This document shows positions 1-64,000 of a DNA stretch of 64,000 nt, one piece after another. Source of the stretch: an uncultured delta proteobacterium. Lineage in GTDB: Bacteria; Desulfobacterota; Desulfomonilia; Desulfomonilales; Desulfomonilaceae. The notes under the pieces were generated by a model. That model was not told the origin of the DNA and did no database searches. It saw nothing but the letters and a program-made list of their open reading frames with translations. How positions within the stretch are numbered: the stretch's first letter is position 1; each line of letters opens with the position of its first letter. The DNA lies in NCBI GenBank assembly GCA_963789265.1, contig CAWBKB010000004.1, forward strand, positions 1-64,000, read 5' to 3'. A program made the translations under genes and the position numbers.

Positions 1-19
1 AAAAGGCCCTCTGTCAAGG

Positions 20-416
20 GAAAAGACTCTCCTGTAGCAAGGAAAGAATCGTTTCCTTGCTGAGGAGTAGGGCCGTGTTTCGCACAGCGTCCGTCAGCGC
101 CTGCTCTTCGCCTTTGCCGGTACCTTCTCTCAGGTGGTGTCGGTAGTTATCCTCACCGCACCAGTCACCCATCAGGATCAAGGCATGGACCTTAGAGGTC
201 CTGCCCCTTCCGCTTATTGCGGACCAGAAAATCTTCGGTTCCATGCTGTGTCCAAGAGGAATAGGACAAATCTCATGGTTTTGAACCAACCCTTTAGTGG
301 CTCACAGCATGGGCGGCAAAGAGTCCGGCTCCCCGGATCTGTGGGGTAGGCGGCTGCCCAATCAAATCTGGTGGTTTTTCCAACCCCTACTCAGGGTCGC
401 CGCCTACGCCAGTCGT
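20..416 (-). ncRNA. Putative IS1111 bridge/seek RNA region
   Basis: About 400-nt non-coding end downstream of the transposase. Two tandem stem-loops (346-407, 241-312) share the internal motif GGGTTGG..AAAACCA..AGATTTG. Confidence 0.65.
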
Positions 417-1436
417 CTAACCAATAAGCCTCTTGTTGTCAAAGGGAACTTGGTCCCTCATGATATAATACGCCGCTCGTGCCAGTTTGTGGCCCAGCGC
501 GGCGTGAGCGCACATACGGTTGGTCCTGGATACCTTCCGATCGAACCAGGCTCTGATTGCCGGATCAAAGCGCCGGGCGAGTTCCGAAGCTTCGGAAAAG
601 GCCCATGCCAAGTACTTGTTGCCATTCTTCTTGTTACCTGTTCCCTTGCTCTTCCCGTTGCTGGTCCAGCGAGTCGGAACCTTTCTGCAATAGGACGCAT
701 AGTTCCCCGCAGCCTGAAAACGACTTATGGGGCCTGTTTCAAGCATGATGGTGAGCGACAGGATAACCCCCACGCCGGAGATGGTCGTCAGGCAAGCATA
801 TTCCTTCTTCAATTCGATTTTCCCTTGAACCTTCTTTTCAACCTTCTTGATTTGTCGCGTGAGGAAATCTATGCTCTGCTTGCTCACCTGGCCGGTCAGA
901 GCCAGGTTCTCGTCCTGCTCCAAGAGCGGTGAAACAAGATCATTAGTCAGTTGTTTTATCTTGGCGGCCCCAATCTTCACGCCCATACTACGAGCGAGGA
1001 TATTTTGCAGGCTGTTAATAAGTGAGGTTCTCAGCTTGACCAGATGCATCCGTTTGCGTAGCAGGTCTCTCACCGGGCGCTCTTCCCGTGGATATATATA
1101 TCCCTCAGGTAGAATGCCTAAGCGTAACATTTCCGCCAACCAAAATGCATCGCTATTGTCATCGTAATGTTTCATTCCACTGTATTTTTGTATAGCGGTA
1201 GGATTGGCCAAATGCACTCGGTATCCCGCTTCCATCATCGCATCCACAACCCAGTACCAGTTGAAGGTGGATTCCACTGCTATGCCTTGCATACCTTCCT
1301 TGTAAGGTTCAAGGGCATTCAAGAGAACAGCCGAATCATTAACAAGCCTCCTGTTGAACACCCTCTTTCCTTCTCGCTCTACCACCGCCAGATAACTGTT
1401 GCTTGCATGAAGATCAAGCGCCGCATATACTTCCAT
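417..1436 (-). CDS. IS110 family transposase/recombinase (DEDD + Tnp20)
   Basis: ALDLH..., VEST, DDNSDA, ISGVG, catalytic-Ser region WTSNGK and GNKYL. RBS AGGAGG before ATG at 1436. Confidence 0.95.
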   Translation of the reverse strand: MEVYAALDLHASNSYLAVVEREGKRVFNRRLVNDSAVLLNALEPYKEGMQGIAVESTFNWYWVVDAMMEAGYRVHLANPTAIQKYSGMKHYDDNSDAFWLAEMLRLGILPEGYIYPREERPVRDLLRKRMHLVKLRTSLINSLQNILARSMGVKIGAAKIKQLTNDLVSPLLEQDENLALTGQVSKQSIDFLTRQIKKVEKKVQGKIELKKEYACLTTISGVGVILSLTIMLETGPISRFQAAGNYASYCRKVPTRWTSNGKSKGTGNKKNGNKYLAWAFSEASELARRFDPAIRAWFDRKVSRTNRMCAHAALGHKLARAAYYIMRDQVPFDNKRLIG

Positions 1437-1508
1437 CGGGCACCTCCTACGGTTAATGGCAAGTCGGGGATACCACATTCCCGACTCAGAGGTGCCTTTT
1501 TATGATTA

Positions 1509-1587
1509 TCAAGTCTGCTCTTGGCTCATATTAAGCCACATTTCGACGCATTGCATGCAGTGATGAGTCAAGAGCAGACTTGACCCC
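1509..1587. repeat. REP-like palindrome (TCAAGTCTGCTCTTGGCTCA ... TGAGTCAAGAGCAGACTTGACCCC); IS110 target
   Basis: 20-bp inverted arms at 1509-1528 and 1564-1583. The left arm is cut where GGGG would be expected. Internal part repeated at 19177-19234. Confidence 0.85.
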
Positions 1588-1590
1588 TTT

Positions 1591-1760
1591 CCTGGAAAAA
1601 AATGAGAGGAAAAATCCAGCGATCCTGGCTAGCCTCCGCTCGTGGTTCTGTCCAGCTCTGGATTGGGACCTGCCTCGGACTGCGATCCGGGGTCTGGAGC
1701 AAGAGTCGGAGTCCAGATTCCGTGACGGTTAGGGGATATGAGTCAAGAGGAGACTTGACC
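1591..1760 (+). repeat. 170-bp non-coding module B ending in TGAGTCAAGAGGAGACTTGACC
   Basis: Near-identical copy at 19308-19479; partial copy at 19098-19164. Confidence 0.9.
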
Positions 1761-1880
1761 ACTTTTCTTTTTTTTATTGATCGTGGACGCTGCGGATCGC
1801 TCTGGGCACCCGGGTCGCGAGACTGTCCAGTGCATCAAAGGCGCTCGGAACGATTTTTCTTCCTTACCAGTATTTTTTTC

Positions 1881-1940
1881 TTGACAACTCAATTTCATAA
1901 ATTTTATAGTTACATGAGTCTAGACTGGGAGGTCGGTCTA
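1881..1940 (+). promoter_or_regulatory. Sigma70 promoter and TetR operator
   Basis: TTGACA-18-TATAGT (1881-1910), followed by the palindrome TAGACTGGGAGGTCGGTCTA (1921-1940). Confidence 0.75.
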
Positions 1941-1971
1941 GAGGATGGTGGCTGCTCTGCGAGAGAGATCT

Positions 1972-2586
1972 ATGAGCAAAGACAAGAACGTGAAAGAAAG
2001 AATACTTGAGAAAAGTATTAAGGCTTTCCTATCCAAGGGCTTTCGAGGAACGACCACGACAGAGATAACCACTGCCGCGGGAGTGGCAAAAGGTACTCTT
2101 TACTGGCATTTCAAGTCCAAGGATGAAATTCTCGACGCAATCTTGGAGAAATTTCTCAAAGAGTTTATTGGGGGCATTGACAACGTGATCGCTAATTGTT
2201 CTGGGAACTTTATCCATAAGTTTAAGACATTTTTTAAGTTTGGAAGTGAATTCAGCCGTGACAATTTTGAATTGATGTTGGTTTATCAGACATTGCTGGG
2301 AGAAATCGTAGGGTCCAATTCGGAAGCGGAAATGAAAATGAGGGCCATTCAGGATCGCTACGATCATTTGGTCCAAACGCTTCTCGATGAAGGAAAAAAG
2401 GAAGGTGTTATCAAGGAGGATGTAGACACTTATATCCAAGCCCGGATTATGACCGCAGCTCTGATTGGAAGTTATCTCCAGTGGTATCTGAACGCAAGTT
2501 CTTATGATTCTGAATATAATAGACGTTATGCCATTGCCTTCAGAAAGACATTGCTGAAAGGGGTAGGAGTAGAAATCGATAGATAG
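1972..2586 (+). CDS. TetR/AcrR family transcriptional regulator
   Basis: N-terminal HTH: GFRGTTTTEITTAAGVAKGTLYWHFKSKDEI. Confidence 0.95.
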   Translation: MSKDKNVKERILEKSIKAFLSKGFRGTTTTEITTAAGVAKGTLYWHFKSKDEILDAILEKFLKEFIGGIDNVIANCSGNFIHKFKTFFKFGSEFSRDNFELMLVYQTLLGEIVGSNSEAEMKMRAIQDRYDHLVQTLLDEGKKEGVIKEDVDTYIQARIMTAALIGSYLQWYLNASSYDSEYNRRYAIAFRKTLLKGVGVEIDR

Positions 2587-2670
2587 TGGTTGAAGCAGAT
2601 CCCTCAAAATTACTGAAAGGAAAATAGGATGATAAAAAACCTGTTGTCGAGCACTTTTTTGCTGCGCTAA

Positions 2671-2690
2671 TAGACCGGGCGGCCGGTCTA
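2671..2690. promoter_or_regulatory. Second copy of the TetR operator, upstream of the catabolic operon
   Basis: TAGACCGGGCGGCCGGTCTA, a 20-bp match (17/20) to 1921-1940. Confidence 0.75.
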
Positions 2691-2850
2691 GACGTACCTC
2701 TGTGATCCGCAGCAGGAGCTTCTGGTAGACAGGGATAGACATTAACCTGCAAACCGGGTGAAAGGAGGATGAAAATAATTCCACATATGATGAAAGGGAA
2801 ATGAAACGCCTTGGAAAACATAACTATCCCCATACCAGGAGGAATGCATC

Positions 2851-4119
2851 GTGGATTACTTAGATAGCAATTTAGGTTTGTCCGACGAAGATCTGGCGGT
2901 AAGAGAGGCTGCCCATAAGTTTGCCAAAGAAATTATGCGGCCCACAGCTAAAAAGTTGGATCAAATGACACCGGAAAAAGTAATAGCTGATGATTCTCCT
3001 CTTTGGAATTTTCTCAAGAAGGCCTACGAACTCGGATACCACAAGGTCATCTTTCCCGAAGAAGTAGGGGGCATGGGACTAACCCCGCTACAACAGGCTA
3101 TTGTCATGGAGGAGATGGGTTGGGGCAGCAATGGGTTGTGCGTCCAATTAGGGGCAGCAGGTGCTCATGCTCTGGGTGGCTTGATGAGCATGAATCCGAC
3201 TCTGTTGGAGGAATTCACCATACCTTTCTGCAACTGCACGGATGGGAGCATCCGAGGGTGCTGGGCGGTCACTGAACCTGATCATGGCTCTGATACCCTG
3301 GGTTTTGGCGACCCTCTTTTCGAGTCCCCTCAAATACGCCCAAACTGCAGAGCCAAGCGTGACGGTAACGAATGGGTTATCAATGGGCAGAAATCCGCTT
3401 GGGTTTCCGGCGCACCGGTAGCCACGCATTGCCTGCTCCAAATGCAGATTGATCCCACCAGAGGTTTCGCGGGAATTGGAGCGGCCATTGTACCGTTGGA
3501 TCTCCCTGGATGTTCCAAAGGCAAACACCACGAGATGCTGGGAATGAGAGAACTCAATCAGTGTGAGCTTTACTTTGATGATGTCAGGATCCCAGCACAT
3601 TATATGTTCCTGGATAATGCCGACTATTATGTTCCTTTTGGAAAACAGATTCTTGCCGGCTTCAATATGACCGTTGCATGTTACGCCACAGGTTTGGCCA
3701 GGGCCGCCTTTGAGGAAGCCTTTTCATACTGTCAGCAGAGGGTCCAGGGAGGACAGCTCCTTAAGGAGCACCGTTCTATCAGACAGAAAATATTTGAAAT
3801 GTTCAGCCGGGTTGAAGCCTGCCGGACCTTGTCCCGGCAAGCCGTTCTATTGAATTCGAGCATCTTTCCTGCCTTTCCCGAATATTCGATCGCAGCCAAG
3901 ACCATGGCCACCGAAATGGCGTTTCAGAATGCCCATGATGCGATCACAATCCTCGGGGCGAATGGGCTGACAAAGGAATATCTTCCAGAGAAACTCTTTC
4001 GCGATGCCCGAGAAAACCTTATTTGCGATGGTACCACGGAGACGCTCCAAAAGGTTGGGGGGTATTTTCTGTTTGAGACCTATCCAAGACCTCGTGGGAG
4101 CATGCAGCGCATGCGTTAG
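2851..4119 (+). CDS. Acyl-CoA dehydrogenase
   Basis: AVTEPDHGSD, INGQKSAWVS, LGANG, KLFRDA..ICDGT motifs. Confidence 0.95.
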   Translation: MDYLDSNLGLSDEDLAVREAAHKFAKEIMRPTAKKLDQMTPEKVIADDSPLWNFLKKAYELGYHKVIFPEEVGGMGLTPLQQAIVMEEMGWGSNGLCVQLGAAGAHALGGLMSMNPTLLEEFTIPFCNCTDGSIRGCWAVTEPDHGSDTLGFGDPLFESPQIRPNCRAKRDGNEWVINGQKSAWVSGAPVATHCLLQMQIDPTRGFAGIGAAIVPLDLPGCSKGKHHEMLGMRELNQCELYFDDVRIPAHYMFLDNADYYVPFGKQILAGFNMTVACYATGLARAAFEEAFSYCQQRVQGGQLLKEHRSIRQKIFEMFSRVEACRTLSRQAVLLNSSIFPAFPEYSIAAKTMATEMAFQNAHDAITILGANGLTKEYLPEKLFRDARENLICDGTTETLQKVGGYFLFETYPRPRGSMQRMR

Positions 4120-4240
4120 AAGTATCTGAGAAGAGGATGTTTTTAATATGCCAAGAAGTTTCTAACTGCCAAAAAGGCATGATTGGGCGGGTCGTTTCAT
4201 GGTTTCGATCGTCATGACCAGCTAAAAAAGGAGAAAATAG

Positions 4241-4567
4241 ATGGCCTACACAAATGTAAAAGAGACTTTTGAAAAAATGACGACCGTATTTGACGCTTCC
4301 AAGGCGCGGGGAGTCAATTCCATTGTCCAATACATCATCGATGGGGCCGGAGGAGGAAACTGGATTATCAAATTAAGGGACGGAAATTGCCGAATAGAGG
4401 AAGCCACACACGATTCTCCCAATGTCACGATTACAATGGACGCCGAGACTTGGTTGGCCCTGGTCAACCAGGAAATAAGCGGCATGGCGGCCTTTATGAG
4501 CGGCAAACTGAAAGCGACCGGGGACGTTATGTTAGCTCAAAAAATCCCTTTGATTTTCCCGCTTTAG
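4241..4567 (+). CDS. SCP2 sterol-binding domain protein
   Basis: AFMSGKLKATGD motif, 108 aa. Confidence 0.92.
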   Translation: MAYTNVKETFEKMTTVFDASKARGVNSIVQYIIDGAGGGNWIIKLRDGNCRIEEATHDSPNVTITMDAETWLALVNQEISGMAAFMSGKLKATGDVMLAQKIPLIFPL

Positions 4568-4671
4568 ATTATTGGGTTCCGGTATCCGAAAATAGCCATT
4601 TATCCCAGGCGCGGCAGTGCTGCGGAGCAAGCTCTTTATCAGGGGTAAACAATAACAGAAGAGGAAGTGAT

Positions 4672-6660
4672 GTGAAGATGAAAATCACGGAATCTATAAA
4701 GATCAAAGGGATGACGCTGAAGAACAGGATCGCCTTCGCACCTTTCCTGGGGATGCCCATAGCGGAGGACGGTTCTGTGAACGCTGAAACAATCAGATGG
4801 TTCGAGGAGCGGGCGCAAGGCGGAGTAGGGTTTATTATGACTGGGACCATCGAGTCGATAGCTCCTGACACCACTAAGAGAGCCGCCATCCAAGCGGAAG
4901 CAGGGGCCTGCATTTATGATGACAAGTACATTCCTGGCTGGGCCAAGTTGATCGACGTGATCCACTCGTATGGCGTGAAGATAGGGGGTCAACTGGCAGC
5001 CCCTGGCCCTATGATGGCCGAAGGCCCTTCGCCTTCGCCGTACCCCGATCAACAATCGGCACGGTTTGGCATATTCGACCTTATAGCGGGAACCATACTG
5101 CCCGTGGACGAAGTTTCCATAGAGCGCCTGGAGACGGTCAAAGGAGCTCTGGCAGCGGGTGCCGGTAGATTGAAGAGAGCCGGTTTTGATTGCGTGGAGC
5201 TGCACTGCGGCCACGGCGGCGCAAACCTTCACGCGGCCTTTCTTTCGCCGTACTATAACCGGAGGACCGACAACTACGGCGGTAACTGGGAGAACCGTGC
5301 ACGTCTTATCGTTGAGACGGTTGGGGAGATAAGAAAAGCCGTCGGCAACGATTATCCGATTCTGGTCAGGTTTTCGGCTGATGAGTTGCTGGGGGAGAGG
5401 GGCATCACGTTGGACGCATCTGCGAAGTATATCGTCCCTATCCTTGAGACGGCCGGTGTGGACGCTATTGACGTGACCCAGGGTTCCGTAATGCATTCCT
5501 TGGAGGGTATTTCCATCCCTCCTTACTACCCTAGGGGCTGCTTCATCTCTAATGCAGAGGCGATAAAGAAGGTCACAAGGCTGCCTGTCATCGGTGTAGG
5601 CCGCATTGTTGACCTTGATATGGCGGAGCAATTTTTGGAACAGGGGAAGGCAGACGTAATCTATCTCGGTAGTCAGCTAGGTGCTGACCCCGAGACACCT
5701 AGAAAGTATTTCGAGGGGAGGTCGGATGAGACCAGGAAGTGCATTGGCTGTAAACCCATATTATGCAGTACCCCTTGTTCCATCAATTATGACTCAGAGG
5801 TTGGTCGCATCCCATTGACTCCTGCGGAAACACCAAAGAAGGTCCTTATCATTGGCGGCGGAGTAGGTGGGATGGAGGCGGCAAGAATTGCCGCACTGAG
5901 GGGCCATAAGGTGACCCTGATGGAGAAGGAACCGGCACTGGGAGGCACAGTGGCCGCACTATCGCATTCGAAACTAATGGGTGAGTTCAAGAACATCGTC
6001 AACTATTTGGGCGTCCAGATGAAGAAGCTGAACGTCGATGTGAGGGTATGCAAAGAAGCTACCGCAGCCGACATAGATGATATCAAACCGGATGTCGTGA
6101 TTATAGCCTGTGGTGCTTCCATGGTGCTTCCAGAAGTTGCCAACGGCAAGCCAGGGGTGATGGATCACATGCATGCCTGCCGTGAGCCGAAATCCGTGGG
6201 GCAGAGAGTCGTCATATGGGGACTCGCCGCTGCGGAGCTTGCCATCTCCCTTGCCGAAGAAGGCAAAGATGTGACCATAGCCGGTAGCGGAGATAAGACG
6301 ACATTGGGTGGGGTGTGGGTAGAAGGTACACGCCAATTATATATATGGAGAAAACTGACGGATATTCCCCTCGCTAGGGAAACGCCTGAAGCAGAACAGG
6401 TACAAAATCCTCGAGTCATTTTCGGAGTAAAGCTTGAGGAGGTCACCCCAGAAGGCGTGAGAACCAGGGATAAGGATGGAGCGGAAAAGGTCCTCCCCTA
6501 CGATACGCTCATCATATCACATTTGAGGGTGCCAAACAAATCTCTCTTTGAGGCGCTCCAGGGGAAAGCGGAAGAAGTGTACAAGATTGGTGACTGCGAC
6601 AAAGTGCGCACAATCAAGAACGCAATCTGGACTGCTAACGAAGTGGCCCGGAAGATTTGA
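4672..6660 (+). CDS. NADH:flavin oxidoreductase (Old Yellow Enzyme / 2,4-dienoyl-CoA reductase-like) with Fe-S and FAD domains
   Basis: LKNRI..AP, NRRTDNYGG..ENRAR, CIGC...C...C, IIGGGVGGMEAA. Start GTG 4672 or ATG 4678. Confidence 0.92.
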   Translation: MKMKITESIKIKGMTLKNRIAFAPFLGMPIAEDGSVNAETIRWFEERAQGGVGFIMTGTIESIAPDTTKRAAIQAEAGACIYDDKYIPGWAKLIDVIHSYGVKIGGQLAAPGPMMAEGPSPSPYPDQQSARFGIFDLIAGTILPVDEVSIERLETVKGALAAGAGRLKRAGFDCVELHCGHGGANLHAAFLSPYYNRRTDNYGGNWENRARLIVETVGEIRKAVGNDYPILVRFSADELLGERGITLDASAKYIVPILETAGVDAIDVTQGSVMHSLEGISIPPYYPRGCFISNAEAIKKVTRLPVIGVGRIVDLDMAEQFLEQGKADVIYLGSQLGADPETPRKYFEGRSDETRKCIGCKPILCSTPCSINYDSEVGRIPLTPAETPKKVLIIGGGVGGMEAARIAALRGHKVTLMEKEPALGGTVAALSHSKLMGEFKNIVNYLGVQMKKLNVDVRVCKEATAADIDDIKPDVVIIACGASMVLPEVANGKPGVMDHMHACREPKSVGQRVVIWGLAAAELAISLAEEGKDVTIAGSGDKTTLGGVWVEGTRQLYIWRKLTDIPLARETPEAEQVQNPRVIFGVKLEEVTPEGVRTRDKDGAEKVLPYDTLIISHLRVPNKSLFEALQGKAEEVYKIGDCDKVRTIKNAIWTANEVARKI

Positions 6661-6690
6661 CAGCACCCCAGACGTTAGAGGAGGCATAGC

Positions 6691-7446
6691 GTGGCAGAAA
6701 CAATGACGGGAAAAACCGCGCTTGTAACTGGCGCGGCATCAGGTATCGGTCGGGCGGTTGCCCTTGCATTTGCGCATGAAGGCTCAAACGTGGTCGTAGG
6801 GGATATCAATGAGAACGGGGGGCAGGAGACTGTTCGGCTCATCGAGCAGGCAGGCGTCAAAGCCGTCTTTATTCAGTGTGATGTGTCAAAGCCGGAAGCG
6901 GTCAAAGGCATGATTGAGAAAGCGGTCGAGGCGTTCGGACAACTTGACTTTGCCTGCAACGACGCGGGGATCCATAACCCACTCCCTGAATCTTTTACCG
7001 AAGTGGACGAGGACATGTGGGACCGGATCATCGAGGTGAACCTGAAGGGCGTGATGCTGTGTATGAAGCACGAGATTCCGCCCATGCTGAAACAGGGAGG
7101 CGGAGTGATCGTCAATATCGCCTCATTGGGCGGCCTTCTTGCGGAGCCAGGGTCTTATGCCTATACCGCATCGAAACACGGTGTTGTAGGCCTCACGAAG
7201 ACGGCGGCTTTTGAGTACGCAAAGATGGGGATTCGAATCAACGCGGTCTGCCCGGCCGTCATTCAGACGCCCATGGTCGAGATGGCTCCCGAAGAAGTCA
7301 AACGGTCGCTGTTGGCTTTGCACCCGATCGGTCGGTTCGGAAAACCGGAGGAGGTTGCAGCGGCGGTTATGTGGCTATGTTCAGATTCATCAGCGTTCGT
7401 AACCGGAACCAGTGTAGTTCTCGACGGCGGCGCCAGTGCGGTCTAG
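6691..7446 (+). CDS. SDR family oxidoreductase
   Basis: TGAASGIG and YTASK motifs. Confidence 0.95.
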   Translation: MAETMTGKTALVTGAASGIGRAVALAFAHEGSNVVVGDINENGGQETVRLIEQAGVKAVFIQCDVSKPEAVKGMIEKAVEAFGQLDFACNDAGIHNPLPESFTEVDEDMWDRIIEVNLKGVMLCMKHEIPPMLKQGGGVIVNIASLGGLLAEPGSYAYTASKHGVVGLTKTAAFEYAKMGIRINAVCPAVIQTPMVEMAPEEVKRSLLALHPIGRFGKPEEVAAAVMWLCSDSSAFVTGTSVVLDGGASAV

Positions 7447-7476
7447 AGATCCGGGCTTACGAAACAGGAGAGATAT

Positions 7477-8844
7477 ATGCATCAGCAACGGCCGTATTGG
7501 AACATGGAGATGGAGACACTTTACGGCACCCCCCAGATGCAGAAGATCCAGCTTGATAGAGTAAAGGATCAACTCATGAGACTGAAGGCCAAGGGCGGAT
7601 ACTACGCGCGGATGCTAAAACGGAACAAGTTGGACCCAGAGAAACTAAGCGGGTTCGATGAATTCAAAGATAAGGCGGAGATATTCAACAAGGCGACCTG
7701 GAAAGAGATCGTGGACGACTGCGAAGGCGACCTGCTGAAAGCTCTCGACGAGCGGATTGCCTGCACTCTCGACGAACTAATTATGATAGCGACGACAACA
7801 GGAACTTCAGGTGTCCCGAGCCCTTATGCATTCACCAACAGGGACCTGTGGGAGATCTGGGGAGAGTATACGGCCCGAGGGTGCTGGCGAGCGGGGATAC
7901 GAGCTCACGATCGGGTGCTGCACTGCTTCGCTCTTTCCATGGTGATTGCCGGACTCCCGTCAGCTATGGCCTATACCAAAATCGGAGCTACTGTGTTACC
8001 CGTCGGCGCGGAGGGAAAAACGGAGAGGATTCTCATGACGCAGGATATGTGGAAGGGAACTGTTTATCTCGGCACCCCATCTCTGCTTGAGTACCTCATC
8101 GAACAAACCCCGAAAGTGATCGGCAAGGGCGTCAAGGAACTTGGATTCAAGTTCCTCGTCTGTGGCGCCGAGCCTGGGGCGGGCATCCCGGAGGTGAAGA
8201 GCAAACTGGAAAGGTCCTATGGCGCGAAGATTTTCGATATCGGGGCAGGTTTGGGTTTCTCCTGCCATTATGATGAATATCAGGGAATGCATTGGCTTGG
8301 CGACGATCTAGCATACTACGAGCTTGTGGAGCCCGATACAAAAAAACCTATCCCCCTTACAAACGGCGCCAGAGGGGAGATGCTCATGACAACTCTCAGA
8401 GCTGAAGGACTTGTATCAATAAGAGAAAGTGCAGGGGACATCCACGAGGTGTTTACAGAGCCGTGTCCGTGCGGACTAAGCGGCTTCCGTTACAAAGTGG
8501 TTGGCCGGGTGGACGATATGCTCAAGGTCAAGGGAATCATGGTCTACCCGAGCCAGATAAAGGGATTGATCAATGACTTCGTACCCCGAGTGAACGGAGA
8601 GATGCGGATTGTACTCGACGAGAGACCCCCTCGGGTAGTGCCGCCCCTGAAGATACGGTTGGAGCATGCAGCCGGTGTGTCAAGAGCGCAACTTGACGCC
8701 CTGGCAGATGAGATCTCCGATACCATGAGCAAACGGCTCAAGATCAAACCTAGGATTATCTGGGCCGAGCCGGGCAGTCTCGAGCGGAGCACGTACAAGG
8801 GTAAGGTATTTGAAAAGACTTACGAAGACACGGGAGTCAAGTAA
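7477..8844 (+). CDS. Phenylacetate--CoA ligase family protein
   Basis: TTTGTSG, GAEPG, CPCG..., GRVDDMLKVKG. Confidence 0.9.
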   Translation: MHQQRPYWNMEMETLYGTPQMQKIQLDRVKDQLMRLKAKGGYYARMLKRNKLDPEKLSGFDEFKDKAEIFNKATWKEIVDDCEGDLLKALDERIACTLDELIMIATTTGTSGVPSPYAFTNRDLWEIWGEYTARGCWRAGIRAHDRVLHCFALSMVIAGLPSAMAYTKIGATVLPVGAEGKTERILMTQDMWKGTVYLGTPSLLEYLIEQTPKVIGKGVKELGFKFLVCGAEPGAGIPEVKSKLERSYGAKIFDIGAGLGFSCHYDEYQGMHWLGDDLAYYELVEPDTKKPIPLTNGARGEMLMTTLRAEGLVSIRESAGDIHEVFTEPCPCGLSGFRYKVVGRVDDMLKVKGIMVYPSQIKGLINDFVPRVNGEMRIVLDERPPRVVPPLKIRLEHAAGVSRAQLDALADEISDTMSKRLKIKPRIIWAEPGSLERSTYKGKVFEKTYEDTGVK

Positions 8845-8845
8845 C

Positions 8846-10102
8846 ATGCGTGATGTCTACATAGTGGGCGTTGGAATGACGCGGTTTTTCAAGTGGCTCG
8901 ACCGGGGAATTAAGGATTTGACCAGGGAGTCAGTGACCGAAGCCCTTAATGACGCAGGTCTTCTGAAGGACCAGATAGAGGCAGCGTGGTTTGCCAATTC
9001 GACGTGGGGTTTTTTCGAAGGCCAGGACCAGATGCGCGGCCAGGTGGCTTTTGCTTCCCTTGGAATGTACGAAATCCCAATAAGCAATTCGGAAGGAGCG
9101 TGCGGTGGCGGATCGCAGGCACTTCACGGAGCATGGCTGGCGGTGGCGTCAGGAGCTTACGAGTGCGCCATGGCGGTCGGAGCCGAAAAACTTTACAACG
9201 AGGACAAAACAAGGTCCTTCAGGGCGATAGCCTCGGGGACAGACGTGGAAAACAGCAAAGTGATGACCGATTCCTGGATAAAGAGGTTGCACGACTTGGG
9301 CATTGCGACGTCAGACGCGGATGTGGTCGACCAGGATAATATGACTCGCAGCCCCATGATGGACATTTATGCCTACATGATCCGGTGGCACATGAAAGAA
9401 TATGGCACCACACAACACCAGTTGGCGCTGATCACCTCCAAGAATCATTGGCACGGCTCGATGAACCCCAAGGCCCAGTATCAGAAAGAGATGACTGTGG
9501 AGGCAGTTCTGGCAGGAAAGCCCATTGTTTACCCTTTGACGGCGCCCATGTGTGCACCGCTGGGTGATGGAAGCGCTGCGGCCATACTATGCTCTTCCGA
9601 TTTTCTGAAGAGAATCAAGTCTCCCAGGCCGGTCAAGATACTCGCTTCCGTCTTTGGATCTAATAGCCCGAGGTGTTTTGACGAGCCGGAGAAAGGTATA
9701 GAAGTGAGGCTGTCTGCAAAAGCATACAATATGGCCGGGATAGGGCCTGAAGATGTCAACCTTCTCGAGATCCATGACGCGGCCTCATTCGGAGAATTGA
9801 AGATGACGGAACAGCTTGGCTTCTGCAACAGGGGAGAAGGAGGACCTTTTGCCGAGTCAGGAGCCACCACTCTTGGCGGGAAAATCCCTGTAAACGTTTC
9901 AGGAGGCCTTATCTCCCGTGGACACCCTCTTGCGGCTACAGGCATCGCTCAGATCTATGAACTTACGACCCAGCTTCGGGGAGAGGCAGGGAAGAGACAG
10001 GTGGAAGGAGCGAGAATCGGTATGTCCGAGAATGGCGGGGGCCAGATCTATTTTGAAGAGGCCTCCATGGGCATACACATCCTGGAAAAGGTACCCAAGT
10101 GA
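8846..10102 (+). CDS. Thiolase family protein (SCP-x type)
   Basis: EGACGGG, EIHDA, NVSGGL..RGHP. Confidence 0.93.
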   Translation: MRDVYIVGVGMTRFFKWLDRGIKDLTRESVTEALNDAGLLKDQIEAAWFANSTWGFFEGQDQMRGQVAFASLGMYEIPISNSEGACGGGSQALHGAWLAVASGAYECAMAVGAEKLYNEDKTRSFRAIASGTDVENSKVMTDSWIKRLHDLGIATSDADVVDQDNMTRSPMMDIYAYMIRWHMKEYGTTQHQLALITSKNHWHGSMNPKAQYQKEMTVEAVLAGKPIVYPLTAPMCAPLGDGSAAAILCSSDFLKRIKSPRPVKILASVFGSNSPRCFDEPEKGIEVRLSAKAYNMAGIGPEDVNLLEIHDAASFGELKMTEQLGFCNRGEGGPFAESGATTLGGKIPVNVSGGLISRGHPLAATGIAQIYELTTQLRGEAGKRQVEGARIGMSENGGGQIYFEEASMGIHILEKVPK

Positions 10103-10180
10103 ATTTGTTCTGTCCATGACCGCCCGAGGTTTGCTGCCTTTATCGCCCTCCGAGGCGATCGGAGACACAAATGAGGAGAC

Positions 10181-10690
10181 ATTACCACGGAATCCATTCT
10201 TAATCACAAGAAAGTACTTGTCGTTGATGATGAACCGGACATTCTTGAGGTCGTCAAGGACGAAATAGCGGAGTCCTGTCCCAGCACCGAGGTCGATACG
10301 GCAGGCAACTATGCAAGCGCTGCCGAACTCCTGAAATCAAAGGAGTATGACCTGGTCATTCTCGACATTATGGGCGTTCGTGGTTTTGATCTCTTAGAAA
10401 TTGCTGTGGGCCGGAAGTTTAAAGTAGTCATGCTCACAGCTCACGACCTTAATCCTGAAGCCCTCTGTAAAACCCATGATTTGGGCGGTATGGCTTACTT
10501 GCCCAAGGACGAGATTGGCGAACTAGTACCCTTCCTGGAAGACGTCCTGCAACATGACCATAAATCCGGGTGGCGGCTGCTTATGCAAAAACTGGATGCT
10601 TACTTCACCGAGAAGTTTCAATCTCCGGCTTGGAGGGACAAGATACATTGGTATCATCGCCATGCCCCTCGATCTAATGACGACGATTGA
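10181..10690 (+). CDS. Stand-alone response regulator (receiver domain); apparent ATT start
   Basis: The frame of the 10370 ORF extends upstream through KKVLVVDDEPDILE...DLVILDIMG. An RBS (GAGGAG) precedes ATT at 10181, and there is an in-frame TGA at 10172. Confidence 0.8.
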   Translation: MTTESILNHKKVLVVDDEPDILEVVKDEIAESCPSTEVDTAGNYASAAELLKSKEYDLVILDIMGVRGFDLLEIAVGRKFKVVMLTAHDLNPEALCKTHDLGGMAYLPKDEIGELVPFLEDVLQHDHKSGWRLLMQKLDAYFTEKFQSPAWRDKIHWYHRHAPRSNDDD

Positions 10691-10810
10691 GGCATGAAAA
10701 CTCGCTCCCCAAATTCCTCCTTTGGAAAGGCAGAGTTACCCTCACGCTTCCTGCCATTCTAAGTGGCAATTGCTGTTGAGATTACAGGCTTGAAAGGGAA
10801 GGACAGTGCA

Positions 10811-11599
10811 ATGAGACCGAAAGGCAGATTGGAGAATCGCAATGCATTGATTACCGGCGGAAGTCGAGGTATCGGCAAAGAGATCGCTCGCCGTTTTGTA
10901 TATGAGGGGGCCAACGTCTTTCTTTGCGCCAGAGGTGAAAGCGCTCTGAACGACGCTGCCGAAGAACTCCGTCAGATGGGAGGAAAGGTAGCCACTCATG
11001 TGGCCGATGTGTCGGATCGGGGGGCCGTAGAACGGACGGTAGGACATGCCCTGGCCGAATTGGGGGTCCTCGACATCCTTGTGAACAACGCAGGAATAAT
11101 GTTGCCCAAGCGGTTCATGGATTATTCCTTCGAGGAGTTCGACCGGATAATGAAGGTGAACTTCTATGGCGTTTTGCACGTAACTCGGGCAGTCCTCCCC
11201 TCCATGATGGAGCGCAAGTGCGGCAAGATCATAAACATGGCGTCCACTGCAGGCAAATGGGGCTCCGTGAGTCAAAGTGCCTACAACACCTCAAAACACG
11301 CCGTAGTCGGTCTCACCCGATGCCTGGCCCTCGAAATGGCACCGTTTCATATCAACGTGAATGCGATCTGTCCCGCCGGGGTACAAGGCGACGAAATAGA
11401 AACAATGGTGGAACATTTGGCCAAGCAGTTGAAGGTGACCAAGGAACAGGCACGAAAGAATATTACCTCTCGATCCCCTATCGGTCGCTTTATCAATCCT
11501 GACGAGGTTGCGGCCCTGGCAGTATATCTAGCATCCGACGAGTCGGATGCGATGACGGCCCAGTCGCTCTCTCTTTGCGGCGGATACCTTATGGTGTAG
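10811..11599 (+). CDS. SDR family oxidoreductase
   Basis: TGGSRGIG, NNAG, YNTSK. Confidence 0.95.
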   Translation: MRPKGRLENRNALITGGSRGIGKEIARRFVYEGANVFLCARGESALNDAAEELRQMGGKVATHVADVSDRGAVERTVGHALAELGVLDILVNNAGIMLPKRFMDYSFEEFDRIMKVNFYGVLHVTRAVLPSMMERKCGKIINMASTAGKWGSVSQSAYNTSKHAVVGLTRCLALEMAPFHINVNAICPAGVQGDEIETMVEHLAKQLKVTKEQARKNITSRSPIGRFINPDEVAALAVYLASDESDAMTAQSLSLCGGYLMV

Positions 11600-12000
11600 C
11601 CGCAAATGGGTGGCACTAATCCCCGGTGGCAAAAGACGGCGTCAGAGAAGTGATGCGAATTCCGAGAGCTGCGGAGAGAGGAAGACATGTCCGATGTTTC
11701 TTCTAGCAGGTCGGGCAGCCGTAGTGATGGGCGCCGAAGCCGATTTGGGGAGGGAGTTCGCGATTACTCGGGTAAAGATAGGATGATGTGCCCATCAAAT
11801 GACAGTATGGGGCGATGGCTGGAAAAATGAAGAAGCCGCAGCGTCGATACAGAAATTTTGGTTCTAACGAAAGGAGGCGAGGACCAGAGGGAACGGGCTG
11901 AGCTCAAACGACCGATTGGAGGATGAAGATGCCAAGGCATGCAGAACTAAGCCTTTTATTGGGGAATGGACGGCAATATCAAACCTTAAGGAGGAACCAC

Positions 12001-13050
12001 ATGAGAAGCCTGCGCGAAACAAGTTGCATCGTTGTGATCTTCATGTCGGTACTTGCGTTTTTGGCAGTGACAGTCGGGACATGTCTTGCTGAAGGCCCCG
12101 CTATGAAGATCGCACCGAAGGGGAAAAAGAAGATCACAATAGGGGTCATCGACCCCAACGCCGGGATTGAAGTCGCCGCACAATTCAATAAAAAACATAG
12201 AGCCGCGGCGGCAAAGAGAGGCTGGGATATTCGATTCGTCGACTTGAAGGACAACATACCTCAAGCATCGGCCGACATGGAAAACATGATATCGGCCGGG
12301 TACGACGGCATCATACTTCATTGGATGCCGCTGAGAGCCGTTGAAAAGCAAATAAAGTTGGCCTTCGACAAAGGGATTCCGGTAGTTACCCTTATTTCGC
12401 AGGGCACGAGGACTCCCGGCGTTCTGGCGGAGGTGGGATTCATGGAGTCCACTCATGGGGCGATGCTTGCCGAGTATCTGGGAAACAAGCTGAAAGCAGG
12501 AGACAAAGTGGTCACCGTCACCATACCCATGTTGGAAAAGCATGAAAAACAATTGGCCGGTTTTAAGGGCGTAGCCGATACATACAAGCTGAAGATCATC
12601 CAGAATCTCCAATATCAGTTTTCAGGAGATCCGTTTCAGTGGGCACATGACCAGATCACGAACATGCTAGTGGCCGACTCTAAGAAAGAAATCAAGGGCA
12701 TTTATGCGAGCACGGACATCCTCGGCACTCCGGCCGCGCGGGCGTGCCATGAGCGAGGTCGTGACGACGTCATCGTCGTCATGAGCGACGACTCCGCTCA
12801 TGTCTACACGGAGATCCGGGAGCTGCCCGCTCTCCAGGCGGTAGCCGCCATGTCTATCCATGAAAAATCAATGAATGACTTAGTATTCAGCCTTTTTGAC
12901 AAGGTGTTTAAGGGGGAAGGCGTTGTAAGCCAAAAATGGTACCCGGTCCTTGGAAGCCTCATGACGAGGGACAAGCTTCCTCCTCCAGGATATGGTTACG
13001 ACGTTTGCGGAGGTTACAAGGATCGCAAACCTGATTTCACTGTGAAATAG
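12001..13050 (+). CDS. Sugar-type ABC transporter substrate-binding protein (RbsB-like)
   Basis: Signal peptide, ENMISAGYDGII, KGIPVVT. Confidence 0.88.
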   Translation: MRSLRETSCIVVIFMSVLAFLAVTVGTCLAEGPAMKIAPKGKKKITIGVIDPNAGIEVAAQFNKKHRAAAAKRGWDIRFVDLKDNIPQASADMENMISAGYDGIILHWMPLRAVEKQIKLAFDKGIPVVTLISQGTRTPGVLAEVGFMESTHGAMLAEYLGNKLKAGDKVVTVTIPMLEKHEKQLAGFKGVADTYKLKIIQNLQYQFSGDPFQWAHDQITNMLVADSKKEIKGIYASTDILGTPAARACHERGRDDVIVVMSDDSAHVYTEIRELPALQAVAAMSIHEKSMNDLVFSLFDKVFKGEGVVSQKWYPVLGSLMTRDKLPPPGYGYDVCGGYKDRKPDFTVK

Positions 13051-13158
13051 CAATAATTGCTGGGTGCGGCCTTTTCCCACAGGATTTGGATGGGAAGGGG
13101 GAGACGCAAGAAATGAGTTTGTACCGTTGTCTCAGTGCGACATCAGGAGCAACCGCTG

Positions 13159-14679
13159 ATGGAAACCGGTGTGAAGGAGGGCGTCATTCTGGAGGCCAAA
13201 GGAATTGTGAAACAGTTCTCTGGCCAGCGTGCACTCGATAAAGTGGACCTGGATGTCCGGACGGGTGAAGTGCATGCCCTGATCGGCGAAAACGGTGCAG
13301 GCAAATCCACGCTTGTCAAGATCATTGCCGGGGCCATCCGGGCGGATAGCGGTGAGATACTGCTGGACGGGAAGCGCGTGACCATTGACAGCCCCAGGGA
13401 CAGCCGAGAGTTGGGTCTTGCCTTCATTCACCAGGACCTTAATGTGGTACCGCATCTCTCTGTTGCTGAAAACATATACCTGGGAAGGTATCCAAGAAGT
13501 TCATTCGGATTGGTACGAGTGCCCAAGATGGCTGACATGGCACGCACTATCCCCGGAGCTGTCCGCATAAACGCGGATCTCCGGAGGCCGGTAGGGGAAC
13601 TGCCTCTCATCGAACAGTGGAAAACAGTCATTAACCGGGCTCTTGCCATGAATTCTCGGGTCATTTTCATGGATGAGCCTACCACCTCTCTGACCCATAG
13701 CGAGGTCGAGGAACTCTTCAACTCTATCTCTCATCTAAAAGAAACGGGAAAGGCGATCGTCTACGTTTCCCATCGGATGGAAGAGATCTTCAGAATCGCC
13801 GATAGGGTGACGGTCATCAAGGACGCAATGAAAGTCGGAACCTCGCCTGTAAGCGTGCTGAACTCGAGGCAACTCTACAGCATGATGCTGGGAAGAGAAT
13901 TCGAGGATGTCTTCCCCGCAAAGGCCCCACCGGGAGAGAAGGTTCGCCTCGAAGTAAAGAATCTTTCCCGGGGGCATGCCGTTACGGACATCAGTTTTCA
14001 ACTTCGAGAGAGCGAGATTCTCGGTCTTGCCGGACTTGTCGGCTCCGGGAGAACAGAACTAGCCCGTCTGCTTTTCGGCGCGGACCGCAAGGACCGAGGA
14101 GATATCTTTATAAACGGTGAAAAAGCGGCCATCGGATGTCCCGTGGACTCTATCAGGAAGGGTATCGGCCTAGTGCCGGAGGACCGACACACACAGGGTT
14201 TGGTCCTTCCCATGGACGTGAAGCAGAATATTACTCTCGCGAGCCTTAAACAACTATGGAAATCAGTCCGACTTCCCCTTTTGAGCCGCCGAAAAGAGAG
14301 CACGCTTGCCGCAAAGTTCATCATCACGACAGCCGTCAAAACGTATGGAGTCGGCCAGCCGGTATCCTCGCTCAGCGGCGGAAATCAACAGAAGGTAGTG
14401 CTTGCCAAATGGCTCTGCGCCAAGTCGGAGGTTCTGATACTTGACGAGCCGACGAAAGGGATCGACGTCGGGGCGAAATTCGCACTCTATCGGCTCATTA
14501 CCGATCTTGCCAGGGCGGGGAAGTCAATCATAGTCATATCCTCCGATCTCATCGAAGTCTTGGGACTTTGTCATCGGATTCTCGTGCTGGACGGGGGTAG
14601 AATCAAAGCAGACCTGAAGAGGGAGGAGACTGACCTGACGTCCCTCCTTGCCTTGTGCCTGGAAACATCGATCAACTGA
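13159..14679 (+). CDS. Sugar ABC transporter ATP-binding protein (RbsA-like)
   Basis: GENGAGKST, two ABC domains, LSGGNQQKV. Confidence 0.95.
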   Translation: METGVKEGVILEAKGIVKQFSGQRALDKVDLDVRTGEVHALIGENGAGKSTLVKIIAGAIRADSGEILLDGKRVTIDSPRDSRELGLAFIHQDLNVVPHLSVAENIYLGRYPRSSFGLVRVPKMADMARTIPGAVRINADLRRPVGELPLIEQWKTVINRALAMNSRVIFMDEPTTSLTHSEVEELFNSISHLKETGKAIVYVSHRMEEIFRIADRVTVIKDAMKVGTSPVSVLNSRQLYSMMLGREFEDVFPAKAPPGEKVRLEVKNLSRGHAVTDISFQLRESEILGLAGLVGSGRTELARLLFGADRKDRGDIFINGEKAAIGCPVDSIRKGIGLVPEDRHTQGLVLPMDVKQNITLASLKQLWKSVRLPLLSRRKESTLAAKFIITTAVKTYGVGQPVSSLSGGNQQKVVLAKWLCAKSEVLILDEPTKGIDVGAKFALYRLITDLARAGKSIIVISSDLIEVLGLCHRILVLDGGRIKADLKREETDLTSLLALCLETSIN

Positions 14680-14698
14680 GCTGTGAGGAGATAGTTCC

Positions 14699-15661
14699 AT
14701 GAAAAGTAGGGAATTAACCAGGGTTCGGTTTCTCGTATTTGCGGGGAAGTATGGAACGCTAATTTGTCTCTTCGCCATGATCGTTGTTTTCAGCATCCTC
14801 CTGCCGGCCTTCCGGTCGTCCAACAACCTCGTCAATCTGTTGGGGCAGACGGCCATCCTCTCGATAATGGCAGCCGGGATGACCTGTACGCTCAAGATGG
14901 GAGACTTTGATCTTTCCATCGGGGCCATTGCTGCCCTCACCGGGATAGTCAGCGCAAAGATTCTGTTGGCTGGCGGAGGCATCCCGCTAGCCATCGCCTT
15001 TGGCCTTGCAACGGGTCTCATAATTGGCCTAATTAATGGTGTCTTTGTGGCCTACATTGGGCTTAACGCATTTGTTTGCACCCTGGCCACAATGAGCATA
15101 ATCTTCGGGTTGTGCCTGACGGTCACCAAGGGCATCATGTTATTCGGCCTGCCTCATAGCTTCGAGTTCTTCGGCAGAGGAGACGTACTCGGGATCCCGT
15201 TCCGCTTCGTCTTCATGATCTGCTTGCTGTTTGTCCTATGGTTTTTCCACGAGTACACGCCTACTGGCAGAAGGATGGAGGCCATCGGAGGTAATCCGGT
15301 GTCCGCGCAACTTTCCGGAATCAAGGTGGAATGGAACAGGCTCTTCGGCTACCTGTTATCAGGCGCTTGTGCAGCGGCCGCCGGGATTTTGCTGGCCTCA
15401 TCGACGATGAGTGCGACCTCCACGCAGGGTGGCGCCTATCTGTTGGATGCTTTTGGCGCCTCCTTTATCGGCGCCTCGACGGTTCGTGTCGGCCAGTTTC
15501 ATATCCCGGGTACCTTTGTCGGGGTTCTCATCGTCGTTATAGCGGTCAACGGCCTTATCATTCTTATGGTGCCGGGCTATCTGACGGACATGATCAAGGG
15601 AATTATTCTTCTCCTGGCAATCATGTTGTCTGGAGCGGTCGGGAAGTTTGTTAAGGGCTAA
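14699..15661 (+). CDS. Sugar ABC transporter permease (RbsC-like)
   Basis: DLSIG, GGN..SA.LSGI, hydrophobic segments. Confidence 0.93.
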   Translation: MKSRELTRVRFLVFAGKYGTLICLFAMIVVFSILLPAFRSSNNLVNLLGQTAILSIMAAGMTCTLKMGDFDLSIGAIAALTGIVSAKILLAGGGIPLAIAFGLATGLIIGLINGVFVAYIGLNAFVCTLATMSIIFGLCLTVTKGIMLFGLPHSFEFFGRGDVLGIPFRFVFMICLLFVLWFFHEYTPTGRRMEAIGGNPVSAQLSGIKVEWNRLFGYLLSGACAAAAGILLASSTMSATSTQGGAYLLDAFGASFIGASTVRVGQFHIPGTFVGVLIVVIAVNGLIILMVPGYLTDMIKGIILLLAIMLSGAVGKFVKG

Positions 15662-15883
15662 CAAAGAGAAAAAACTGGGCATCCTATTAACAAAGTGCTT
15701 GAAAGAATTCCTGGCCTTGCCGGCCTGCTGGATGTGGGGCAAAGACTTACTGGAAGCGATAAGTATCTGAAGATCCAGGGTGGAAGAGAATCTATCAAGT
15801 GCGTGGCTTACAGAGGCTTTCCGGCCGAGGTGGAGGATCTTTTCCACAAAAAAGGACTCGCTTCCTCAAAAGGCGGCTTGACA

Positions 15884-15987
15884 TGAGTCAAGAATAGACT
15901 TGAACCCTTTTGACAAAGTAGCGGCACCCCGCAAACCCGGACCAAAAGGAACCCCCAGAGAGAATTGAGTGTGGTGTACCCGGAATT
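15884..15987 (+). repeat. Two adjacent REP/RAYT-type end motifs (TGAGTCAAGAATAGACTTGAACCC; AATTGAGTGTGGTGTACCCGGAATT)
   Basis: They match the 1564/1739/19141 site and the 35120 site respectively. Between them is a short peptide tail, AAPRKPGPKGTPREN*. Confidence 0.7.
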
Positions 15988-15989
15988 CT

Positions 15990-16264
15990 CTTCGGCTCAG
16001 CTAGATGTGAAGGATATTGCCGCCTTTATCGCTGAAGACAGCCCCTCGGCGGCAAAACGATTTGTCAAAAGCTTATTCCAGGCTGTGGAAAGATCAGCAG
16101 AGTTTCCGGAGTCTGGGCGCATTGTTCCGGACTTCAGCGATCCCGTCATCCGATAATTAATTCGCAGACCGTGTAGGATCGTCTACAGAGTCGATAGCCT
16201 AGAAAGCACAGTTCAGATACTAAGAGTCTGGCACACGGCTAGGGGCACACCCGATGTCCCGTAG
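15990..16264 (+). pseudogene. RelE/ParE toxin pseudogene
   Basis: AQLDVKDIAAFIAEDSPSAAKRFV...FPESGRIVP..IR*LIRRPCRIVYRV...ILRVWHTAR. The 5' end is missing and there is an internal TAA at 16154. Confidence 0.85.
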
Positions 16265-16902
16265 TGCGGGCGCGGGGATGGCGGCTTAGGCCGGGAGGCG
16301 TGGATCAAAACTTCAATCGTTTAATCTTATAGCGTCTTACACATTATCCGCATTGTGTACCGGACTGCTTGCGGTGGATTCATCCCTTCGCGTTCCAATT
16401 GTGTCCACCATTCAACCGGCCAATTCCGCAAATCGTGGTCATCATAAGTTTGCAATTCTAATCTTAAAAGTTGAAGCCAATTCTCCATAACTTAATCTCG
16501 CTCGGCCCCGCTCTGTAATCCACATGCTAATGGGCATGTAACGGGTCCTTAGCCCGGGACCTAGGATCATCGTTTGTGAAGTGGCGGTCCCGGTCCTGTT
16601 CGGCCCTCAAGTAACGGCCTGCAAAGACTCAAATGACCCATTCCTTCAATGTGATACCGACTTATCTTACAACAGCCGTGCCAAATCTAAACAGCATGTA
16701 GTTCTAGCACGTTAAAGGCTAGGAGATGTTGATGAAAATCCAGGGAAGTGCAAAAATGGCCCGAGGCTGACTCTGGGCGGGCGCTAATCGCCCATCGGCG
16801 TTCTTGAATTGACCCCTCAAGCAAACCTGGGCCGCGCACAAACAAAACAGCCGCGGGACACGAAATGATCCTGCGGCTGTCTCATTATTCGCCTGTGGGG
16901 AT

Positions 16903-17829
16903 CTATTTCCCTGCAAGCTCGATAAGTATTTTCGCCAATTCCTCAGGGTGGGAAAAATTGGCAGTATGGCTGCTGTTTATTGTCACCACCTCTGTTTTAT
17001 TCTGTGGGGTAAAGGCATCCGCCTTATCAATAAAGAGTTTCTGCAGTGCAGGTCGTATGGCGTAGTCCTCGCTGCAACTTATGTATGCCCTCTTGACACT
17101 TCCCCATTTGGCCTGTGTGGTCTTTACCGGTGTTGCTATCTCCTTAATGGGAAGGTCAGGAGTGAGGAAATAGCAAGACATGTCAAAGACAGCATCATCG
17201 ACATCAGCACCGAATGCCTTCTTGGCTGTTCCGCGGTAGGCAGGATCATCCGATCTAGGGTCAATCCTTACGGCACCGACCACTTTAGGATCCGCTTTCA
17301 CAAGGGAGTTGACCGGAGAGTCCTGGTTTTCAGGGCCGGTTGTGTATTTGCTGGGAGGCACATTCGACTCCGGCATGAAAGCCGACACGTACACAAGCTT
17401 CTTGATCTTCTCCGGCGCCATCTCCCCAACCAAGGTGATTGGCACTCCTCCCATACTGTGACCCACAAGGACCACCGGACCCGATCCGCCCTGCATCAAT
17501 GCATCGATCGTCCCCATGATCTTGTCGGCCATTGCTTGCAGAGTCACATCTCGCACAGGTGACGGCTCGGTGGCGAAGGCCTTAGGGTCGAAGGGCCGCT
17601 TCAAAAACGATTTGGGGAGTTTTGCATTCAAGCCGTACCCCGGCAGGTCTATCGCTACCGCCTTGTGGCCGGCTTTACCTAGAAAAGGTATCACTTTTTC
17701 CCAGCACCATCCTCCACTCCAGGCCCCGTGAACCAGCACGTATGTGGCTGACTCGGCGTAATGGCCGGTGCAGAAGACAAGTGGGAGACAGAGGAACAGG
17801 CCTGTGAACAACTTATGTAACCTACTCAT
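16903..17829 (-). CDS. Secreted alpha/beta hydrolase (methylesterase-like)
   Basis: Signal peptide, LVHGAWSGGWCW, GHSMGG nucleophile elbow, catalytic D and H. Confidence 0.93.
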   Translation of the reverse strand: MSRLHKLFTGLFLCLPLVFCTGHYAESATYVLVHGAWSGGWCWEKVIPFLGKAGHKAVAIDLPGYGLNAKLPKSFLKRPFDPKAFATEPSPVRDVTLQAMADKIMGTIDALMQGGSGPVVLVGHSMGGVPITLVGEMAPEKIKKLVYVSAFMPESNVPPSKYTTGPENQDSPVNSLVKADPKVVGAVRIDPRSDDPAYRGTAKKAFGADVDDAVFDMSCYFLTPDLPIKEIATPVKTTQAKWGSVKRAYISCSEDYAIRPALQKLFIDKADAFTPQNKTEVVTINSSHTANFSHPEELAKILIELAGK

Positions 17830-18311
17830 AGAGATCCTCCTTTTCCCCGGAAATGTGCCGCAATGTTGTCGATTATGGTGTGCCTCGGACGCAGCCCCCT
17901 CGCGGAAGGGTCATTCTGAAATGACGAGAGACGCCCTGATGGTCCCTCCATCAGGCAGGAGAATGGCAAAATCGCCGTCATGTTGATGAAAGAGTCAGCC
18001 TTTTTTGCGTTGGTTAACAGTAAGTGACCGCATGCCCCTTGTCAAGAAAAAACGGCGGAATTCTGGGGACATAACAATTATTTTCATATTGTCCAGCATC
18101 GTGTTTGCTTGATGGATATTTGTGAGAGAGAACGGTTTGCAGCAACGGTCGAGAAACTGACGGGCCGGAACGTAAGCAAGGAAAGGGGCAGGCGGCCGCG
18201 GGAACACCGTTCGTGAAAGATGGCATTATGTTCCCAGAAATCTTGCGCTGAAGATAAAGCGAAGTCAGGATCAGTATTGACCTATGACGTTTCTCGTTAT
18301 ACCATACATCT

Positions 18312-18600
18312 ATGATAGTCAGTTTCAAGGACAAAGACACCGAAAAGGTCTTCAAACGGGAGTATTCCAGAAAAACACCCCAGGCAATTCAAGCCGCTGC
18401 AAACAAAAAGCTTATAATGCTACCACGCGGCTGCGTATCTTGAAGACTTGAACAGTCCTCCGGGAAACCGGCTGGAACAACTCAACGGCGACCGAATAGG
18501 ACAGCACAGCATACGTATCAACGATCAGTACCGGATCTGTTTCGTCTGGGCTGAAGGTAAAGCCCACGGGGTCGAGATCGTTGATTACCACAAAGGATAG
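18312..18600 (+). pseudogene. higB: HigB (RelE-family) toxin, +1 frameshift near 18423
   Basis: MIVSFKDKDTEKVF...KLIML / HAAAYLEDL..PPGNRLE.L.GDR.GQHSIRINDQYRICF.W......VEIVDYH. TTGACC-15/17-TATACC-like promoter with a palindrome directly upstream. Confidence 0.88.
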
Positions 18601-18605
18601 AGACC

Positions 18606-18914
18606 ATGACAAGGAAAGTATTGCCTCCGGTTCATCCGGGAGAAATTCTCCTGGAAGAGTTTATAAAGCCTCTCGGAATAAGCCAGAATAGGCTTGCTCG
18701 CGACCTGAAGGTTCCTCCGCGACGAATAAACGAGATCGTTCACGGCAGACGGGGTATTACTATAGATACCGCACTGAGGCTGGCAAGACATTTCGGAACC
18801 TCAGTCGAGTTTTGGATCAACCTGCAGACGCACTATGAGCTGGAGGTAGCCGAGGACAACAAACTGACGGATAGAGTAAAGAAAGAAGTAACGCCTCGAA
18901 CGACAGCGGCATAG
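18606..18914 (+). CDS. higA: HigA family antitoxin
   Basis: PVHPGEILLEEF, RINEI..G.R.IT.DTALRLAR.FGTS.EFW.NLQ. Confidence 0.95.
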   Translation: MTRKVLPPVHPGEILLEEFIKPLGISQNRLARDLKVPPRRINEIVHGRRGITIDTALRLARHFGTSVEFWINLQTHYELEVAEDNKLTDRVKKEVTPRTTAA

Positions 18915-19011
18915 GCAAGATAATCTGTGTGCCAGTTTTTGTAGGATGAGGTGAGAGAAACGAACCTCATCATACGAGGTATTCTCTGTCAAAACTTGTG
19001 CGACCCAAACC

Positions 19012-19479
19012 GTGACCGGTGCGGTTCCCACGCCTCGGGCGTACTCACCAGCACCCTACACGAGGTTGTCATTCCGGCCAGCTCCGGACAGGCCTTCGGA
19101 GCAAGAGCCGGAATCCAGATTCTGTGACGGTTAGGGGATATGAGTCAAGAGGAGATCTGACCCCTTTTTATTGTCCATTAAGCCACATTTCGACGCATTG
19201 CCTGCAGTGATGACTCAAGAGCAGACGTGACCCCTTTTCTGACCCCTTTTCTTTTTCAAAACATGACCGAGCACCCGTAAGAAGTGAGTGTTGCGGTTCT
19301 GAATTCCCCTGGGAAAAAATGAGAGGAAAAATCCAGCGATCCTGGCTAGCCTCCGCTCGTAGTTCTGACCAGCTCTGGATTCGGGCCTGCCTCGGACTGC
19401 GATCCGGGGTCTGGAGCAAGAGCCGGAATCCAGATTCCGTGAGAGTTAGGGAGAGATGAGTCAAGAGGAGACTTGACCC
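19012..19479 (+). repeat. Cluster of shuffled non-coding modules (B'-A-spacer-B), each ending in the TGAGTCAAGA..TGACCCC site
   Basis: Sites at 19141, 19211 and 19457; tandem TGACCCCTTTTC duplication at 19228-19251. Confidence 0.85.
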
Positions 19480-19542
19480 AGTTTTCTTTTGAACAGTGGA
19501 TGTGAGAAGAATGAGGCTACCAAAACGGGCCACAGCCGGCTC

Positions 19543-19839
19543 TTATCCGCCCAGTAATTTATAAAGCACTAAGACCAAAGAAGCAATGGCCACTATCCAT
19601 CCTAGTGGACCGCCAACTGCCGGCAAGCCAAAGGTGATATTATAATTATTCACTACAGGTGGGCCTGATGTCTGTCCGGGACTTACTACAGGTGCGGCTG
19701 GTGTCTGTTTGTAGTTTTGCTGGAGCCCATGTCCCGACAAGCATATAGCGGCACCAACTTCCAGTGGAGAAAAATAAAGAGATCCTGCCAGGAGGAGCAA
19801 GGGGATTAGACAATGCCGACCCTTGTCGAATGCCGTCAT
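19543..19839 (-). CDS. Small hypothetical protein with signal peptide and C-terminal TM helix
   Basis: RBS GGAGGT; hydrophobic N- and C-termini around a Pro-rich linker. Confidence 0.55.
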   Translation of the reverse strand: MTAFDKGRHCLIPLLLLAGSLYFSPLEVGAAICLSGHGLQQNYKQTPAAPVVSPGQTSGPPVVNNYNITFGLPAVGGPLGWIVAIASLVLVLYKLLGG

Positions 19840-20258
19840 TTCGACCTCCTTAGATGCTCTATCGTAGGCCCTTGTGCTTTTCTAGCAACTAAACTCGGAA
19901 TATGATAGCCCTCTCCAGTCGTACGGAGATATGCCATGATTTCCATTCTAATATGATCAAATCTAACAAGTCAAATGATCAAATGTCGGACGGGTCTTAA
20001 GACAATTCTGTGAAGGCGCCTGTCGTGAAACTGCGCATCGCCTGTCTTCCTGATGATAGGACAGCCTGAACTTGAATTAAAAAGAAGGAGTCACCCATTA
20101 AAAAATCGCCTCTAGTCCGTTCTCAGTGATGACGACCTAGGGGAGCCGGTCTGTCTCCGGCACAGGTGGACTTGTCGCTCGGCATAGACGGGAACAAGAT
20201 ACGACTTGCCATCTATCCGCCTCCTTCACTTGCTGGCTCGCAATGGCAGTGGGTTTGC

Positions 20259-21449
20259 CTAATTAGACTGAGCGTGCTTGGCAGGCTCTTTGGCAATAAT
20301 TCCTTTATCTCGAAACCATTTTATCAATTCCGGATCATCCGAAGGACTTAAAACAATTTTGGGATGTTTACTGTGAGGATTTTTGATGATAATGACAGGA
20401 GGATATGGTGATTGCACAACCCATTTATCGGTCGGAACCTTGATTCGCTCGTTTAATAATTTAAAAGCAGTGGCATATTGATTTGCATTGAGTTCCTTAG
20501 TAACATTACGAGCAACGGGATTATTCATCGTGTATTCATAAAAATTAGTTCTGATAGGTTCAACGCGTTTATCATTTGGATCATTAGGAAAAGATACCAT
20601 AGCAAGGATGTGTTGTGCTCTATGCTTTTCTATGACCTCGGTCATCATTATCTTAATAAGATCAAGTTTCAATTTATAACGCCCCTTGATATTCATACCT
20701 TTCCCCTTGCGTACGTTGGCAAAATTAAAACTATCATTACTTACATCAATCACACGAAGATTTTGAGAATTAGCGTCTCTAAAAATCGTCAAATCTATAT
20801 TTTGCTCGGCAAGCAGCCTTTGTTGTTGTTTCATTAATTGTTGTCTCTCGAATTCGGTAACCCCAACAAGTAAAGGCACAAACTTCTCGTCCCAAATTCT
20901 TTTGGCATAAGTATTGAGTATTCTACTCTGAAAAGCTACCTCAGAAGATGCTTTAATGCCTTCGATAATTTCTTGAGGAACTGTATCTATGATGCTTTGA
21001 AAAGCTTCATTTTTAAGTTTATCAACTTCCTTATTGTCAAATTTTAAAATCCCTTCATTAAGTTCCTTTTTAAGAACAGGCAACTTTTCATAGAGACCAT
21101 CGGTCGTTTTCTTACGAAAATATTCATAATATAACTTTCCGTCTCTTATATCCCGAATCACGCCAATTTCCTCCCTAAACTTTTTCATCGCTGGGGTTAT
21201 TTTTGGCATTTTCAACTCTTTCGGCAACTTATATTCTTGTGGTGCGCTTTTTTCAGAGGTTGCTTCCTCTGCGTAGGCACAACCTCTCCTGATGGAAAAT
21301 ACTTTCTCAAAAGCTGGTTCGAGGGGAACAATAACTACCGCAGCCAACAGTGAGAGTCCCCAGACTCCGAACGCACTCAAGAGTCGGATGAACTCATGAC
21401 GAGATGAATCTTGATCCGTGGGCATGACCTTTACTTCCCTCCCGATCAC
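20259..21449 (-). CDS. Hypothetical exported protein, AT-rich
   Basis: 396-aa ORF with an N-terminal hydrophobic segment and AYA-E cleavage-like motif; Lys-rich. Confidence 0.75.
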   Translation of the reverse strand: MIGREVKVMPTDQDSSRHEFIRLLSAFGVWGLSLLAAVVIVPLEPAFEKVFSIRRGCAYAEEATSEKSAPQEYKLPKELKMPKITPAMKKFREEIGVIRDIRDGKLYYEYFRKKTTDGLYEKLPVLKKELNEGILKFDNKEVDKLKNEAFQSIIDTVPQEIIEGIKASSEVAFQSRILNTYAKRIWDEKFVPLLVGVTEFERQQLMKQQQRLLAEQNIDLTIFRDANSQNLRVIDVSNDSFNFANVRKGKGMNIKGRYKLKLDLIKIMMTEVIEKHRAQHILAMVSFPNDPNDKRVEPIRTNFYEYTMNNPVARNVTKELNANQYATAFKLLNERIKVPTDKWVVQSPYPPVIIIKNPHSKHPKIVLSPSDDPELIKWFRDKGIIAKEPAKHAQSN

Positions 21450-21615
21450 AGGCTACTTTAGTGGCAGAATTACTGGCAGATTCTTTGAATGTATCTCACC
21501 ACGTCCTCTTCGGTCAATGAATTTCTGTGCCGGTTTACATCCACCTCAGGCTTTTCCATAAAAACGACAGACTTGGCCTGTGGTTACATTTGGGGTTCAT
21601 CCTCTGGTGGTGCGA

Positions 21616-21846
21616 TCATTCTTGTAGCTCATACTCTAGCGTCTCAGCACTGAAATCCTGTTCGTGCGGCCACATGATACCCCCGAAAGCAGGTCTGACA
21701 GAACGGAAGTAAGCTAGGTCTTTGAGCTCCACAAAATCACCTTTGTCAATATAGGGCGAAACATCAAAAACGCCCTTTCGCCCGTTCGAAAATTCGACTC
21801 TAAGTTTGTAATCCTCTGCCGGATCAACGGATATGACCTTAATCAT
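21616..21846 (-). CDS. DUF2442 domain protein (TA-like partner)
   Basis: DYKLRVEFSNG..GVFDVSPY...F..L.D..YF..V......WP.EQD. Confidence 0.88.
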   Translation of the reverse strand: MIKVISVDPAEDYKLRVEFSNGRKGVFDVSPYIDKGDFVELKDLAYFRSVRPAFGGIMWPHEQDFSAETLEYELQE

Positions 21847-21854
21847 GCTTCACC

Positions 21855-22124
21855 TCATCTGAGCGGCTCTATCTTGAAAGGCAATTGTCCTTCAACCGCC
21901 AGTTTCCAGTTGGCCAACAAGGCTTCCCTATGGATTTCGATCCATGCCTGTACCAATCTCATCTTTGGTCTCGGCAGGCCACCTTCCAGGACTTCCCCGT
22001 CATCAATTCCAACGATCGCTTCATACTCGGCGTACTGGGCATGAATGTGGGGAAGATTGTGCTTCTTGTTGTCGAAACAGAACATTAAGATCATGATGCC
22101 ATAGAACATCGAGATTACAGGCAT
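21855..22124 (-). CDS. DUF4160 domain protein
   Basis: MPVISMFYGI.I.M...D...H..PHIHA.Y...LV.AW.EIH...L..NW. Confidence 0.9.
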   Translation of the reverse strand: MPVISMFYGIMILMFCFDNKKHNLPHIHAQYAEYEAIVGIDDGEVLEGGLPRPKMRLVQAWIEIHREALLANWKLAVEGQLPFKIEPLR

Positions 22125-22393
22125 GATCCCTCCACTGTTTACACTGCTGTTCAATCCAAGTGTAAGCGAAGACCACGACTGCTGCAATAGCGAGTTGGGC
22201 GACGCGAGGCAGACTCATATCTCCACCGACTGCACATGAGATTACCCTTCCTGTCTTCGTCCTTGGTGGCGAAAGTCCGAGCTGCACAGAGGACGGATTC
22301 GTGGCCAACGCGAAAGAGACGAGCCGGGTAGTCGCCACCCACGCAAAAAATGATATTATATCTCCCCCAAAGCCGTCGCGTGAGGGAGAAGAA

Positions 22394-22657
22394 ATGTCCA
22401 GAACCAAGATCGGGATTTTCCGGCTCGGCGATTACCGCTCCAAACCCAATGAACTGGCTCGGCCAAACGCGGAGGAGGCCACGGTCCAATTGGAGCGCGC
22501 CCTGACAAAACCTGGCCGTGCGAGCTATCGCATCGAAGGTTTTCTCACGCGACCCCACGAAGCAATCGAGAAGCTCGGCCCGGTGGATGACCCTCTCATC
22601 GGCGTATTCGTGCACTGGTGCTATGGGCCTCACACCACTGACGGGGTCATCGGCTAA
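22394..22657 (+). pseudogene. Truncated duplicate of the 5' end of the fucose-isomerase-like gene at 23192
   Basis: 87 codons collinear with 23192-23452, including the RBS region; ends in TAA at 22655. Confidence 0.9.
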
Positions 22658-22690
22658 GAGATCGGGTCCTTTCAGACGCGGAGGTGCTTT

Positions 22691-23152
22691 ATGGAGAGGG
22701 ATCATACCGTTTCAGGAACGAATCCGCAGATTGCGCAGATGGCCGCAGATTCTAAAGACGAACAAACCCATGCTATCATCGGCGCGGCAATGGAGGTTCA
22801 TCGACAACTTGGTGCGGGATTCTTAGAAGCCGTTTATCAGCAGGCGCTCGCTATCGAGTTCTCGGCCCGAGGCGTTCCTTTCGCGAGCGAAGTGGATCTG
22901 CCGGTGCACTATAAGGGGCAGCGACTGCCCTGCTCCTATCGCGCTGATTTTGTGTGTTACAACAATGTGATTGTCGAGCTGAAGGCGTTGAAAGCGATCA
23001 CTAGCATCGAAGAGGCCCAACTCTTGAATTATCTCAAGGCAACACGTCTCGAGCGGGGTCTACTAGTGAATTTCGGCCGGCAAAGCCTTGAGTTTAAGCG
23101 TTTTGTATTTTCTAATCTGCGAAAATCTGCGGAATCTGCGGATAAGAGATGA
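22691..23152 (+). CDS. GxxExxY protein (PD-(D/E)xK nuclease-like)
   Basis: IIGAAMEVH..LGAGFLEAVYQ, YRADFVC, VELKA, QLLNYLKAT...GLLVNFG. Confidence 0.95.
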   Translation: MERDHTVSGTNPQIAQMAADSKDEQTHAIIGAAMEVHRQLGAGFLEAVYQQALAIEFSARGVPFASEVDLPVHYKGQRLPCSYRADFVCYNNVIVELKALKAITSIEEAQLLNYLKATRLERGLLVNFGRQSLEFKRFVFSNLRKSAESADKR

Positions 23153-23191
23153 CTTTATGTCCTCCGAAATCCGTCGCGTGATGGAGAAGAA

Positions 23192-24715
23192 ATGTCCAGA
23201 ACCAAAATCGGGATTTTCTGGCCCGGCGATTACCGCTCGCAACCCAACGATCTGGCTCGGCCAAATGCGGAGGAGGCCACGATCCAACTGGAGCGTGCCC
23301 TGAAAAAACTCGGCCGTGAGAGCTATCGCATCGAAGGTTTTCTCACGCGACCCCACGAAGCCATCGAGATGCTCGGCCCGGTGGATGACCCTCTCATCGG
23401 CGTTTTCGTGCACTGGTGCTACGGGCCGCACACCACTGACGGTGTTGTCGGCAAAGACAGCCCGTTGCTGCTGGCGAGTAATTTTTCGGGGCAGTGGCCG
23501 GGGCTCGTCGGTCTACTCAACACCGGAGCCTGTCTGGAGAGCCTGGGCCGCAAATTCTCTCGTGTGTGGACCGACGCTGAAGACTGGACCGCGGACGATG
23601 CATTCATGGCTCGTTTGGGCGAGTGGTGCGCGACCGGCCGCATTGGCTATTCCACCGACCAGATCGGCTATTCGGTTCCCATATCCAAAGAGGCACACGC
23701 TCGCTCGAGGCGCATCGCCGAGGAGATCGGGAAACGACGGATTCTCGCCCTGATGCTCGGGGATACATCCATGGGGATGATCAACGGCTACTTTGGCCCG
23801 CGGCGGCTGGCTCCCATCGGATTCTCGGAACACAAGGTCGACCAGGCGTGGATCATCGACCGGGGCCGTTCCATCTCCGATGACCGACTCAACCGGGCAA
23901 TGGCCTTTGTAAAGGAAAGCGGCATAAAGTTCCACTGGGGCGAAGACGGGGCGAATGACTTCGACGAAAACGCCACACGGGAACAGTTGCGCGACTATCT
24001 GACCGTGCTCGACCTGGTGAGCGAGTTCAAAGCCGACTGCGTGGGTTGGCAGTATCAGCTCGGTTTGGTGCCGCTGCGGCCGCCGTCGGATTTTGCCGAA
24101 GGGCTGCTCAATTCCGTTTGCCGGCCGGAGAGCAACGGCGATGTGATCATAACCGCCACGGAGGGCGATCAAGGCAATCTCGTCCCGATGGAGCTGATGA
24201 AGCGGCTACTCAAGGCCAAGGGGCTGCACCAGGGCGTGATGTTCCACGATGTGCGCTGGGGCGCTGAATATCAGGGACGATTCCTGTGGGTGCTGCTAAA
24301 CTCAGGCTCGTGCGGAGGATATGCCATGAGCGGCGACCCCGACACGCTCACAGGCGTCCACTCGTACCGGCAACCCGCCGAGTACTTCCCGATCCCCGGC
24401 GGCACATTCGCCGGTGAAGCGCGGCCGGGCACCATTACGTGGGCCAGGGCCTATCTCAAAGACGACGAGCTGTGGATGGACGTCGGGCAAGGAGAGGTTG
24501 TCACTCTACCCGAGCAAATCCGCGAGCAGTGGTGGCGCGGCACCACGCGTGAGTGGCCGTTCATGGCAGCCGATCTTGGCGTCTCACGAGAGACTCTGAT
24601 GGCATTCTATCTGAGCAACCACATCGCCGTGGCTTATGGCGACATCCTTGAGGAAATGGCCGCGCTCTCGCAAATGCTGGGCTTCAGAGTTCGTTTTCTG
24701 GGAAGGGACGCATGA
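23192..24715 (+). CDS. L-fucose/L-arabinose isomerase-like protein
   Basis: PGLVGLLN...L, MGM.NG, GWQYQLG, EGDQG, HDVRWG, NSGS, SNHI.VAYGD; adjacent to a sugar kinase. Confidence 0.78.
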
Positions 24716-24716
24716 T

Positions 24717-26387
24717 ATGACGCAGGATCGGCGCTGCTATATCGGCATCGACGTGGGAACAGGGAGTGCTCGAGCGGGAGTGTTCGACGCAAGCGGCAAG
24801 ATGCTCGGGCAGGGCTCGCACCCCATCAAAATGTGGAAGCCGCAGGCCGATTTCGTGGAGCAATCGTCGGACGATATCTGGGCCACCAGCGCTGCGGCGG
24901 TACGTCAAGCCGTCAAAGAGGCTGATATCGACCCAACGAACGTGAGAGGGATCGGCTTCGATGCAACCTGCTCCCTGGTGGCCCTGGGCGAGAACGATCG
25001 GCCCGTGTCGGTGAGCCCTACCGGTAACGACGAACAGAACGTCGTTGTTTGGATGGACCACAGGGCCCTGGAGCAGACCGCTCGCATCAACCACGGAAGA
25101 CATGCCGTGCTGCGCTATGTGGGCGGGATCATCTCCCCTGAGATGGAGTCGCCCAAGCTTTGCTGGCTCAGAGAGAATCTTCCAGATTGCTGGAAACGAG
25201 CTCGTCGCCTTTTCGATCTGGCTGATTTCCTGACCTATCGAGCCACCGGCGACGAGACACGTTCTCTGTGCACCACCGTGTGCAAGTGGACCTACCAAGG
25301 TCACTTGGAGCCGACGATATCGGGCAGCGTGGGGAGCTGGGACGACACATACTGGCAGTCCATCGGGCTGGGTGAACTGGCCTCGGAAGGCTACCGGCGC
25401 ATCGGAACTTGCATCCGCCCTATGGGCGAATCAATTGCGCACGGGCTTACCGAAAGAGCGGCAGCCGATTTTGGTCTCAGCCCGGGAACCCCGGTTGCGG
25501 TGTCGATCATCGACGCCCATGCCGGCGGCGTTGGAATGCTGGGAGCACGTCTCACTGAGGGCGGCGAGGTTGAGCTTGAAAAGCGGCTGGCACTCATTGG
25601 CGGCACATCCAGTTGTCACATGGCGGTCTCCAAAGAACCTCGCTTCGTCGACGGAGTCTGGGGACCGTTCTATTCCGCGATGATCCCCGGGTTATGGCTA
25701 ACCGAAGGCGGCCAATCCGCCACCGGCGCGCTCATCGATCACATCATCTTCAGTCACGTTCGGAGCCGTGAGCTTGAACAAGATGCAAAAGAGCGCGGGA
25801 TCACCGTGTACGAAATTCTCGCGGAGGTGCTCGAAAAGCTCGCCGCGGGAACGGAGTTTCCAGCCCAGCTCAGCAAGAAGCTCCACGTGCAACCGGATTT
25901 CCACGGCAACCGCTCCCCCAGAGCCAATCCGCACGCCCGCGGGATGGTCTCGGGTCTGAGGCTCAGCGACAGCCTTGAGGACCTTGCCCTGCTCTACTTG
26001 GCTACAATCCAAGCGGTAGCCCACGGCACCCGTCACATCCTGGATGCCATGACCGAAAGCGGGTACGAGATCGAGACCGTGCTCACCACGGGCGGCGGTG
26101 CGAAGAATCCCATCTTCCTACGCGAGCACGCGGACATTACCGGACGAAAAATCGTCCTCCCCAAAGAGCCCGAGGCTGTGCTCCTCGGCTCGGCCATGCT
26201 CGGCGCGGTCGCGGCCGGGGATTTCGCCACGGTGACTGAAGCGATGACAAAAATGAGCGCAGCCGACACGGTTATCGAACCCTGCCAGGGCGCCGCAGCG
26301 AAGTACCACAACGCCAAGCACGAGGTTTTCCTTCGGATGTACGAAGATCAGATGCAATACAACGAGATGATGGACCGAAAATCGTAG
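24717..26387 (+). CDS. FGGY-family carbohydrate kinase (D-ribulokinase-like)
   Basis: [35 protein letters not shown]. Confidence 0.95.
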
Positions 26388-26749
26388 GCGAAAGATCTTC
26401 CAAGAAACTTCCTTTCACATACTCGAAAGAAAATGGATTTGAATTAGAACATCCCTTCCTTGCATGGTTCCGTGGGGTCATGATTACGAGACCTCCCGAG
26501 GCCGCGAGCTTGTCAGAAAACGTTCAGGATTTCCTCAACTGAGCGCATGGGGATGGGCACCTCAAGACCTGTCACTAATTTGTTGTCTCCGATCATGCAA
26601 CGTGCTGATTTGATGTGACGGGTCGAAACCGTCGTGACAAGCCAACATTGCGGTATTAGGTTATTTGTAGTCTTTTCCCAATGCCTGTTGACTAGGGCGT
26701 CCGGAACTCGATAAGATACCAGTGCCACATATTCCTTATGGAGATACGC

Positions 26750-27698
26750 ATGCACCCGAACCAGGCTAGCCGAACTGCCGAGTACATGGCATTGTTCCGA
26801 GCTCTTGAGTCGTCACGTCCCTCCTCGTGCCGACTCTTTACCGACCCGTTCGCTCAAGGGCTTCTCCGCCCATCTCTACGCATTGCCTCGGGGATGGCGC
26901 GTGTTCCTGTGGTAGGCAGAGTGATTCCTTGGATTATTGATCGCAAGTGGCCGGGCGCACGAGGATCGTGCGTCGGCCGCACCCGTTTTATAGATGATGC
27001 GCTCCTTAGAGCGCTACACGATGGGGTGGAACAGGTGGTCATTTTGGGCGCGGGCTTTGACTGCCGGGGGTATCGCCTCGTTGGAATGGATCGTGTGCGT
27101 GTCATCGAGGTAGATCACTCTGATACCGGTAAGGCAAAACGTGAGCGACTCCAGCGGCTTCTTGGCAGGCTACCGGATCATGTAACATTTCGCGGCCATG
27201 GACTTTAACAGGGAACATCTCCAGGATGTGCTCGCCCCGCCCGTATTTGATGGACGACGCAAGACTTTCTTCCTTTGGGAAGGCGTGACGCAGTATCTCT
27301 CTGCACCCGCAGTTGACGCGACGTTTCAAGCAATCCGTAGGCTTGCGGAATGTGGTACAGTGCTCTTCACTTATGTCGATAAGGCCGTAATTGACGCACC
27401 AAACTCGTTTAAAGGCACAGGCAGCTTGAATCAAATTTTGCAAAGAGCAGGAGAGGCATGGACGTTTGGTTTTGATCCGTCGGAGCTCCCGGACTACCTC
27501 GAAAAGCATGGGTTTCGGCTCGTCGAAGACGTCAGCTTCCCGGAATACCGGAGACTCTATATGGGCGCAAAAGTTCGCTTGCCACGCGGGTATGAGTTTT
27601 CTCGGATCGCCATTGCCGAGAGTCAGACAACTCTAGCGTCTTCGTCTGTCGATGGACAAGCGTACGAGCAGTCCAAAGACAAACTGAAAACTTGTTGA
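26750..27698 (+). pseudogene. Class I SAM-dependent methyltransferase (LCM/TIGR00027-like), +1 frameshift near 27190
   Basis: SRTAEYMA.FRA.E, RTRFIDD, QVVILGAGFD.R / DF..., FLWEGVT.YL. Removing one T in ACATTTCGCG joins the two ORFs. Confidence 0.85.
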
Positions 27699-27811
27699 TT
27701 TGCGATGCATTGCCCGTGTGGACCCGCAGTTCCTTCCACACCGGGTCCTAACGCCACCGTATTTGCGTAAAGTAGTACTAAGTATTCCGATTTACTCACA
27801 GGCGAACGTGC

Positions 27812-29713
27812 ATGGCTGATCAGTGTGATTCGAGGCACTTGGGTTACAAGGCCACCAACATCCATTGGATATACTTGTTGAACAGCGTCGTAGCCTCCGC
27901 ATTTTGGATATACTTTCTGTCTCATGGTTTTCAAACACCTGGAATTCTGGATGGTTTCTATCAAATACAAGCGCATTCGCTGGCTAACGGACAAATTTCC
28001 ATAACTCCCGGGCCGCTGGAACTTTTCTATCATGATTCCAGCCTCTATGGGGGCCGATATTATTTCTACTGGGGTTTGTTGCCCTCCGTTATCTATCTGG
28101 GACTTCACCAGATACTGGCCCGTGTTGCAGCAAATTATCTTACGGTTGCCCTGCTGTTGTTCGGTGTTGTGTACTTCTTCCAATTGATTGTTGGTATGAT
28201 TGTGGATATCGCGCTCAACGGAAGAGCTGATGAGCCGAGCTGGTGGCGTCTTACAGCTTTGCTGCTGCTATGGCTCTTTCTTTTCAATTTGCCTTTACCT
28301 TCATCCGTGGTCGGCTTTTTTTTTGGCCGGTTCTCGATTTACGAGCAGCAAATCGTATTCGCTCTGGCTTTCATCATGCCTGCGTTGTTTTTGTCCCTTA
28401 AAGGCCTCCAGAGTCGGAGAGCTTGGCAGGTCTGCTTTTCGTCCTTTTTGATCAGCTTGGGAGCTTGGACCAGAGGGATTTGGTTTCCACTCGCGGCGCT
28501 CAGTATTCCTGCGGCTTTTGCCGTCTGTGCGAGATTTCACAAGGATGATGACAATCCTCTAGCGCTTCGCCGCTATCATATATGGCTTGGGACATCGGCT
28601 CTCCTGCTGATCGGTCTGCTTTATGTGAATTACGTGAGATTTGGTTCTTTTTTTGATTTCGGTCTGACACATCAGGATCCACAAGGCTATGAATATTTGA
28701 GAAATGAGATCAGGTCGTTCTCTCCTGAGACGAGGTTATGGGATTTCGCGTTTAATACAATGTCGTATTACGTATCTCCCGCAATAATTGAAAATCTTGG
28801 CATTTCAGCGATAAGTTCGTCAGCCTGGGAGGGGAATCCTCCAAGTTTCTTCCATTTCAATCCGCTATTCCTGCTTCTGATTCCGTTAATACCTCTGGGC
28901 CTGTACAAAGCCGCAAGACGCAAACCAAACCTTCTCGCTCCACTGATTCTTACGGGCTTTCTCGTGTTCTATTTAAACATCATAATTGGCGCATGTAGCA
29001 CGATGGTGACCATGAGGTATTTTGGAGAATTCTACTATTTTTTGATCTTATTCTTATTCTTGGTTGTCCTTTCATTGCTTCATTTTAGGTATGCATTCTT
29101 CGTAATGGTGGTGCTGCTTGCGGTTTACCTTCCATCCAACATCGGATCCTTTCTAAACGCCCGGCCGGAATTGAGACTTGTACAAGGAACCCCAAATTTT
29201 GACTTGATAAAGGACACGCACCAGCGCTTCCGGTCGTACTTCATTGAACGTAATGTGGTTTGGTTTAATGGAAGCATTTCCTACGACTGCGCCGCCACCG
29301 CCAGGCGTTACAATGCCATCGGCATAGCTCCGGGACCAAGAGGGTTGCTTCAAGCACAGGATGTGTCGGCTATTTACATTATTCCGAAACTGCACGGTGG
29401 TCTCCGGCATCGAAACGGCCGAATATCGATTCGGAAAATCACATCCACTGTAGGAAATGGGAGCGTCAAGGTCTACGTCGACGGCCGTTTTGTAGGACGA
29501 ATCAAATTGAAATCCGGGAAGTCGGCCAACATCTCCTTTTCGGTCTCTTCTCTTCCGGATGCGGCACTTCCGTGCCAGATTCTTTTGGTCTTTTTTCCAG
29601 GGACCCAAGAGTACCTGTCTCCGATTCGGCCACCGACTTCTGTCCTCACGTTCAGAGAAATAAAATTGGAACGATATGGATCGACTGATTCGGGAAAGGA
29701 GACCCTAAGGTAA
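27812..29713 (+). CDS. Polytopic membrane protein, possible GT-C glycosyltransferase
   Basis: About 11 TM segments, DSSLYGGRYYFYWG, YVNYVRFGS..DFG, MRY..EF; soluble C-terminal domain. Confidence 0.7.
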   Translation: MADQCDSRHLGYKATNIHWIYLLNSVVASAFWIYFLSHGFQTPGILDGFYQIQAHSLANGQISITPGPLELFYHDSSLYGGRYYFYWGLLPSVIYLGLHQILARVAANYLTVALLLFGVVYFFQLIVGMIVDIALNGRADEPSWWRLTALLLLWLFLFNLPLPSSVVGFFFGRFSIYEQQIVFALAFIMPALFLSLKGLQSRRAWQVCFSSFLISLGAWTRGIWFPLAALSIPAAFAVCARFHKDDDNPLALRRYHIWLGTSALLLIGLLYVNYVRFGSFFDFGLTHQDPQGYEYLRNEIRSFSPETRLWDFAFNTMSYYVSPAIIENLGISAISSSAWEGNPPSFFHFNPLFLLLIPLIPLGLYKAARRKPNLLAPLILTGFLVFYLNIIIGACSTMVTMRYFGEFYYFLILFLFLVVLSLLHFRYAFFVMVVLLAVYLPSNIGSFLNARPELRLVQGTPNFDLIKDTHQRFRSYFIERNVVWFNGSISYDCAATARRYNAIGIAPGPRGLLQAQDVSAIYIIPKLHGGLRHRNGRISIRKITSTVGNGSVKVYVDGRFVGRIKLKSGKSANISFSVSSLPDAALPCQILLVFFPGTQEYLSPIRPPTSVLTFREIKLERYGSTDSGKETLR

Positions 29714-29945
29714 CCGGCAAGCTTTCCGGTCTACTATTCCGAGGCGACCCTTGGGTTGTCGGCTCAAACCGGACGGCCCAATGCTGGAATGAAGCGTGTG
29801 ATGGGCTGTCATTTCTTTTCCGGCAGCCACCGGATTGAGGGTTGTGCACAGCGAATTCTCCTGATGAGCCCGAGTGAGGAAGAATCTCGAGCGAGGGAAA
29901 TGCACGCGCTGAGGGCATCATTTGATTGGGAAGGGAGGACCAGAA

Positions 29946-30644
29946 ATGGTTTCTGCGCTGGCAATTTATTGGAGGTTGGCGAGCGACGTACTCCGGATTC
30001 TCGGCTTGTGTTTCATTGGTGTCCTTACGTTGTGGAAGCGGCTTGCTAAGCCGCGCCTTATCATTTCGGTAAATGAACCCGATGATCGTAATTATCAGGG
30101 GCGTCCGGCCGCGGAGGCGCGGTACCTGCTCGTTAGGGTGTCCAATCAACTCCCGCCGAGGCTTCTTTACTTTCATCACAGGAAACCGGCTGTTGGATGT
30201 AAAGCACTTATCACCTTTCACACTGCCGCCAATGGGAGGAAGTTTATTGACGACGAAATGACGGGCCGTTGGGCGCGATCCAGGGAACCGATCAGCGCTG
30301 TTTGCACGAATCAGGGCACTCTTTCTTACATTCCCGATCCAACGGTGGTGCGAGACGATCTGGATATATATGCCGGTCAGCAGGAGGCACTTGACGTGGC
30401 GGCGCGGTTCGATCGGGAGGACGAATGCTACGGGTGGAATAACGAGGCGTACTGGTCTCCGACGCTCTGGCGTTCAGAGCACTGGAAGCTCCCCAAAGGT
30501 GAGTATCTGGTGGTCGTGACCATACGAACCAGCGACGGTCTCGAATATCGCAACATATTCAAACTCCTCAATGCAGGGACGCGGCAAGATTTTCGGCTGG
30601 AACACGCATCAAAGGAAGAACAGCGGAGGCTGCCCAAGATTTGA
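29946..30644 (+). CDS. Hypothetical protein with N-terminal TM anchor
   Basis: Long ORF, RBS GGAGGA before ATG at 29946; motifs GRW and CYGWNNEAY. Confidence 0.7.
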   Translation: MVSALAIYWRLASDVLRILGLCFIGVLTLWKRLAKPRLIISVNEPDDRNYQGRPAAEARYLLVRVSNQLPPRLLYFHHRKPAVGCKALITFHTAANGRKFIDDEMTGRWARSREPISAVCTNQGTLSYIPDPTVVRDDLDIYAGQQEALDVAARFDREDECYGWNNEAYWSPTLWRSEHWKLPKGEYLVVVTIRTSDGLEYRNIFKLLNAGTRQDFRLEHASKEEQRRLPKI

Positions 30645-30894
30645 CGCGGGGAAAGGCGACCGATGATACTATTTCGCTTTCATACAAATAATACGAGTGC
30701 GCGATCAAACGGTGAACAATCAAGGAAATACAGCACGGATCTGACAAAGCCCAGATCCGTGGCACCCAGGCAGGTCCGTCAGCTGGTCCCAGTCGAGTTG
30801 CGCCCGAATATTTTTCCGACAATAGGCATAGAGTTAGCTAGATCTCTCTGGCTGAGGCCTGAAAGAATCCCGTCTTTCTGGAGGAGCGTTTCCA

Positions 30895-33800
30895 ATGAAT
30901 AGAGTTTCTTCCATACCGGATTTGAGCCATTTGGAGCAATTGCGTAAGAGACTGTGGGAGGGGAAAGAGTATGGACGAGCCGCAGTAATGGTTGGGGCTG
31001 GATTCAGCAGAAATGCTGAATCAAAAGCAGGAAACTCCCCTAGTTATCCTTTGTGGAATGAGTTAGCTGGATGTCTGTACGAAGAGCTTTACCCTCCGGG
31101 AACAGCCCCTGGCGAAGAATATCAGAGAGACAAGTTGAGAAAGACATCTGGAGGCGGGGTCTTGAAACTGGCGCAGGAGTACAAAACATGGTTTGGTCGC
31201 GAACGCCTGAATAAAGCACTCCTGGACATCATCCCATATCGCTCTTACCGACCGGGCATTCTTCATCGACTCCTTCTATCACTTCCTTGGTCTGATGTGT
31301 TCACGACTAACTACGACACATTGCTCGAAGAGGCATTGCCGTCCGTCTATTACCGCAAGTATGATGTTTGCCTCACCATGGACGAGATTCCACTGAAGAT
31401 GAAACCGAGGCTTGTGAAACTGCACGGCAGTTTTCCATCACATACTCCTTTCATAATTACTGAAGAAGATTATCGAAGGTACCCATCAAGATTTGCTCCC
31501 TTTGTCAACATGGTCCAGCAAGCCTTAATGGAAAACGCACTCTGTCTGATCGGGTTTTCGGGAGACGATCCGAATTTCTTAAATTGGACCGGGTGGGTTC
31601 GAGACAATCTGAAAGAGCACACCCCCACTATCTACTTGTGTGGGATTCTTAATTTGTCTTCCTCCCAAAGGAAGGTATTGCAGGACCGGCGTATCATTCC
31701 CATAGATCTTTCGCATTTGCCGCTGGATCAAGATATGGATTCCGCTCTAAAGCATGTAAAAGCTTTAGAATGGTTGCTATTGAGCTTACTCAATGGGAAG
31801 CCGGAGGACCGCCGGAATTGGCCGGTTCCATCTGCTCCAATCATCGAAACACCGTCGGACGGCCTTCCACCAATCCTGCCAAGGCCTTCGACGATGTCCG
31901 ATCTATCGAAAGTCATACCGCAAGCCCCCCCCGATGCCGAAATTCTTCAAGAACTCCTCGAAGCCTGGAAGGACCAGCGGGAACAGTATCCCGGATGGGT
32001 CGTGTGCCCGAAACAAAGCAGACATATTCTCTGGGTGTGTACACAGTACTGGTTGAGCCCCGTGGCGGAATCTATGTCGCTGGTCAAGCCTTGGGAAAGG
32101 CTGTTCTTGCTGAGAGAATTGAACTGGCGTCTGGAAAGATGCCTCGTTCCGCTCGGCGCACTGGCAGAAAAAGTCAAGCAGATCGTCATTTCGTTCAATC
32201 CATTTGCGGGTCGCCTGGACTTACCGGACGCTGAGTATCATAGCGATGACATCGAATGGCAACATCTGGATTGGGAAGAGATACGTGTTTCCTGGGTGGA
32301 ACTTGTCTTTGCTCTCGCCAGGAAGGCAAGAGAGAAGCTTGATCAGCCAACGTTTCTGCAGTGGCTGGGCCTTCTGGAAAAGGTGGTGCCGCTGAAAAAA
32401 GACTGGCTGGCACGGCATTGGTACGAAGAGTGCCTATTCTCGCTCTTCTCACTGGACCCGAAGACCTTACGAGAAAAACTGGACAACTGCCCTGTGGGAA
32501 TGGATTTCCCGCTCGTACAGGCTAAACGAGCATCAATGATGGCTGAGGTGGGCCGTTTCCGGGAAGCGAGAAAGCTGGCCCAGGAAGCTCTTGATGTGAT
32601 CCGTTATGGGCTCAGCACTGAGGACGGTGATTACTGTTCCCTCTCCCAGGAGGGTTGGTTGATGTTATCGATTCATTTGCTTGACCGCGCCGATTTAGGT
32701 TTGCCTAAACATAACATGCCACAGCAGCGCGATCGGTGGGAAAAGCTCAGTACCCTCAAATGCAATCCGTCAGAAGACTTGGACCGCACATCCTCACAAT
32801 TGAGGAAGGGTCCACCGCTTGCACCCCCCGCTTGGGAAGAGAAGGTGGAATTTGACCCCGGCCACAGAATGAAGGTAGCGCATTTCGATCCCGAATCTGA
32901 GTTTGAAAAATGCTTGCCCGCTTTTCAATTCCTTAGGCTACTTGAAGATGGTGGATGTCCAGTCAAATTGGGAGGAAACTCTGATTTGTGGAATTCGGCT
33001 ACGATCAATGCAGCCAAATGGATTGGCTCATGCGAGCCTTTTTTGGCCATAGGCTACATGATCCGAGATAATAATCACGAAGAGATAAAGGCCTGGTTCA
33101 ACAGAGTGCGAGTGGCGATTATGGACCAGGAGATGGTTGAAAAGCTGTACAAGCTAGTGAGCGATTCCCTGAAGCAGGTAATTCAGTCCCTGAATCGCCG
33201 TCCAGATGAGTCTTCTGTCATCGGAGGGGATCTGGAGTCAAGGTTAGTGGGAATTCTGCCAGAAATACTCTCCCGCCTTTGCTTCCGTCTTTCCGGGGCC
33301 GGTAGGGCTCAGCTATTCGATTTGGTGACAGAGATGTACCAACTGCGTTTGTTCACCAATAATTGGCATTTGCATGAAGAGGTGGGGTCGCTGCTTGAGA
33401 GAATACTATTTGCAATGGACCGAGAAGAAATACTACAAGGAATGCCCACACTACTCTCACTGCCCATGCCTGAGGAAACGCGATTTCTAGTGAGCATGCC
33501 CGGTTTCTGGGTAGAGCCTTTCGCGTGTGCTCGATTAGAATCACTAGGAAGGATCGACCACGGCTTCGATCTATCGTCCTGGCAAGAACCGATTCGCAAT
33601 CTTCTCAGGATTGCGGAGGAAGGAACCGCTGAGGCCAGAACTAGAGCGCTTCTAAGGCTGGAAAGGCTGGAGAGAATGGGTGCCTTAGATGCTGATCAAC
33701 ATCAGACGTTCGCCACGGTACTATGGTCGAATACTGATCTCCAAACGCAGCTCCCATCAAACACTTCATTTCCTACGATGTGGGGATTTCTCTTTTTGCC

Positions 33801-34854
33801 AGAACTCGAATCAGGCAGGGCCAAGGAACTATTCCGGCGACACATCTTGGGTACGGAGTTCCCTCGCGTCATTAATAAAAAACCGATGGAAGAGGTCTTG
33901 GAAAATCCGCGAGAAGCCGAGACCAGCCCGAAGAGAAACAGAGCAATCCGCGAAATACTTTGGTCGACACTTCGTGTAGATCGTCTCGATCACGAAAATT
34001 CTTCGAGATTTGTTGACTGGACTATGGAAGAAGTCATCCAAATCTTAAGCCGTTCGGCTGAATGGTGGGATCAGAATAAATCTGACTTAAAGGATCCAGA
34101 GATAATCAAATCACCGTTCGCTGGTGACTCGTTGCGGGAAGAACTATTCGAATTGGTCCCATTGTTTGCCGACGTAATCTTGCCAAAATTGGTCGAAGCT
34201 CAAGCTTCTGATAAGGTGCTGGCCTTGAGAATTATTCAGGAAATGGAAAATGAAGGTTTTTGTACTGCTTTGTGCTCTCCCGCCATGCTGTTTGTTGATC
34301 CCGCTCAGCACGATCCTGTTGCCAGGAGGCTCAGAATAGGACTCAACTCTGTCGACACAGACGAGGTCATGAACTGTATTGAGGGGTTAATCCGCTGGTT
34401 TCTTTATGGTCAGAAGGGTGCGCTTCCAATGCCCCCGGACGATTTGTTTCGAGAACTCGTCATCATGGTGGCTACAAGGAGACAGCCAGGACTGGAACTT
34501 GCGATGCAGAAACTATCTTTCATTTTAGAACGAGCGCCCGACCAGCTCAGTGAAGACATGGTTCGTTCACTCTGTGTTGGGCTGGAGTATCTCAAGAAGG
34601 AAACAGAACTGCCAGTGGACCTGGACAAAGATCTTGCCAGCGGTTCTCGTCCAGCCATACCAATAGAGAAAAGGCCTGACTGTCGCAAGGATGCGGCGGA
34701 CTTGGCACACGCCCTGCACGATTATTTTCTTATCAAAGGCTTGGAGATACCTTCGATAATCGCTGAATGGAGGGAGGTTTGTCGGTCAGATCGACTCCCA
34801 GAAGTTCGACGAGCCTGGTCGGAAAGCAGCACTTTTACAAAACCGGAGACGTGA
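30895..34854 (+). CDS. SIR2-domain NADase, Dsr1-like anti-phage defence protein
   Basis: MVGAGFS, FTTNYDTLLE, KLHGSF, IGFSGDDPNF; about 1000-aa helical C-terminal region; RBS GGAGGAG. Confidence 0.88.
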   Translation: MNRVSSIPDLSHLEQLRKRLWEGKEYGRAAVMVGAGFSRNAESKAGNSPSYPLWNELAGCLYEELYPPGTAPGEEYQRDKLRKTSGGGVLKLAQEYKTWFGRERLNKALLDIIPYRSYRPGILHRLLLSLPWSDVFTTNYDTLLEEALPSVYYRKYDVCLTMDEIPLKMKPRLVKLHGSFPSHTPFIITEEDYRRYPSRFAPFVNMVQQALMENALCLIGFSGDDPNFLNWTGWVRDNLKEHTPTIYLCGILNLSSSQRKVLQDRRIIPIDLSHLPLDQDMDSALKHVKALEWLLLSLLNGKPEDRRNWPVPSAPIIETPSDGLPPILPRPSTMSDLSKVIPQAPPDAEILQELLEAWKDQREQYPGWVVCPKQSRHILWVCTQYWLSPVAESMSLVKPWERLFLLRELNWRLERCLVPLGALAEKVKQIVISFNPFAGRLDLPDAEYHSDDIEWQHLDWEEIRVSWVELVFALARKAREKLDQPTFLQWLGLLEKVVPLKKDWLARHWYEECLFSLFSLDPKTLREKLDNCPVGMDFPLVQAKRASMMAEVGRFREARKLAQEALDVIRYGLSTEDGDYCSLSQEGWLMLSIHLLDRADLGLPKHNMPQQRDRWEKLSTLKCNPSEDLDRTSSQLRKGPPLAPPAWEEKVEFDPGHRMKVAHFDPESEFEKCLPAFQFLRLLEDGGCPVKLGGNSDLWNSATINAAKWIGSCEPFLAIGYMIRDNNHEEIKAWFNRVRVAIMDQEMVEKLYKLVSDSLKQVIQSLNRRPDESSVIGGDLESRLVGILPEILSRLCFRLSGAGRAQLFDLVTEMYQLRLFTNNWHLHEEVGSLLERILFAMDREEILQGMPTLLSLPMPEETRFLVSMPGFWVEPFACARLESLGRIDHGFDLSSWQEPIRNLLRIAEEGTAEARTRALLRLERLERMGALDADQHQTFATVLWSNTDLQTQLPSNTSFPTMWGFLFLPELESGRAKELFRRHILGTEFPRVINKKPMEEVLENPREAETSPKRNRAIREILWSTLRVDRLDHENSSRFVDWTMEEVIQILSRSAEWWDQNKSDLKDPEIIKSPFAGDSLREELFELVPLFADVILPKLVEAQASDKVLALRIIQEMENEGFCTALCSPAMLFVDPAQHDPVARRLRIGLNSVDTDEVMNCIEGLIRWFLYGQKGALPMPPDDLFRELVIMVATRRQPGLELAMQKLSFILERAPDQLSEDMVRSLCVGLEYLKKETELPVDLDKDLASGSRPAIPIEKRPDCRKDAADLAHALHDYFLIKGLEIPSIIAEWREVCRSDRLPEVRRAWSESSTFTKPET

Positions 34855-34947
34855 TTCATTTCAGTGGATTCACACGGCAGTGCTCTGGGGCGGTGATGTT
34901 GTGAGCGGAGATGTGGAACGGATGGCTGTGCCGAATTCTGTAATTCT

Positions 34948-35139
34948 GGGGACACCATACTTAATTCTTTAGGTTTGCGGCCTAGGGTCAGGCTTTCATT
35001 TTCGGTGTATCACACCGGACGCTCTCCCTAATGTTCGGCCAGCGTCGCATTCCCTCAAGGGTCACCAGCGGACCGCTCGTGGCATCGGCGCATGCGCCCA
35101 TCCTCCGGAGGCAGGCAATGAATTAAGTGTGGTGTCCCC
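34948..35139. mobile_element. 192-bp non-autonomous element (MITE/REPIN-like) with GGGGACACCA(T/C)ACTTAATTC inverted ends
   Basis: 19/20-bp IR at 34948-34967 and 35120-35139; short tandem duplications just outside each end. Confidence 0.8.
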
Positions 35140-35217
35140 GGAACCGGAACTTGCATTCGCAAGTTCGGACTGACAGAATGCCATCCTCTATAACTGCTTT
35201 GGTCAGGAAAAGACTCC

Positions 35218-36657
35218 TCAAGCGCAAACACTGGGGCGGCGGGCCGCCCAAGGACGAGCTTGCTCGAGCTGGGCCGCGAGGCGGAATAGAGTTGCTTCAT
35301 CGCCGAACCGGCCTACAAAGTGTGAGCCTATGGGAATCCCGTCCTTGTTCCAGAAAAGCGGCACGGACATCGCCGGTTGACCGGTAGCGTTGAACAACGC
35401 GGTGTACGGAGCGAAAGCAACTACCCGTTCCCATGCCTTCATGGGGTTATCCTTCGGAGCGTCAAATGTGCCAAGGGGCACGGGCGGCTCAGCCAGGACG
35501 GGAGTGAGCAAGATGTCATAGTCTGTGAAAAACTTTGCTATTTCTCGGGTAAACCTTTGCAGTGTCGTCACAGCGAGAAGGTACCGGGATGCACTTATCT
35601 CACGGCCTTTTTGGTAAAGGGCAAAGGTAAGAGGTTCGAACATTTGCTCAGTCGGAGTGATGTTTCCTATGGTGGCGATGGTATCAATGGTGGCCGCGAG
35701 TCCTCCCGTCCACACGGCCACGAAAGCGCCGGTTCCCACTTCAGGATCACGATTTATTGATGGGGCCGATTCCTCTACCACGTGCCCCAGGCTCTCACAA
35801 AGGGCCGCCGCTTCCTTGAGCGCAGTCACACAGTCTTCATGGGCCTGGTGGACGAAGGGGAAATCGGCAGAAACGGCAATCCTGAGCCGACCCGGGTCTG
35901 TGCGGACTTCTTCAAGAAACGGGCGCTGTGGAGGCGGGGCCCAGTATGGATCGCCTATATCCGGGCCGGCAGTAGCGTCCAGAAGAGCGGCGCTGTCTCT
36001 TACCGAGCGGCTGACGGCGTGCTCGCAGATGAGGCCGGAAAACAAGTCCCCAAAATCCGGACCCAATGGATTGCGGGCTCGCGTGGGCTTAAGTCCGAAA
36101 ACCCCGCAGCAGGAAGCCGGGATCCGGATCGATCCGCCACCGTCACTGGCATGGGCCATCGGAACCATTCCCGATGCCACAGCCGCCGCGGAACCGCCCG
36201 ACGACCCGCCGGTGGTCCTCTCCGTGTCCCACGGATTCCTGGTTTTGCCGAAAACAACCGGCTCGGTGGTGGGGACAAGGCCGAATTCTGGCGTGTTGGT
36301 CTTTCCAAGTGTAATTAATCCCGCTTTTTTGATCCTCAGAATCAGTTCACTGTCGTGGTCCGGTACGTAACCGCTCAACAGGAGAGTTCCCATGGCCATC
36401 CTTACGCCGCCGTAGGAGGCTAACAAGTCCTTCATCAAAAATGGAACCCCGGCAAACCGCCCTTCCGGGATCGGACCGGAAGCCTTTTTCCGCGCCAGGT
36501 CGTACATGGGTGTGATCACAGCGTTGAGGCGTGGATTCAGCCGCTCGATTCTTTCAATGGCCGCTTCCACCAGCTCGATTGGGGTGATCTCCTTGTTTCT
36601 GACCAATTCAGCCTGCGCTGTGGCGTCTAGTGAAGCTATCTCATCTACGTTGGCCAT
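35218..36657 (-). CDS. Amidase signature family protein
   Basis: [41 protein letters not shown]. Confidence 0.96.
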
Positions 36658-36920
36658 GGTTTAGCTCCTTCCTGTTGGTCGAGTCTCGGTCCTTGTTATT
36701 CGGAACCATTTTCGAAGTATAGTGACTTCAGTGATCTTCAAGGTAACTGCTGTCCGAGCAAGGATCAACTGCGCTCCGGGCTTGGTCTGAAAGAGATTTA
36801 CAGCTTGTGGAAACTTTCATGCTTTCGCTAACCTCAAGTATTTCCTGATGTGCTTTGCGACCGATTAGCCCTTGTTTCTTTAAAACATGGTGGAGCAGGT
36901 ATGTCAAACATGACTGCCCG

Positions 36921-37928
36921 CTAAAGCATCTTGAACAGATCGGTATGCTCTCTCTTTCCTCTGACCTGGACCGTGCGTACATGCTCAACGCAGAATCTTT
37001 CAGGAAGGTGTCCCCGTGTTTCCCCACTTATAAGAATGTCGCAGCCCAAAACCTTAGTCATATCCTGTATCCGTGAAGCAAGGTTCACAGTATCCCCGAC
37101 CATGAGGTACGAAAGACGCTTTGAACTGCCGACACTTGCCGCAACAACTTCACCGCTATGAATTCCAATTCCATGCTGGAAAGGATGATCTCCCTTGGAT
37201 TCCCACTTGCGATTCAAATCAAAGAGGCGCTTGTTCATCTCCATTGCTGCTTCTACCGCTTTAGTTGGATGATCGTCCAAATCTATCGGAGCTCCGAATA
37301 CTGCTTCAATTTCGTCCCCAATAAACTGAAGTACCAGACCCTTACATTTTTCTATTTCCTTAACCATTTCCGCGTAATACTGATTCAATTTTTCAACCAC
37401 TTGTTGAGGAGACGACCTCTCAACGAATGAAGTAAAATCACGTAGATGGCAAAAGAGAATAGTAACATTTCGTGTCTCGGCTTCGGGCCGTGCCTCAGAA
37501 GCCAATATCACGTCTCTGATCTCATTTGATATATATCTCCCAAATATTTCTCGAATGCGCTCTCTGTCCCGCAAACCTTCGATCATTTTATCGGTGCGGG
37601 CGGCGATTTCCTGCTCCAATTGTTTATTCAGTTCCAAAAGTTCGGAAGCCCCTTGGCCTTGAATCTGATCTTCTCGAATCCAGTCTTCCTGCTCTCGATT
37701 CATTTTCGCTGGCGGTTGTGAAAACTTGCCGAGGAGCGGTTTTTGGACCCCTTGGGCGCAAAATCTTCCCGACGACCTCATTTCCGGTGCGGGCGGGCCG
37801 TCGCAAGGTGCCACGGATTCATCCGAGAGTTTCTCCAAGCGCTGCTGAAGAGCCTTTACCGAGGCTATTCTCCTTTCCTTGTCCTCTGCCGTGGACTCCT
37901 GGATGATATGGTCCAGGCCTTTCAAGAA
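36921..37928 (-). pseudogene. C-terminal half (kinase tail + class III adenylate/guanylate cyclase) of an IS-interrupted gene
   Basis: FIGDEI.AVFGAP, GIGIHSGEV, VGDTVNLASR. Continues in frame from the kinase through the TSD (TPFLK|GLDHII). Confidence 0.88.
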
Positions 37929-37969
37929 GGCGATATTATACTTGACAGACCTACGAAAGGGGGACTATG

Positions 37970-39103
37970 ATGAATTTACCTTTTAGCTTGCTAAAAGACA
38001 AGGACTGGCGCGAGAATGAGGAATCCAGTAGAGGCTATCGCATGATTACAACTTTCGACATTGAAAATTTCCGTTGTTTCGAGCACCTTCACTTAGAGAA
38101 CCTGCGCACTATTAACATTATTGTGGGCGACAATGGTTCTGGTAAGACAGCGTTATTGGAGGCATTGTTACTATCAGCGTACGCTCATCCGGGTGCATTT
38201 TCATTTATTCGCTTAGCTAGGAAGTTATCTCTTCCTCGGGAACAGGTTAATTGGGATCGAAATATTTTTATGTCCATGTGGGAAGATGTCTTTTTTAATT
38301 TCCAGGATTCAAAACTTATCAAGGCTAAATTTACCGATTCACTATATGGCAAATTAGAAATAGAAGTTCAATACGTGTGGCCAGAATCGGCAGCGGCCTT
38401 TTTGGGGGGACCTATCCCTCATTTAATGGTTACACGTTTTGAGTCTGAAGAAAGAAAGAGAAGCAAGAAGGCAGCAATGATAGCCTTACTGAAAATTAAC
38501 GAACAAGGCCGGCCTGTTGTTGAAGGACCAACAATAAGAATACCGCCCGTCTATATTCTTCCGTCTACTAATCAGTTTCTTCCAGAGGAAATGGTTATCC
38601 AATATGGTGAACTAAGTAAACGCAATATGGAAGTGTATGTTACTGAGATTCTACGAAAAGATTTCCCAAAATTATCTAACATTCAAATTCTTCCAGATGG
38701 TAGCGGCTCAGGATTATTTGTTAAAATGGAATCTATTCCGAAGAAAAAAATACCACTGGCCTCGGTTTCAGCCGGAGCTGCGCGGTATTTAAATATGTTG
38801 ATGTCAGTTCTTTTGATGGAAAAAGGCATTGTGCTAGTAGATGAGATTGAAAATGGTATTTATTGGAAAAAAATGCCAAACATTTGGAAGAGACTAAGAG
38901 AGTTATGTGTCGAACGAGGCGTTCAGCTTTTCGCGACCACGCACAGCGATGAATGTCTTCAATCACTTATTGAGGGCATGCAAGAACACGAAGTAGATTT
39001 TTCCTTAATTCGTACGACTATTACTGACGGAAAAGGAACTGTTGAACAGTTTGCCGGTAGACCATTCCTAGCTGCTCTAGAGGGACATGGTGAAGTTCGG
39101 TGA
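37970..39103 (+). CDS. AAA/ABC-type ATPase (AAA_15/AAA_21-like), IS cargo
   Basis: IENFRCF, GDNGSGKT, SAG signature, LVDEIENG, FATTHS. Alternative start at 38042. Confidence 0.92.
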   Translation: MNLPFSLLKDKDWRENEESSRGYRMITTFDIENFRCFEHLHLENLRTINIIVGDNGSGKTALLEALLLSAYAHPGAFSFIRLARKLSLPREQVNWDRNIFMSMWEDVFFNFQDSKLIKAKFTDSLYGKLEIEVQYVWPESAAAFLGGPIPHLMVTRFESEERKRSKKAAMIALLKINEQGRPVVEGPTIRIPPVYILPSTNQFLPEEMVIQYGELSKRNMEVYVTEILRKDFPKLSNIQILPDGSGSGLFVKMESIPKKKIPLASVSAGAARYLNMLMSVLLMEKGIVLVDEIENGIYWKKMPNIWKRLRELCVERGVQLFATTHSDECLQSLIEGMQEHEVDFSLIRTTITDGKGTVEQFAGRPFLAALEGHGEVR

Positions 39104-39831
39104 AGGAAGACTGCAAAAGCTGCAAATATCGCATGGAGCAAAGTAAGTCATGGGTATTAGAAGAAGAAAGAGTTATCATTTGTGAAGGGCTACACGATCA
39201 AAAGTTTCTTGAAAAATTGATTGACGAACGGGACCTACCTAGATTTCAAGTCAAAGATGCAGCTAGTTGGAACAGGGTCGAGGTTGGAGGTGTGCAAGGG
39301 TTTGGTTTAGCACTTGAAAAATTAATAGCGGTGACAGGCTTCAAAAATCTAAAAGGCATTGCCATTGTTACGGATAATGATGACAAGAACGCCCTTAATA
39401 ATGTCAAGAAAGCACTCAACAAGCACTTCAAGAAGTTGAAAGACTACGAGTATAAGCCTACAAAATCAGAGGATCTTGTGAGTATTCAGGGCAAGCCGGT
39501 GTTAATTGTACTTGTGCCCGACAGTAACCATTATGGTAACCTAGAATCTCTTTGTCTTCCGGCATTCTATGACCATTGGTCTACGGCAGAAAAATGCGCG
39601 AACCAATTCTTGAAGTGTACTGGCGCTGTCTCTAACTGGACTAATGGGGGGCAGCTTAACAAAGCCAGAGTTAGAGCTATCTTGTCGGGCTACTATAAAA
39701 GTGAACCGTATATAGGGCTAGGTGAAATATTCAAAAAGACTGACGAAATATCAACGTGCCATCAATGTTTTGAGCAATTAGCGAGTGCTTTGAGTCGTTT
39801 TGATAAGACAATTGAACAGAAGGGACCATAA
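39100..39831 (+). CDS. DUF3226/TOPRIM-like protein, partner of the ATPase
   Basis: IICEG.HD..F, IVTDND, G.LE.L; start overlaps the ATPase stop (GTGA). Confidence 0.75.
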   Translation: MKEDCKSCKYRMEQSKSWVLEEERVIICEGLHDQKFLEKLIDERDLPRFQVKDAASWNRVEVGGVQGFGLALEKLIAVTGFKNLKGIAIVTDNDDKNALNNVKKALNKHFKKLKDYEYKPTKSEDLVSIQGKPVLIVLVPDSNHYGNLESLCLPAFYDHWSTAEKCANQFLKCTGAVSNWTNGGQLNKARVRAILSGYYKSEPYIGLGEIFKKTDEISTCHQCFEQLASALSRFDKTIEQKGP

Positions 39832-40029
39832 TTACTGTGTTTCTAATTTTGTGATTGATTCCACCGGAGGTTTTTTAGGCGACAATATCCGCTTTATAGC
39901 CTCGTCAAATTTTTCTTCGGCGTCATCGTCCAGAAGTCGCTCAGCAGTGTCTATGAACCGAGCAGACTGCTCAGGGTCGTCGTATTCTAACCTTTTCTCT
40001 ATTTCTGTTTTATCCTGTTCCTTGACCAT
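39832..40029 (-). CDS. Small IS1595-associated protein
   Basis: DDPEQSARFI..AE.L..DAEEKFDEAIK.IL; homologous to 45261-45425. Confidence 0.75.
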   Translation of the reverse strand: MVKEQDKTEIEKRLEYDDPEQSARFIDTAERLLDDDAEEKFDEAIKRILSPKKPPVESITKLETQ

Positions 40030-40035
40030 TTGGTA

Positions 40036-40398
40036 TTATTCCTGTTTTTTGACGGGAAAGATCAACTTAACTTCTCCCCCTCTTATCCTTTCTGAATCAG
40101 CATCAGAATCATATATCACGAGGGGATCTTTTTGAGCGAATCTTACACGGTAAGTCGGCCCGTCTGGTGTCGGCTTAAAATCATAAACAAATGATGATTC
40201 CACCATCTTTTTGAGTTCACGCCAATCAGAGAAGGTTATCTGTCCAAATTGATAAGTCCGATATTCCTCTTGGGGAACAAGGCGCACGCTCACTACACCT
40301 CCAAAGGTTGGAGTATCACTCCCTATTGTTCGCACATCTTCATTCTTAGGAAGCCATTTCAAGCTTTGATTAAAATAGATTGATCCGAGCCGTACCAT
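40036..40398 (-). CDS. Hypothetical cargo protein
   Basis: 120 aa, RBS AAGGAG, own TTGACA-17-TATAGG promoter-like element. Confidence 0.65.
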   Translation of the reverse strand: MVRLGSIYFNQSLKWLPKNEDVRTIGSDTPTFGGVVSVRLVPQEEYRTYQFGQITFSDWRELKKMVESSFVYDFKPTPDGPTYRVRFAQKDPLVIYDSDADSERIRGGEVKLIFPVKKQE

Positions 40399-40494
40399 TT
40401 TTTGCTCCTTACTAATTTTGATACGCCCTATACTCAGGAAAGATTATCATGTCAAGTAAATGTTATGACATAATTTTTTTCTTATTTTTCTTTC

Positions 40495-41455
40495 TTATGC
40501 TTGCCCACTAGTCGTTTGATAGGCGAGACGCCTTCCGACTACGCCTCTGAGCAGCATTTCGGCTCTTTCAGCGTCATTGAAGCCCTCACGAGCAGGTCTC
40601 TTCCCGCTCTCGGGTCTGCCGCAACGGTAATTATATCTGAAATCAAACTCAGCAAGGTAGCGATGCAGATGCTCTTTCTTACAATGCTGATAGATGCCCT
40701 TCATTCCACGCTTGAAGATTGAAAAGAAGCCTTCGGCAGAGTTGATATGGACGGTGCGATCTTCTTTTGAGACATATTCACCGGCGCCGTGCCGCACCAT
40801 TCCGTGTTTCTGCGAAGTTTTCGTCTATGTGGCAATACTGGCCGGCGTCATCAGTCATAACCCTAGCTTCTCGGTCGATGTTTTCCTGGAGGATAGGAAC
40901 GATAGTTTTTGCATCAACGCTGTCCACAACCATACTGCGTGACCGACCGGATTCGCGATCAATAAGAGACAGGATTTTGCGTTTGTGCGCGTACCCCTTT
41001 CTCACCTCTTTGCCCGGCTCGTTCCACAGGAAAGTCTCGTCTGACTCTACAGCGCCGCCGTTTGCACCAAACGGAGCAAGATCACCGCTTCTCATAGCCT
41101 CGCGGATGCGATGCCCCAGGAACCACGCGCTCTTAATAGTGATACCCAACATTCTATGAAGTTGATTACAGCTTATGCCCTTCTTGGATGCGCTGATTAA
41201 GGTTATAGCCTGGAGCCACTTACGAAGCGGGATATGAGAATCTTCAAAGATAGTTCCGATCTTGACAGTGAAAGCCCGTTGACATACATAGCACTTGTAA
41301 GTGCCAATTCTGCTGGTCTTTCCGCCGAGTTTGTTAACGCGCTCGGTAGAACCGCAGTGAGGGCAAACAGGCCCCCCCGGCCAGAGAATGGCTTCAACGT
41401 ATTCATAAGCAGTTTCTTCACTGTGGAAGCGCATTTCTGAGAGTATTGCTATCAT
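40495..41455 (-). pseudogene. IS1595 transposase, +1 frameshift near 40808
   Basis: CPHCG zinc finger, ESDETF, MTDD, NSAEGFFS, HLHRYLAEFDFRYN. One extra A (GCAGAAACAC) relative to the intact paralog. Confidence 0.93.
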
Positions 41456-41476
41456 GATTATCTCCTTTATGAAGAT

Positions 41477-41505
41477 AGTATATTCCTTTAGGCCAAGTCT
41501 GTCAA
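41477..41505 (-). promoter_or_regulatory. Sigma70 promoter for the transposase, embedded in the TIR
   Basis: TTGACA-17-TATACT, then RBS AAGGAG and ATG at 41455. Confidence 0.8.
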
Positions 41506-41518
41506 GTATAATATCGCC

Positions 41519-42285
41519 TTCAAGAAGGGGGTGGTAGCATTGGTTAAGCTGACCGCCTTTAGCGGAACAGCCGTTTTCCTTTCTGCCATTCTTCCGCATA
41601 CGGCCTCGTATAGGATTTTGCCCAACGAATAAACATCTCCTCGTTCATCGGTCCCTCCCAGATCCAAGAACTGTTCCGGAGCCATGTATAAAATGGTCCC
41701 CTCAACGTGATGGCTCCGAGTCAGTTGCTGCCACTGGACTCCTCCGGCCATTCCGAAATCGGTTATTTTCGGATTGGGTCCATCCATAAGCACATTCTCG
41801 GGCTTGATGCCACGATGAACGATTCCTCGCTCATGAATAGTTTCTATTCCGTCCAGGATTGGTAGAAAATAGTTATGAATCCAGTCTTGGATATCTTGCT
41901 CATTCTCTCCAAACCCTTTTGGGGGCATCGTGGAACGTAGTGTGGAACCTGGTACATATTCCAGCACCACGTAAGGGACAACTAATTCAGTATCTTTTCT
42001 TGCTACCGTGGTTGAGTCTTTGTCGTGGACCTGGACCACATTCGGATGTCGTACCTGAGCCATTGCCCTAGCTTCCCTATGGAATCGGCGGATTGTCGTA
42101 TGGATTTCCTCCCAATCTTCGTCGAATTCCATTAGATAATCAGCGGAAATTGTCTTCACGACCACTTGCCGGTCCAGATTGATCTGTCGGGCAAGGTACA
42201 GCTCGCTTTTGCCTCCAGTGGCGATGGGTTTCAAAATTTCCCACTTGGAGTCCAGGATCATCCCATTTTCCAGCAAACTTGACAT
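41519..42285 (-). pseudogene. N-terminal Ser/Thr protein kinase half of the interrupted kinase-cyclase gene
   Basis: GGKSELY, VVVK, RFHREA, HPNVV, HRGIKPEN, DFG, GT..YMAPE, DVYSLG. Confidence 0.92.
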
Positions 42286-42861
42286 GGTTCGCGCCCTCCT
42301 TCAGGCTCAAGGTTCTTTCTTCGTCTCAGACCATAGAAACGGAAGGCTCCACCATACCCTCCATACTGACTAGCGCGAGAAGGCCCACCCGAAAACAGAT
42401 TTCAAAAAATCCCGGTTTTAACAAAGCGGGGAACTTAAAAGGCGGGCTTGCGTGAAGGGAGCCAGTACCCTGCAACCGAGGATGGCTGGCGTACCGGACC
42501 CGCCGATAAAATAGGCTTGGTCGCCTGGATGAAATAATTTAGGTGCTCCGTTTGGGTCTACTCCTTTTAGCTAGGAATGACATGGGCGTTCCCTAAAAGT
42601 TCCGTTAGAAATACGTAAGATCCGCGAGGTACCCGAAAAGACGGCAAATTTTCTGAAGCTTCACCTTTGCTGATACAGAGCTGATGAGATGGAGTCCCAT
42701 TTTGCGGAATCAGCAACCCATGACTATATTCGAAACGTAATAAACGGAATTTTGCCGGCATGGCATCGAGAGAACTCCAAGCTCAATAGCGATGCACGCA
42801 GGGCCTATTCCACTGGTTCCCATGAACAATTACATCCAGGCAACGATGGGAGGAATAAATT

Positions 42862-43223
42862 ATGAGAGGTCAGATCTGTCACATAGAAATCCCAGCGGAT
42901 AATCTTGAATCATTGCAAAAATTTTACGGCGGTGTTTTGAGTGGGATTTCGAGAAGATGTCCGGAGATATCGAATATTAGGGGATCAAACACGGCGATGA
43001 GAAACCCGGGGCAGGTATGATGGCACGCCAAGATCCCCGACAAACGCCAACTTTCTATGTTTGTGTGGATTCGGTTGAAGAATCTCTCGACAGAGCCAGG
43101 AATGAGGGCGCGACAGTGATTGTTCCCAGGACCGCGGTCAAGGGCATGGGCTGGTACGCCGTCGCGCCGGACCCCCAGAAGAATCTTTTCGGCTTGTGGC
43201 AGTCGGACGAGAATGCCGCTTAA
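42862..43223 (+). pseudogene. VOC/glyoxalase family pseudogene
   Basis: MRGQICHIEIPADNLE..QKFYG.. then a frameshift and a TAG; C-terminal half ends GMGWYA...DP..N.FGLWQ. Confidence 0.85.
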
Positions 43224-43407
43224 CAGAGCCGGTCTGACGGCGTGGGCAAGTCCTGAATGCTCTTGTCTGCGCCGTTTCCTTATGAAGAGAAGTCATCTCC
43301 GGTGGACTGGACGTCCTGCGGCCGGCGCATGGGCGTTAAGTTAACGATTTATTCCCCCCTTTTGTAAGGCGATATTATACTTGCCAAACCCAGAGAGGGG
43401 GAGTAAG

Positions 43408-44271
43408 ATGAATTTAACCTTTCGGCTATTAAGAGACAAGTCTTCTTTGAAAGACCCGTTTCACCCATTCCAGGTTGTGAGCTTGTGGGACATCTTGAGA
43501 TTTTATGCAAGAAATTTCGTTAGGATTTGCTCTAATTTGGCGCATTGCGCTGGGATCATTAACGCCCTGATGCACCCGGATTACTCGGTTGATTTGGCCG
43601 AAATACTGTTAGAAATACAAGAGTTGGGATTTAGGGCGGCAACATCGGGCCTAACCAACTCCGCGAGTAATGCAGACGTTTTGGTGGAACATATCAACTA
43701 TTTATGTAATCAAAACGTCGAAAAGCAGCACTATGATGAAATCCGGGGAAGGCTAGATTCATTAATTCAGGGCGTTTTGCACGAGATTGATAATAGAACC
43801 ATGTTGATGCTTTACCCTACAGGTTCAGGCTTTTATGAAATGGAAGGTACGTTCCTCGGCGAAGAGGTTTTGAGCAAATTTCCCGAATTGAGGAAAGATG
43901 CCGAAGAAGCCGGGAATTGCTTTGCAGTTGGGAGGTATACGGCTTCCGTCTTTCACATGATGCGAATCCTAGAAGTAGTTCTACGTAAATTTGCTCGCAA
44001 ACTAAAAGTAACTCCTAGGATTTTTGACAAAAAGGCATGGGGCATAATCTTGGGTGAAATTAATAAAAAACTTGAACACGAACAAATTGATCCGCCAAAA
44101 GTACGAGCCAAGAAAGACCGACGCAAAATTACTCATGGATTCTTGAATGGCGTAAGAATGGCATGGAGAGACGACACTATTCATGTCAGAGTTGATTACG
44201 ATGACAAAGACGCTATCAAGGTACTTAACGCCGTAAAGCTTTTTGTCGAAGACTACGCGAAATTGCGCTAA
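43408..44271 (+). CDS. HEPN-like domain cargo protein
   Basis: D.EEAG.C.A..RYTASVFH.MR.LE..LR, WG.IL, WRDDTIH (Rx4H). Confidence 0.7.
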   Translation: MNLTFRLLRDKSSLKDPFHPFQVVSLWDILRFYARNFVRICSNLAHCAGIINALMHPDYSVDLAEILLEIQELGFRAATSGLTNSASNADVLVEHINYLCNQNVEKQHYDEIRGRLDSLIQGVLHEIDNRTMLMLYPTGSGFYEMEGTFLGEEVLSKFPELRKDAEEAGNCFAVGRYTASVFHMMRILEVVLRKFARKLKVTPRIFDKKAWGIILGEINKKLEHEQIDPPKVRAKKDRRKITHGFLNGVRMAWRDDTIHVRVDYDDKDAIKVLNAVKLFVEDYAKLR

Positions 44272-44286
44272 GACAGGACGGTTATT

Positions 44287-45261
44287 ATGAGGCACGCAAC
44301 CATCTCTAAGCCACACTTCCAAACCGAAGAGGCTGCATACGCGTATATTGAAGCCCGGATATGGCCTAACGGTCCGGTGTGCCCCCATTGTGGTGCTACT
44401 GAGCGTATAAGTAAGATGAAGGGCAATAGCACCCGAATCGGGCTTTACAAGTGTTATGTGTGCCGAAAGCAGTTTTCTGTGAAGATCGGAACCATCTTTG
44501 AATCAAGCCATATTCCGCTTCGATTGTGGCTTCAGGCTATGACCCTCATTGCCGCATCAAAGAAGGGTATTTCCTCAAATCAACTCCACAGGATGTTGGG
44601 GATTACTCTCAAAAGTGCTTGGTTCATGAGTCATCGCATCCGAGAAGCCATGAGAAGCGGTGACCTGACCCCTTTTGGTGCAAATGGCGGGGCCGTGGAA
44701 TCTGACGAAACTTTTCTTTGGAATGAGCCCGGTAAAGAAGTGAAGAAAGGGTACGCGCACAAGCGCAAAATCCTTTCTCTCATTGACCGTGAGTCTGGTT
44801 GTTCACGAAGTATGGTCGTGGACAGCGTTGACGCAAAGACCATCGTTCCGATTCTACAGGAGAATATAGACCGAGAAGCAAGAGTTATGACTGACGATGC
44901 CGGTCAGTATCGCCACATTGACGAAAACTTTGCCGAGCATGGCATGGTTCAACACAGTAACGGGGAATATGTGTCCAGGGAAGACCGCACCGTCCACGTC
45001 AATTGCGCTGAAGGCTTCTTTTCGATCTTTAAGCGAGGAATGAAGGGCATCTATCAGCATTGCAAAAAACAGCATCTCCATCGTTACCTTGCCGAATTCG
45101 ATTTTCGGTATAATAACCGTTGTGGCAGGCCCAACAGCAAGAAGAGATCCGCCCGTAAAGGCTTTAGCGATACTGAGAGAGCCGATATACTGCTAAGGGG
45201 CGTAGTGGGAAAGCGTCTCACCTATCAAACGACTGATAGGCAAATCGGGGTTATGCGATAA
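44287..45261 (+). CDS. IS1595 family transposase (intact)
   Basis: CPHCG..C..C, ESDETF, MTDD, NCAEGFFS, LHRYLAEFDFRYN. Confidence 0.96.
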   Translation: MRHATISKPHFQTEEAAYAYIEARIWPNGPVCPHCGATERISKMKGNSTRIGLYKCYVCRKQFSVKIGTIFESSHIPLRLWLQAMTLIAASKKGISSNQLHRMLGITLKSAWFMSHRIREAMRSGDLTPFGANGGAVESDETFLWNEPGKEVKKGYAHKRKILSLIDRESGCSRSMVVDSVDAKTIVPILQENIDREARVMTDDAGQYRHIDENFAEHGMVQHSNGEYVSREDRTVHVNCAEGFFSIFKRGMKGIYQHCKKQHLHRYLAEFDFRYNNRCGRPNSKKRSARKGFSDTERADILLRGVVGKRLTYQTTDRQIGVMR

Positions 45262-45425
45262 TGGGAAGAAAGAAAAAACCGAAGCCAGACGACGCGGAGC
45301 AATATGCGCGCTTCGTAAAGGTTGCTGAAGAACATTTGGGAGAAGACGCAGAAGAAAAACTTGACGAAGCCCTAAAGAAGATACTCCCAGCAAAAAAAAC
45401 AAAAGAACCGACCGAGAATGCATAA
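45261..45425 (+). CDS. Small IS1595-associated protein (54 aa, below the ORF-track cutoff)
   Basis: MGRKKKPKPDDAEQYARFVKVAEEHLGEDAEEKLDEALKKILPAKK...; TAATG coupling to the transposase. Confidence 0.75.
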   Translation: MGRKKKPKPDDAEQYARFVKVAEEHLGEDAEEKLDEALKKILPAKKTKEPTENA

Positions 45426-45903
45426 ACAGAAATTCATAAAGGTCAACGCACCGGTGGATGAAGGCGTTGCTGACTTGGTGACGGCTCTAAGTGCCTTTGC
45501 ACGACTTCAAACAATTTCAAGCTGCCAAGGCAGTCAAGATCGACCAGCGCGAATATTATTCATATATGGCTGTTATGAGGGCCGACATTTCTGGAGAGAA
45601 TTGGCAGAATTTGTTCTTGGCTTTTTTGGGCCAGCCTTAGTAAGAGAAGTTGGGGATAGGGCGACCGTTTATCTCCAAGTTTGTGAATCGGGTCTTATTC
45701 AAGCAGAGTTAACGGTTTGGCATGAAGCTTTCCCGCACGTTCTGCGCGCATTGAAGCGACTACACAAACGCTTTACCAGCGAGGCTGACCATAAGTTAGG
45801 GTATTCTGGTGACACTCTGGGCACATGGCAAGAAGATTGCCAAGGTCATCACCGCCCCATCTCGATCTATGGTGAGCATGCCAACCCCAACCAAGGGGCT
45901 TAG
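45418..45903 (+). CDS. Hypothetical cargo protein
   Basis: Start overlaps the upstream stop; motif VD..VA.LV.AL......T.SSCQG. Confidence 0.6.
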   Translation: MHKQKFIKVNAPVDEGVADLVTALSAFARLQTISSCQGSQDRPARILFIYGCYEGRHFWRELAEFVLGFFGPALVREVGDRATVYLQVCESGLIQAELTVWHEAFPHVLRALKRLHKRFTSEADHKLGYSGDTLGTWQEDCQGHHRPISIYGEHANPNQGA

Positions 45904-46024
45904 GGCATCTCATTCCACGCGGATGTTCAAAACAGGTAAGCATGGTACACTCGCAAAAACCGCCTGCTCTCAAGTACAGTTCGTTTCGTGTTGATTCAGG
46001 AATGGACATGATGTTATCCTCCAT
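45773..46024 (-). CDS. Small HNH endonuclease
   Basis: RAGG.CEC...C......WHAHH....GG.D..NL..MC.ECH. Confidence 0.8.
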   Translation of the reverse strand: MEDNIMSIPESTRNELYLRAGGFCECTMLTCFEHPRGMRCPKPLGWGWHAHHRSRWGGDDLGNLLAMCPECHQNTLTYGQPRW

Positions 46025-46238
46025 TGGTTGTTTAGGGGTCGCCCTGACCCAACATCGGGCCGAATAAAGGAATGATACCGCTAAGATAGTTCCTTTATTC
46101 GGCTTTTTCCGTTTCTGAATCGGGAAGACTACATGGTTCTGTTCTTGTTTTCAAGAGGTAAGTTATTGGAACCGCGCGCGTTTTTAGATAGAAAGTATCA
46201 AGGCAAACAAAGAAGGGTTTGGCAAGTATAATATCGCC

Positions 46239-46320
46239 TTTTGTAAAGGGGGGCCAGGGGGGATTTTGGGATAACTCATTGAAAATCCCCCTAAATTCCC
46301 CTTTAGAAAAGGTGGACTTT
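46239..46320. repeat. CCCCCCTTT..AAAGGGGGG REP-like doublet, split by IS1595 element 2
   Basis: Removing the IS restores TTCCCCCCTTTTGTAAAGGGGGGCCAGGGGGGATTT, with an inverted partner AAATCCCCCTAAATTCCCCTTTAGAAAAGG. Confidence 0.75.
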
Positions 46321-46865
46321 GATCGCCCTCGGCCTCCATTCACCTCTTGAAAAGGAACGAAATTGCCTTAAGTTAGCGCCTGTGTGCGGCTGGCGGGACT
46401 GCTCCAACGGTCTATGACAGACTGTCGTCTCAAGCTCCCCGATCAAATCGTTTCGCACATATCCAAGTATCGGTCACGGCACATGCAACTCGATCCAATC
46501 GGGCAACAACCGGGGATATTATCTTTAGGACATTTTTCGCACCGATAGTAATTTACAGGACAGGTCAGTGTATTTGATTTCACAGGCTTTCTGGATTTCT
46601 CCTCGTACGTGGATTTCTCATTCATTTTCAATCACCTCGCGGCTATCTGTGCCGATCGTTTCCAGTAATAATGATGCCGATCGTCAGTTAGAAGTTTCGT
46701 AATCGTTCGCGAGATAATCAATCCCGCGATCCGCGCGGGATCACCGTCCAGCGAGGCGTGGCTTGTGCCGAAAAGGCGGAACATTGGCCCCTACGGTTCC
46801 CTCCGTAAGCGGAAATGACAACAAAACGATATCCTGCACCGCGACACGGATATTACTCCGCTCCG

Positions 46866-47330
46866 TTACTCGCCCTGCAGGACGCTCTGAAGTTCCTCGA
46901 TAAACGGGCGCTGGCCCTTCAATATTTTTTCATTTGCGATATCGGGCTCGAACCATTCAGCATGATCGACCTCGGGAAATTCCTGGAAGCGCCCGGAACG
47001 AGGAGGCCATTCCATGGAGAAAGTATTGCTGGCAACTTGCCTGGCGTCGCAGTCTCCTTCGAATGCCCAAGCAGACACAACTTTGCCGCCAGGTTGCTTC
47101 ACGTCCTTGAGTTTCATGAATTCGCCGACCGGCGTAAAGCCTGTTTCCTCGAGAAATTCCCGCTTAGCTGCCTCAAATGGATCTTCACCGGGTTCATATT
47201 CGCCTTTGGGAATGGACCAGGCCCCGATATCCTTCTTGGCCCAGAATGGCCCGCCCATGTGGACCAGAAATACCTCCAGATTTCCCTCAATAAGCCTATA
47301 CATGAGAAGTCCCGCGCTTCTTTTTGCCAT
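46866..47330 (-). CDS. NUDIX hydrolase
   Basis: WSIPKGE...GED...AA.REF.EETG. Confidence 0.93.
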   Translation of the reverse strand: MAKRSAGLLMYRLIEGNLEVFLVHMGGPFWAKKDIGAWSIPKGEYEPGEDPFEAAKREFLEETGFTPVGEFMKLKDVKQPGGKVVSAWAFEGDCDARQVASNTFSMEWPPRSGRFQEFPEVDHAEWFEPDIANEKILKGQRPFIEELQSVLQGE

Positions 47331-47420
47331 CTTGTGACCTCTCCGGGATAGCGTTTCAAAGTACTCTGCCTTATCAAAATATTGTATATGCCCGGGAGAC
47401 AATGTCACCGTGTGGTCTCA

Positions 47421-48008
47421 TCACGGTGTAGCGCTCGTGAAAATCTCGACTGCCTCTCTTAGAGCCGGCTCAAGATGATCGAAGATAATCTCCGACTGCA
47501 AGCCCGTCAAACGATCCTTGCACCACCTCGTTACGGACAGATTCTGATCGATCCGATACAACGCCGTCCATCCCTCATCCGGGGCGGCGGGGTCTAGACT
47601 CGAAGCTGCTCTGAGCAGCTTGCTGTCGGGTACTTTATCTTTCCGTAGGCTATTGCGTATCATGCAGATCTCGATTGATGTGTTCACGAAAACCCCCACA
47701 GTAACAAAACCGGCTCCGTTCGCGATTCCTATGACAGGACTTCTGCGTTCAGACGTCAAGAGCATGGCATCCAATACAAAGGATTGTCCTTCTTTGACAC
47801 AACGACCAATTTTTCCCCAAACTTGGAGCCATGAATCACGTAGGATATGTTTCTTATATATTCTATTTCCCCTCCTATTCCTGGGGATCAAGTCATCCGA
47901 GCTGATACGCTCGATGCCCAACCGATCGGACAACGAACCGGCAATAGCGGATTTCCCCGATGCCGGGATACCTATCAAAGCGACTGCCAAGGGACCTGGG
48001 ACCATCAT
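47421..48008 (-). CDS. P-loop kinase (AAA_33 / polynucleotide kinase-like)
   Basis: GIPASGKS, ISSDDL, VLDA, C..RN..R...VP. Confidence 0.8.
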   Translation of the reverse strand: MMVPGPLAVALIGIPASGKSAIAGSLSDRLGIERISSDDLIPRNRRGNRIYKKHILRDSWLQVWGKIGRCVKEGQSFVLDAMLLTSERRSPVIGIANGAGFVTVGVFVNTSIEICMIRNSLRKDKVPDSKLLRAASSLDPAAPDEGWTALYRIDQNLSVTRWCKDRLTGLQSEIIFDHLEPALREAVEIFTSATP

Positions 48009-48488
48009 CAAGCCCAATGATTCACCGCGGAGAACGCAGAGACCGCGGTGAATTTTCTTATCTCTGCACTTCAAGTGATGAGGTGGGGCAAATTTACATC
48101 CGTGGCGGCCTGTAGGGCAGAGTAGCATTCACTCCGGGACTACCGGTCGCGCCCCTGCTCGGCCGTACTTGCTTATCGAATAGATCCGAGCGCGGGGATG
48201 TCGTCACTGGGGCGGGAGAGGGGAACGAGAACTGAAGTCCGAACCTTGCCGAACAATGTGGAACTGAGGTTGTGGAATGCTGTCCCCATAATGGGGCTGA
48301 TGACACCCTAAATGGGGACAATTCGTCAAATGGTTCTGTCTCTTGAACCCTCGCTTCTTGCCCGACCGCAATCTCGATTCTCGTGAATACTTCGAGTTTT
48401 CGAATAAGGAACTGGCGACAATTTCAGATTGTCTTAAATTCCGACAGGCGTTATGCCCACACACATATATATGCTCAAGAGGTTCTCA

Positions 48489-48590
48489 ATGCGTGTAACT
48501 GTCCATATTCCCGACAATCTGGAGCCGAGCTTGAAACAAGCAGCCCGTAATGAAGGCATGTCCGTATCTGCTCTTACCGGTCCAATATGA
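48489..48590 (+). pseudogene. Truncated ribbon-helix-helix antitoxin
   Basis: MRVTVHIPDNL...LKQAARNEGMSVSAL, then an early stop; RBS AGAGG. Confidence 0.6.
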
Positions 48591-48665
48591 CGGCCTTGAT
48601 TTTTGTAAACATTTCACTATGTGAAAACAGTGTTGTCGAATTTCGCGCCGCGACACATCAATGGC

Positions 48666-48911
48666 TTATTGCCTACTTTCCCGCCAGAGAAAAATCGCCA
48701 GTATTAATGCGATGACGAAGGCAACAAGGCTGGGCCACAAAGGAAGCGCGACTCCGTTCGCTACCACTCTCACGTGAAAAATTACTCTCAAGAGTTGCGC
48801 AATAGCGATCAGAAAAAATATGATCGCACCAATAATTGTTGCAGGTCTTGCCTTCCACGGGTTCACAGATAACCCGCTTGTTTGCAGCCAACGACGAAGA
48901 GTTGTAGCCAT
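48666..48911 (-). CDS. Small two-TM membrane protein
   Basis: PAT.I...IF.LIAIAQLLR.IF...V..NG...P.WPS. Confidence 0.7.
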   Translation of the reverse strand: MATTLRRWLQTSGLSVNPWKARPATIIGAIIFFLIAIAQLLRVIFHVRVVANGVALPLWPSLVAFVIALILAIFLWRESRQ

Positions 48912-49054
48912 CGAAAAATCTCCTAATTATTTGGTCTGTTACAATGAAATTGGGTACTGGACGCCAATTTGGCAAGAAGCAAAATTGCCACCTATTCTTG
49001 ACGGTACTTGATCGGACGGGTCAAACGCTGACGCGATGGATGAGTGCCGTTGAT

Positions 49055-49996
49055 CTATTCGGACTCGTTGCTTTGCACGAAACCGACAATCCCTGCGACA
49101 AGGATGATTCCGGCCCCTAAGAAGAGTACAACCCATCCCCATCCCATTCGGAGTTGCATGGCCAGGCTCATGCCTTTCGCGATCGCTTGAGTAAATGCAT
49201 TTCCCCCAGCTTGTTTTAACGCCTGATCCATAAATGGCTTCATAGCAGGCATGGCCAAGGTTAGAGTCTTGAACGCATGAAAGTAATAAAGTAGCATCCC
49301 CAGCGAACAAAGGCCGGGGATCCATTGTAACTTTGCATAGTTAATTAAGGGTAAAATTATAGCCACAATTCCGCATGCGGCCAGGATAACAGCCACTCCC
49401 GCCTTCGCCTTAACGAAGCTTATTCCGCCAACAGGATGGACCAGAATTGGTGTAAAGAGGCCAATCAATAGAATTATCCCGCCGGCACCTCCCAGGATAA
49501 GCGCAAGGCTCACGCTGGATTCTTTCCGCTCCGGAGCATAAGATGAGGCTCCTTGCCCCTCAGCGTTGGAAAAGTGCTGGATTTGTTGGCCAATTGGCAT
49601 TCCACGCAGATGTTGGTCGTATTCTGTCTGTCTGTCCTCAAATTTGGAGACCACAATACCGCATCTAGGGCACTCTTCAGGAACTTCAGGCTGCGAACCG
49701 CCGCAGGCAGGGCATTTCCATGCATCGAAAGGAGCCTGGGTGCGGGGAATAGTGGAATGAGCCTTACTTTCTTCAGCAATTGTGGCGGGTCGTGGCCCGC
49801 GGTCGGGTGCAGGGCGCATCGCGCTGGATTGTGGGAGTTCCGATTCGTTTAGGACACTTGCATTTACCAGTTTGTCAAACAAGCTTTGGAGCCCTTTGGG
49901 GCTCAGATTGTACTTCTTCATAATGTCTTGGCTGGTCATGCCGCCGCGGATGTCTCTCAACACTTCAGCCGCATTTATCACTATCTTGCCTGCCAT
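49055..49996 (-). CDS. Membrane protein with N-terminal HTH-like module and zinc ribbon
   Basis: INA.EVL.DIR.GM....IM.KY.LS.KGLQSLF.KLV; CPACG...ECPRCG; 4 TM segments. Confidence 0.8.
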   Translation of the reverse strand: MAGKIVINAAEVLRDIRGGMTSQDIMKKYNLSPKGLQSLFDKLVNASVLNESELPQSSAMRPAPDRGPRPATIAEESKAHSTIPRTQAPFDAWKCPACGGSQPEVPEECPRCGIVVSKFEDRQTEYDQHLRGMPIGQQIQHFSNAEGQGASSYAPERKESSVSLALILGGAGGIILLIGLFTPILVHPVGGISFVKAKAGVAVILAACGIVAIILPLINYAKLQWIPGLCSLGMLLYYFHAFKTLTLAMPAMKPFMDQALKQAGGNAFTQAIAKGMSLAMQLRMGWGWVVLFLGAGIILVAGIVGFVQSNESE

Positions 49997-50488
49997 AAAG
50001 GTTGACATCCTTCCAAGAAAAAGCGTCAGTAGCCAAGATGAGAATAAATCTATAATACTACAACTCGCGGCGCCACGATACACAAAAATTGCAATTCTTG
50101 GACCATGAAGTGCACTCACAGGCTTCGTACATTCGCATTTGTTTAAGCACCTTGTTCTCGTGTACGATCTTGGCAATCATAGAGGTCCACAGTAAGCTCC
50201 GTTCAACGAATTGCTAGTCGATCCGAGGTTGGATAGCGCTATGAGCCGTAAAGGCAACATCACCACTATGGGTCTTGAGTCCGCCCGCAATCTCCTTCTT
50301 GGCCGCGTGGGTGTCGTCGCGTCCTTTACGCCGGTGCGCCATAGCGAGATCTGCCCCTACAGGAAAGCATGAAATAACCCCTGTCGACGCAATGCACCGG
50401 CAGGGGTTATTTTTTTTGAAGTGCCCCCCTCGTCCCGGTCAGACCGGAATGAAAGATAGGAGCCAAAGGAGACTGGGCCAAAGATCCG

Positions 50489-51202
50489 TCAAACTTCAAT
50501 CTGGATCAATCCGGCAAGCGCCCCTTTGTCGAGATGCAGAATCCTCTTGGATTTTTTGGCTGCACTGGGGTCGTGGGTAACCATAATAACGGTTTTGTGA
50601 AAAATGTCGTTAAAACGTCCTAAAAGATCAAGCACTTCCGATGCCGATTTCTTGTCCAGGTCTCCAGTAGGCTCGTCGGCCACAACAATGAGAGGATCGG
50701 TGACAAGCGCTCTGGCTATGGCCACTCTCTGTTGCTGACCGCCTGATAATTGCGGCGGGTAGTGATGCACTCTGTCGGCGAGTCCGACTGCATCCAACGC
50801 GGCCATCGCGTGGCTCTTGCGACTGCTGCGGCTTAAAGCGGTCAGCAGAAGCGGAAGCTGCACATTTTCAAATGCGGTAAGAACCGGGATCAAATTATAA
50901 AATTGAAATATAAATCCAATATGAGAGGCTCTCCAGGCGCTCAACTCCGATTCACCCAATTCCGATATGTCCACTCCCGCGACTTTAAGCATCCCCCGAT
51001 CGGGTCTGTCTATTCCCGCTATCAAGTTTAGAAGAGTTGTTTTCCCGGATCCTGAAGGGCCCATGAGTGCAAGGAATTCACCGTGCTCCACTCTCAGTGA
51101 AATGTTCCTCAGCACGGGAATCTCCTGATCCCCTCGAGTATAGGACTTGCTGAGCGCTTCAATAACGACCAATGGTCGTGATTCCGATTCTCGTCCGCTC
51201 AT
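50489..51202 (-). CDS. ABC transporter ATP-binding protein (MacB/LolD-like)
   Basis: GPSGSGKTT, LSGGQQQRV, ADEPTGDLD. Confidence 0.95.
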   Translation of the reverse strand: MSGRESESRPLVVIEALSKSYTRGDQEIPVLRNISLRVEHGEFLALMGPSGSGKTTLLNLIAGIDRPDRGMLKVAGVDISELGESELSAWRASHIGFIFQFYNLIPVLTAFENVQLPLLLTALSRSSRKSHAMAALDAVGLADRVHHYPPQLSGGQQQRVAIARALVTDPLIVVADEPTGDLDKKSASEVLDLLGRFNDIFHKTVIMVTHDPSAAKKSKRILHLDKGALAGLIQIEV

Positions 51203-52443
51203 TCTTGTACTTTTACTCGTCTTCCGTCTCCCAAGCTCTCGCCCGGGCTAAGCGCAATCGTATCCCCTTCTTTTAGTCCTGCTAGGATTTCTAGGGTATT
51301 GTTCCAGCGTCTGCCCACCTTTACCGGCTGCAGGTGGGCTCTGGAACCATTAATGCGAAACACGACATCCTGATTGCCGACTTTCCTGAGAGCGCACGAT
51401 GGAATTCCTAAGAACGGCTTGTCTTCACCATTCTTCAACGGTCTAGACAAGAAGGCGACTTTGGCGCTCATTTCCGGGAGGACTCGCGGATCGAGTTCGT
51501 TGAACTTGACCTTGGTCAGAACCGTTGCCTTGGACCGATCCGCGGTGGGGACAATCATGTAGACAGTGCCAGGGAAGCGATCGTTAGGAAAAGCATCAAG
51601 ACTGATCTCAGTCGCTCCTCCAGCCTTAACTTTTTCCAGGCCGGACTCGGCCACGTCCACTTCCACCATAAGTGACTTCATATCAGCCATGGTCGCCACA
51701 GCGGCCTTGGCATTGATGGCTGCACCAAATGGGGCCACTACTTCGCCTTCATCCGCATTCTTGGTGAGAATCACTCCGTCGAAAGGAGCCCTAATCAGTG
51801 AGTATTCGAGATTCACCTCAGCCTCCTTCACCGCGGCTTTGGCACGCTCGATACCAAATCGGGCCGAAGCAATGGACGCTTTTGCCTTTTTGTACCTGGC
51901 TTCCGCGGTGTCAAAGGCCTGGGCCGAAACTGATGCCGATTCCCGGAGAGCCTTTTGACGGTCGTAGTTGAGCGTCGCGTCCTCTAGCTCTGCCTCTGCA
52001 TTTTCAAGGGCCGCCTGTGCCACTTTGACACTTGCCCGCGACTCCGCAAGTGTCGCCTTGAGATCCTGATTTTCCAGAGTAGCCAATATTTCTCCTTGTT
52101 TGACTACCTTACCTTCTTCCACGTAGAGATGCTCCAACCTTCCCGTGGCTTTTGACGAAACAGCGGCTTTACGTTGAGCCACAACATAGCCGCTGGCGTT
52201 CAGAGTCGTGAGCGCGCGCGAGGGAAAGATCCGGGTTACTTTTGCCGTTTGCACCTCGACCGGTGGAGTGAGCCGGTCGGACCACGCGAGATAAGCAAAA
52301 ATGAGAACCATCAGAGCGACCGGAATGACCCACCATGTGGGCAGCCGCGATTTTCTCTTCTTCGACGACCACCTTTCGTCCGGCGCAATTCTGAGCTTTG
52401 AGAGATCCTGTTCTTCCATCATATTCGGTGTGGCGCGGTTCAA
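51199..52443 (-). CDS. Efflux periplasmic adaptor (MacA-like)
   Basis: TM anchor, ASGYVVA, coiled coil, IRAPFDG. Confidence 0.92.
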   Translation of the reverse strand: MNRATPNMMEEQDLSKLRIAPDERWSSKKRKSRLPTWWVIPVALMVLIFAYLAWSDRLTPPVEVQTAKVTRIFPSRALTTLNASGYVVAQRKAAVSSKATGRLEHLYVEEGKVVKQGEILATLENQDLKATLAESRASVKVAQAALENAEAELEDATLNYDRQKALRESASVSAQAFDTAEARYKKAKASIASARFGIERAKAAVKEAEVNLEYSLIRAPFDGVILTKNADEGEVVAPFGAAINAKAAVATMADMKSLMVEVDVAESGLEKVKAGGATEISLDAFPNDRFPGTVYMIVPTADRSKATVLTKVKFNELDPRVLPEMSAKVAFLSRPLKNGEDKPFLGIPSCALRKVGNQDVVFRINGSRAHLQPVKVGRRWNNTLEILAGLKEGDTIALSPGESLGDGRRVKVQE

Positions 52444-52635
52444 AGAGACTCCCTCATTGCAATTGGGGTATGCAGGTTTCGGTTCTTGATGTTATATACT
52501 GTTCCCGACGAAAAATCGACGTCCCAAGAGATAATCCATAGACACGTTAAGACCGGACTTTGAGAATCAGGGAATCTGAAGGATGCGTATTACTGCTTGT
52601 GGCTTATATGCTTCCGTACATAAGGCGAAGCATAC

Positions 52636-53412
52636 TTGGTCGGATGGGTGTTGATAGCAAGGAGGTTAAAGTTGCAAGGCTCATTTCTACTATGGCCAAG
52701 AATAATCTGGACTGGTTTTGTTATCGTGGTCATAACCGTGATCATTGCACCTCCTCTGGTTCTCGTAAGTCTGTTTGACAAATCGGGAACCTCCGCGTAT
52801 CGGATGATGCGTCTTTGGGCCCATTTGCTGTCTCGGTCCATGGGGCTGACTGTCTCCATTTCCGGGGCCGACAAGATCGTGCCGGGCTCCTCATACATAA
52901 TAACCCCCAATCATCAGGGATACGCGGACGTCTTGGCTCTGGTTGGAATGCTTCCGATACGCTTTCGGTGGGTGGTAAAACGAGAGCTGCTGAAGGTTCC
53001 GTTTTTCGGCTGGGCACTGGGTGCAACTGGCGCCATTTCCCTGAACCGGTCGGACAGGAGGCAGGCTGTGAAAAGCCTTAGGGACGGCATGTCAAGTCTA
53101 CCCGATGGCTGGTCCGTCCTCATTTATCCGGAAGGGACCAGGACCTCGGACGGGAATCTCCAGCCTTTCAAGAAAGGCGCATTCATGATAGCAGTCCAAA
53201 GCGGAATGGCTATTCTACCCGTGACATCTAACGGTGCCTTCAAGATTTTGCCAAGAAAGACAATATCATTTCGTCCGGGGCACATAACGCTAACTGTGGG
53301 AGATCCCATTGCGACCGAAGGCCTGACTGAAGAGAACGTGCCGGAATTGATGGAAAAGACGCGAACAGCGATGGGCGAGAATCTCGATCCGAATTACGAT
53401 CCGTTTGGCTAG
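52636..53412 (+). CDS. plsC: 1-acyl-sn-glycerol-3-phosphate acyltransferase
   Basis: NHQ...D, YPEGTR, FKKGAF. Confidence 0.9.
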   Translation: MVGWVLIARRLKLQGSFLLWPRIIWTGFVIVVITVIIAPPLVLVSLFDKSGTSAYRMMRLWAHLLSRSMGLTVSISGADKIVPGSSYIITPNHQGYADVLALVGMLPIRFRWVVKRELLKVPFFGWALGATGAISLNRSDRRQAVKSLRDGMSSLPDGWSVLIYPEGTRTSDGNLQPFKKGAFMIAVQSGMAILPVTSNGAFKILPRKTISFRPGHITLTVGDPIATEGLTEENVPELMEKTRTAMGENLDPNYDPFG

Positions 53413-53692
53413 AAAACGAAGCAGCATCCCGTCTTTTGGCTTGAGGAGGCAGATCGGTCGGCCCCTGCGCTGATGTGGAGCGCACGCGGCGGATGCGTTA
53501 TCATACCAATGCCCCATCTAACAAGTGACAATCCCGGCGAGGATATGGTGGGGCTGGCATCCTGCCTGCCATTCGTCACCCCGGACTCCGATCCGGGGTC
53601 CAGTCGTCATGCCCGCGTACGCGGGCATGACGACAGTCAAGATGCCTGTCCCACTAAAAACACGGTGTCACTTATTTGAAGGCGAATCGGCG

Positions 53693-53920
53693 TCAGGCGG
53701 TCCTGCCAGTTATCAAATCTCTATCAAGTTCCAGCGTGTAGGACAAAATTGTCTTTAAGTCGATTTTTTTGGAAGCGTTCAAGATTTCTATCCCTACTAT
53801 TCTGTCATGAGCGGTCGTATCCAGATTGACGCCTTCGGCAATTTCTATGACCCCTTCCGGGGGCTCGTCTCCCAGCTTCAAATACAAGGCATCCACTTCA
53901 TTATCGTAATGCACCCTCAT
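53693..53920 (-). CDS. DUF2283 domain protein
   Basis: M.V.YD.EVDALYL.L..........GV.LD......VGIEIL.AS. Confidence 0.88.
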   Translation of the reverse strand: MRVHYDNEVDALYLKLGDEPPEGVIEIAEGVNLDTTAHDRIVGIEILNASKKIDLKTILSYTLELDRDLITGRTA

Positions 53921-53955
53921 GGTCTTCGTCCTTTCTTCAGAGGATAGCAGGAGAG

Positions 53956-54224
53956 TTACGATGCCTTCCTTGTAGATCGAGTCCGATCGCCAATTCCCAG
54001 CAGGAGCGACTTGACTGAAATGTCCTCGTCCAGTTCTTCCCAATGAAGTCCGGTGCCCCGCCACTGATAATGCAATTAATCCTTTGAGCCTCGGTTGCAT
54101 CAAGAAGCCGGGGGAAGTACGCCAGGGGGACACCAAGTTGACGACCGTCAGTAAGTTCTATCCACATATTGTCCGCGTCAAACGATACTTTCTTGGCACG
54201 TGGCTCAAGTGCTAAAGTGTTCAT
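53956..54224 (-). pseudogene. DUF2442 protein, -1 frameshift near 54058
   Basis: L.DGR.L.VPLA.FPRL..AT..QR / GLHWEELDEDISV..LL.G. Confidence 0.85.
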
Positions 54225-54385
54225 TCCAATACCTTTCAATGAGTTCCTTATTCTTTTCGGCAACTTGCATAAGTTCGCGGAGTTCCCAAGAATTCATACC
54301 GTAAGATTCTGCCAGACTGACCCGTGGTGCAAGCCAGAACTTGTCCGTAGATTCGCCCCGGCGCACATGAATGTGCAATGGTTCA
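54205..54385 (-). pseudogene. 5'-truncated DUF4160 protein
   Basis: EPLHIHVRRG....KFWL.P.V.LA.SYG....EL.........IERYWNEHF*; no start codon. Confidence 0.8.
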
Positions 54386-54397
54386 AGTCGTTAGTTC

Positions 54398-54688
54398 TTA
54401 AAGTCGATCCCTAAAGTACCGAGGGTCTCGATGCAAGTGCATCACAGCAAGAATCAAGATGACATCTTCATCTTGCGAATAGACAACGCCATAGGGAAAG
54501 CGGCGGATCTGACATCGTCGTATGGCATCTTCAAGAATCGGCCAGGCATTTGGGAAACTGATTACATTCTCAATTGTTCGATGGACTTCAAGGGCAAAAT
54601 CGGACCCAAGACCTGGCTCACGATCTTCATAGTATTTTATGGCAGCAAAGAATTCTGCCTTGGCTTCAGGGTGAAAAGCATACTTCAC
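54398..54688 (-). CDS. RelE/ParE family toxin
   Basis: FHPEA..E...A..YY.....GLG..F, RRFPYG.VY, ILAVMH..R.P. Confidence 0.92.
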   Translation of the reverse strand: MKYAFHPEAKAEFFAAIKYYEDREPGLGSDFALEVHRTIENVISFPNAWPILEDAIRRCQIRRFPYGVVYSQDEDVILILAVMHLHRDPRYFRDRL

Positions 54689-54909
54689 CTGGCAAACCGC
54701 TCAAGGACTTCAGAGAATACCTCATCGCCGGGAATTGGTTTCACTTTTCCGGAACGAAGCTCCTGAAGGCGTCTCTTTGCCACTTCCGCCCATTTTGCAT
54801 CAATGGTCGTGTCCGGCGCATTGAGGCTACGCAAGAGTGAATCAGCTATAAGCGCCCTTTCCTCAACAGGAAGAGAAAGGGCCTGTTCAATAAGCTCTCT
54901 GGTCGTCAT
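54685..54909 (-). CDS. Addiction-module antitoxin (TIGR02574-like)
   Basis: AL.LP.EERA..A..LL.SL, W..VA.RR..EL.SG.V..IP. Confidence 0.9.
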   Translation of the reverse strand: MTTRELIEQALSLPVEERALIADSLLRSLNAPDTTIDAKWAEVAKRRLQELRSGKVKPIPGDEVFSEVLERFAR

Positions 54910-54974
54910 TATGACGTCACCCCACAATGTCCGGATCTCCGAGGCTGCATGGCTGTATCGGCTCGAGTCGCGGT

Positions 54975-55196
54975 TCAGTCCTCCGGGGTTATGTCCTCCA
55001 GCGGTTCCCGGCCGTGTTTCCTGACAAAACTTTCGACCGCCTTTTGGTATGCAGATTTAGGAGACGCGGAATTCTTTTCCGATGCCAGTTCGTCTTCCAG
55101 GGCAAGCTTCGCTTTGGCCAGGCGAAGCGCATCTCCGTCTCTTGCCGTCTGATCGACCCATTCCAGGGCATTCAGAACTTCGGATTTGTTCATCAC
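54975..55196 (-). CDS. Small hypothetical protein
   Basis: 73 aa, RBS GGAGG, follows the ABC permease. Confidence 0.55.
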   Translation of the reverse strand: MMNKSEVLNALEWVDQTARDGDALRLAKAKLALEDELASEKNSASPKSAYQKAVESFVRKHGREPLEDITPED

Positions 55197-55300
55197 GAGG
55201 CCTCCGTTTTGAAGTTTTCAGCACTTTTCCTAAGATAGTTTAGACACTGGACGGCATCAAGTCCATGATTATTTCGAGAAGCCCTCGGAGGCTTGGTCGC

Positions 55301-57835
55301 CTACTCTTCGTTCAGAGCCCCGAGCCCTGAACCGCCGGCCAATTTGTACGTAGGATACAAAGATGATACAACGCTCGCCACAGCGGTGAGGACAGCGGTC
55401 TTGACAAAAACCCACGGGTTAATGAAAACATCCACAGACCAACCGAAAGACCGATAGTTGATAGCGTAGATCAGTATATACGTAAGGATTAGCCCGCAGA
55501 CGACTGAAATACAAAACGCGGCCAATCCCATTATCCAGGCTTGATGCAAATTCATTTTGCCCAGCTCTTTTGGCGTGAGGCCCAGATATCCCAGGACGGT
55601 CATCTCTCTGGCCCTTTCCATGAGAATCACCACCAGTGCCGTGGCCACTCCAAGCAGTGCCACGAGGAGAGAAACCCCCTTCAATGTGGCGGTGGTGGCA
55701 AATGTCTTGTCAAATATGTTTAGAATGTTTTCCTTCATTTTCTTGTTGGAAACGATGGTGCGATCCAGACCAGGAAACTGCGCCACTATCGAACGACGGA
55801 CCGAATTCGCTGGAATGCCCGGCTTAAGAAAAAGGGCCACGGACTGAACGCGGCGATCTTTCCAAATGCGTTCGTACACGCGACGGTCTATGTGCATGGT
55901 ACCCTGGTCTGACGAATAGTCTCTAACAATTGACACGATCGGAAACCTCGATTTGCCCTCGGGCGTGGTTAATTGAATGCTCTGCCCCACATTCAATCCA
56001 AAACGGTAACTCAAAGATTCCGAGATAAAAACTCCGCCGGCCTTTAGGGCATCCCAGGCTCCTTTCCCGCCTCTCAGGAAATGGAAACGGGAATGGTGCT
56101 CCAGAACCGAGCCGTCCACCACCCTCAGCTTCACTGGCTTCCCACGCAGGTAGATATCGTATGTGGAATAACGCTCCACAGCTTGCACGCGTGGGTCTGC
56201 AATCAATGCTCGGATCAAGGCTTCAGGCAGCGGATGATCCCATTTCGTCGTGGCCGGCGAGATGTACAGATCTCCCTCGAGTGACCCGTCCAACCACTGA
56301 CTCACCGAATTTCTGAAGCTTGAGATCATCATGTCCACACCTATTGTCATTGAAAGCGCCACGGCAAGCGCGGCCACAGCGATGCTGGTGCGGCTCAACG
56401 ATGCTCGGATAGTACGCGTGGCCAGGAAGCCCCCGAGTGACCCGAACAGCCGCTTCAATACCATTCCGCCGTAGTGAGTGAAAACGGATAGAATCGACGG
56501 TGTGAACAGCGCAAAAGCCAAAGTCATACCAAAGGCGGAAGCGAACCCCCAGAAAATCGAAAAACGGGAAGCCCAAGCCGCTGCAATGGATATTGCGAAA
56601 CAGGCAAAGCCGGCAACAAGCAGCAGGCCCTTGAGGTTATGTGCGCGATCTTCAATGGATTGCCGTTTCATCCCGAGGATAGGAGGAGTCAGCGCAATTT
56701 CCAGCGCCGGCAAGCCGGTCCCCAAAAAAGTAGCCAATAAGCCTACTCCTAATCCGCTCAATGCAACCGGCACTGTTAGATGGACAGCTTCCACCTTCAA
56801 ATAGAAATAGAGGTCGCTGATGGTGGACGAGACCTTGTCGATGCTTAACCAAGCAACCAAGTAACCGAATATAATACCTATTAAGCTCCCGGCAATCCCG
56901 AATAGTAGAGATTCCGAAAGGAACGCGGCTACCAGCCCGTTACGGTCCGAGCCGAGAGTCAACAATAAGGACATGTCCTCCCGCCGAGATAAAACGGAAA
57001 ACATCGAGAAATTGTAAATGAGAAAAACTCCTACGAAGAGGGCCAATAGGCTCATAGCGGCCAGGTTCAATTGGAAAGAATAAAGCATGGCCTTCAGGGT
57101 GGACTTTCGCGAATTAGCGTCGGTCAACCTGAGTGTTTTCGGCAAACTCCGGACGAGATCGTGAACATTCGCCTGTGAAATGATTTCAATGCGATCCAGA
57201 TAGCCTTGTCGGCCAAAGACCTCCTGTGCCGAAGAAATGTCCATCGCCGCTATGTTCTCATCAAGCCCCTTTTCCGCACGAACGGGAATTTTTCCCAGTA
57301 TGGCTACCTTTTTCTCGATGCCCGCAGTGAGAACGGTTATGGTGTCAGCTACCCTGAGCCCATGCTTCAGCATCAAATTTTGTGATAGATATACGGTTGG
57401 CAATTCACCCGCCACAAACTTGGCTATCTGGGCCATGTTCCAGTGACCCGGTGTCAACTTTCTGAACTCTGCGTCCAGAAACGGGTCTATCCCCACAAAC
57501 CGAATAGGCTCATCTCCTGTTTCCAGCGTGACCGCCATCACCTCGATCACAGGAGCCGCGGATCGAATCAAGTGGTTCTTCCAGACCGAGGCAAAAAGGT
57601 TCTCGTCGATATGTCCGTACTTGGAAACAAGCGAATAAGTGGCCTTCCCTGAAAGTACGTCCACCGATCGTGCGAAAGATGCCAGCGCAGAATCATTGAT
57701 CAGTTCCACGGCCACTACGATCCCGACCCCAAGTGCTATTCCCAGGAGGCAGAGGAGTGACAGCAGGGAATGACGGCGATAATATCGGAGATTGAATTTA
57801 AACAGGGTGGTAATATTCATCTGAGGGGGGATCAA
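55301..57835 (-). CDS. FtsX-like ABC transporter permease (double domain)
   Basis: GIALGV...VA, two periplasmic and two FtsX TM modules. Confidence 0.92.
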   Translation of the reverse strand: MIPPQMNITTLFKFNLRYYRRHSLLSLLCLLGIALGVGIVVAVELINDSALASFARSVDVLSGKATYSLVSKYGHIDENLFASVWKNHLIRSAAPVIEVMAVTLETGDEPIRFVGIDPFLDAEFRKLTPGHWNMAQIAKFVAGELPTVYLSQNLMLKHGLRVADTITVLTAGIEKKVAILGKIPVRAEKGLDENIAAMDISSAQEVFGRQGYLDRIEIISQANVHDLVRSLPKTLRLTDANSRKSTLKAMLYSFQLNLAAMSLLALFVGVFLIYNFSMFSVLSRREDMSLLLTLGSDRNGLVAAFLSESLLFGIAGSLIGIIFGYLVAWLSIDKVSSTISDLYFYLKVEAVHLTVPVALSGLGVGLLATFLGTGLPALEIALTPPILGMKRQSIEDRAHNLKGLLLVAGFACFAISIAAAWASRFSIFWGFASAFGMTLAFALFTPSILSVFTHYGGMVLKRLFGSLGGFLATRTIRASLSRTSIAVAALAVALSMTIGVDMMISSFRNSVSQWLDGSLEGDLYISPATTKWDHPLPEALIRALIADPRVQAVERYSTYDIYLRGKPVKLRVVDGSVLEHHSRFHFLRGGKGAWDALKAGGVFISESLSYRFGLNVGQSIQLTTPEGKSRFPIVSIVRDYSSDQGTMHIDRRVYERIWKDRRVQSVALFLKPGIPANSVRRSIVAQFPGLDRTIVSNKKMKENILNIFDKTFATTATLKGVSLLVALLGVATALVVILMERAREMTVLGYLGLTPKELGKMNLHQAWIMGLAAFCISVVCGLILTYILIYAINYRSFGWSVDVFINPWVFVKTAVLTAVASVVSSLYPTYKLAGGSGLGALNEE

Positions 57836-58533
57836 GTTTTTGAAGCATTAGTTGTAAGGCCGGCTTCTTCCACCAGTTTTCCCGATCTCATCCGGAATTT
57901 CCTATCCGCCAACCAGAGCGCTTCGGAACTATGCGTGACCATTATCAGCGTGGCATTTCTTCTGCGGCAAATTTCGTCGATAAGCTCCAGGATGCAGTTG
58001 CCGGTTTCAAGATCCAAGTTGCCCGTAGGCTCGTCCGCTAAGATCAGACGAGGCTCTTTGACAAGGGCTCTGGCAATAGCGACTCGTTGCTGCTCCCCTC
58101 CGGAGAGTTGCTCGGGGAATTTCTTCCATTGTCCTTCGAGTCCGACTGCATCGAGGATCTCTCTGGCCCTGCTTTCCTCGGAAATGCCGAGCAGATCCAG
58201 GGGGAGCATAAGGTTCTCTCCTACAGTCAGTGTTGAAAAGAGGTTGAAAGATTGAAAAATGAAGCCCACTTCCTGTCTGCGATATTGTGCCAATTTTCCG
58301 GCAGACAGAGACGTAAGATCAACCTCTCCAAATAGGACCCGGCCGCTGGTGGGAACGTCCACTCCGCCGATCAGATTTAGGAAGGTGCTCTTTCCCGACC
58401 CACTTCTCCCAAGCACGACAATTCGCTCGCCCTGGCAAATTTCCAGGTCCACTTCCCTGAGCGGGAAAATTTTCGCCGACCAACCACTCTGATAATATTT
58501 GCTAACGTTCTCGAAGCGAATTAAAGATGCCAT
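57832..58533 (-). CDS. ABC transporter ATP-binding protein
   Basis: GRSGSGKST, LSGGEQQRV, ADEPTGNLD. Confidence 0.95.
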   Translation of the reverse strand: MASLIRFENVSKYYQSGWSAKIFPLREVDLEICQGERIVVLGRSGSGKSTFLNLIGGVDVPTSGRVLFGEVDLTSLSAGKLAQYRRQEVGFIFQSFNLFSTLTVGENLMLPLDLLGISEESRAREILDAVGLEGQWKKFPEQLSGGEQQRVAIARALVKEPRLILADEPTGNLDLETGNCILELIDEICRRRNATLIMVTHSSEALWLADRKFRMRSGKLVEEAGLTTNASKT

Positions 58534-58656
58534 TCCAACGTTTCCAGGGGCTTTGGGTGGATATTGGCGACAGACGTATGTGGCAGGATAGAAAACAGCC
58601 TCAGGGACCTATTCAAACTAAGAATTCCGCAAACGGGCCCCATGACCTGCGAAGCT

Positions 58657-59469
58657 CTATCGAACACTCTTCTTTTTAGGATCTATTTTCCCGGAAACAG
58701 GTTCTCCATAAATTCGCTTAAGGCGTTTCTGGAAGTACACGCTGCGTTTCTTCCTGAACACCATATAGTCATTCTTGTCCGGAAGGCTGGCGTCGTTGAA
58801 CCTCATCCACAAGCGCGTCAAGTTTACCTGTTCAAGGACCCAACCAAGGCTGATGCAAACAAGCTCTCCTTCCGACAACTTACCCATCTCATTATCCAAG
58901 CCCTCCGGGGTCGGCTCGACTTGCCTGTAAATTGCATCCCTGAACCTCCAATCGGGAATCAGCTCCATCGGATGCTTTTGCTTTTTGTCCGCGAGTTCCT
59001 TTGCAGCCACGATGACTCTGTAGAAATCACGCTTCATCAGTGGGATGCCGTAAGAGATTATCTTATTCGCAGTGGGGCGGAGCCCGAGTATTTTTTTCTT
59101 CTCGGATGAAGAAAACAGCATTGTATAAGGAAAAGAATTTATGTTTTTCTGCGCGGCCTGAAGTTTGTGGACCTGATCTTCCAGGAAAAGCAAGTTCTTC
59201 AGAGGGCCCCTTTCAGCTTGCTTGATAAAGAATATCAGGGTCGGATGGCTGCTCAAGATGGGTTTTGTCACGTACCCGTTGACTTCTCGCAATTCATACT
59301 TGAGGAATCCCTCGATAATAACTCTGTTGTTCTCTTGAACAATCGCGCGCGCTATTTCAGCGTCTGAAAGCTGTTTTGCATCACAGGACATAGGAAGCAT
59401 GACGACAAATGAGCACACCACCGCTGTTGTGACCCAACATTGTTTTATGATGTACGAGTCGAAGGCCAT
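58657..59469 (-). CDS. Hypothetical exported protein
   Basis: Long ORF with a signal-like N-terminus; RBS AAGGAA. Confidence 0.7.
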   Translation of the reverse strand: MAFDSYIIKQCWVTTAVVCSFVVMLPMSCDAKQLSDAEIARAIVQENNRVIIEGFLKYELREVNGYVTKPILSSHPTLIFFIKQAERGPLKNLLFLEDQVHKLQAAQKNINSFPYTMLFSSSEKKKILGLRPTANKIISYGIPLMKRDFYRVIVAAKELADKKQKHPMELIPDWRFRDAIYRQVEPTPEGLDNEMGKLSEGELVCISLGWVLEQVNLTRLWMRFNDASLPDKNDYMVFRKKRSVYFQKRLKRIYGEPVSGKIDPKKKSVR

Positions 59470-59569
59470 CAGACAGTTCCTTTCGTAAAGTGCGCCGCGT
59501 AAGGAATTGGATTTGTGTCTAGAGCCGACGGCATCACCGCGCGATCCCAATTGGGTTCGCTATTCCCGT

Positions 59570-60223
59570 TCAGACGATCTTGCTTTCGAGCCAGCCCGTA
59601 AATTCGCCGATCCCCTCGCCTGTCTTTGCGGATAGGGGAAAGATTTGGATCGCGGGATTCATTGCCAAAACTGTCTTGCGTAATTCCTCCATGTTGAAAT
59701 CGGTGTGGGGCAATAAGTCTATTTTGTTTAGAATCAGAGCATTGGACTCCGTGAACATCAGGGGATACTTCAGCGGCTTGTCATGTCCTTCCGGAATGGA
59801 GAGGATCATAACCTTGACATTTTCCCCGAGTTGGAACTCCGCCGGGCAAACCAAGTTACCGACATTCTCTATGATAAGCAATTGCTTGCCGTCCAGTCCA
59901 AGGCTCTCCGCAGCGGAGAGAATCATATTCGCGTCAAGGTGACAGGCGCCTCTAGTGTTAATCTGTACCACGTCCACGTTGGTCTTCTGGATCTTCCGTG
60001 CATCAACATCCGATGCTATATCGCCTTCGATTACGCCGATCCGGTGTTTGCCCGACAGCGCCTCGATAATTCTAAGAATTACAGAGGTCTTGCCGGCGCC
60101 GGGGGACGACATGAGGTTCATGACGAAAACCCGTGCGGCCTCGAAGCGGCCCCGAAGGTTCTCGGCAAGCACGTCGTTTGCATTCAGGATGTCTTCATTA
60201 ACGTTAAGTGTTTTCAGTGCCAT
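59570..60223 (-). CDS. hypB: Hydrogenase nickel incorporation GTPase HypB
   Basis: SSPGAGKT, IEGD, CHLDA, ENVGNLVCPA, DKPLKYP, NKIDL. Confidence 0.96.
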   Translation of the reverse strand: MALKTLNVNEDILNANDVLAENLRGRFEAARVFVMNLMSSPGAGKTSVILRIIEALSGKHRIGVIEGDIASDVDARKIQKTNVDVVQINTRGACHLDANMILSAAESLGLDGKQLLIIENVGNLVCPAEFQLGENVKVMILSIPEGHDKPLKYPLMFTESNALILNKIDLLPHTDFNMEELRKTVLAMNPAIQIFPLSAKTGEGIGEFTGWLESKIV

Positions 60224-60549
60224 TATTGTCTCCCTTTGGAATTGCAACTTCGTTTCTTGATTCGAGCGATCTCACGGACCGCTGCCAGCGTGTCCTTGTG
60301 CCTTACATATTCGAGGTATGCGCATTCTTCCGGCAACCAATGCAACTTCCTCACCAGATGCTCGGTAAGGGTGATGCAGTCCGGCTCCACCTCGCCGCGT
60401 TTGTCGTAAACCTTGCACAAGTTGGTTTCAGTGTCCAGATGGGCACAAGGTTCGTTTGTATAATGAATCATCCCGCCGCCTAGATCCACTTTCTCGTAGC
60501 AGCATCTCCCGCATCTTTTGCAAATAGCTTCCCACTGGTCTCGGTTCAT
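60223..60549 (-). CDS. YkgJ/YcgN-like cysteine cluster protein
   Basis: C.RCGRCC, C..LD.....C.VY..R....DC, WLP..CAY. Confidence 0.88.
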   Translation of the reverse strand: MNRDQWEAICKRCGRCCYEKVDLGGGMIHYTNEPCAHLDTETNLCKVYDKRGEVEPDCITLTEHLVRKLHWLPEECAYLEYVRHKDTLAAVREIARIKKRSCNSKGRQ

Positions 60550-60665
60550 TCCTCCAATTCCTTGTAATCGTCCCGTACTCCAGCCTCATCAATTAGCACA
60601 AAATGAGGCCGAGAAAAAGGTAGCTACCATTCGAGCACCGCGTGACGCACGAGATGTATTGTTTA

Positions 60666-61003
60666 TTCATTTTCCAAACTCATCAACAATGCTCTTGATC
60701 TGCCTTCAAAGGCGGGAGGTCTCGTTCGACAATATCCCAAATACGTTCCAGCTCAATTCCCAGATAATCGTGGACGACAACATTACGGAAGGCACTGATC
60801 TCCCACCACGGCACTTCAGGATACTTGAGCTTCGTCTCGGTTGAAATTCTTTGGATTGATTCGGAAAGCATGTGGAGATTCCGCAAGACGGCATCCTGCG
60901 TTTTGCGATCAGCCAAGAATGGATCCTTGCCGTCACTGGTGAACTGCAAGATGTGACCGATGCTGTCCAGGATATGTACGAGATAAAGCCGATCATCTTT
61001 CAT
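60666..61003 (-). CDS. DUF86/HepT HEPN toxin (possible frameshift in the last codons)
   Basis: YL.HI.DSI, QDAV.RNL, PEVPW..I..FRNVVVHDY. Confidence 0.88.
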
Positions 61004-61266
61004 AGGGGAACCGCCTCTTGCAATACTTGGTCCCGAATATATGAATGCAACGCCCCGACGGTGACGACATGGACCGGTCTCCCCAATAATTCTTCCAGAT
61101 CGGCTATAAGCCCTCCTGGGAACCAGGGGGAAAGATTTTCACCAACTTCAACAAGTATATCGATATCGCTCGATTCACCTGCTTCGCCACGGGCTACGGA
61201 GCCGAACAGTCGAATATTCTTGGCCCCATGCCGGTGAGTGATTTTCAGTATTTCTTCTCTCTTGCC
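61000..61266 (-). pseudogene. MntA-type minimal nucleotidyltransferase antitoxin, native start deleted
   Basis: KREEIL.I...HGA.N.RLFGSVARGE....SDIDILV; the upstream sequence is antisense hsdR. Confidence 0.85.
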
Positions 61267-63472
61267 CGAACAGAAAGGTGATACCTTCCCGGAGCTGTCC
61301 CCCAGGCGGAACATCGTGGTTATCGCGGATGAGGCCCACAGGAGTCAATACGACTTCATAGATGGATTTGCCCGTCACATGCGGGACGCTCTACCGAATG
61401 CCTCGTTCATCGGCTTCACGGGCACGCCCATTGAATTGACTGATAAGAACACTCGTGCCGTATTCGGGGATTATATCAGCATCTACGACATACAGAGGGC
61501 AGTCGAAGACGGCGCAACTGTGCCCATTTACTACGAGAGCCGCCTTGCCAAACTCGAATTGGATGAAGTGGAGAAGCCGCATCTGGACGAGGAGTTCGAG
61601 GAGATCACCGAAGGCAACGAGCAAGAGCACAAAGAGAAACTCAAGACAAAGTGGGCTGCTCTTGAGGCTGTTGTCGGATCTGAAAAGCGCATCCGACTCA
61701 TTGCGCAGGATTTAGTGAACCATTTCGAGAGGCGACTGGAAGGTATGGACGGCAAGGCCATGATTGTCTGCATGAGCCGGTAAGCATTCACTTACGTGGG
61801 GGAAGAGGCATTCTGAGCCTCGAAGAGGCGTGCTAAGGATAGCCACGGGTGCAACCCGTGGAACACGAATTCTCCTAGAATTCTGAATGATCGATCCTGA
61901 AACGGTCGCTCGCCTGCAACACTTACAGACAGCATTTGGGCGACCCTTCCAGGGTCCTGGTCTGTTATTGTTCCCTTTTCCGTGGGTTTCACCCACGGCT
62001 ACTTTTGGGTCGCCCCTTTCGGGGCACTGACATCACGCCCCGCGTAACTGAATGCTTACATGAGCCGCCGCATCTGTGTTGACTTTTACAAGGCATTGAC
62101 CGCTTTGCGTCCTGATTGGCACAACGAGGAGGACAAGAAAGGGGCCCAAAAGGTTGTGATGACCGGTTCCGCTTCCGACCCGTTGGATTGGCAGCAGCAT
62201 ATCCGCAACAAATCTCGTAGGGAAGCTCTCGCTGAACGTTTCAAAGATCCGGCAGACCCTATGAAGCTCGTGATTGTAAGAGACATGTGGCTCACTGGCT
62301 TTGATGCCCCGTGCCTGCACACGATGTATGTGGACAAGCCCATGCGAGGCCATGGACTTATGCAGGCTATTGCCAGAGTCAATCGAGTGTTCCGAGACAA
62401 ACCGGGCGGATTGGTGGTGGACTATTTGGGGCTGGCCGACAATCTTCGCAAAGCTCTAGCCACGTATACCGAGAGCGGTGGCACAGGCAAAACCGCCATC
62501 AACCAGGAAGACGCAGTCGCTTTCATGCTCGAAAAATACGAGCAATGTTGCGATTTGTTCCACGGCTTTGACTGGTCGGCTTGGACATCGAGATCTCCAG
62601 CACAACGACTGGGCCTTCTGCCCACTGCCCAGGAACACGTCCTGTCTCAGCAAGATGGCAAGAACAGACTGCTCAAAGCCGTAGCGGAATTGTCACAATC
62701 TTTTGCCCTTGCGGTCCCCCACCTGAAGGCACTGGAGGTTCGCGACGACGTTGCCTTTTTCCAGGCAGTTCGAGTAGCACTTGCCAAATCAGGTGCTCCG
62801 AGCCCCAAGCCCGAACAAGACCTTGAGCACGCTATACGGCAGTTGATTTCTAAAGCGGTCGCTTCGGATCAAGTCTTAGACATATTCGCTGCTGCCGAGC
62901 TAAAGAAGCCGGACATTTCTATCCTCTCTGATGAATTCTTGGCGGAAGTAAAGGGAATGCCGCAGAGGAATCTGGCAGTCGAACTCCTGCGTAAACTCTT
63001 AAATAATGAAATTAAGACACGGTCGCGGAAGAACTTGGTTCAGTCGCGCTCTTTTGCCGAAATGCTGGAAAAGGCAATCAAAGCGTACCAGAATCGGGCA
63101 ATAGAGACCGCTCAGGTGATCGAAGAGCTTATTGCCCTAGCGAAGCACATGCGTGAGGCAGACCGCAGGGGCGAAGACCTCGGACTGAGTGAAGAAGAAG
63201 TGGCATTCTATGACGCCCTGGAGACCAATGGTAGCGCCGTGCAGGTTCTTGGGGATGAAACACTCAAGAAAATAGCTCGGGAACTCGTAGACACCGTCCG
63301 AAAAAACGTCACCATCGACTGGACACTCAAGGAAAGTGTAAGAGCGAAACTACGTGTCCTGGTCAAACGTATTCTCCGTAAGCATGGGTACCCGCCTGAC
63401 AAGCAGGAGAAGGCTACACAGACTGTCCTGGAACAGGCGGAACAATTTTCGGAGGGGTGGGCGGTCGGATGA
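61262..63472 (+). pseudogene. hsdR: Type I restriction subunit R: N-terminus missing and split by a MITE
   Basis: [48 protein letters not shown]3387-like C-terminus. Confidence 0.92.
61780..62059. mobile_element. 280-bp MITE with IS66-like ends carrying a REP doublet
   Basis: TIR GTAAGCATTCA(C/G)TTACG(T/C)GGG (19/21); 8-bp TSD ATGAGCCG (61772-61779, 62060-62067). Confidence 0.9.
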
Positions 63473-63818
63473 TTCATGCCAACGCGCTGTCAAACATCGG
63501 ATCCTGCAGCAAGGGGATTGATGGCCATTTGGGCAGGTCTCCTAAGCGCGGTTGGGCTGTGCCGTTCGTAGTGTAGAGATCTACCACAGACATCATGACA
63601 GTTGTGATAAAATATTGCTTGCCCGAAATCGCGTTGGTATGAGATCCCTTGCGGAGACAGGCGTAAATCGAGCGACGATTCGTCTTGGACTGCCTCATCC
63701 GCAAAGGCTGGTCCGGTTGGGGGTGCTGGACCGCTGAAGCGATCCCCCCTTCTCTTGCGCCCCCCCCTTTGATTTTTCAGATGGACTTGAAATCGGAGGA
63801 CAGCCGATTGCACCCGGT

Positions 63819-64000
63819 TTACGGAGCCTTGGACACCTTGTTAGATCGAATGCAACGGGTGCATACTTTGATCCTTTTGACCTGGCCGGATGATTCCATG
63901 ACCCTGACCTTCTGAAGGTTTGGGAAAGATATCTTCTTGGTGCGGTTGTGAGCGTGGCTGACGTTGTATCCTCTCAACGGCCGCTTGCCGCATATTTCAC
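63819..64000 (-). CDS. rpmB: 50S ribosomal protein L28 (5' end outside the window)
   Basis: Manual translation: EICGKRPLRGYNVSHAHNRTKKISFPNLQKVRV......RIKVCTRCIRSNKVSKAP*. Confidence 0.93.
   Translation of the reverse strand, partial: EICGKRPLRGYNVSHAHNRTKKISFPNLQKVRVMESSGQVKRIKVCTRCIRSNKVSKAP

Follow-up and report, generated by a model that had tools for sequence, protein, structure and literature searches.

The described insertion sequences closest to the element analysed here are ISPa11 and ISEc11 (Siddiquee et al. 2024, PMC11187229), IS621 (Durrant 2024, PMC11208160; Hiraizumi 2024, PMC11208158), and ISPpu9 and ISPpu10 of Pseudomonas putida (PMC12288879). The seekRNAs of IS1111 elements occur as short forms of 82-96 nt and long forms of 148-172 nt (PMC11187229, PMC13604230), and in these RNAs the match to the top strand of the target lies 5' of the match to the bottom strand, with an overlap between them at the point of insertion (PMC11187229). 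What the long seekRNA does was left open by Siddiquee et al., in whose text this form is described as dispensable for the movement of ISEc11 (PMC11187229). In the case of IS621, internal-loop guides read both strands around a dinucleotide core, and the two bases beside the core, the handshake guides, read the other DNA partner (PMC11208158). For many IS1111 orthologues, the donor-binding nucleotides were placed in a multi-loop by Durrant et al. (PMC11208160). Both ISPa11 (PMC11187229) and IS621 (PMC11208160, PMC11208158) target REP sequences, and ISPpu9 and ISPpu10 are IS110-family elements that reside in REP sequences, ISPpu9 also possessing extra sequence 3' of the transposase gene and solo copies of its parts (PMC12288879).

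The window, which is the whole stretch of DNA analysed, consists of the first 64 kb of contig C4, and its first 1,509 positions (1..1509, minus strand) are occupied by an IS1111-group insertion sequence that is clipped by the start of the contig. The ends of the element were defined from two full copies found by BLAST, the C1 copy (98.7% identical) and the C7 copy (99.6% identical). Alignment of the three genomic copies with their flanks gave a full length of 1,514 bp, from which the window copy lacks the last 8-9 bases (..AATGGGYGA); because the window begins at the start of contig C4, the right half-site of this copy is unreadable in the window. A tblastn search with the transposase returned three genomic matches, all three of them this element and nothing else. 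Right-end fragments of the element were also found alone at five places in the genome. A 59-bp repeat lies around the C1 copy and is not a standard target duplication.

The transposase gene (417..1436, minus strand; ATG at 1436, stop codon at 417-419) encodes a DEDD transposase of 339 aa, with matches to PF01548 (DEDD_Tnp_IS110; 1.1e-15, 58.2 bits against a cut-off of 29) and PF02371 (Transposase_20; 5.9e-12, 46.2 bits against a cut-off of 21.3). The protein is homologous to the solved recombinases ISCro4 (5.4e-11) and IS621 (9.5e-11), and in the ISCro4 alignment its AVEST, DNSD and VPTRWTS motifs line up with ISCro4 stretches, the first Asp (ALDLH) lying outside the aligned part. Upstream, 73 nt separate the left end from the ATG, and downstream the gene is followed by 423 nt of non-coding sequence. 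Both domains and the site-specific insertion described below place the element in the IS110 family, and it has the traits of the IS1111 group, namely subterminal inverted repeats, a longer non-coding region 3' of the gene and a transposase of 330-350 aa. It shares with ISPa11 and ISEc11 the DEDD transposase of ~340 aa, the subterminal inverted repeats and the long 3' non-coding region (PMC11187229), and with IS621 the recombinase family (E 9.5e-11). Like ISPpu9, it has extra sequence 3' of the transposase gene and solo copies of parts; unlike ISPpu9 and ISPpu10 as described in PMC12288879, its solo pieces are right-end fragments only, and repeated end boxes and a separate small-RNA gene are not shown here. 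The last 170 nt were at one stage considered a captured passenger module, and this candidate was dropped, a region of similar length being present across the clade.

At the left junction the alignment of the three copies reads ..AAGAGCAGACTTGA followed by TAATCATAAAAAGGCACC, and in the window copy (minus strand) ...CAAGAGCAGACTTG, ending at 1510, is followed by A and then TAATCAT. The left target half CAAGAGCAGACTTG of the REP arm thus occupies 1510..1523 (minus strand), its TG (1510-1511) being the core common to both junctions. The left end (1487..1509, minus strand) comprises the extension ATAAT(CAT) and the subterminal inverted repeat CATAAAAAGGCACCTCTG, whose counterpart near the right end is CAGAGGGCCTTTTAATG, each lying a few bases inside the tip. 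In the right-end region of the window copy (1..60, minus strand), a hairpin (37-60), a TTGACA motif (12-17) and the cut subterminal inverted repeat CAGAGGGCCTTTT (1-13) were recognised. The right end itself is ..GACAGAGGGCCTTTTAATGGG(T/C)GA: the C7 copy finishes ...AATGGGCGA, then CCCC, and the C1 copy finishes ...AATGGGTGA, then CTCAT, its right flank thus being ACTCAT and not ACCCC. The original prediction, whose coordinates and motifs were all correct on re-reading of the window, had held that the intact site continues CCCC; this is so at the C7 copy and not at the C1 copy.

For comparison, 79 loci with 49-91% protein identity were kept from 194 reported relatives, their sources being Desulfomonilaceae, Geobacteraceae, Nitrospirota and other assemblies. 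The ends are almost invariant across this clade, in which 67 of the 68 recognisable left ends begin TAATCAT and 49 of 63 right ends finish ATGGGTGA. The left flanks end in TGA in 66 of 68 cases and in CGA in the other two. In the L035 group, the right junction reads GGGTG followed by CACT and the left junction ..ATGA followed by TAATCAT; these junctions differ after TG, and therefore the shared core is TG, the base that follows being part of the element at the left junction and of the target at the right one. Upstream of the core, the left flank is diverse among relatives (AGACTTG, AGACCTG, AAGCCTG, ATTATTG, AATATTG, TGACTTG and others), and the right target half is almost invariant (ACCCC).

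The insertion point, ...CAGACTTG^A(CCCC), lies in the arm of a REP-like hairpin, GAGTCAAG-AGCAGA-CTTGAC-CCC, a short, imperfect and dispersed palindrome with the stem GTCAAG/CTTGAC. Sites within four mismatches of the REP consensus number 42 in the 6.06-Mb genome and six in the window, among them an intact, unoccupied partner REP arm GAGTCAAGAGCAGACTTGACCCC (1565..1587, plus strand) and the REP variant GAGTCAAGAGGAGACTTGACCAC (1740..1762, plus strand). The sequence AGACTTGACC is present 35 times in the genome, preceded by C in 11 instances and by G in seven, so that 11 CAGACTTGACC arms stand against seven GAGACTTGACC arms. Position -8, in the hairpin loop of the REP, has at least three common states (C, T and G), where the original prediction had assumed two variants at the distinguishing base. 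All three copies of the element follow ..AGACTTG and occupy the CAGACTTG type at the same REP position, none being found at an unrelated site, and together with the homologue flanks they show insertion that is specific in site and orientation, with a short core at both junctions and no target duplication. The proposal of an IS1111-type element in a REP arm is upheld by these three placements and by the transposase domains. For the host genome, it amounts to an ordinary mobile element within a small family of REPs.

The 196 nt 3' of the stop codon fold with z = -4.13, and none of 200 shuffles folded as well. Two stem-loops, at 346-407 and 241-312, carry GGGTTGG...AAAACCA-NN-AGATTTG, one reading CAGATTTGA and the other GAGATTTG. 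In an alignment of 64 distinct homologous stretches, RNAalifold recovered one common plan for both, in which an outer stem and a CC:GG clamp enclose a 5' arm and a 3' arm with a small UGG..CCA hairpin between them, and compensatory double changes were found in the outer stem in up to 28 sequences for the first loop (module 1) and up to 13 for the second (module 2). Because a single plan with compensatory changes runs through 64 homologues, the stem-loops are regarded as real, conserved and paralogous, as had been predicted. Downstream of them lie the conserved element AACCGAAGAUUUUCUGG and a small hairpin (GUCCGC..GCGGA) at 204..240 (minus strand), in which UUUUCUGG is invariant in 64/64 rows. 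An Rfam scan of window positions 1-2000 with E values up to 1 gave only two chance-level matches to unrelated families and no matching family. Among the public runs listed as containing this stretch, none was an RNA run.

Loop 1 (346..407, minus strand) was defined by its fold, its alignment and its co-variation with the flank. Its 5' arm AGGGGUU (382-388) is complementary to the top strand GACCCCT, and in its 3' arm CAGAUUUG-AU (361-370) the CAGAUUUG portion is complementary to the bottom strand of CAGACTTG with one U.G wobble; the single C/T change noted originally is this G.U wobble to the bottom strand and not a mismatch. After UG, the 3' arm always continues with AU, the dinucleotide that opens the left end. 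Arm and end are both invariant here, and the AU is consistent with a mirror image of the handshake feature proposed below for module 3. Among 50 distinct pairs of RNA and left flank, columns 71-77 of the 3' arm could pair in register with the bottom strand of the flank from -7 to -1 in proportions of 0.88-1.00. At the variable positions -6 to -3 the paired proportion was 0.92-0.98 against 0.67-0.76 after shuffling, a control which, here and for all co-variation figures that follow, ignores shared ancestry. Mutual information at -6 to -3 was 0.82, 0.63, 0.61 and 0.48, in register, and was as high in none of 200 permutations of the pairs, again irrespective of ancestry. At -8 the relation to the flank was weak (0.58 against 0.43 shuffled; 50 pairs).

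The near-constancy of the right half (ACCCC) leaves little co-variation to be read from the 5' arms; the deviant right flanks nevertheless have matching arms, as seen for ACGCTAC with UGUAGCGU in L008, TG-CACT with AGUGCA in the L035 group and GTTTCG with CGAAGC in L062. Guide bases thus change with the target among relatives, broadly for the left half and in single lineages only (L008, the L035 group and L062) for the right half, and one and the same guide adjoins CAGATTTG in L004 and CAGACTTG in L005. The heptamer AGATTTG of loop 1 is hence a sequence that alters with the target among homologues, and not an invariant one. From this co-variation, loop 1 is assigned as the putative target-binding loop of a seekRNA or bridge RNA, which bears out the prediction that the 3' non-coding end of the element encodes a guide RNA. 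The order of its guide arms, with matches overlapping at the insertion point, is the same as in the seekRNAs of ISPa11 and ISEc11 (PMC11187229). Like IS621, the element appears to place its guides in internal loops, where both DNA strands are read around a dinucleotide core, with handshake-type bases (PMC11208158). Unlike the IS621 system as described, the RNA lies at the opposite end of the element, the arm order is reversed, and the core is TG instead of CT.

Loop 2 (241..312, minus strand; 5' arm CUAAAGGGU, 289-297; 3' arm GAGAUUUGU, 266-274) follows the target in part only. Its heptamer is mostly AGAYYUG, the AGA being A46/G46/A47 of 50, against A27/G17/T6 for position -5 of the flank. In the same 50 pairs, loop 2 was paired with the flank in 0.92 against 0.69 shuffled at -3 and, more weakly, in 0.78 against 0.64 at -4, and no tracking of the flank was found at -5 to -8. 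Loops 1 and 2 have the same base at -3 in 59 of the 64 rows (shuffled mean 29.0) and at -4 in 37 of 64 (shuffled mean 25.4), neither count being reached in 1,000 shuffles, and no excess of identity over shuffles was found at -5 to -7 in these rows. Furthermore, sister elements switch both loops jointly (window/L001, L017/L023, L013/L042 and L018/L020). The exceptions are L024, L061 and L075, in which loop 2 is at odds with the flank at -3. Loop 2 is, as judged from these comparisons, a true paralogue that seems to follow the target at the two bases beside the TG core. The idea of a duplicated target-binding loop accordingly survives in part: loop 1 follows the target, and loop 2 does so only at -3 and -4, its AGA being near-invariant.

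It had been proposed that the loops serve different REP variants, one each (CAGACTTGA and GAGACTTG), and so widen the range of the element. Target-like heptamers are indeed present in both loops, loop 2 does follow the target at -3 and -4, and seven GAGACTTGACC arms are present in the genome beside the 11 of the other type. At -8, however, the position on which this assignment turns, loop 2 was paired with the flank in 0.44 against 0.48 shuffled, below its control, where loop 1 exceeded its own. Elements in GAGACTTG or GAGACCCG sites, with G at -8 (L048, L015 and L008), have the matching G in loop 1, and loop 2 at this position has U in L048 and L015 and G in L008. The near-invariance of AGA against a variable -5, the presence of at least three states at -8 of the REP loops, and the occupation of the CAGACTTG type by all three copies, which loop 1 alone explains, also speak against separate aims. 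Loop 2 is therefore probably not directed at a separate REP variant, and the assignment of one loop to each variant is considered highly improbable.

Another possibility is that loop 2 is a protein-binding scaffold only, without contact to DNA, its likeness to the target being due to common descent or to pairing with its own 5' arm. RNAalifold pairs the GGG of the 5' arm with the YYU of the heptamer (columns 162-164 with 191-193), and for ISEc11 the short 82-nt seekRNA alone gave 42% transposition against 15% for the long form (PMC11187229), both of which would suit such a role. On the other hand, G pairs with both C and U, so internal pairing cannot force -3 to track the target; the two loops nonetheless agree at -3 in nearly all rows, and the joint switches recur in sister pairs. 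A purely structural role for loop 2 is accordingly doubtful, and the partial following of the target beside the core is retained as the preferred reading of this loop.

It was also considered that loop 2 is the donor-binding loop, as in IS621, with arms complementary to the element ends that are joined at the circle junction. This would be in keeping with the two paralogous loops of IS621 bridge RNAs, which serve target and donor respectively (PMC11208160, PMC11208158), with the bridge RNAs predicted in 93.0% of IS1111s by Durrant et al. (PMC11208160), and with the 5' arm of loop 2, which is often AAnGGG and so resembles the right end AATGGG. The ends of the clade are invariant, yet loop 2 changes in step with the target at -3 and -4, and in the L035 group the 5' arm changes with the right flank and not with the unchanged end. 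When arms and ends were compared by eye, no in-register pairing to AATGGG-TG or TG-ATAATCAT was seen, and a k-mer scan for matches between RNA and donor junction stayed at or below the level of the reversed-sequence control. In addition, the full 9-11-nt match to the right end sits in module 3 instead, and a donor role of loop 2 is quite unlikely. The size and place of loop 2 fit those of the extra part of the 148-172-nt long seekRNA by analogy, modules 1 and 2 together spanning ~165 nt (PMC11187229).

A third module, probably donor-binding, is proposed at ~110..184 (minus strand) from its clamp/arm/hairpin layout, with an inner hairpin at 136-162. Across the clade, CCUU(G/A)AUCC-UGAUGGGUGACU-GGUGC.. 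is shared 3' of the AACCGAAGAUUUUCUGG element (163-184 in the window), and the 5' arm of the module, UGAUGGGUG-AC-U (163-174), repeats in sense orientation the right end ATGGGTG and the two bases with which the right target half begins. The clamp is invariant and the inner hairpin is marked by 9 and 12 double changes. The outer stem, in a structure drawn by hand and then counted, is weak, with 70.5% of cells pairing and one double change; RNAalifold, applied to this region, recovered the inner hairpin and a short local helix alone, without the outer stem. Most relatives have AC directly after GGGUG, the other states being CC in L007, CA in the L035 group and GC in L045 and L062. Of 31 distinct pairs, 24 have in these two positions the bases that open the right flank, against a mean of 16.6 in ancestry-blind shuffles, none of 2,000 of which reached this count. 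It speaks against this module that its bottom-strand guide would lie on the 5' arm, versus the 3' arm in module 1. On balance, module 3 probably guides the donor and carries handshake bases.

The internal AUGGGUGAC motif of module 3 could instead be a DNA feature, a second right end comparable to the end boxes of ISPpu9 that allow modular circles. In ISPpu9 the end boxes are repeated and circles of several kinds arise (PMC12288879), and solo right-end fragments are present at five places in this genome. These fragments, however, begin well downstream of the motif, and no copy ends at it, all three being 1,514 bp or clipped by the contig. The motif stands in the same clamp/arm/hairpin frame as modules 1 and 2, and the two bases after its TG follow the target flank in three lineages, unlike a fixed end. 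A second right end is thus unlikely, and the motif is treated here as part of the probable donor module.

A guide for the left end (ATAATCAT) was sought with a wobble-tolerant scan of 7- and 8-mers against the joined ends, which gave fewer recurrent hits than the reversed-sequence control and is thus uninformative on such a guide. Inspection by eye covered both arms of loop 2 (the 5' arm and the tail of the 3' arm), the linker that precedes this loop, the conserved GAAGAUUUUCUGG and, in module 3, the 3' arm; it gave only partial matches, confined to some lineages. In this respect the element further differs from IS621 as described, since a guide for one donor half was not found here and the modules number three instead of two. 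It differs from ISPa11 and ISEc11 in belonging to another clade, in its target sequence, in its 423-nt non-coding end and in the proposed third module, its guide being a prediction from sequence. No description of a third module or of a role for loop 2 was found in the passages of text searched, and such a description may already be in print. Contigs from four DNA runs aligned on the C7 copy as short fragments, none of them usable across an empty site or a circle junction.

Taken as a whole, the locus is best explained, with a probability of roughly 75%, as a 1,514-bp IS1111-group element that encodes a DEDD recombinase and a downstream multi-module guide RNA, in which loop 1 would serve the target, loop 2 would be accessory and module 3 would serve the donor. 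The element, its ends, its site, the architecture of the loops and their co-variation with the flanks were observed here, and the element is, on the reading of its RNA given above, an RNA-guided insertion sequence of an already known kind that sits in a repeated palindrome. In the proposed mechanism, the excised circle would join the TTGACA of the right end to the GATAAT of the left end, as read by eye, and so create a junction promoter, which is a known feature of the family (PMC11187229) and could transcribe the transposase gene and the guide RNA. Loop 1 could then pair with both strands of ..AGAC/TTTG-ACCCC in the REP arm, placing the element after ..CTTG in the 3' half of the REP hairpin, while module 3 could pair with the bottom strand of the right end. 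Strand exchange may occur at TG, after which the two-base extensions would pair with their new partners. The guide is rich in wobble positions (U for C, G for A), and one RNA may thereby accept several REP variants. Loop 2, an evolutionary duplicate of loop 1, may give core-proximal contacts or act as a second protein-binding scaffold; it would be an accessory part of the long seekRNA, complementary only to the TG core and two adjacent target bases. The production of the RNA, the pairing of its arms with DNA and the roles of modules 2 and 3 are inferred from sequence comparison.

As a tentative and rather improbable extension, the guide RNA of this clade may work with three loops, the middle one being a second, wobble-rich target reader that holds the core-proximal flank bases. 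In excision, for example, it might grip the former flanks, the target and the right end being held by loop 1 and the third loop. RNA-guided IS110/IS1111 recombinases are under development as genome-editing tools, and the discussion of PMC11187229 left open by what means IS1111 elements recognise their own ends and what is gained from the long guide RNA. Because this clade has invariant ends and variable targets, the target-tracking bases can be separated from the rest of the RNA, and three testable assignments are obtained: loop 1 as the target guide, loop 2 as a contact for the two core-proximal target bases only, and module 3 as a guide for the right end with two handshake bases. If the three-loop reading is true, insertion and excision would be read by partly separate RNA modules.

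The full copy of the element on contig C1 of the source genome (C1:1413343-1415060, locus L081) is bounded on both sides by a 59-bp direct repeat, in which a spacer separates CTCAT from the REP arm; the arm is included as far as CTTGA. The left flank of this copy is the usual CAGACTTG, and its right flank, ACTCAT, corresponds to the right side of a pseudo-site, GCTCTTG/ACTCAT, in the partner arm. This arrangement would fit either an exchange between copies at the two pseudo-sites or recombination of a right junction with an empty site. In the full copy on contig C7 (locus L080) and in the homologous locus L024, the sequence is GGGCG(A) at the right end but CTTG(A) at the left junction, and therefore the first core base differs between the two junctions of a single copy.

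The terminal 30-110 nt of the right end are also present alone in the source genome, at C7:313399-313432, C7:315044-315073, C1:349356-349458, C8:84387-84465 and C1:2327306-2327327, with a CCCC-like sequence following each piece. The two C7 pieces are inverted and lie on either side of a 1.6-kb segment that carries a frameshifted IS66-family transposase (PF03050, 3.7e-20). In the window, the REP cluster is adjoined by an ORF (1945-2586, plus strand) whose N-terminal sequence looks like that of a TetR-type regulator.

In the RNA alignment, the linker between the two paralogous stem-loops contains AUAAC..GUUAUC in many homologues, such as L046, L060 and L035 (alignment columns about 100-130), which matches the left-end ATAAT in both senses. 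In the subgroup of the window copy, the same linker has an unrelated UCCGG..CCGGA hairpin. At the termini of the window copy, TTGACA occurs in the right end (12-17, minus strand) and GATAAT in the left end (1502-1510, minus strand), and joining of the ends would place the two motifs 18 nt apart, as read by eye. By the same visual reading, TTGACA and GATAAT would likely constitute a junction promoter, present only in the circle.

Follow-up and report, generated by a model that had tools for sequence, protein, structure and literature searches.

The recurring 25-nt repeat ATGAGTCAAGAGCAGACTTGACCCC in the 64-kb window (the whole stretch of DNA that was analysed) is very probably the TIR of a TIRtron. 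Its copies in the window are best read as orphans that were spread in trans, one of which, at 1509, was split by an IS110 element. The analysis showed directly what the repeat is, that it is linked to a transposase gene elsewhere, that its outer boundary is sharp and that a tandem duplication recurs across this boundary.

Six copies of the consensus were found on the plus strand of the window with up to three mismatches allowed. The pattern of the initial annotation, with up to two mismatches, matches the same six (1564, 1739, 15884, 19141, 19211 and 19457, all on the plus strand), and shuffled sequence gives 0.00 matches. At up to seven mismatches to ATGAGTCAAGAGCAGACTTGACCCC, the sole addition is an inverted copy (1529 to 1509) with five mismatches, four of which represent the replacement of the CCCC tail by TAAT; shuffles yield a mean of 0.1 matches at this threshold. 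The six same-orientation copies and the one inverted copy reported in the initial annotation are confirmed, and none is expected by chance. No further copies were found at 19.5–64 kb of the window.

The window copies are grouped as one inverted dimer (1509–1587) and five singles. The right arm of the dimer (1563–1587, plus strand) is identical to the 25-nt family consensus, and a 33-nt spacer separates it from the left arm (1509–1529, minus strand), which is cut after ...ACTTGA and carries the left end of the insertion sequence (TAAT...) in place of its CCCC tail. Folded as ssDNA, the dimer region (1500–1595) reaches −22.1 kcal/mol (z −6.1), and the single-repeat hairpin is weak (−4.1 kcal/mol, z −0.8). 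The singles, all on the plus strand, are located at 1738–1762 (3´ end of module B; two mismatches, tail CCAC), 19140–19164 (end of the partial copy B'; three mismatches, weakened stem), 19210–19234 (end of the second module A; two mismatches, weakened stem), 19456–19480 (end of the second module B; two mismatches) and 15883–15907 (three mismatches). The last is a solo copy directly 3´ of an ABC permease gene and 5´ of a ParE-like ORF; the other singles each terminate a lineage-specific non-coding module on its 3´ side, and most copies have drifted from the consensus.

A motif scan of public genomes returned at least 129 occurrences in at least 119 loci, mostly from Desulfobacterota MAGs, where chance would give about 4 matches (by arithmetic on 19 specified bases and 596 Gb). 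The source genome of the window is absent from these 119 loci, the taxonomic breadth is read from MAG bins that are possibly contaminated, and a single MAG contributes at most 6 loci among the matches listed. In three loci (L048, L077 and L068), inverted repeat pairs about 986 bp apart enclose ORFs of 320–326 aa. Their translations contain HYH and RYIHRNP motifs and match both Y1_Tnp (PF01797; E 1e-10 to 1e-14) and Bac_DnaA_C (PF08299; E 4e-9 to 4e-11) above the cut-offs. The protein family is large, with 6039 proteins at E <= 1e-20 among 8000 candidates scored, and several of its members are named 'REP element-mobilizing transposase RayT'.

Among the matches listed, eight of the nine full-length transposase genes carry the repeat on both sides with up to four mismatches, and the ninth (L022, 35% identity) is flanked by a related repeat that likewise ends TTTGACCCC. 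A gene encoding Y1_Tnp and Bac_DnaA_C is abutted on the inner side by 40 of the 129 listed occurrences; 22 of these precede the start codon by 25–90 bp, and the remaining 18 overlap the stop codon. A further 73 of the 129 have at least 300 bp of inner flank and no adjoining gene. The sites had been proposed as ends recognised by a Y1/HUH (RAYT-like) transposase, with flanking Y1_Tnp genes as the check, and this proposal is supported because a Y1 gene lies between inverted copies of this 25-mer in other genomes. The window itself holds neither a TIRYT gene nor a remnant of one: tblastn gave nothing better than E 0.19, and a six-frame search with an HMM built from 100 TIRYT family members gave a best match of E 2.1. 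The window copies are thus orphans, and any action on them would have to occur in trans.

Each of the four tail positions is C in 82–93% of 120 sites among the matches listed. Outside the CCCC tail these sites show a weak T-run, after which conservation ends, and the inner side of the repeat is unconserved. Tandem duplications at the outer side were observed in 14 of the same 120 sites, against 1 of 120 for the inner side; among 2000 random windows, 6 carried one. The tandem duplication noted previously in the window was verified as two copies of TGACCCCTTTTC (19228–19239 and 19240–19251, plus strand), which span the outer boundary of the repeat. The 155 repeat-like matches listed, in 117 loci, occur as singles, seven tight dimers and several arrays. 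Neighbouring pairs are inverted with inner sides facing in 23 of 34 listed cases, including the seven tight dimers (gap <=100 nt), an arrangement typical of transposon ends, and share one orientation in 9 of 34, so that the six same-orientation copies of the window are atypical of the family.

This organisation resembles the TIRtron/TIRYT class defined by Di Nocera 2013 (BMC Genomics 14:522, PMC3733652), as far as the accessible parts of that source go. The likeness covers long inverted repeats around a RAYT-like Y1 gene whose product ends in a DnaA-type HTH domain, one repeat at a fixed short distance 5´ of the start codon with the other overlapping the 3´ end of the gene, and an outer end GGGG(T)(C)A. 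Repeat copies are dispersed here as singles, dimers and groups, the forms in which the accessible parts also describe TIR families (Di Nocera 2013, PMC3733652). Seven of the eight positions of the outer end GGGGTCAA fit the published consensus GGGGWSAS, and the eighth is A, not S. The class combines a Y1 HUH core with a C-terminal HTH domain, which can be Bac_DnaA_C, HTH_23 or HTH_28. In the available portion of a later classification, TIRYT corresponds to subclass 2.1, in which subgroup 2.1.2 is the one with Bac_DnaA_C (Quentin 2018, PMC6006769). The 25-nt repeat was not found in the accessible text or supplements of Di Nocera 2013, and those parts make no mention of one near-identical repeat across many Desulfobacterota MAGs, of boundary tandem duplications or of targeting of the repeat by IS1111-group elements.

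The TIRtron would measure about 1.03 kb and consist of a single gene between two inverted copies of ATGAGTCAAGAGCAGACTTGACCCC. Each repeat would combine a small GTCAAG-N6-CTTGAC hairpin with an outward-facing CCCC/GGGG end, and the gene would encode a RAYT-like transposase of the Y1 (HUH) type that carries a DnaA-type HTH domain at its C-terminus (TIRYT; subclass 2.1.2 of Quentin). By analogy with IS200/IS605 and RAYT enzymes, the transposase may recognise the repeat, probably in the form of an ssDNA hairpin, and cut and rejoin DNA a few bases outside CCCC. The same analogy suggests that it could act in trans on orphan copies, which would therefore spread as singles, dimers and clusters. The literature found to mention TIRYT contains no cleavage or transposition data.

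The model enzymes differ from the TIRtron in several respects. IS200/IS605 elements (IS608, ISDra2) share the HUH Y1 chemistry, and their hairpin ends and single-strand 'peel and paste' serve as the model for the proposed mechanism; however, their left and right subterminal hairpins differ from each other, they lack inverted terminal repeats and their TnpA measures about 130–150 aa, whereas the TIRtron ends are inverted copies of one sequence. The transposase scores about 21 bits on NF033573 (IS200-type TnpA), below the cut-off of 55. REP/REPIN sequences and their RAYT were reportedly treated by Nunvar in 2010, by Bertels and Rainey in 2011 and by Ton-Hoang in 2012. They likewise comprise short palindromic intergenic repeats arranged as an inverted pair around a single Y1 gene, and their non-autonomous singles and inverted doublets are presumably mobilised in trans. 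In contrast, ATGAGTCAAGAGCAGACTTGACCCC lacks a GTAG or CGTC tag and is found across species, whereas REPs are species-specific. The transposase has an extra DnaA-type domain and falls below the cut-off of NF047646 (REP_Tyr_transpos; 69.5–74.8 bits, cut-off 80).

The repeat could instead mainly serve the host, for example as a terminator, as a hairpin that stabilises RNA or as a binding site for a protein, roles proposed for classical REPs, with a transposase link that is historical only. Its intergenic location is consistent with such a role, as are a T-rich tail in 55–71% of the sites listed and the flagging of the copies at 1742–1759 and 19460–19477 as terminator-like. However, the stem has only six pairs with a folding energy no better than shuffled sequence, the repeat has no Rfam match, and the 22 terminator-like matches in the region are at chance level (20.2 expected). 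Near-identical 25-mers occur across many families and possibly several phyla, which points to horizontal spread and not to host selection. A host function is quite unlikely as the explanation.

An IS110-family element of the IS1111 group occupies the left edge of the window (1–1508, minus strand). It comprises a left end of 75 bp (1434–1508) and a transposase gene (417–1433, the longest ORF reaching 1478); its right end (1–416) runs off the window and measures at least 416 bp. The transposase contains the DEDD_Tnp_IS110 (PF01548) and Transposase_20 (PF02371) domains and scores 184 bits on NF033542 (cut-off 140). A subterminal inverted repeat is formed by AAAAGGCCCTCTG (1–13) and CAGAGGTGCCTTTT (1487–1500), with 13 matches and one indel. 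The available text of Durrant 2024 characterises the IS1111 group by a right end much longer than the left and subterminal inverted repeats of 7–17 bp; the element has the long right end, the subterminal inverted repeats and a DEDD transposase with Transposase_20.

The IS abuts the inverted copy at 1508/1509, and its right end contains a repeat-like stretch (GAGTCTTTTCCCTTGAC in the window, AAGTCTTTTTATTCTTGACT in L049), as would be expected if the repeat were the end or footprint of an IS110-family element and not of a Y1 element. That reading is extremely improbable. Among the matches listed, tblastn found the window IS transposase in only two loci, with a full-length gene only in L049, compared with 40 occurrences beside a TIRYT gene. 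The TGA/TAAT junction recurs in four other loci (L028, L049, L094 and L097), and in L028 and L049 the tail of the interrupted repeat resumes beyond the IS; with the interruption at a fixed point, the repeat behaves as a target and not as an IS end. The copy at 1509 is split by a putative RNA-guided insertion sequence, and would represent a TIR interrupted at TGA by the insertion of an IS1111-group IS110 element. Insertion into one repeat explains part of the junction at 1.5 kb.

Repeat targeting has precedents in this family. In the accessible parts of Durrant 2024, IS621, an IS110 element, targets REPs, and titles in the reference list concern IS4321/IS5075 in Tn21 terminal repeats and the work of Tobes and Pareja 2006. 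As far as these sources go, the shared features are a DEDD transposase, a long right end, subterminal inverted repeats and a fixed position and orientation inside the repeat of another element; the window element differs in that it interrupts a TIRYT repeat, at TGA, and in that its bridge RNA is only putative. The right end of the IS gave no Rfam match for a bridge RNA. Its consensus fold contains nine compensated pairs, from two sequences only and thus with little power, and conserved sequence close to the right end shows complementarity to the arms of the repeat.

The non-coding modules A, B and B' described previously are real, but the claimed sizes of A and B (58 and 170 bp) were slightly short. 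Module A (1530–1594, plus strand) consists of the 33-nt spacer and a repeat, measures 65 nt and has a second copy at 19177–19241 with 94% identity. Module B (1591–1771, plus strand) consists of about 150 nt of non-coding DNA and a repeat, measures about 183 nt and has a second copy at 19308–19490 with 93% identity. The partial copy B' (19098–19168, plus strand) corresponds to 1696–1766 (71 nt, 92% identical). Similarity was said to break right after TGACCCC each time; it does end nearby but runs 4–10 nt further, ending at 1594/19241 for A, 1766/19168 for B' and 1771/19490 for B. Module B gave no Rfam match, and neither A nor B has a homologue in the matches listed for the 119 loci.

At 19098–19490 the modules form a plus-strand array in one orientation, ordered B', A, the boundary duplication, a 56-nt unique spacer (19252–19307) and B. 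This array and the A-B arrangement at 1.5 kb could arise if repeat-ended units inserted just outside existing TGACCCC ends, a self-targeted, one-ended process that would shuffle non-coding modules, build same-orientation arrays and leave short boundary duplications without organised gene capture. Tandem copies of the whole or partial repeat in L116, L003 and L034 fit such a process, as does a second repeat family, also ending TGACCCC, directly upstream of the ATGAGTCAAGAGCAGACTTGACCCC repeat in L009, L020 and L046. However, no insertion event was seen directly, no repeat adjoins the left edge of the second module B (19308), replication slippage at the hairpin could give the duplications, and same-orientation neighbours are the minority noted above. 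Self-targeted insertion appears rather unlikely.

The initial annotation had placed a 14-kb catabolic cluster between two copies, and it does lie between those at 1739 and 15884. The cluster (1945–15661) contains at least 12 genes, among them its own TetR regulator, an acyl-CoA dehydrogenase, an FMN oxidoreductase, two SDRs, a ligase-like protein, a thiolase and an ABC uptake system; it is an ordinary regulated operon set with no testable sign of mobility. Integron-like accretion by a trans-acting HUH enzyme had been proposed, with cargo such as the cluster and TA genes captured at recombination junctions. Six copies in one orientation with variable module order would suit this idea, as would the ParE-like ORF (15965–16156) and an HTH gene between copies, the same-orientation arrays listed in L003, L011, L092 and L116, the PIN, Fic and nucleotidyltransferase genes that adjoin some listed solo copies elsewhere, and the boundary duplication taken as a mark of DNA joining.

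Cargo capture is nevertheless very unlikely and is unsupported because none of the 74 window ORFs scanned (64 kb) has an integrase domain, the modules are non-coding, and listed solo copies elsewhere are mostly intergenic beside housekeeping genes (alaS, selA, dapB, dtd, coaX). A Y1 gene is also lacking in the 64 kb, inverted pairs are the family norm, and the GC content of the window shows no island signature. Neither an empty nor an occupied site for the cluster was found, the L097 segment being all that the window has in common with the loci listed. Integron attC cassettes, each made of one ORF and an attC site, similarly present recurrent imperfect palindromes at module boundaries in one orientation; they differ in that the window lacks IntI, attI and Pc, the modules here are non-coding or multi-gene, and the site is a transposon end.

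TIR mobility and IS insertion, and not cargo capture, would thus account for the 'junctions' of the window. Related IS elements lie at the same position in other genomes, suggesting that the TIR is also a preferred IS target. The repeat is very probably a family member of the known TIRtron/TIRYT class, a group of little-studied small mobile elements.

All six forward-strand sites of the initial annotation (1564, 1739, 15884, 19141, 19211 and 19457) were matched in the window, and shuffled sequences yielded 0 matches. The window copies conform to a 25-nt consensus, ATGAGTCAAGAGCAGACTTGACCCC, which the copy at 1563–1587 matches in full; the remaining five forward-strand copies carry two or three mismatches. 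A consensus scan that allowed up to seven mismatches added a single match, the inverted copy at 1529→1509 that had likewise been described, and no further copies elsewhere in the 64 kb. The non-coding modules, each of which ends in the repeat, were borne out by repeat finding and blastn: module A (1530–1594 and 19177–19241, 94% identity), module B (1591–1771 and 19308–19490, 93%) and module B´ (1696–1766 and 19098–19168, 92%). Similarity between modules does end near TGACCCC as proposed, but not exactly there, extending 4–10 nt past the CCCC. The two copies of A differ by 6–7%, as do those of B, which indicates that the duplication is not recent. Folding places disrupted stems in the window copies at 19140 and 19210.

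In public genomes, a scan with the pattern ATGAGTCAAGANNAGACTTGA matched at least 120 stretches. At least 129 repeat occurrences were counted in at least 119 loci, compared with approximately four expected by chance from simple arithmetic; the overlapping loci pairs L073/L074 and L077/L078 are counted twice among the 129, and full flanks are present for only 80 of the listed loci. The listed matches derive almost throughout from Desulfobacterota MAGs (Desulfomonilaceae, Syntrophales, Smithella, Desulfobacterales and Desulfatiglandales). Bins assigned to Nitrospirota, Nitrospinota, Methylomirabilota or other taxa account for a few, possibly through contamination of the bins; two matches without a CCCC tail (L062 and L112) seem to have arisen by chance.

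Three loci (L048, L077 and L068) contain one ORF of 320–326 aa between two inverted copies ~986 bp apart, with the Pfam domains Y1_Tnp and Bac_DnaA_C. These proteins score 69.5–74.8 bits on the NCBIfam model 'REP-associated tyrosine transposase', just missing its threshold of 80 bits; with the IS200 model they reach only ~21 bits. The left repeat copy is located 27–28 bp upstream of the transposase start codon. The stop codon and the right copy overlap, so that many of these proteins end in ...MSQEQT. That the sites flank Y1_Tnp genes holds for eight of the nine full-length genes among the loci listed, which are bracketed by the repeat with up to four mismatches; the ninth (L022), a 35%-identical relative, has a different repeat likewise ending in TTTGACCCC. 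The transposase gene adjoins the inner, gene-facing side at 40 of the 129 listed occurrences. At 73 the inner flank comprises at least 300 bp and no gene, and at 16 it is too short to tell. TTGACT in the inner half of the repeat faces inward, 27–28 bp from the transposase start codon (L048 and L077, 5001–5048; window, 19148→19119, −), and could be a candidate −35 box of a promoter giving a near-leaderless transcript; on the minus strand, one copy in the window was marked as promoter-like.

Di Nocera et al. 2013 (PMC3733652) described RAYT-like genes that have long terminal inverted repeats on either side in place of REPs. They named the element TIRtron and its enzyme TIRYT, gave GGGGWSAS as the shared motif and reported the repeat families as singles, dimers or groups. 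Most TIRYTs belong to subclass 2.1, in which subgroup 2.1.2 bears a Bac_DnaA_C-like C-terminus (Quentin et al. 2018, PMC6006769). The outer end of the present repeat, GGGGTCAA, fits GGGGWSAS at seven of eight positions. Together with the flanked Y1 gene and the Bac_DnaA_C-like C-terminus, this places the site among TIRYT-element repeats, and so in the obscure but already described TIRtron/TIRYT repeat family. A 38-bp Tn3-family end, prompted by the GGGG start, was ruled out because the flanked gene encodes a Y1 transposase. The TIRYT protein family is large (at least 6039 proteins at E ≤ 1e-20 among 8000 candidates scored), and certain sources name some homologues 'REP element-mobilizing transposase RayT'. 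Many homologues among the matches listed occupy contigs of ~1.0–1.4 kb, roughly the element length, which would fit assembly breaks at a multi-copy repeat. TIRYT is rarely named in the literature searched, where no biochemistry was found.

No TIRYT gene or remnant was detected in the window (best tblastn E 0.19; best six-frame match E 2.1 with an HMM built from 100 family members); thus, the window copies are orphans, and most are decayed. Module B carries no transposase coding signal. Modules A and B and the spacer at 19 kb have no homologue in the 119 loci listed, with which the window shares only a segment of L097, and Rfam gave nothing relevant for the whole window at gathering thresholds or for 1–2000 at E ≤ 10. 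The initial annotation had read the sites as ends recognised by a Y1/HUH, RAYT-like transposase acting in trans, a reading that is supported by association in other genomes, not in the source genome. It had also suggested integron-like accretion of cargo and toxin-antitoxin fragments. This part is unsupported, and a Pfam scan of the 74 window ORFs found no integrase.

The 120 distinct sites listed define the anatomy of the family. The free loop positions of the pattern are G in 95% and C in 82%, and each of the four tail positions is C in 82–93%. The CCCC tail is followed by three T-rich positions (55–71%) and then by no conservation, and the inner side is biased only at position −2 (A in 69%). 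A lone repeat forms a weak hairpin (−4.1 kcal/mol, z −0.8), and the inverted dimer at 1500–1595 folds strongly (−22.1 kcal/mol, z −6.1). Neighbouring copies within 1.2 kb form 34 pairs in the 117 loci listed, of which 23 are inverted with inner sides facing, nine are in the same orientation and two have outer ends facing. The 23 inner-facing pairs comprise seven tight dimers, six with gaps of 101–400 nt and ten with gaps of 401–1200 nt; eight of these ten enclose the transposase gene in a gap of ~985 nt. Solo copies are intergenic (81 ORFs around 40 loci), next to alaS, selA, dapB, dtd, coaX and rluD-like genes and sometimes PIN, Fic, nucleotidyltransferase or HTH genes. A terminator role was rejected, with terminator-like matches at chance level. 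Other repeat families with a TGACCCC end, for example ...GATCAAGGTTTGACCCC and TTGTCAAGAWTAAAGATTTGACCC, were observed in L009 (1422–1453, 5031–5062 and 7804–7835), L020, L046 and L022 (~4154 and ~5001). Some lie directly upstream of the 25-mer and co-oriented with it, and one in L046 has a 22-nt tandem duplication. An uncultured Desulfosarcina contig (L073, 3950–9630) contains 7-nt-periodic CAGNNNN blocks and a GCGAGACTCGCGGGAAA motif with a period of ~1 kb; the blocks are interspersed with PIN and nucleotidyltransferase genes and with the 25-mer module in two copies, and the array looks cassette-like.

The outer boundary of the repeat carries a recurrent scar, an exact tandem duplication of 9–16 nt that begins within CTTGACCCC and extends a few bases into the flank. 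It was found at 14 of 120 sites listed; the inner side showed it at one of the 120, and random windows at 6 of 2000. Imperfect or triple duplications occur in five loci (L006, L017, L024, L028 and L034), and in L116 the whole repeat is duplicated. The tandem TGACCCCTTTTC duplication of the initial annotation is real (19228–19251) and is an instance of this family-wide scar, not a local oddity. The recurrence of the duplications marks the outer boundary as a spot of repeated DNA breakage and re-joining or re-copying. We infer that the scar may arise as a by-product when the Y1 enzyme cleaves and re-joins DNA, or when insertion takes place beside an existing end. The duplications could instead stem from replication slippage at the hairpin.

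The inverted copy abuts an IS1111-group IS110 element at window 1–1508 (−), as read from its junction. The transposase ORF is located at 417–1478 (−; NF033542, 184 bits), in which a start at 1433, preceded by AGGAGG, is more likely than the longer ORF. In IS orientation, with slashes for junctions, the window reads ATGAGCCAAGAGCAGACTTGA/TAATCATAAAAAGG...; the repeat halts at TGA and the IS starts there. A relative whose transposase is 24% identical is inserted at the same TGA in L049 (546–1897), with both junctions seen (...AGACTTGA/TAATATG...CATAGG/TGACCCC). A ~200-bp derivative that lacks the transposase gene and whose body is homologous to window 1–185 occupies this position in L028 (~4770–4978), with like junctions (...CCTGA/TAATGAC...TTAATAGG/TGACCCC), and the TGA/TAAT junction recurs in L094 and L097. 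Comparison with both junctions in L028 and L049 implies that the window begins ~6 bp inside the IS right end and that the absent TGACCCC half-repeat is expected just beyond the left window edge. The left end of the IS measures 75 bp and the right end at least 416 bp; in the subterminal inverted repeat of the element, 1–13 pairs with 1487–1500 (13/14). A short left end, a long right end and subterminal inverted repeats mark the IS1111 group, in which the bridge RNA is located in the right end (Durrant et al. 2024). Close to its right end, the IS has a conserved stretch complementary to the repeat arms. The candidate bridge RNA has no Rfam match, and its consensus fold draws on two sequences and has little power. 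Modules A and B were ruled out as a left-end bridge RNA, because L028 and L049 put the IS end at 1508 and because the long non-coding end lies on the opposite side. From these junction sequences, the 25-mer appears to be a landing site for this IS family.

Several other features of the window were observed. A ParE-like ORF of 63 aa (15965–16156, +), separated by 58 bp from the upstream repeat copy at 15883–15907, spans only profile positions 6–50 of 89 and is probably truncated. A leucine carboxyl methyltransferase-family gene (26738–27698, +) occurs as two overlapping ORFs, suggestive of a frameshift. A full-length Dsr2 (SIR2-type) defence protein (30895–34854, +; PADLOC E 1.8e-241) and a two-gene AbiL-like/PDC-M38 ATPase system (37967–39831, +) lie in what looks like a defence island. 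Two IS1595-family transposase genes are present in a region with coordinates 40495–41599 (−), 44287–45261 (+) and 41488–42285 (−); one is broken into two ORFs, with an overlap onto the end of a protein kinase ORF, and the other is intact. A type I restriction R subunit in the 60683–63472 region appears fragmented, with SWI2/SNF2 at 61238–61783, C-terminal parts at 62060–63472 and the N-terminal part absent; a HepT/MNT toxin-antitoxin pair lies directly upstream (60683–61314, −).

A bolder reading, pared down from the capture idea and in our view improbable, makes the outer TGACCCC boundary a self-targeted joining hot spot that stacks repeat-terminated units, with IS1111-group elements landing on the same 25-mer. 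The Y1 enzyme would insert such units directly outside an existing end or, alternatively, would re-join its own cut end there, giving rise to family-wide boundary duplications and same-orientation arrays; RNA-guided IS1111-group elements would have specialised on this 25-mer as a landing site. If true, this would amount to integrase-free stacking and shuffling of DNA segments, with mobile elements nested in three layers that each recognise the same short sequence.

The 25-nt repeat was not found in the text and supplements of Di Nocera et al. 2013, whose Figure 9 may still list it, or in the text of Quentin et al. 2018, whose supplements name no Desulfo- or Syntropho- taxon. A 25-mer common to many Desulfobacterota lineages, a recurrent family-wide boundary scar and a fixed-site IS1111-group insertion in the repeat were likewise not found in the text and supplements of these two papers and may be new. 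For the window, the apparent capture system becomes a set of orphan transposon ends and an IS, and the 14-kb catabolic cluster (1945–15661), between the copies at 1739 and 15884, should not be read as mobile cargo. The IS adds a natural case of an IS1111-group element, presumably RNA-guided, at a fixed base in the end of another transposon. With its single 25-mer, its sharply bounded outer end and a scar that recurs reproducibly, the repeat family is a clean and widely shared substrate, which would allow recognition and cutting by a RAYT-like enzyme with a DnaA-type domain to be tested.

Follow-up and report, generated by a model that had tools for sequence, protein, structure and literature searches.

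A nuclease-family gene of the GxxExxY type in an uncultured delta proteobacterium (Desulfomonilaceae) stands between two copies of the leader and 5' end of a fucose-isomerase-family gene, and we regard this locus as an insertion with long target duplication that was probably produced by host recombination, a reading to which we give a probability of about 0.6. Since both flanks of the inserted cassette carry the leader and the initial 87 codons, the isomerase gene stays alive. Insertions of this kind have been catalogued for restriction-modification genes without a known mechanism; the pattern now reaches GxxExxY and toxin-antitoxin cassettes, and a single gene start offers a rich natural record of it, with no fewer than four different joints, their microhomologies, alleles that have or lack the inserts, decay intermediates and tandem amplification, in uncultured bacteria of soil, freshwater and wastewater.

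Organization of the locus

The window analysed here comprises 64,000 nucleotides (contig CAWBKB010000004.1, positions 1 to 64,000). We denote species genomes by G (G000 being the genome of the window locus), metagenome loci by L and runs by X; the genomes compared are metagenome-assembled and the relatives are not independent of one another.

The left part of the locus is occupied by two genes on the minus strand, a DhiA-like antitoxin gene (21616..21846; Pfam DUF2442, 1.6e-13; NCBIfam antitoxin DhiA, 1.9e-7, under the cut-off) and a DhiT-like toxin gene (21855..22187; Pfam DUF4160, 1.1e-23; NCBIfam toxin DhiT, 97.5 bits vs a cut-off of 100). All remaining features lie on the plus strand. The upstream repeat copy (22350..22659) consists of a "type-A" leader with an RBS, followed by isomerase codons 1-87 from the ATG at 22394 and a TAA at 22655-22657 (ORF 22394-22657). 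A promoter-like site at 22332..22359 (TCGCCA-16-TATTAT with TG) is the sole plus-strand match of its kind in 21500-23500, where the match count does not exceed that of shuffled sequences, and it might serve as the promoter of this leader. The left flank of the cassette (22655..22720) carries the joint to the isomerase fragment, the RBS GGAGG and the ATG at 22691, and the same flank stands before another cassette copy, in G004 (contig C15). The GxxExxY (PDDEXK_3) gene itself (22691..23152) is intact, encodes 153 aa and scores above the curated cut-offs of both family models (PF13366, 1.5e-42, 145.1 bits vs 22; TIGR04256, 2.7e-45, 153.5 bits vs 35); it is the only ORF in the insert, which contains no methyltransferase gene. 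Most of it coincides with the portable core of the cassette (22721..23147), bounded by AATCCGCAGAT and ATCTGCGGAT. The downstream repeat copy (23149..23457) comprises a "type-B" leader (23149-23191) and codons 1-88 of the intact isomerase gene (23192..24715; 507 aa; Pfam Fucose_iso_C, 7e-15), whose product is 86-94% identical to its orthologues across residues 1-507. The conserved downstream partner, an FGGY sugar kinase gene (24636..26387; Pfam FGGY_N/FGGY_C), comes after the isomerase gene at every locus where downstream DNA is present.

The duplication and its recurrence

The direct repeat (22366-22659 and 23164-23457) covers 294 nt with 91% identity and a spacing of 798, and BLASTN lengthens it to 310 nt at 89.7% (22350-22659 and 23149-23457). 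The layout described in the earlier note, i.e. an RBS with 87 isomerase codons and a stop, then GxxExxY, then an RBS with the complete isomerase gene, is borne out. So is the divergence of the copies with many synonymous changes: 23 codons differ, 12 synonymously and 11 non-synonymously, the latter including K88>stop. The damaging-looking W>R, P>L and L>P replacements attributed to the upstream copy are real (W10R, P11L and L40P) and strike positions that are W in 28/29 and P or L in 29/29 intact orthologues; K38T and V86I likewise change positions conserved among orthologues, while the intact copy has unique residues of its own (Q17, E43 and M60).

The earlier note had raised the possibilities that the duplication is unique to this locus or a misassembly of two strains, and we found neither. 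The order of 87-codon fragment, GxxExxY gene and isomerase gene recurs in two species genomes (G002 and G004, in both of which the fragment is frameshifted) and at three metagenome loci (L078, L092 and L093), while 28 of the 38 family genomes with an isomerase gene have a single leader and gene start. Contigs of run X1, possibly the source sample, span 22200-22605 and 22576-22968 with 0 differences, those listed leaving ~22969-23373 uncovered, and an X2 contig from a separate study spans 22427-23254 at 95.5%. That an assembly merged two strains, as the metagenome-type source with its 6% contamination and the strain-like 9% difference between the copies might suggest, is practically precluded by these independent contigs, which cross both joints, and by the matching layout at the five other loci.

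Resident context and leader types

The window is collinear with G076 over the DhiA/DhiT genes (21614-22143, 85%) and again over the leader and the 87 codons (22331-22654, 82.7%), which match the leader and gene start of that genome. In G076 a DhiT/DhiA-like pair lies immediately 5' of an intact isomerase gene with a single start, and the gene next to the isomerase is 82% identical at the amino acid level to the DhiA-like gene of the window. This collinearity identifies the upstream copy as the displaced resident gene start, now a decaying pseudogene still joined to its old DhiT/DhiA-like neighbour.

The downstream leader has a different distribution. Of 16 loci with a type-B leader, 15 have it abutting the right arm of the cassette (12/12 full-cassette loci and 3 whose cassette is a mini-copy or cut short), the 16th being interrupted by a contig end, and the cassette is absent from all ~31 loci with a type-A leader. 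Since the type-B leader is found solely beside the cassette, in at least three genera, at least this leader travelled with it. The proposal that the cassette arrived together with a replacement 5' end thus holds for the leader; for the coding part of the spare 5' end, a foreign allele and the resident gene are indistinguishable as sources, because the copies evolve in concert. The accompanying claim that the target gene survives agrees with the second leader and 5' end found behind the cassette. Insertion into an operon gene would be tolerable here, the gene start being supplied twice with a promoter-like leader.

The permease-isomerase junction

Among the 21 loci with both genes, the gap between the permease and isomerase genes measures 33-37 nt in 6, 289-661 nt in 5 and 1.1-5.3 kb in 10, and its cargo includes VapBC, BrnT/A, ParE, HEPN/NTase, DhiT/A, Shedu, NERD-NACHT and an ankyrin protein. 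In this family the junction is a hypervariable hotspot of toxin-antitoxin and defence genes. In G000 no orthologous permease was found at high identity; the orthologous ATPase gene is located on contig C5, and a distant ABC pair lies at 13.2-15.7 kb of the window.

Several insertions at the junction have comparable scars and no nuclease. G005 has BrnTA between copies of the segment -95..+156 (52 codons) and no GxxExxY gene; G085, G018 and L073 have a 20-codon isomerase fragment followed directly by a common sequence that runs on to VapBC or DhiTA; and a ~30-codon fragment is fused to a further copy of the permease 3' end in G014 and L073. Because VapBC, BrnTA and DhiTA cassettes are also separated by isomerase 5' fragments, the long duplication is not specific to the nuclease, and would stem from the site and from recombination by the host. 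Its length varies (87, 52, ~28-31 or 20 codons, or the leader only), down to the shortest allele, L088, with ~35 nt of the leader present twice; the shorter forms may be deletion products, or could instead be independent insertions. Tandem arrays of cassettes or mini-cassettes with the type-B leader between units occur in G018, G010, L084 and L098. By eye, a possible cassette remnant can be seen past the 30-codon fragment in G014, G083 and L073, where BLASTN gave no match at E <= 0.01.

Joints, decay and concerted evolution

Short microhomologies are found at the joints. GCGGAGG, which occurs both in isomerase codons 27-29 and in the left cassette flank (22679-22685), forms the joint in G010, G069 and G018; leader-to-cassette joints share GGAG in G018 and CGTCGCG/GAGG in L088; at the 87-codon joint there is an imperfect patch (GG.AAGA.A). 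Contigs of X5 and X3 exhibit internal deletions of the fragment (22495>22609 and 22481>22613) as well as a joint of the short form (22463>22673). No pop-out joint (a skip of 798) was listed among the contigs of four runs, a kind of data that cannot show absence.

The upstream copies are 90.9, 93.9 and 92.4% identical to the intact copy of their own genome and 85-89% to each other, despite the common joint. Trees of the two 5' copies (264 nt), which the earlier note had called for, are poorly resolved, the copies grouping near the partner from their own genome. The dS between the two copies (0.24) is below that between cassette-bearing genera (0.48-0.56), and therefore gene conversion or more than one event is needed. 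In G000 only 2 differences fall within codons 44-70 vs 23 in the flanks, a distribution that might hint at a conversion tract. Additional synonymous conservation of these codons was considered and rejected, the third-position diversity being flat (0.27-0.37) across 48 intact copies.

The GxxExxY gene and its cassette

The GxxExxY gene is intact in 6/6 species genomes that have it at the isomerase site and is under purifying selection, with pairwise dN/dS values of 0.19-0.43 and the RADF...VELK motif retained. The function of the family is given as unknown (PMC3424549). A PDB sequence search with the protein gave no match. The cassette, ~0.5 kb in size, contains inverted arms (22722-22756 and 23109-23143) of 35 nt and 83% identity, which are built of ~9-nt repeats and lie within the ends of the ORF. 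Six cassette copies at other loci share nucleotide homology that begins within 22682-22746 and stops within 23123-23147; in four of them it runs from 22714/22721 to 23147. Mini-copies with internal deletions were found in G018, L084, L090, L091 and L098, and arm-only relics are scattered through the genome of the window. An Rfam search with the arm relics and a 120-nt repeat gave no match, and the single-stranded DNA fold of the whole cassette is not distinctive (z = -1.3).

Tested as a TIR-bounded or MITE-like element, the cassette shows inverted repeats and the six copies elsewhere, with no short duplication at the isomerase locus. An 8-nt direct repeat, TAAGAGAT, was tried as a target-site duplication and discarded, since its right copy overlaps the conserved end of the cassette, GCGGAT(T/G)AGA, which is present at other loci. 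The earlier note had also seen in the duplication a mobility route for the GxxExxY family as a whole, and here the survey it proposed goes against it: of 17 other GxxExxY loci in relatives, none has a duplicated neighbour. Those loci are bracketed by the family's own inverted arms, which suggests some caution, as it is this pair of arms, not the long duplication, that is the hallmark of the family.

Origin of the duplication

We propose that host recombination brought two differing alleles of the hypervariable hotspot together: a single homologous exchange took place within the conserved isomerase 5' end, and a microhomology served for a single illegitimate joint. Campbell-style integration of a circularised fragment, an intermediate that we infer, via a single crossover would have this outcome. 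The GxxExxY gene would then be passive cargo, like the toxin-antitoxin cassettes with similar scars, and the imported share of the coding part of the spare start is conjectural. Later, microhomology deletions would trim the fragment and gene conversion would homogenise the copies. Among the loci examined we saw neither a circular form nor an empty-site revertant, and no donor allele lacking a leader duplication; every full-cassette locus with a visible flank carries some duplication, so that the cassette could be causal and not passive cargo. As to the homing- or Campbell-type integration suggested in the earlier note, a Campbell-type or one-sided recombination fits the cassette-linked leader, and nuclease homing finds no support in the evidence given below.

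A purely internal history, in which the leader and 5' end, with or without the cassette, were duplicated in tandem in cis by an illegitimate event and allelic recombination subsequently added, exchanged or removed cargo, with no start imported, strikes us as unlikely. The tandem arrays indicate unequal exchange at the site, the microhomology joints would suit replication slippage or unequal exchange equally well, and the copies are closest to the partner in their own genome. However, the leaders differ, type A standing upstream in the DhiTA context and type B downstream and specific to the cassette, and in G014 and L073 the unit past the fragment opens with the permease 3' end followed by different cargo, and so resembles an imported allele segment more than a duplicate of the adjacent DNA.

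We think it distinctly improbable that the GxxExxY protein itself cleaves the isomerase 5' end or DNA close by, after which repair copies in the cassette, as in homing, or fills in staggered breaks to give the long duplication. The protein belongs to the PD-(D/E)XK superfamily and is conserved as described above, and at all 12 full-cassette loci beside the isomerase gene at least the leader is duplicated. For restriction genes, Furuta et al. suspect double-strand breakage as a common cause (PMC2853133). Against this, cassettes of BrnTA, VapBC and DhiTA without a GxxExxY gene are bracketed by like scars, the other GxxExxY loci lack duplicated neighbours, and homing proper produces no duplication. 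Moreover, the joint site (codons 85-90 of the intact gene) is identical in alleles with and without the cassette, and a site-specific cutter would attack the gene of its own host. A literature search found no published biochemical activity for the family.

Duplications that restore gene ends are typical of integrase-mediated islands, and the locus might be the remnant of one that had its attachment site in the isomerase 5' end, brought a spare 5' end with it and afterwards decayed into small cassettes. A weak integrase fragment (Phage_integrase, 5e-5, under the cut-off) lies at a contig start 5' of the isomerase gene in G063, and a DDE transposase gene is located within the G078 interval. Such an origin is nevertheless very improbable: the fragments have their inner ends at differing positions (20, 28-31, 52 and 87 codons), whereas a site-specific crossover would be fixed, and no integrase was found in the 7 kb upstream in the window (no integrase or transposase domain among the 12 ORFs of 14.7-21.4 kb) or in the other intervals scanned.

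Returning to host recombination, one may speculate further, though we consider it doubtful, that the junction is a recombinase-free cassette array in which the leader and first codons provide reusable attachment homology and each small selfish cassette, be it a toxin-antitoxin pair or a hairpin-armed GxxExxY gene, is captured through a single crossover of a circle that brings a spare start. If so, each capture would displace the previous start and give the cassette a promoter, and the flanking repeats would let the cassette multiply, leave again as a circle and spread to the genomes of relatives.

Relationship to known systems

Insertion with long target duplication was reportedly described by Nobusato et al. 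in 2000 (Gene 259:99). The isomerase locus resembles such insertions in that repeats of more than 30 bp flank the insert and align to single-copy sequence in insert-free genomes, in that the unit is short, lacks a recombinase and carries nuclease-type cargo, and in the tandem amplification through the repeats in G018, L084 and L098. The 2010 screen of Furuta, Abe and Kobayashi defines the cargo as a restriction-modification gene unit and gives direct repeats of variable length, 46-423 bp, without mobility genes (PMC2853133), compared with ~35-310 bp at the isomerase locus. Unlike in those insertions, the inserted cargo here consists of either a GxxExxY cassette or a toxin-antitoxin pair, the duplication covers a promoter-leader together with a 5' coding region, so that the interrupted gene is rescued, and repeated events at the same gene start have left an array of 5' fragments.

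The locus also shares with Campbell-type insertion-duplication and homology-facilitated illegitimate recombination a segment duplicated around foreign DNA and joints at short microhomologies. In those processes one homologous exchange is combined with one illegitimate joint and the homologous segment becomes duplicated; they are laboratory or transformation phenomena, and neither a circle nor competence or transfer was observed for the isomerase locus. Free-standing homing endonuclease genes, which spread by intronless homing as in T-even phages, destroy their own recognition site by precise insertion and do not duplicate their target, are similar in being small nuclease-family genes at a conserved gene, present or absent among relatives; they differ from our case in the ~300-nt duplication and in the joint site, which is intact in the functional copy of the carrier. 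Integrase-mediated islands with attL/attR sites differ in that no recombinase gene was found here and the inner ends of the repeat vary.

A further likeness, to REP/REPIN-RAYT systems and TIR-bounded MITEs, concerns the cassette and not the 300-bp duplication. The GxxExxY protein is PD-(D/E)XK-like and not a Y1/HUH transposase as in REP/REPIN-RAYT, and translation of the ORF takes in the arms at its two ends. As in those elements, inverted arms composed of short tandem repeats enclose the gene, relatives have gene-less miniatures beside the cassette, and arm-only relics are dispersed.

Organization of the locus

The ORFs, a direct repeat and a codon comparison agree in every particular with what the earlier note had described, namely a diverged duplication of the isomerase 5' end around a GxxExxY gene, with the upstream copy damaged. 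According to the ORF listing and the sequence, a leader with an RBS and an 87-codon ORF with the stop TAA (22394-22657, + strand) is followed on the same strand by a 153-aa GxxExxY ORF (22691-23152; PDDEXK_3, 1.5e-42; TIGR04256, 2.7e-45) and then by a further leader and a 507-aa ORF of the fucose isomerase family (23192-24715; Fucose_iso_C, 7e-15), downstream of which lies an FGGY sugar kinase gene. The repeat finder returned a direct repeat of 294 nt with 91% identity (22366-22659 vs. 23164-23457), which BLASTN lengthens to 310 nt at 89.7% (22350-22659 vs. 23149-23457). The two isomerase 5' copies differ in 23 codons, 12 synonymously and 11 non-synonymously (K88>stop included). The substitutions W10R, P11L, K38T, L40P and V86I of the upstream copy fall on invariant or nearly invariant positions among 29 intact orthologues, and the intact copy has 3 residues unique to its own sequence.

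Two separately assembled contigs from the sequencing run X1, which may be the source sample, span 22200-22605 and 22576-22968 with 0 differences, and a contig from run X2, of a different study, spans 22427-23254 at 95.5% identity, leading from the truncated upstream copy (the "fragment") through the cassette, a ~0.5-kb unit with inverted arms carrying the GxxExxY gene, to the second gene start. These contigs bridge the joints and rule out a misassembly of two strains, so that the probability of an assembly artefact is practically negligible. The duplication is not unique to this locus either: the 87-codon fragment, GxxExxY and the isomerase share the same layout in the related genomes G002 and G004, with the fragment frameshifted in both, and in the metagenome loci L078, L092 and L093.

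The isomerase is present in 12 of the 41 nearest genomes, and its first 87 residues were found in 38 of the 70 family genomes, 10 of which also contain partial upstream copies. The locus comparison covers 32 loci from 31 of the 38 genomes, plus the window, with the other 6 genomes left out. From 248 metagenome matches 80 were kept, 28 of them close (84-94% aa identity, including L078, L092 and L093) and 52 more distant; with the queries used here, neither cassette nor fragment was found in any of the latter. The isomerase genes of G002 (L032 1-506) and G004 (L030 7229-8750), taken as intact, both comprise two reading frames, with breaks near codon 50 and near codon 400, respectively; these breaks represent genuine frameshifts or else errors of assembly.

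Resident copy and leader types

In the related genome G076 a DhiA/DhiT pair lies immediately 5' of an intact isomerase, and 21614-22143 and 22331-22654 of the window are collinear with this arrangement, from which it follows that the truncated upstream copy occupies the old context. The leaders before the isomerase start fall into three types: native (directly after the ABC permease), A and B. Type A (...AAAAATGGTATTAT..., with a promoter-like extended -10) is shared by about 31 loci, whose cargo varies; the window's own, a putative promoter at 22332-22359, is the sole promoter-like match on the + strand of 21500-23500. Type B (...GCGGATGAGAGATGACTTTATG...) is fused to the right arm of the cassette and was never found without it (12/12 full-cassette loci, 3 whose cassette is a mini-copy or cut, and 1 that a contig end interrupts). 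In the window, type A precedes the upstream copy and type B the intact gene. This distribution, with A upstream and B bound to the arm, shows a single origin of the right joint, the B leader having arrived with the cassette. The proposal that the cassette came with a replacement 5' part is thus borne out for the leader, since type B is confined to the right arm.

Joints and scars

The left joint of the cassette is variable among alleles. In the window's genome (G000), G002, G004, L078, L092 and L093, codon 87/88 meets the long left flank of the cassette at an imperfect microhomology, and in G010, G069 and G018 the fragment stops at codons 27-29, at a GCGGAGG common to the isomerase and the cassette flank, G018 having one more small deletion between CCAAAC repeats. 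The shortest duplication seen, ~35 nt of leader, is that of L088 (-760..-700 from the isomerase start), where a type-A leader is fused to the cassette flank/RBS at CGTCGCG/GAGG with no isomerase codons. Contigs from runs X5 and X3 show internal deletions of the fragment, X5 also a short-form joint (22463>22673). Deletions between GCGGAGG-like repeats would suffice to turn the 87-codon form into any of the shorter ones.

Apart from that of the cassette, no fewer than four distinct joints occur at this single isomerase gene start. G005 has a BrnTA pair between copies of -95..+156 (52 codons), with type-A leaders on both; G085, G018 and L073 have a 20-codon fragment that runs into the same sequence in all three, leading to VapBC or DhiTA; and in G014 and L073 a ~30-codon fragment abuts a duplicate of the final ~120 nt of the permease gene (about -1950..-1850 in L024, the G014 locus, and -2359..-2250 in L073, from the isomerase start), followed by other cargo. 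This last arrangement looks as if part of another allele of the locus had been pasted in. Tandem units of cassette and B leader, joined at GGAG, are found in G018, L084 and L098.

Origin of the duplication

This pattern corresponds to "insertion with long target duplication", which PMC2853133 describes for restriction-modification genes flanked by direct repeats of 46-423 bp. According to that paper, such insertions have no mobility gene, are variable in repeat length, amplify through the repeats and occur mostly in naturally competent species, their cause being unexplained, with breakage suspected. Our locus extends this description in that the two copies bear different leaders, a permease piece is present at one joint, complete alternative alleles are stacked in series, and the joints have microhomologies. 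We consider it probable (roughly 0.6) that a fragment of a related allele underwent homologous exchange within the conserved 5' end of the isomerase, its other end joining illegitimately, in a geometry equivalent to single-crossover (Campbell type) integration of a circularised fragment; this reading fits because of the leaders, the permease piece, the stacked alleles and the joint microhomologies. Insertion-duplication by single crossover of circular DNA occurs in transformable bacteria. A purely internal tandem duplication, with the cargo exchanged later, appears considerably less probable. The window locus is real and well preserved, and represents a known pattern whose cargo is new here and whose stacked record is unusually informative.

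The earlier note had proposed a survey of GxxExxY loci for partial duplications of neighbours: among 17 further loci in relatives, inverted arms or palindromic repeat arrays were found at no fewer than 11, and a duplication of part of a neighbouring gene at none. The long duplication is therefore a property of the site, not of the GxxExxY family, and the locus, from which the earlier note had suggested a mobility route for the family, does not reveal one specific to it. A break made by the nuclease, or homing, is an unlikely origin.

The upstream copies are only 85-89% identical to one another despite one common joint, compared with 90.9% (G000), 93.9% (L092), 92.4% (L093) and 88.2% (G004) to the intact copy within the same genome, and are nearer to the latter. 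The dS is 0.24 between the two G000 copies and 0.48-0.56 between cassette-bearing genera. Codons 44-70 hold 2 of the 25 base differences between the G000 copies, and show no unusual conservation across orthologues. Most simply, a single old event was followed by gene conversion that acted between the copies; separate events in each lineage could also account for the data, and trees of the 5' copies did not discriminate between the two.

The permease-isomerase hotspot

The site between permease and isomerase is a hotspot: in the 21 loci with both genes visible, the gap is 33-37 nt in 6, 289-661 nt in 5 and 1.1-5.3 kb in 10. The cargo comprises paired genes (VapBC, BrnT/BrnA, ParE, HEPN/nucleotidyltransferase, DUF4160/DUF2442, i.e. 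DhiT/DhiA-like), as well as an ankyrin-repeat protein, Shedu, NERD-NACHT, one DDE transposase and one weak integrase fragment. In the window, the 7 kb that precede the fragment contain a ParE fragment, a hydrolase, family-less ORFs and a DhiT/DhiA-like pair, and no recombinase; a decayed integrase island is a very improbable source of the locus.

The ankyrin-repeat protein (418-573 aa; L023, L050, L051, L053, L054 and L056, from 6 genomes) is an unusual cargo among toxin-antitoxin pairs. A 63-aa ORF (15965-16156), which matches no more than the first half of the ParE toxin family (1.2e-8), is probably what is left of a toxin gene within the variable region. The window also encodes a distant ABC ATPase/permease pair (13189-15661; 38% and 30% aa identity to the usual isomerase neighbours), and a close ATPase orthologue (82%) lies, without a permease, on G000 C5:126714-128210; in G000 the transporter and isomerase genes have lost their usual linkage.

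The GxxExxY cassette

The window's genome has a single PF13366 match. The inverted arms of the cassette (22722-22756/23109-23143; 35 nt, 83%) are made of ~9-nt repeats and lie within the ORF ends. In six close copies at other loci of relatives, nucleotide homology begins at 22682-22746 and stops at 23123-23147, four of them spanning 22714/22721-23147, which marks a portable core of ~22721-23147 with the ends AATCCGCAGAT...ATCTGCGGAT. The extra left flank (22655-22720) bears the RBS and start codon and also precedes the cassette copy on G004:C15. Internally deleted mini-copies, some in tandem, lie beside or replace the full cassette in G018, G010, L084, L090, L091 and L098. The GxxExxY ORF is intact in 6/6 species genomes having it at the isomerase site, with RADF...VELK conserved and pairwise dN/dS of 0.19-0.43; literature searches on the function of the family yielded no paper.

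Arm-only relics are scattered in the window's genome. In five of them (C1:1434450-1434563, C1:2338264-2338376, C1:2069511-2069593, C6:419840-419951 and C6:145376-145491) the right arm and the final coding bases run straight into the left arm and the initial ones, an order resembling a head-to-tail or circle junction; four of the five lie within a dispersed ~310-nt unit with copies 88-92% alike. An unrelated ~120-nt repeat without an Rfam match (25 copies, C6:419673-419795 and about 24 other places) is often paired 300-900 nt apart, flanking arm relics. Finally, in L090 and L091 (-173..-48) and L075 (contig start) a mini-copy or the right arm alone precedes the type-B leader; these loci, where the isomerase fragment was not detected, are alleles which lost the nuclease gene.

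Follow-up and report, generated by a model that had tools for sequence, protein, structure and literature searches.

Two cargo-carrying IS1595-type elements share a gene start that belongs to a HEPN-like gene family

Two insertion sequences in a window of 64,000 nucleotides (the whole stretch of DNA that was analysed, from an uncultured delta proteobacterium) raise the question of how unrelated genes can come to begin with the same amino acids. About 41 nt inside its left end, element 1 (E1) has a reading frame starting MNLPFSLLKDK (ATG 37970) and element 2 (E2) one starting MNLTFRLLRDK (ATG 43408). Without a stop codon these frames continue into an AAA_15/AAA_21 ATPase in E1 and a 287-aa protein without a Pfam family in E2. 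The original prediction saw in the IS end a portable expression platform, with a promoter, a ribosome-binding site and a leader to which captured genes become fused, and likened it to an integron Pc. Its starting point was borne out: the shared MNLxFxLLxDK is real and in frame with unrelated genes in both elements, the listed codon differences are present (TTG/CTA, CTA/TTA, AAA/AGA), and the leader end lies distal to the transposase gene in E1 and upstream of it in E2. The explanation has to be revised: the leader is not a sequence supplied by the IS end but the native N-terminus of a HEPN-like gene family. We consider it probable that the E1 ATPase took over the start of such a gene by in-frame replacement and that retention of this start was selected.

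Results

E1 and E2 are complete IS1595-type transposons carrying cargo (Table 1). Their boundaries can be read directly from the DNA, with the inverted-repeat pattern GGCGATATTATACTTGNCA occurring at four sites in the window (37929+, 41518-, 43368+ and 46238-; 0.03 expected). In-silico excision of E1 with one copy of its target duplication restores a single 588-aa ORF. E2 is present a second time elsewhere in the genome, 99.9% identical over 2872 nt, and a target duplication, TTAGAAAA, is common to three further copies in the same genome. Because the target duplications enclose the cargo and E2 occurs at two loci, the cargo counts as moving with the element. The N-terminal IS1595 zinc ribbon and DDE_Tnp_IS1595 (Pfam) are both found in the E2 transposase and in the frameshift-split transposase gene of E1, which is now broken. 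Family searches gave no match for the 161-aa passenger ORF of E2.

Table 1. Features of the two elements and their surroundings (window positions)
Feature	Position	Strand	Remarks
Host gene split by E1, 3' part	36921..37928	-	adenylate/guanylate cyclase domain (Pfam)
E1 target duplication TTCAAGAA	left 37921..37928, right 41519-41526	.	both copies present
Element 1 (E1)	37929..41518	.	3590-bp IS1595-type transporter IS; perfect 22-bp inverted repeats, 8-bp target duplication
E1 inverted repeat, non-transposase end	37929..37950	+	contains TTGACA at 37942-37947
E1 promoter-like site TTGACA-18-TATGAT	37942..37971	+	11/12 matches; G-run in spacer, -10 overlaps both ATGs
E1 G-rich ribosome-binding site GGGGGA	37959..37964	+	G-run kept in alignment of ends
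E1 leader, 17 codons MNLPFSLLKDKDWRENE	37970..38020	+	derived from 5' end of HEPN-like gene
E1 chimeric AbiLi/PDC-M38A-type ATPase gene	37970..39103	+	Pfam AAA_15/AAA_21; 378-aa ORF
E1 DUF3226 / PDC-M38B gene	39100..39831	+	start overlaps ATPase stop codon; 4-nt gene overlap
E1 small conserved IS protein F3	39832..40029	-	MGRKKKP..DDPE..ARF..DAEE; in 12/14 elements (alignment)
E1 120-aa ORF	40036..40398	-	no match to known family
E1 IS1595 transposase gene	40495..41455	-	frameshift near 40790; two ORFs are halves of DDE_Tnp_IS1595
E1 inverted repeat with canonical transposase promoter TTGACA-17-TATACT	41477..41518	-	ATG 21 nt past -10
Host gene split by E1, 5' part	41519-42285		protein kinase domain (Pfam)
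E2 target duplication TTTTGTAA	43360-43367 and 46239-46246		8 bp
Element 2 (E2)	43368..46238	.	2871-bp IS1595-type element; perfect 24-bp inverted repeats
E2 G-rich ribosome-binding site GGGGGAG	43397..43403	+	G-run inside left end
E2 HEPN-like accessory gene, 287 aa	43408..44271	+	leader is first 11 codons, 43408-43440
E2 IS1595 transposase gene, intact, 324 aa	44287..45261	+	PF12762 1.8e-31, PF12760 1.1e-13
E2 small conserved IS protein F3, 54 aa	45261..45425	+	start overlaps transposase stop codon
E2 161-aa passenger ORF	45418..45903	+	homologue directly at IS end in L122 (N-termini compared by eye)

Elements of this IS clade usually have, as their second gene, the one that stands behind the leader in E2; it is present in 11/14 delimited elements. 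Conversely, an IS1595 transposase adjoins members of the same HEPN-like family in 7/14 loci (13 viral contigs and one genome) chosen without regard to IS. The cargo of another element, E5, is a full-length homologue of the E2 protein (29% identity over 293 aa, E 1.4e-27), and that of E3 is related in its C-terminal half. A family profile search returned 8221 representatives at E<=1e-3, while the Pfam, NCBIfam and PADLOC families all gave no match for the protein and Foldseek none for its model at E<=0.001. An RNxxxH motif (R254 and H259 invariant, N255 nearly so, in 124 sequences) agrees with the R-x4-6-H criterion for HEPN domains. The structure model (mean pLDDT 89) has an N-terminal four-helix bundle, and its C-terminal domain (residues 133-287) aligns in VIA-align with LsoA (Z 9.9), RnlA (Z 9.9) and Roquin (Z 10.0), values within the tool's stated noise for helical bundles. 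The first 20 residues have a pLDDT of 43-60 in the HEPN-like and ATPase models alike, and the MNLxFxLxxDK tail of the HEPN-like protein is probably disordered.

That the leader belongs to this family is seen where the gene does not lie at the end. In L120, L122 and L130 it starts 877, 815 and 1438 nt inside, behind unrelated upstream DNA, and still begins MTNLAFELQKDKDWRED, MNLVFDLQKDKSLREN and MSLAFNLHNDKDWRDD with its start codon unchanged. The pattern F.L..[DGN]K occurs within the first 22 residues in 23 of 151 HEPN-like representatives among the matches listed. The leader thus stays with the gene and is not the property of the IS end that it had been taken for.

The E1 ATPase is of a different origin. 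It matches PADLOC AbiLi at 6.6e-42 (residues 26-378 of 378 against profile positions 1-340 of 340) and PDC-M38A at 1.1e-38, and the second cargo gene matches PDC-M38B (8.3e-9) and DUF3226 (5.7e-11). Between the left ends of E1 and E2, identity is 81% over 36 nt and 77% over 48 nt, and no similarity is detectable past 38002/43440. The eleven-codon length proposed for the shared leader holds in E2; in E1, comparison with HEPN-like genes reading ..KDKDWRED.. extends it to 17 codons. ATPase-native sequence follows directly from 38021, and the canonical Met of the family profiles lies at 38042-38044. The homologies on both sides of this junction and the common frame are observations, as is their recurrence elsewhere. 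Inverted repeat, leader and ATPase stand in one frame in all three ATPase-type ends with readable DNA (E1, L044 and L050), the latter two coming from other metagenomes and having been found by a pattern scan blind to the downstream frame. In five more ATPases (P0153, P0154, P0155, P0157 and P0161), 50-62% identical to that of E1, the leader is likewise present and equally far from the canonical Met. Such protein-only chimeras are visible only where gene callers retained the long ORF, and for close homologues called from the canonical Met (e.g. P0156, P0158, P0159) the comparison covered the called proteins and not the DNA upstream. The family profiles begin right after the N-terminal extension, and 45 of 120 ATPases among the matches listed have extensions ending G/D/E-Y/F-x-M. 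Leader variants also run in parallel across cargo: MNAFEKRSL in the ATPase P0165 and MNAFEKGSL in the HEPN-like P0040, LPF..KDKDWR in E1 and P0016, and MxNLAF in P0154 and P0030.

Is the end nevertheless an expression platform of its own? All 17 non-transposase ends have, 35-57 nt inside, a G-rich ribosome-binding site together with a start codon. In 11/11 aligned leader ends, ATG, GTG or TTG stands 4-8 nt past the G-run, and the same end geometry holds at 34-56% transposase identity. Unrelated small ORFs begin at the near-terminal ribosome-binding site in four ends (L120, L122, L129 and L130), the end ATG of E3 is in frame with cargo whose codon 19 is an ATG with a GGAGG of its own, and the parallel variants suggest that end segment and cargo reassort. 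However, the leader is absent from the four foreign ORFs and accompanies the HEPN-like gene when this is internal, the ATPase is the only foreign family found behind it, and the ORFs of E1 and E2 include no recombinase besides the transposase. The predicted promoter fares no better. With the -35 in the repeat and a spacer of 16-18 nt, the -10 falls across the start codon or beyond it in 14/17 non-transposase ends, and the ribosome-binding site falls within the spacer. Since it does so and the ATG overlaps the -10 box, the proposed promoter is unable to serve the leader ATG. What stands of the platform is the start site at 17/17 ends and the leader in frame at 3/3 ATPase-type ends and in five more ATPase proteins; what does not is a generic leader, as this is one gene family's N-terminus with one foreign family behind it. 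A portable platform encoded by the end itself thus appears unlikely.

The leader of the ATPase elements could also be an untranslated region, transcribed from the repeat promoter and conserved as DNA or RNA, with translation starting at the canonical Met and the open frame being incidental. The site TTGACA-18-TATGAT (11/12) would start transcripts at about codon 3-4, AGAGG stands seven nt ahead of the canonical Met, synonymous sites are frozen (see below), and the models are of low confidence over the leader. Against this, the 24 codons before the Met are free of indels and stops in 3/3 DNA copies and five proteins, and G-Y-[RQK]-M precedes the Met family-wide despite differing extensions, which argues for an upstream translation start. 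A leader hairpin was tested and is not supported. We regard an untranslated leader as improbable. Given the canonical Met with its own AGAGG, the ATPase could still be made without the leader. That the near-consensus repeat promoter would start transcripts inside the leader also counts against the origin that we propose. E1 has an extra ATG at 37967, ahead of the leader ATG.

The caveat of the original prediction, that conservation could be at the DNA level, proved justified. Over leader codons 2-16 the column entropies sum to 12.6 at codon position 1, 9.1 at position 2 and 11.5 at position 3. For the transposase genes of the same set, the third-position sum was at or below the first in 0/290 windows, and the third base was kept in only 7/152 columns with an invariant amino acid. 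Since synonymous sites are frozen, part of the leader conservation is at the nucleotide level, and as judged from these alignments it does not look like ordinary protein-level selection. The frozen nucleotides could be a cis element overlapping the coding sequence, either an outward antisense promoter or a homology arm for cargo exchange. The invariant bases include TTG.C of a putative -35 and the A of a putative -10, the 17-nt spacing is free of indels in 11/11 ends, ..TTG..A...GACAAG is retained in three internal copies, and leader variants are common to different cargo types. But the hexamers match at only 5-9 of 12 positions, L050, L055 and L125 have lost the -10, several invariant bases sit in the spacer, and the antisense site was not among the output of a promoter scan. 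We therefore give such an element a low probability as the explanation. The candidate antisense promoter reads TTGTCT-17-TAnnnT on the opposite strand, and its RNA would be complementary to the ribosome-binding site, as that of pOUT in IS10.

The clade inserts into a palindromic repeat, and the C-run complementary to the G-run of the ribosome-binding site lies in this target palindrome and not in the element. In 8/11 non-transposase ends the predicted probability of an unpaired ribosome-binding site was <=0.01 in read-through RNA versus 0.07-0.40 in element-internal RNA.

Discussion

The basic unit of the clade is flanked by two inverted repeats and comprises three genes. A transposase is transcribed from a canonical promoter that has its -35 in the repeat, and a small protein of 54-65 aa is encoded directly behind it. 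At the opposite end stands the HEPN-like gene, its start codon and G-rich ribosome-binding site lying some 35-57 nt inside the repeat. In the lineage of E1, a two-gene AbiL/PDC-M38-type module (ABC-type ATPase and DUF3226) would have replaced the body of the HEPN-like gene. The crossover would have fallen after codon 17, so that 17 codons from the ATG on, together with the ribosome-binding site before them, were retained and run in frame into the N-terminal extension of the ATPase itself (..RGYRM). With these parts kept in frame, the E1 ATPase would be translated from the start of the resident gene. Sequence comparison suggests translation of the leader, and its retention was probably selected for the translation start together with a nucleotide-level element.

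A further-reaching version is that the ribosome-binding site beside the repeat and the first 9-17 HEPN-like codons, in which synonymous sites are frozen, act as a constant cis module behind which defence-type cargo has repeatedly been slotted by in-frame replacement, with at least two AbiL-type ATPase junctions. The IS would then be a carrier of translational-fusion cassettes, and pairing between the G-run of the ribosome-binding site and the C-run of its palindromic target would keep the cargo silent when transcription enters from outside. We consider this rather unlikely.

Under the takeover of a resident gene start that we favor, a defence-type module is able to seize such a start through a swap that keeps the frame exactly. 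ISs with cargo make the distinction between insertion sequence and transposon less sharp and carry defence genes around. The family to which the resident gene of this clade belongs is very large (8221 representative clusters) and has no Pfam or NCBIfam model. The clade is also a concrete test case for how an IS controls a gene abutting its end, on which three features bear: a promoter incompatible with the start codon, a ribosome-binding site mimicking one half of the palindromic target, and a lack of drift at synonymous sites. A consequence for annotation is that the N-termini of many AbiL-type ATPases have probably been called too short.

Several known systems resemble parts of this arrangement. 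As in the Pc/attI region of integrons, interchangeable genes receive their expression signals from a fixed site beside a recombination end. Unlike integrons, E1 and E2 have no integrase (a DDE transposase is the only recombinase by Pfam) and no attC-like sites, and no repeated site flanks their cargo. The shared segment is part of a resident gene, and exchange takes the form of gene replacement with translational fusion, seen for one foreign family. IS10 and IS50 are protected from outside transcription, and IS10 makes an antisense RNA from pOUT. Likewise, transcripts reading through from the flank are predicted to mask the ribosome-binding site of this clade, but here the complementary C-run is in the target palindrome and the candidate antisense promoter is a weak one. 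The cargo of E1 has the order of the two-gene candidate anti-phage systems AbiL and PDC-M38 (PADLOC), an AAA_15/21-type ATPase followed by a DUF3226-type gene; it differs in lying inside an IS and in the 17-residue N-terminal piece of another gene on the ATPase, and its defence role is predicted. The HEPN-like protein shares the RNxxxH motif with the HEPN RNase toxins LsoA and RnlA, and its C-terminal model aligns with them at a Z of about 10, within helical-bundle noise, whereas its N-terminal four-helix bundle and leader have no counterpart there.

The closest relatives are the transporter ISs (tIS) of the IS1595 family, reportedly described by Siguier, Gagnevin and Chandler in 2009. The ISNwi1 subgroup (ISfinder) has passenger genes. 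E1 and E2 resemble tIS in the zinc ribbon and DDE_Tnp_IS1595 of their transposases, in short inverted repeats starting with GG, in 8-bp target duplications and in extra genes inside the repeats. The 2009 paper, as cited in the portions of two later articles covered here, is the reference for ISs with passenger genes (PMC3129680; PMC3004938). In our literature search, which covered portions of work other than that original paper, a HEPN-like second gene, a small ORF, a palindromic target and an in-frame cargo swap were not found. E1 and E2 are thus transporter ISs of known type with added features of their clade: a HEPN-like second gene, conserved and adjoining one of the repeats, a small ORF conserved directly after the transposase gene, insertion into a palindromic repeat, and cargo replacement by in-frame fusion.

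Results

Within the window, the pattern GGCGATATTATACTTGNCA occurs at four sites (0.03 expected), which pair up into two IS1595-type elements, E1 and E2 (table). When E1 and one of the two duplication copies are excised, a continuous ORF of 588 aa results that joins a protein kinase domain to an adenylate/guanylate cyclase domain, so E1 is a clean insertion in a host gene. Three further elements, E3, E4 and E5, were found in the whole genome. E4 nearly duplicates E2, with 99.9% identity across 2872 nt; the other two have diverged. Every one of the five is bordered by 8-bp duplications, and the transposases combine an IS1595 zinc ribbon with a DDE_Tnp_IS1595 domain, the gene of E1 being broken in two by a frameshift. 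E5 is a minimal element of 2207 bp that consists of a repeat, a HEPN-like gene, a small ORF plus a transposase gene convergent on the HEPN-like gene, and the second repeat.

Features of E1, E2 and their surroundings in the window
Feature	Position	Strand	Description
Element E1	37929-41518		perfect inverted repeats, 22 bp; duplication TTCAAGAA
Element E2	43368-46238		inverted repeats, 24 bp; duplication TTTTGTAA
Gene split by E1	36921-37928 and 41519-42285	-	Ser/Thr protein kinase and adenylate/guanylate cyclase domains
ATPase gene of E1	37970-39103		
HEPN-like gene of E2	43408-44271		
Small charged ORF of E1	39832-40029	-	same conserved family as in E2
Small charged ORF of E2	45261-45425	+	start overlaps transposase stop codon
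Target palindrome	43354-43367 with 46239-46252		
Target palindrome	46282-46312		

The left repeat of each element carries a G-run and an ATG 41–42 nt inside, from which an ORF opens with a common leader (MNLPFSLLKDK in E1, MNLTFRLLRDK in E2) and continues without stop codons, in E1 into an AAA_15/AAA_21 ATPase and in E2 into a 287-aa protein that belongs to no Pfam family. The shared leader is therefore real, as are the codon differences between its two copies that the original prediction had named. That prediction took the IS end for a portable platform of promoter, ribosome-binding site and leader serving captured genes in the manner of an integron Pc. Our analysis bears this out in part: a slot for the ribosome-binding site and start codon is upheld, the leader as a property of the end is not, and the promoter is where the model is weak.

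On the sequence comparisons, the leader is the N-terminus of the HEPN-like gene rather than something that the IS end provides. In E5, whose leader is MNFAFELKKDK, the cargo is homologous to the E2 protein over its full length and 29% identical across 293 aa (E 1.4e-27); the cargo of E3 belongs to the same family but is more distantly related. Among 151 listed representatives, F.L..[DGN]K lies in the first 22 residues of 23, and 20 others begin right at the helix after the leader; the commonest N-terminus reads MNLAFELQKDKxLREDNPLQPYKIVSLWDML. In L120, L122 and L130, three elements from related genomes, the repeat is adjoined by other genes; the HEPN-like gene lies deeper, its start 877, 815 and 1438 nt into the element, with unrelated DNA upstream. 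These internal genes nevertheless begin with MTNLAFELQKDKDWRED, MNLVFDLQKDKSLREN and MSLAFNLHNDKDWRDD, respectively, and since they keep the leader away from the end, it must be part of the gene.

The leader is also conserved at the nucleotide level. Over leader codons 2–16 of 11 ends, entropy sums were 12.6, 9.1 and 11.5 at codon positions 1, 2 and 3. In the transposase genes of ten of those elements, used as control, mean entropies per codon were 0.40, 0.25 and 1.12, the third-position entropy (H3) was at or below that of the first in 0 of 290 fifteen-codon windows, and of 152 columns whose amino acid is invariant, only 7 kept the third base. Along the HEPN-like gene, the leader had an H3 of 7.5–8.5 per ten codons, versus 10.8–17.5 (mostly 13–17) downstream. 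The fixed sites are the Phe codon (always TTT), the third base of codon 8, which is otherwise free to vary, and the triplets GAC and AAG. They are unchanged in the internal copies as well, which ties the constraint to the 5' end of the gene rather than to the distance from the tip. One further element, L129, has no HEPN-like gene yet a perfect duplication, so the leader DNA is dispensable for transposition. An antisense promoter would fit the frozen bases weakly. A leader hairpin (CTTTTAG/CTAAAAG in E1) was rejected: 72.7% of cells were paired versus 75.2% after shuffling, covariation was no better than in shuffles, and RNAalifold gave -0.38 kcal/mol. Rfam had no match at E≤1 across 37500-46600.

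The HEPN-like gene is, from its distribution, a resident of this IS clade. Its family is present in 11 of 14 delimited elements, and in 12 a small ORF of 54–65 aa (MGRKKKP..DDPE..ARF..DAEE..KKI) lies beside the transposase gene at its 3' side. In three elements (E2, E3 and L121) transposase gene and small ORF together face away from the HEPN-like end, and in the other 11 they face towards it; the stretches compared in the window were 44287-45903 in E2 and 39832-41455 in E1. In the former arrangement no promoter in a repeat serves the transposase gene, which begins 15 nt past the HEPN-like stop codon. When 13 viral-contig loci were chosen by HEPN-like similarity alone and one genome locus was added, an IS1595 transposase lay within the fetched stretch at 7 of the 14. 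At three of these loci (L137, L146 and L132, with transposases 56%, 34% and 35% identical to that of E2) the HEPN-like gene starts 35–43 nt within an inverted repeat bearing TTGACA or TTGCCA, with N-termini that differ from the leader. No family was matched by the small ORF; the reading as an antitoxin was dropped, MT0933_antitox of Pfam reaching only E 0.045 and 14.4 bits where the cut-off is 27. A 112-aa ORF of E3 was likewise not accepted as a GIY-YIG nuclease (E 0.033, under cut-off). The 161-aa ORF of E2 (45418-45903) and a 158-aa ORF of L122 (1098-1571) look alike by eye (..ISSCQG.. and ..ISSCEGH..), the latter starting from the ribosome-binding site in the end of L122. It seems that small cargo genes swap positions inside these elements.

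A profile built from five sequences related 8221 representatives to the E2 protein at E≤1e-3 and 689 at E≤1e-30, with matches in 2 of a sample of 401 genomes of the phylum, the own genome among them; a word-index search with the protein returned 3 proteins only. H183, R254 and H259 are invariant among 124 aligned members, which yields an RNxxxH motif. The AlphaFold model of the E2 protein (mean pLDDT 89.1) has a four-helix bundle at the N-terminus and, in its C-terminal part, a domain that aligns with the HEPN-containing LsoA, RnlA and Roquin (Z about 10). However, the model had no match in the PDB by Foldseek at E≤0.001, and Pfam, NCBIfam and PADLOC hold no model covering the family, so the label "HEPN-like" is reasonable but not proven. 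The first 20 residues have a pLDDT of 43–60 in both structure models.

The E1 ATPase gene is best described as a chimera with a HEPN-like 5' end. The protein matches AbiLi of PADLOC (6.6e-42) and PDC-M38A, and the following gene, which overlaps it by 4 nt, matches DUF3226 and PDC-M38B. As the ATPase profiles start at residue 26 of the 378-aa ORF, residues 1–25 form an extension. Compared with HEPN-like genes reading ..KDKDWRED.., E1 (MNLPFSLLKDKDWRENE) is homologous up to codon 17 and then continues ESSRGYRM-ITTFDIENF. This arrangement recurs: five database ATPases, 50–62% identical to that of E1, bear the same leader at equal distance (P0153, MDLAFDLQKGKPLRDDNAPVRGYRM; P0154, MHNLAFDLQKDKPLRDDDAPIRGYRM; P0155 and P0157, MNFAFELQKDKPLREDKGPSRGYRM; P0161, MSLAFSLDKGKPLRDDSAPIRGYRM). 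When DNA was scanned for nothing but repeat plus leader, a further two ends of the ATPase type came up (L044 and L050), each in frame and in the usual target; the ORF of L044 ends after 179 codons and that of L050 exits the contig. The same scans gave three HEPN-like ends (L047, L055 and L101). Few hits held up: 4 of 16 loci on metagenome contigs and 1 of 44 on genome contigs were true, the remainder being chance matches in AT-rich DNA, and a 15-nt repeat pattern with one mismatch yielded mostly noise across 61 relatives. Among 120 listed homologues of the E1 ATPase (P0152–P0271), 45 have a variable extension ending G/D/E-Y/F-x-M, and for 46 the annotated start is the Met itself. Because the motif G-Y-[RQK]-M often precedes the canonical Met in this family, translation upstream of this Met appears normal for it, and many annotated starts of AbiL-type ATPases may be placed too far downstream.

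In the three pairs compared, the leader of the ATPase closely resembles that of a HEPN-like protein: E1 and the HEPN-like P0016 agree at 11 of 14 positions (LPF..KDKDWR), P0154 and P0030 both have MxNLAF, and P0165 and P0040 read MNAFEKRSL and MNAFEKGSL. The part shared by the last pair is 9 residues only, a different junction. A fusion that arose more than once would fit these pairs, and so would an exchange of end segments between elements. Few as the cases are, the paired variants are the strongest point in favor of the modular view behind the platform model.

What the end itself supplies is seen at 17 non-transposase ends, where a start codon lies 35–57 nt from the tip, preceded by a G-run in 16 and by AGGAGG in L132. 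At L120, L122, L129 and L130 the ORF starting at the end is that of a small unrelated gene which lacks the leader, so ribosome-binding site and start position form a general slot to which the leader does not belong. The promoter claimed for the platform fares worse. TTGACA-18-TATGAT is the top promoter-like site in 8.6 kb (11/12), level with the transposase promoter, but its spacer contains the G-run and its -10 overlaps the ATG, so a transcript from it cannot include the leader start. This conflict exists at 14 of the 17 ends, by overlap at 13 and with 4 nt between at L130. The transposase ends have a -35 within the repeat, a 17-nt spacer in 13 of 13 and an ATG 21–23 nt after the -10 in 9 of 11 placeable ends. 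For an inward candidate with its -10 in the outer repeat (TATTAT/TATACT), the flank has CCCCCT at the place of the -35. Read outward, the repeats (37929-37947 and three other copies) have a perfect TATAAT ending 6 nt before the element tip, which may serve as an outward -10.

E2–E5 and most related elements lie inside the loop of the palindrome CCCCTTT-N3-AAAGGGG, which has 88 copies in the genome (0 for four scrambled control patterns); identical 14-bp flanks are common to three of the genome's own elements. The palindrome looks like a REP-like repeat family and a preferred target. Its 3' half equals the G-run ribosome-binding site, AAAGGGGG, and GGGGG is uncommon here upstream of 2560 long ORFs (70, versus 314 for GGAGG). 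In folded RNA entering from the flank, the site had an unpaired probability of ≤0.01 at 8 of 11 non-transposase ends, compared with 0.07–0.40 in RNA begun inside the element and 0.07–0.27 with shuffled flanks. We infer from this modeling that flank pairing could silence translation of read-through RNA, with which the values fit.

Discussion

A HEPN-like resident gene, a palindromic target and in-frame cargo replacement appear to be new for the IS1595 family, no account of them having come up in the literature listings consulted. The carriage of passenger genes is not in itself new to this family; for ISs of that type, PMC3129680 and PMC3004938 both contain passages citing Siguier et al. 2009. 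E1 and E2 share the property. The two elements represent a real and tidy case of a known cargo-carrying IS type in an apparently new form.
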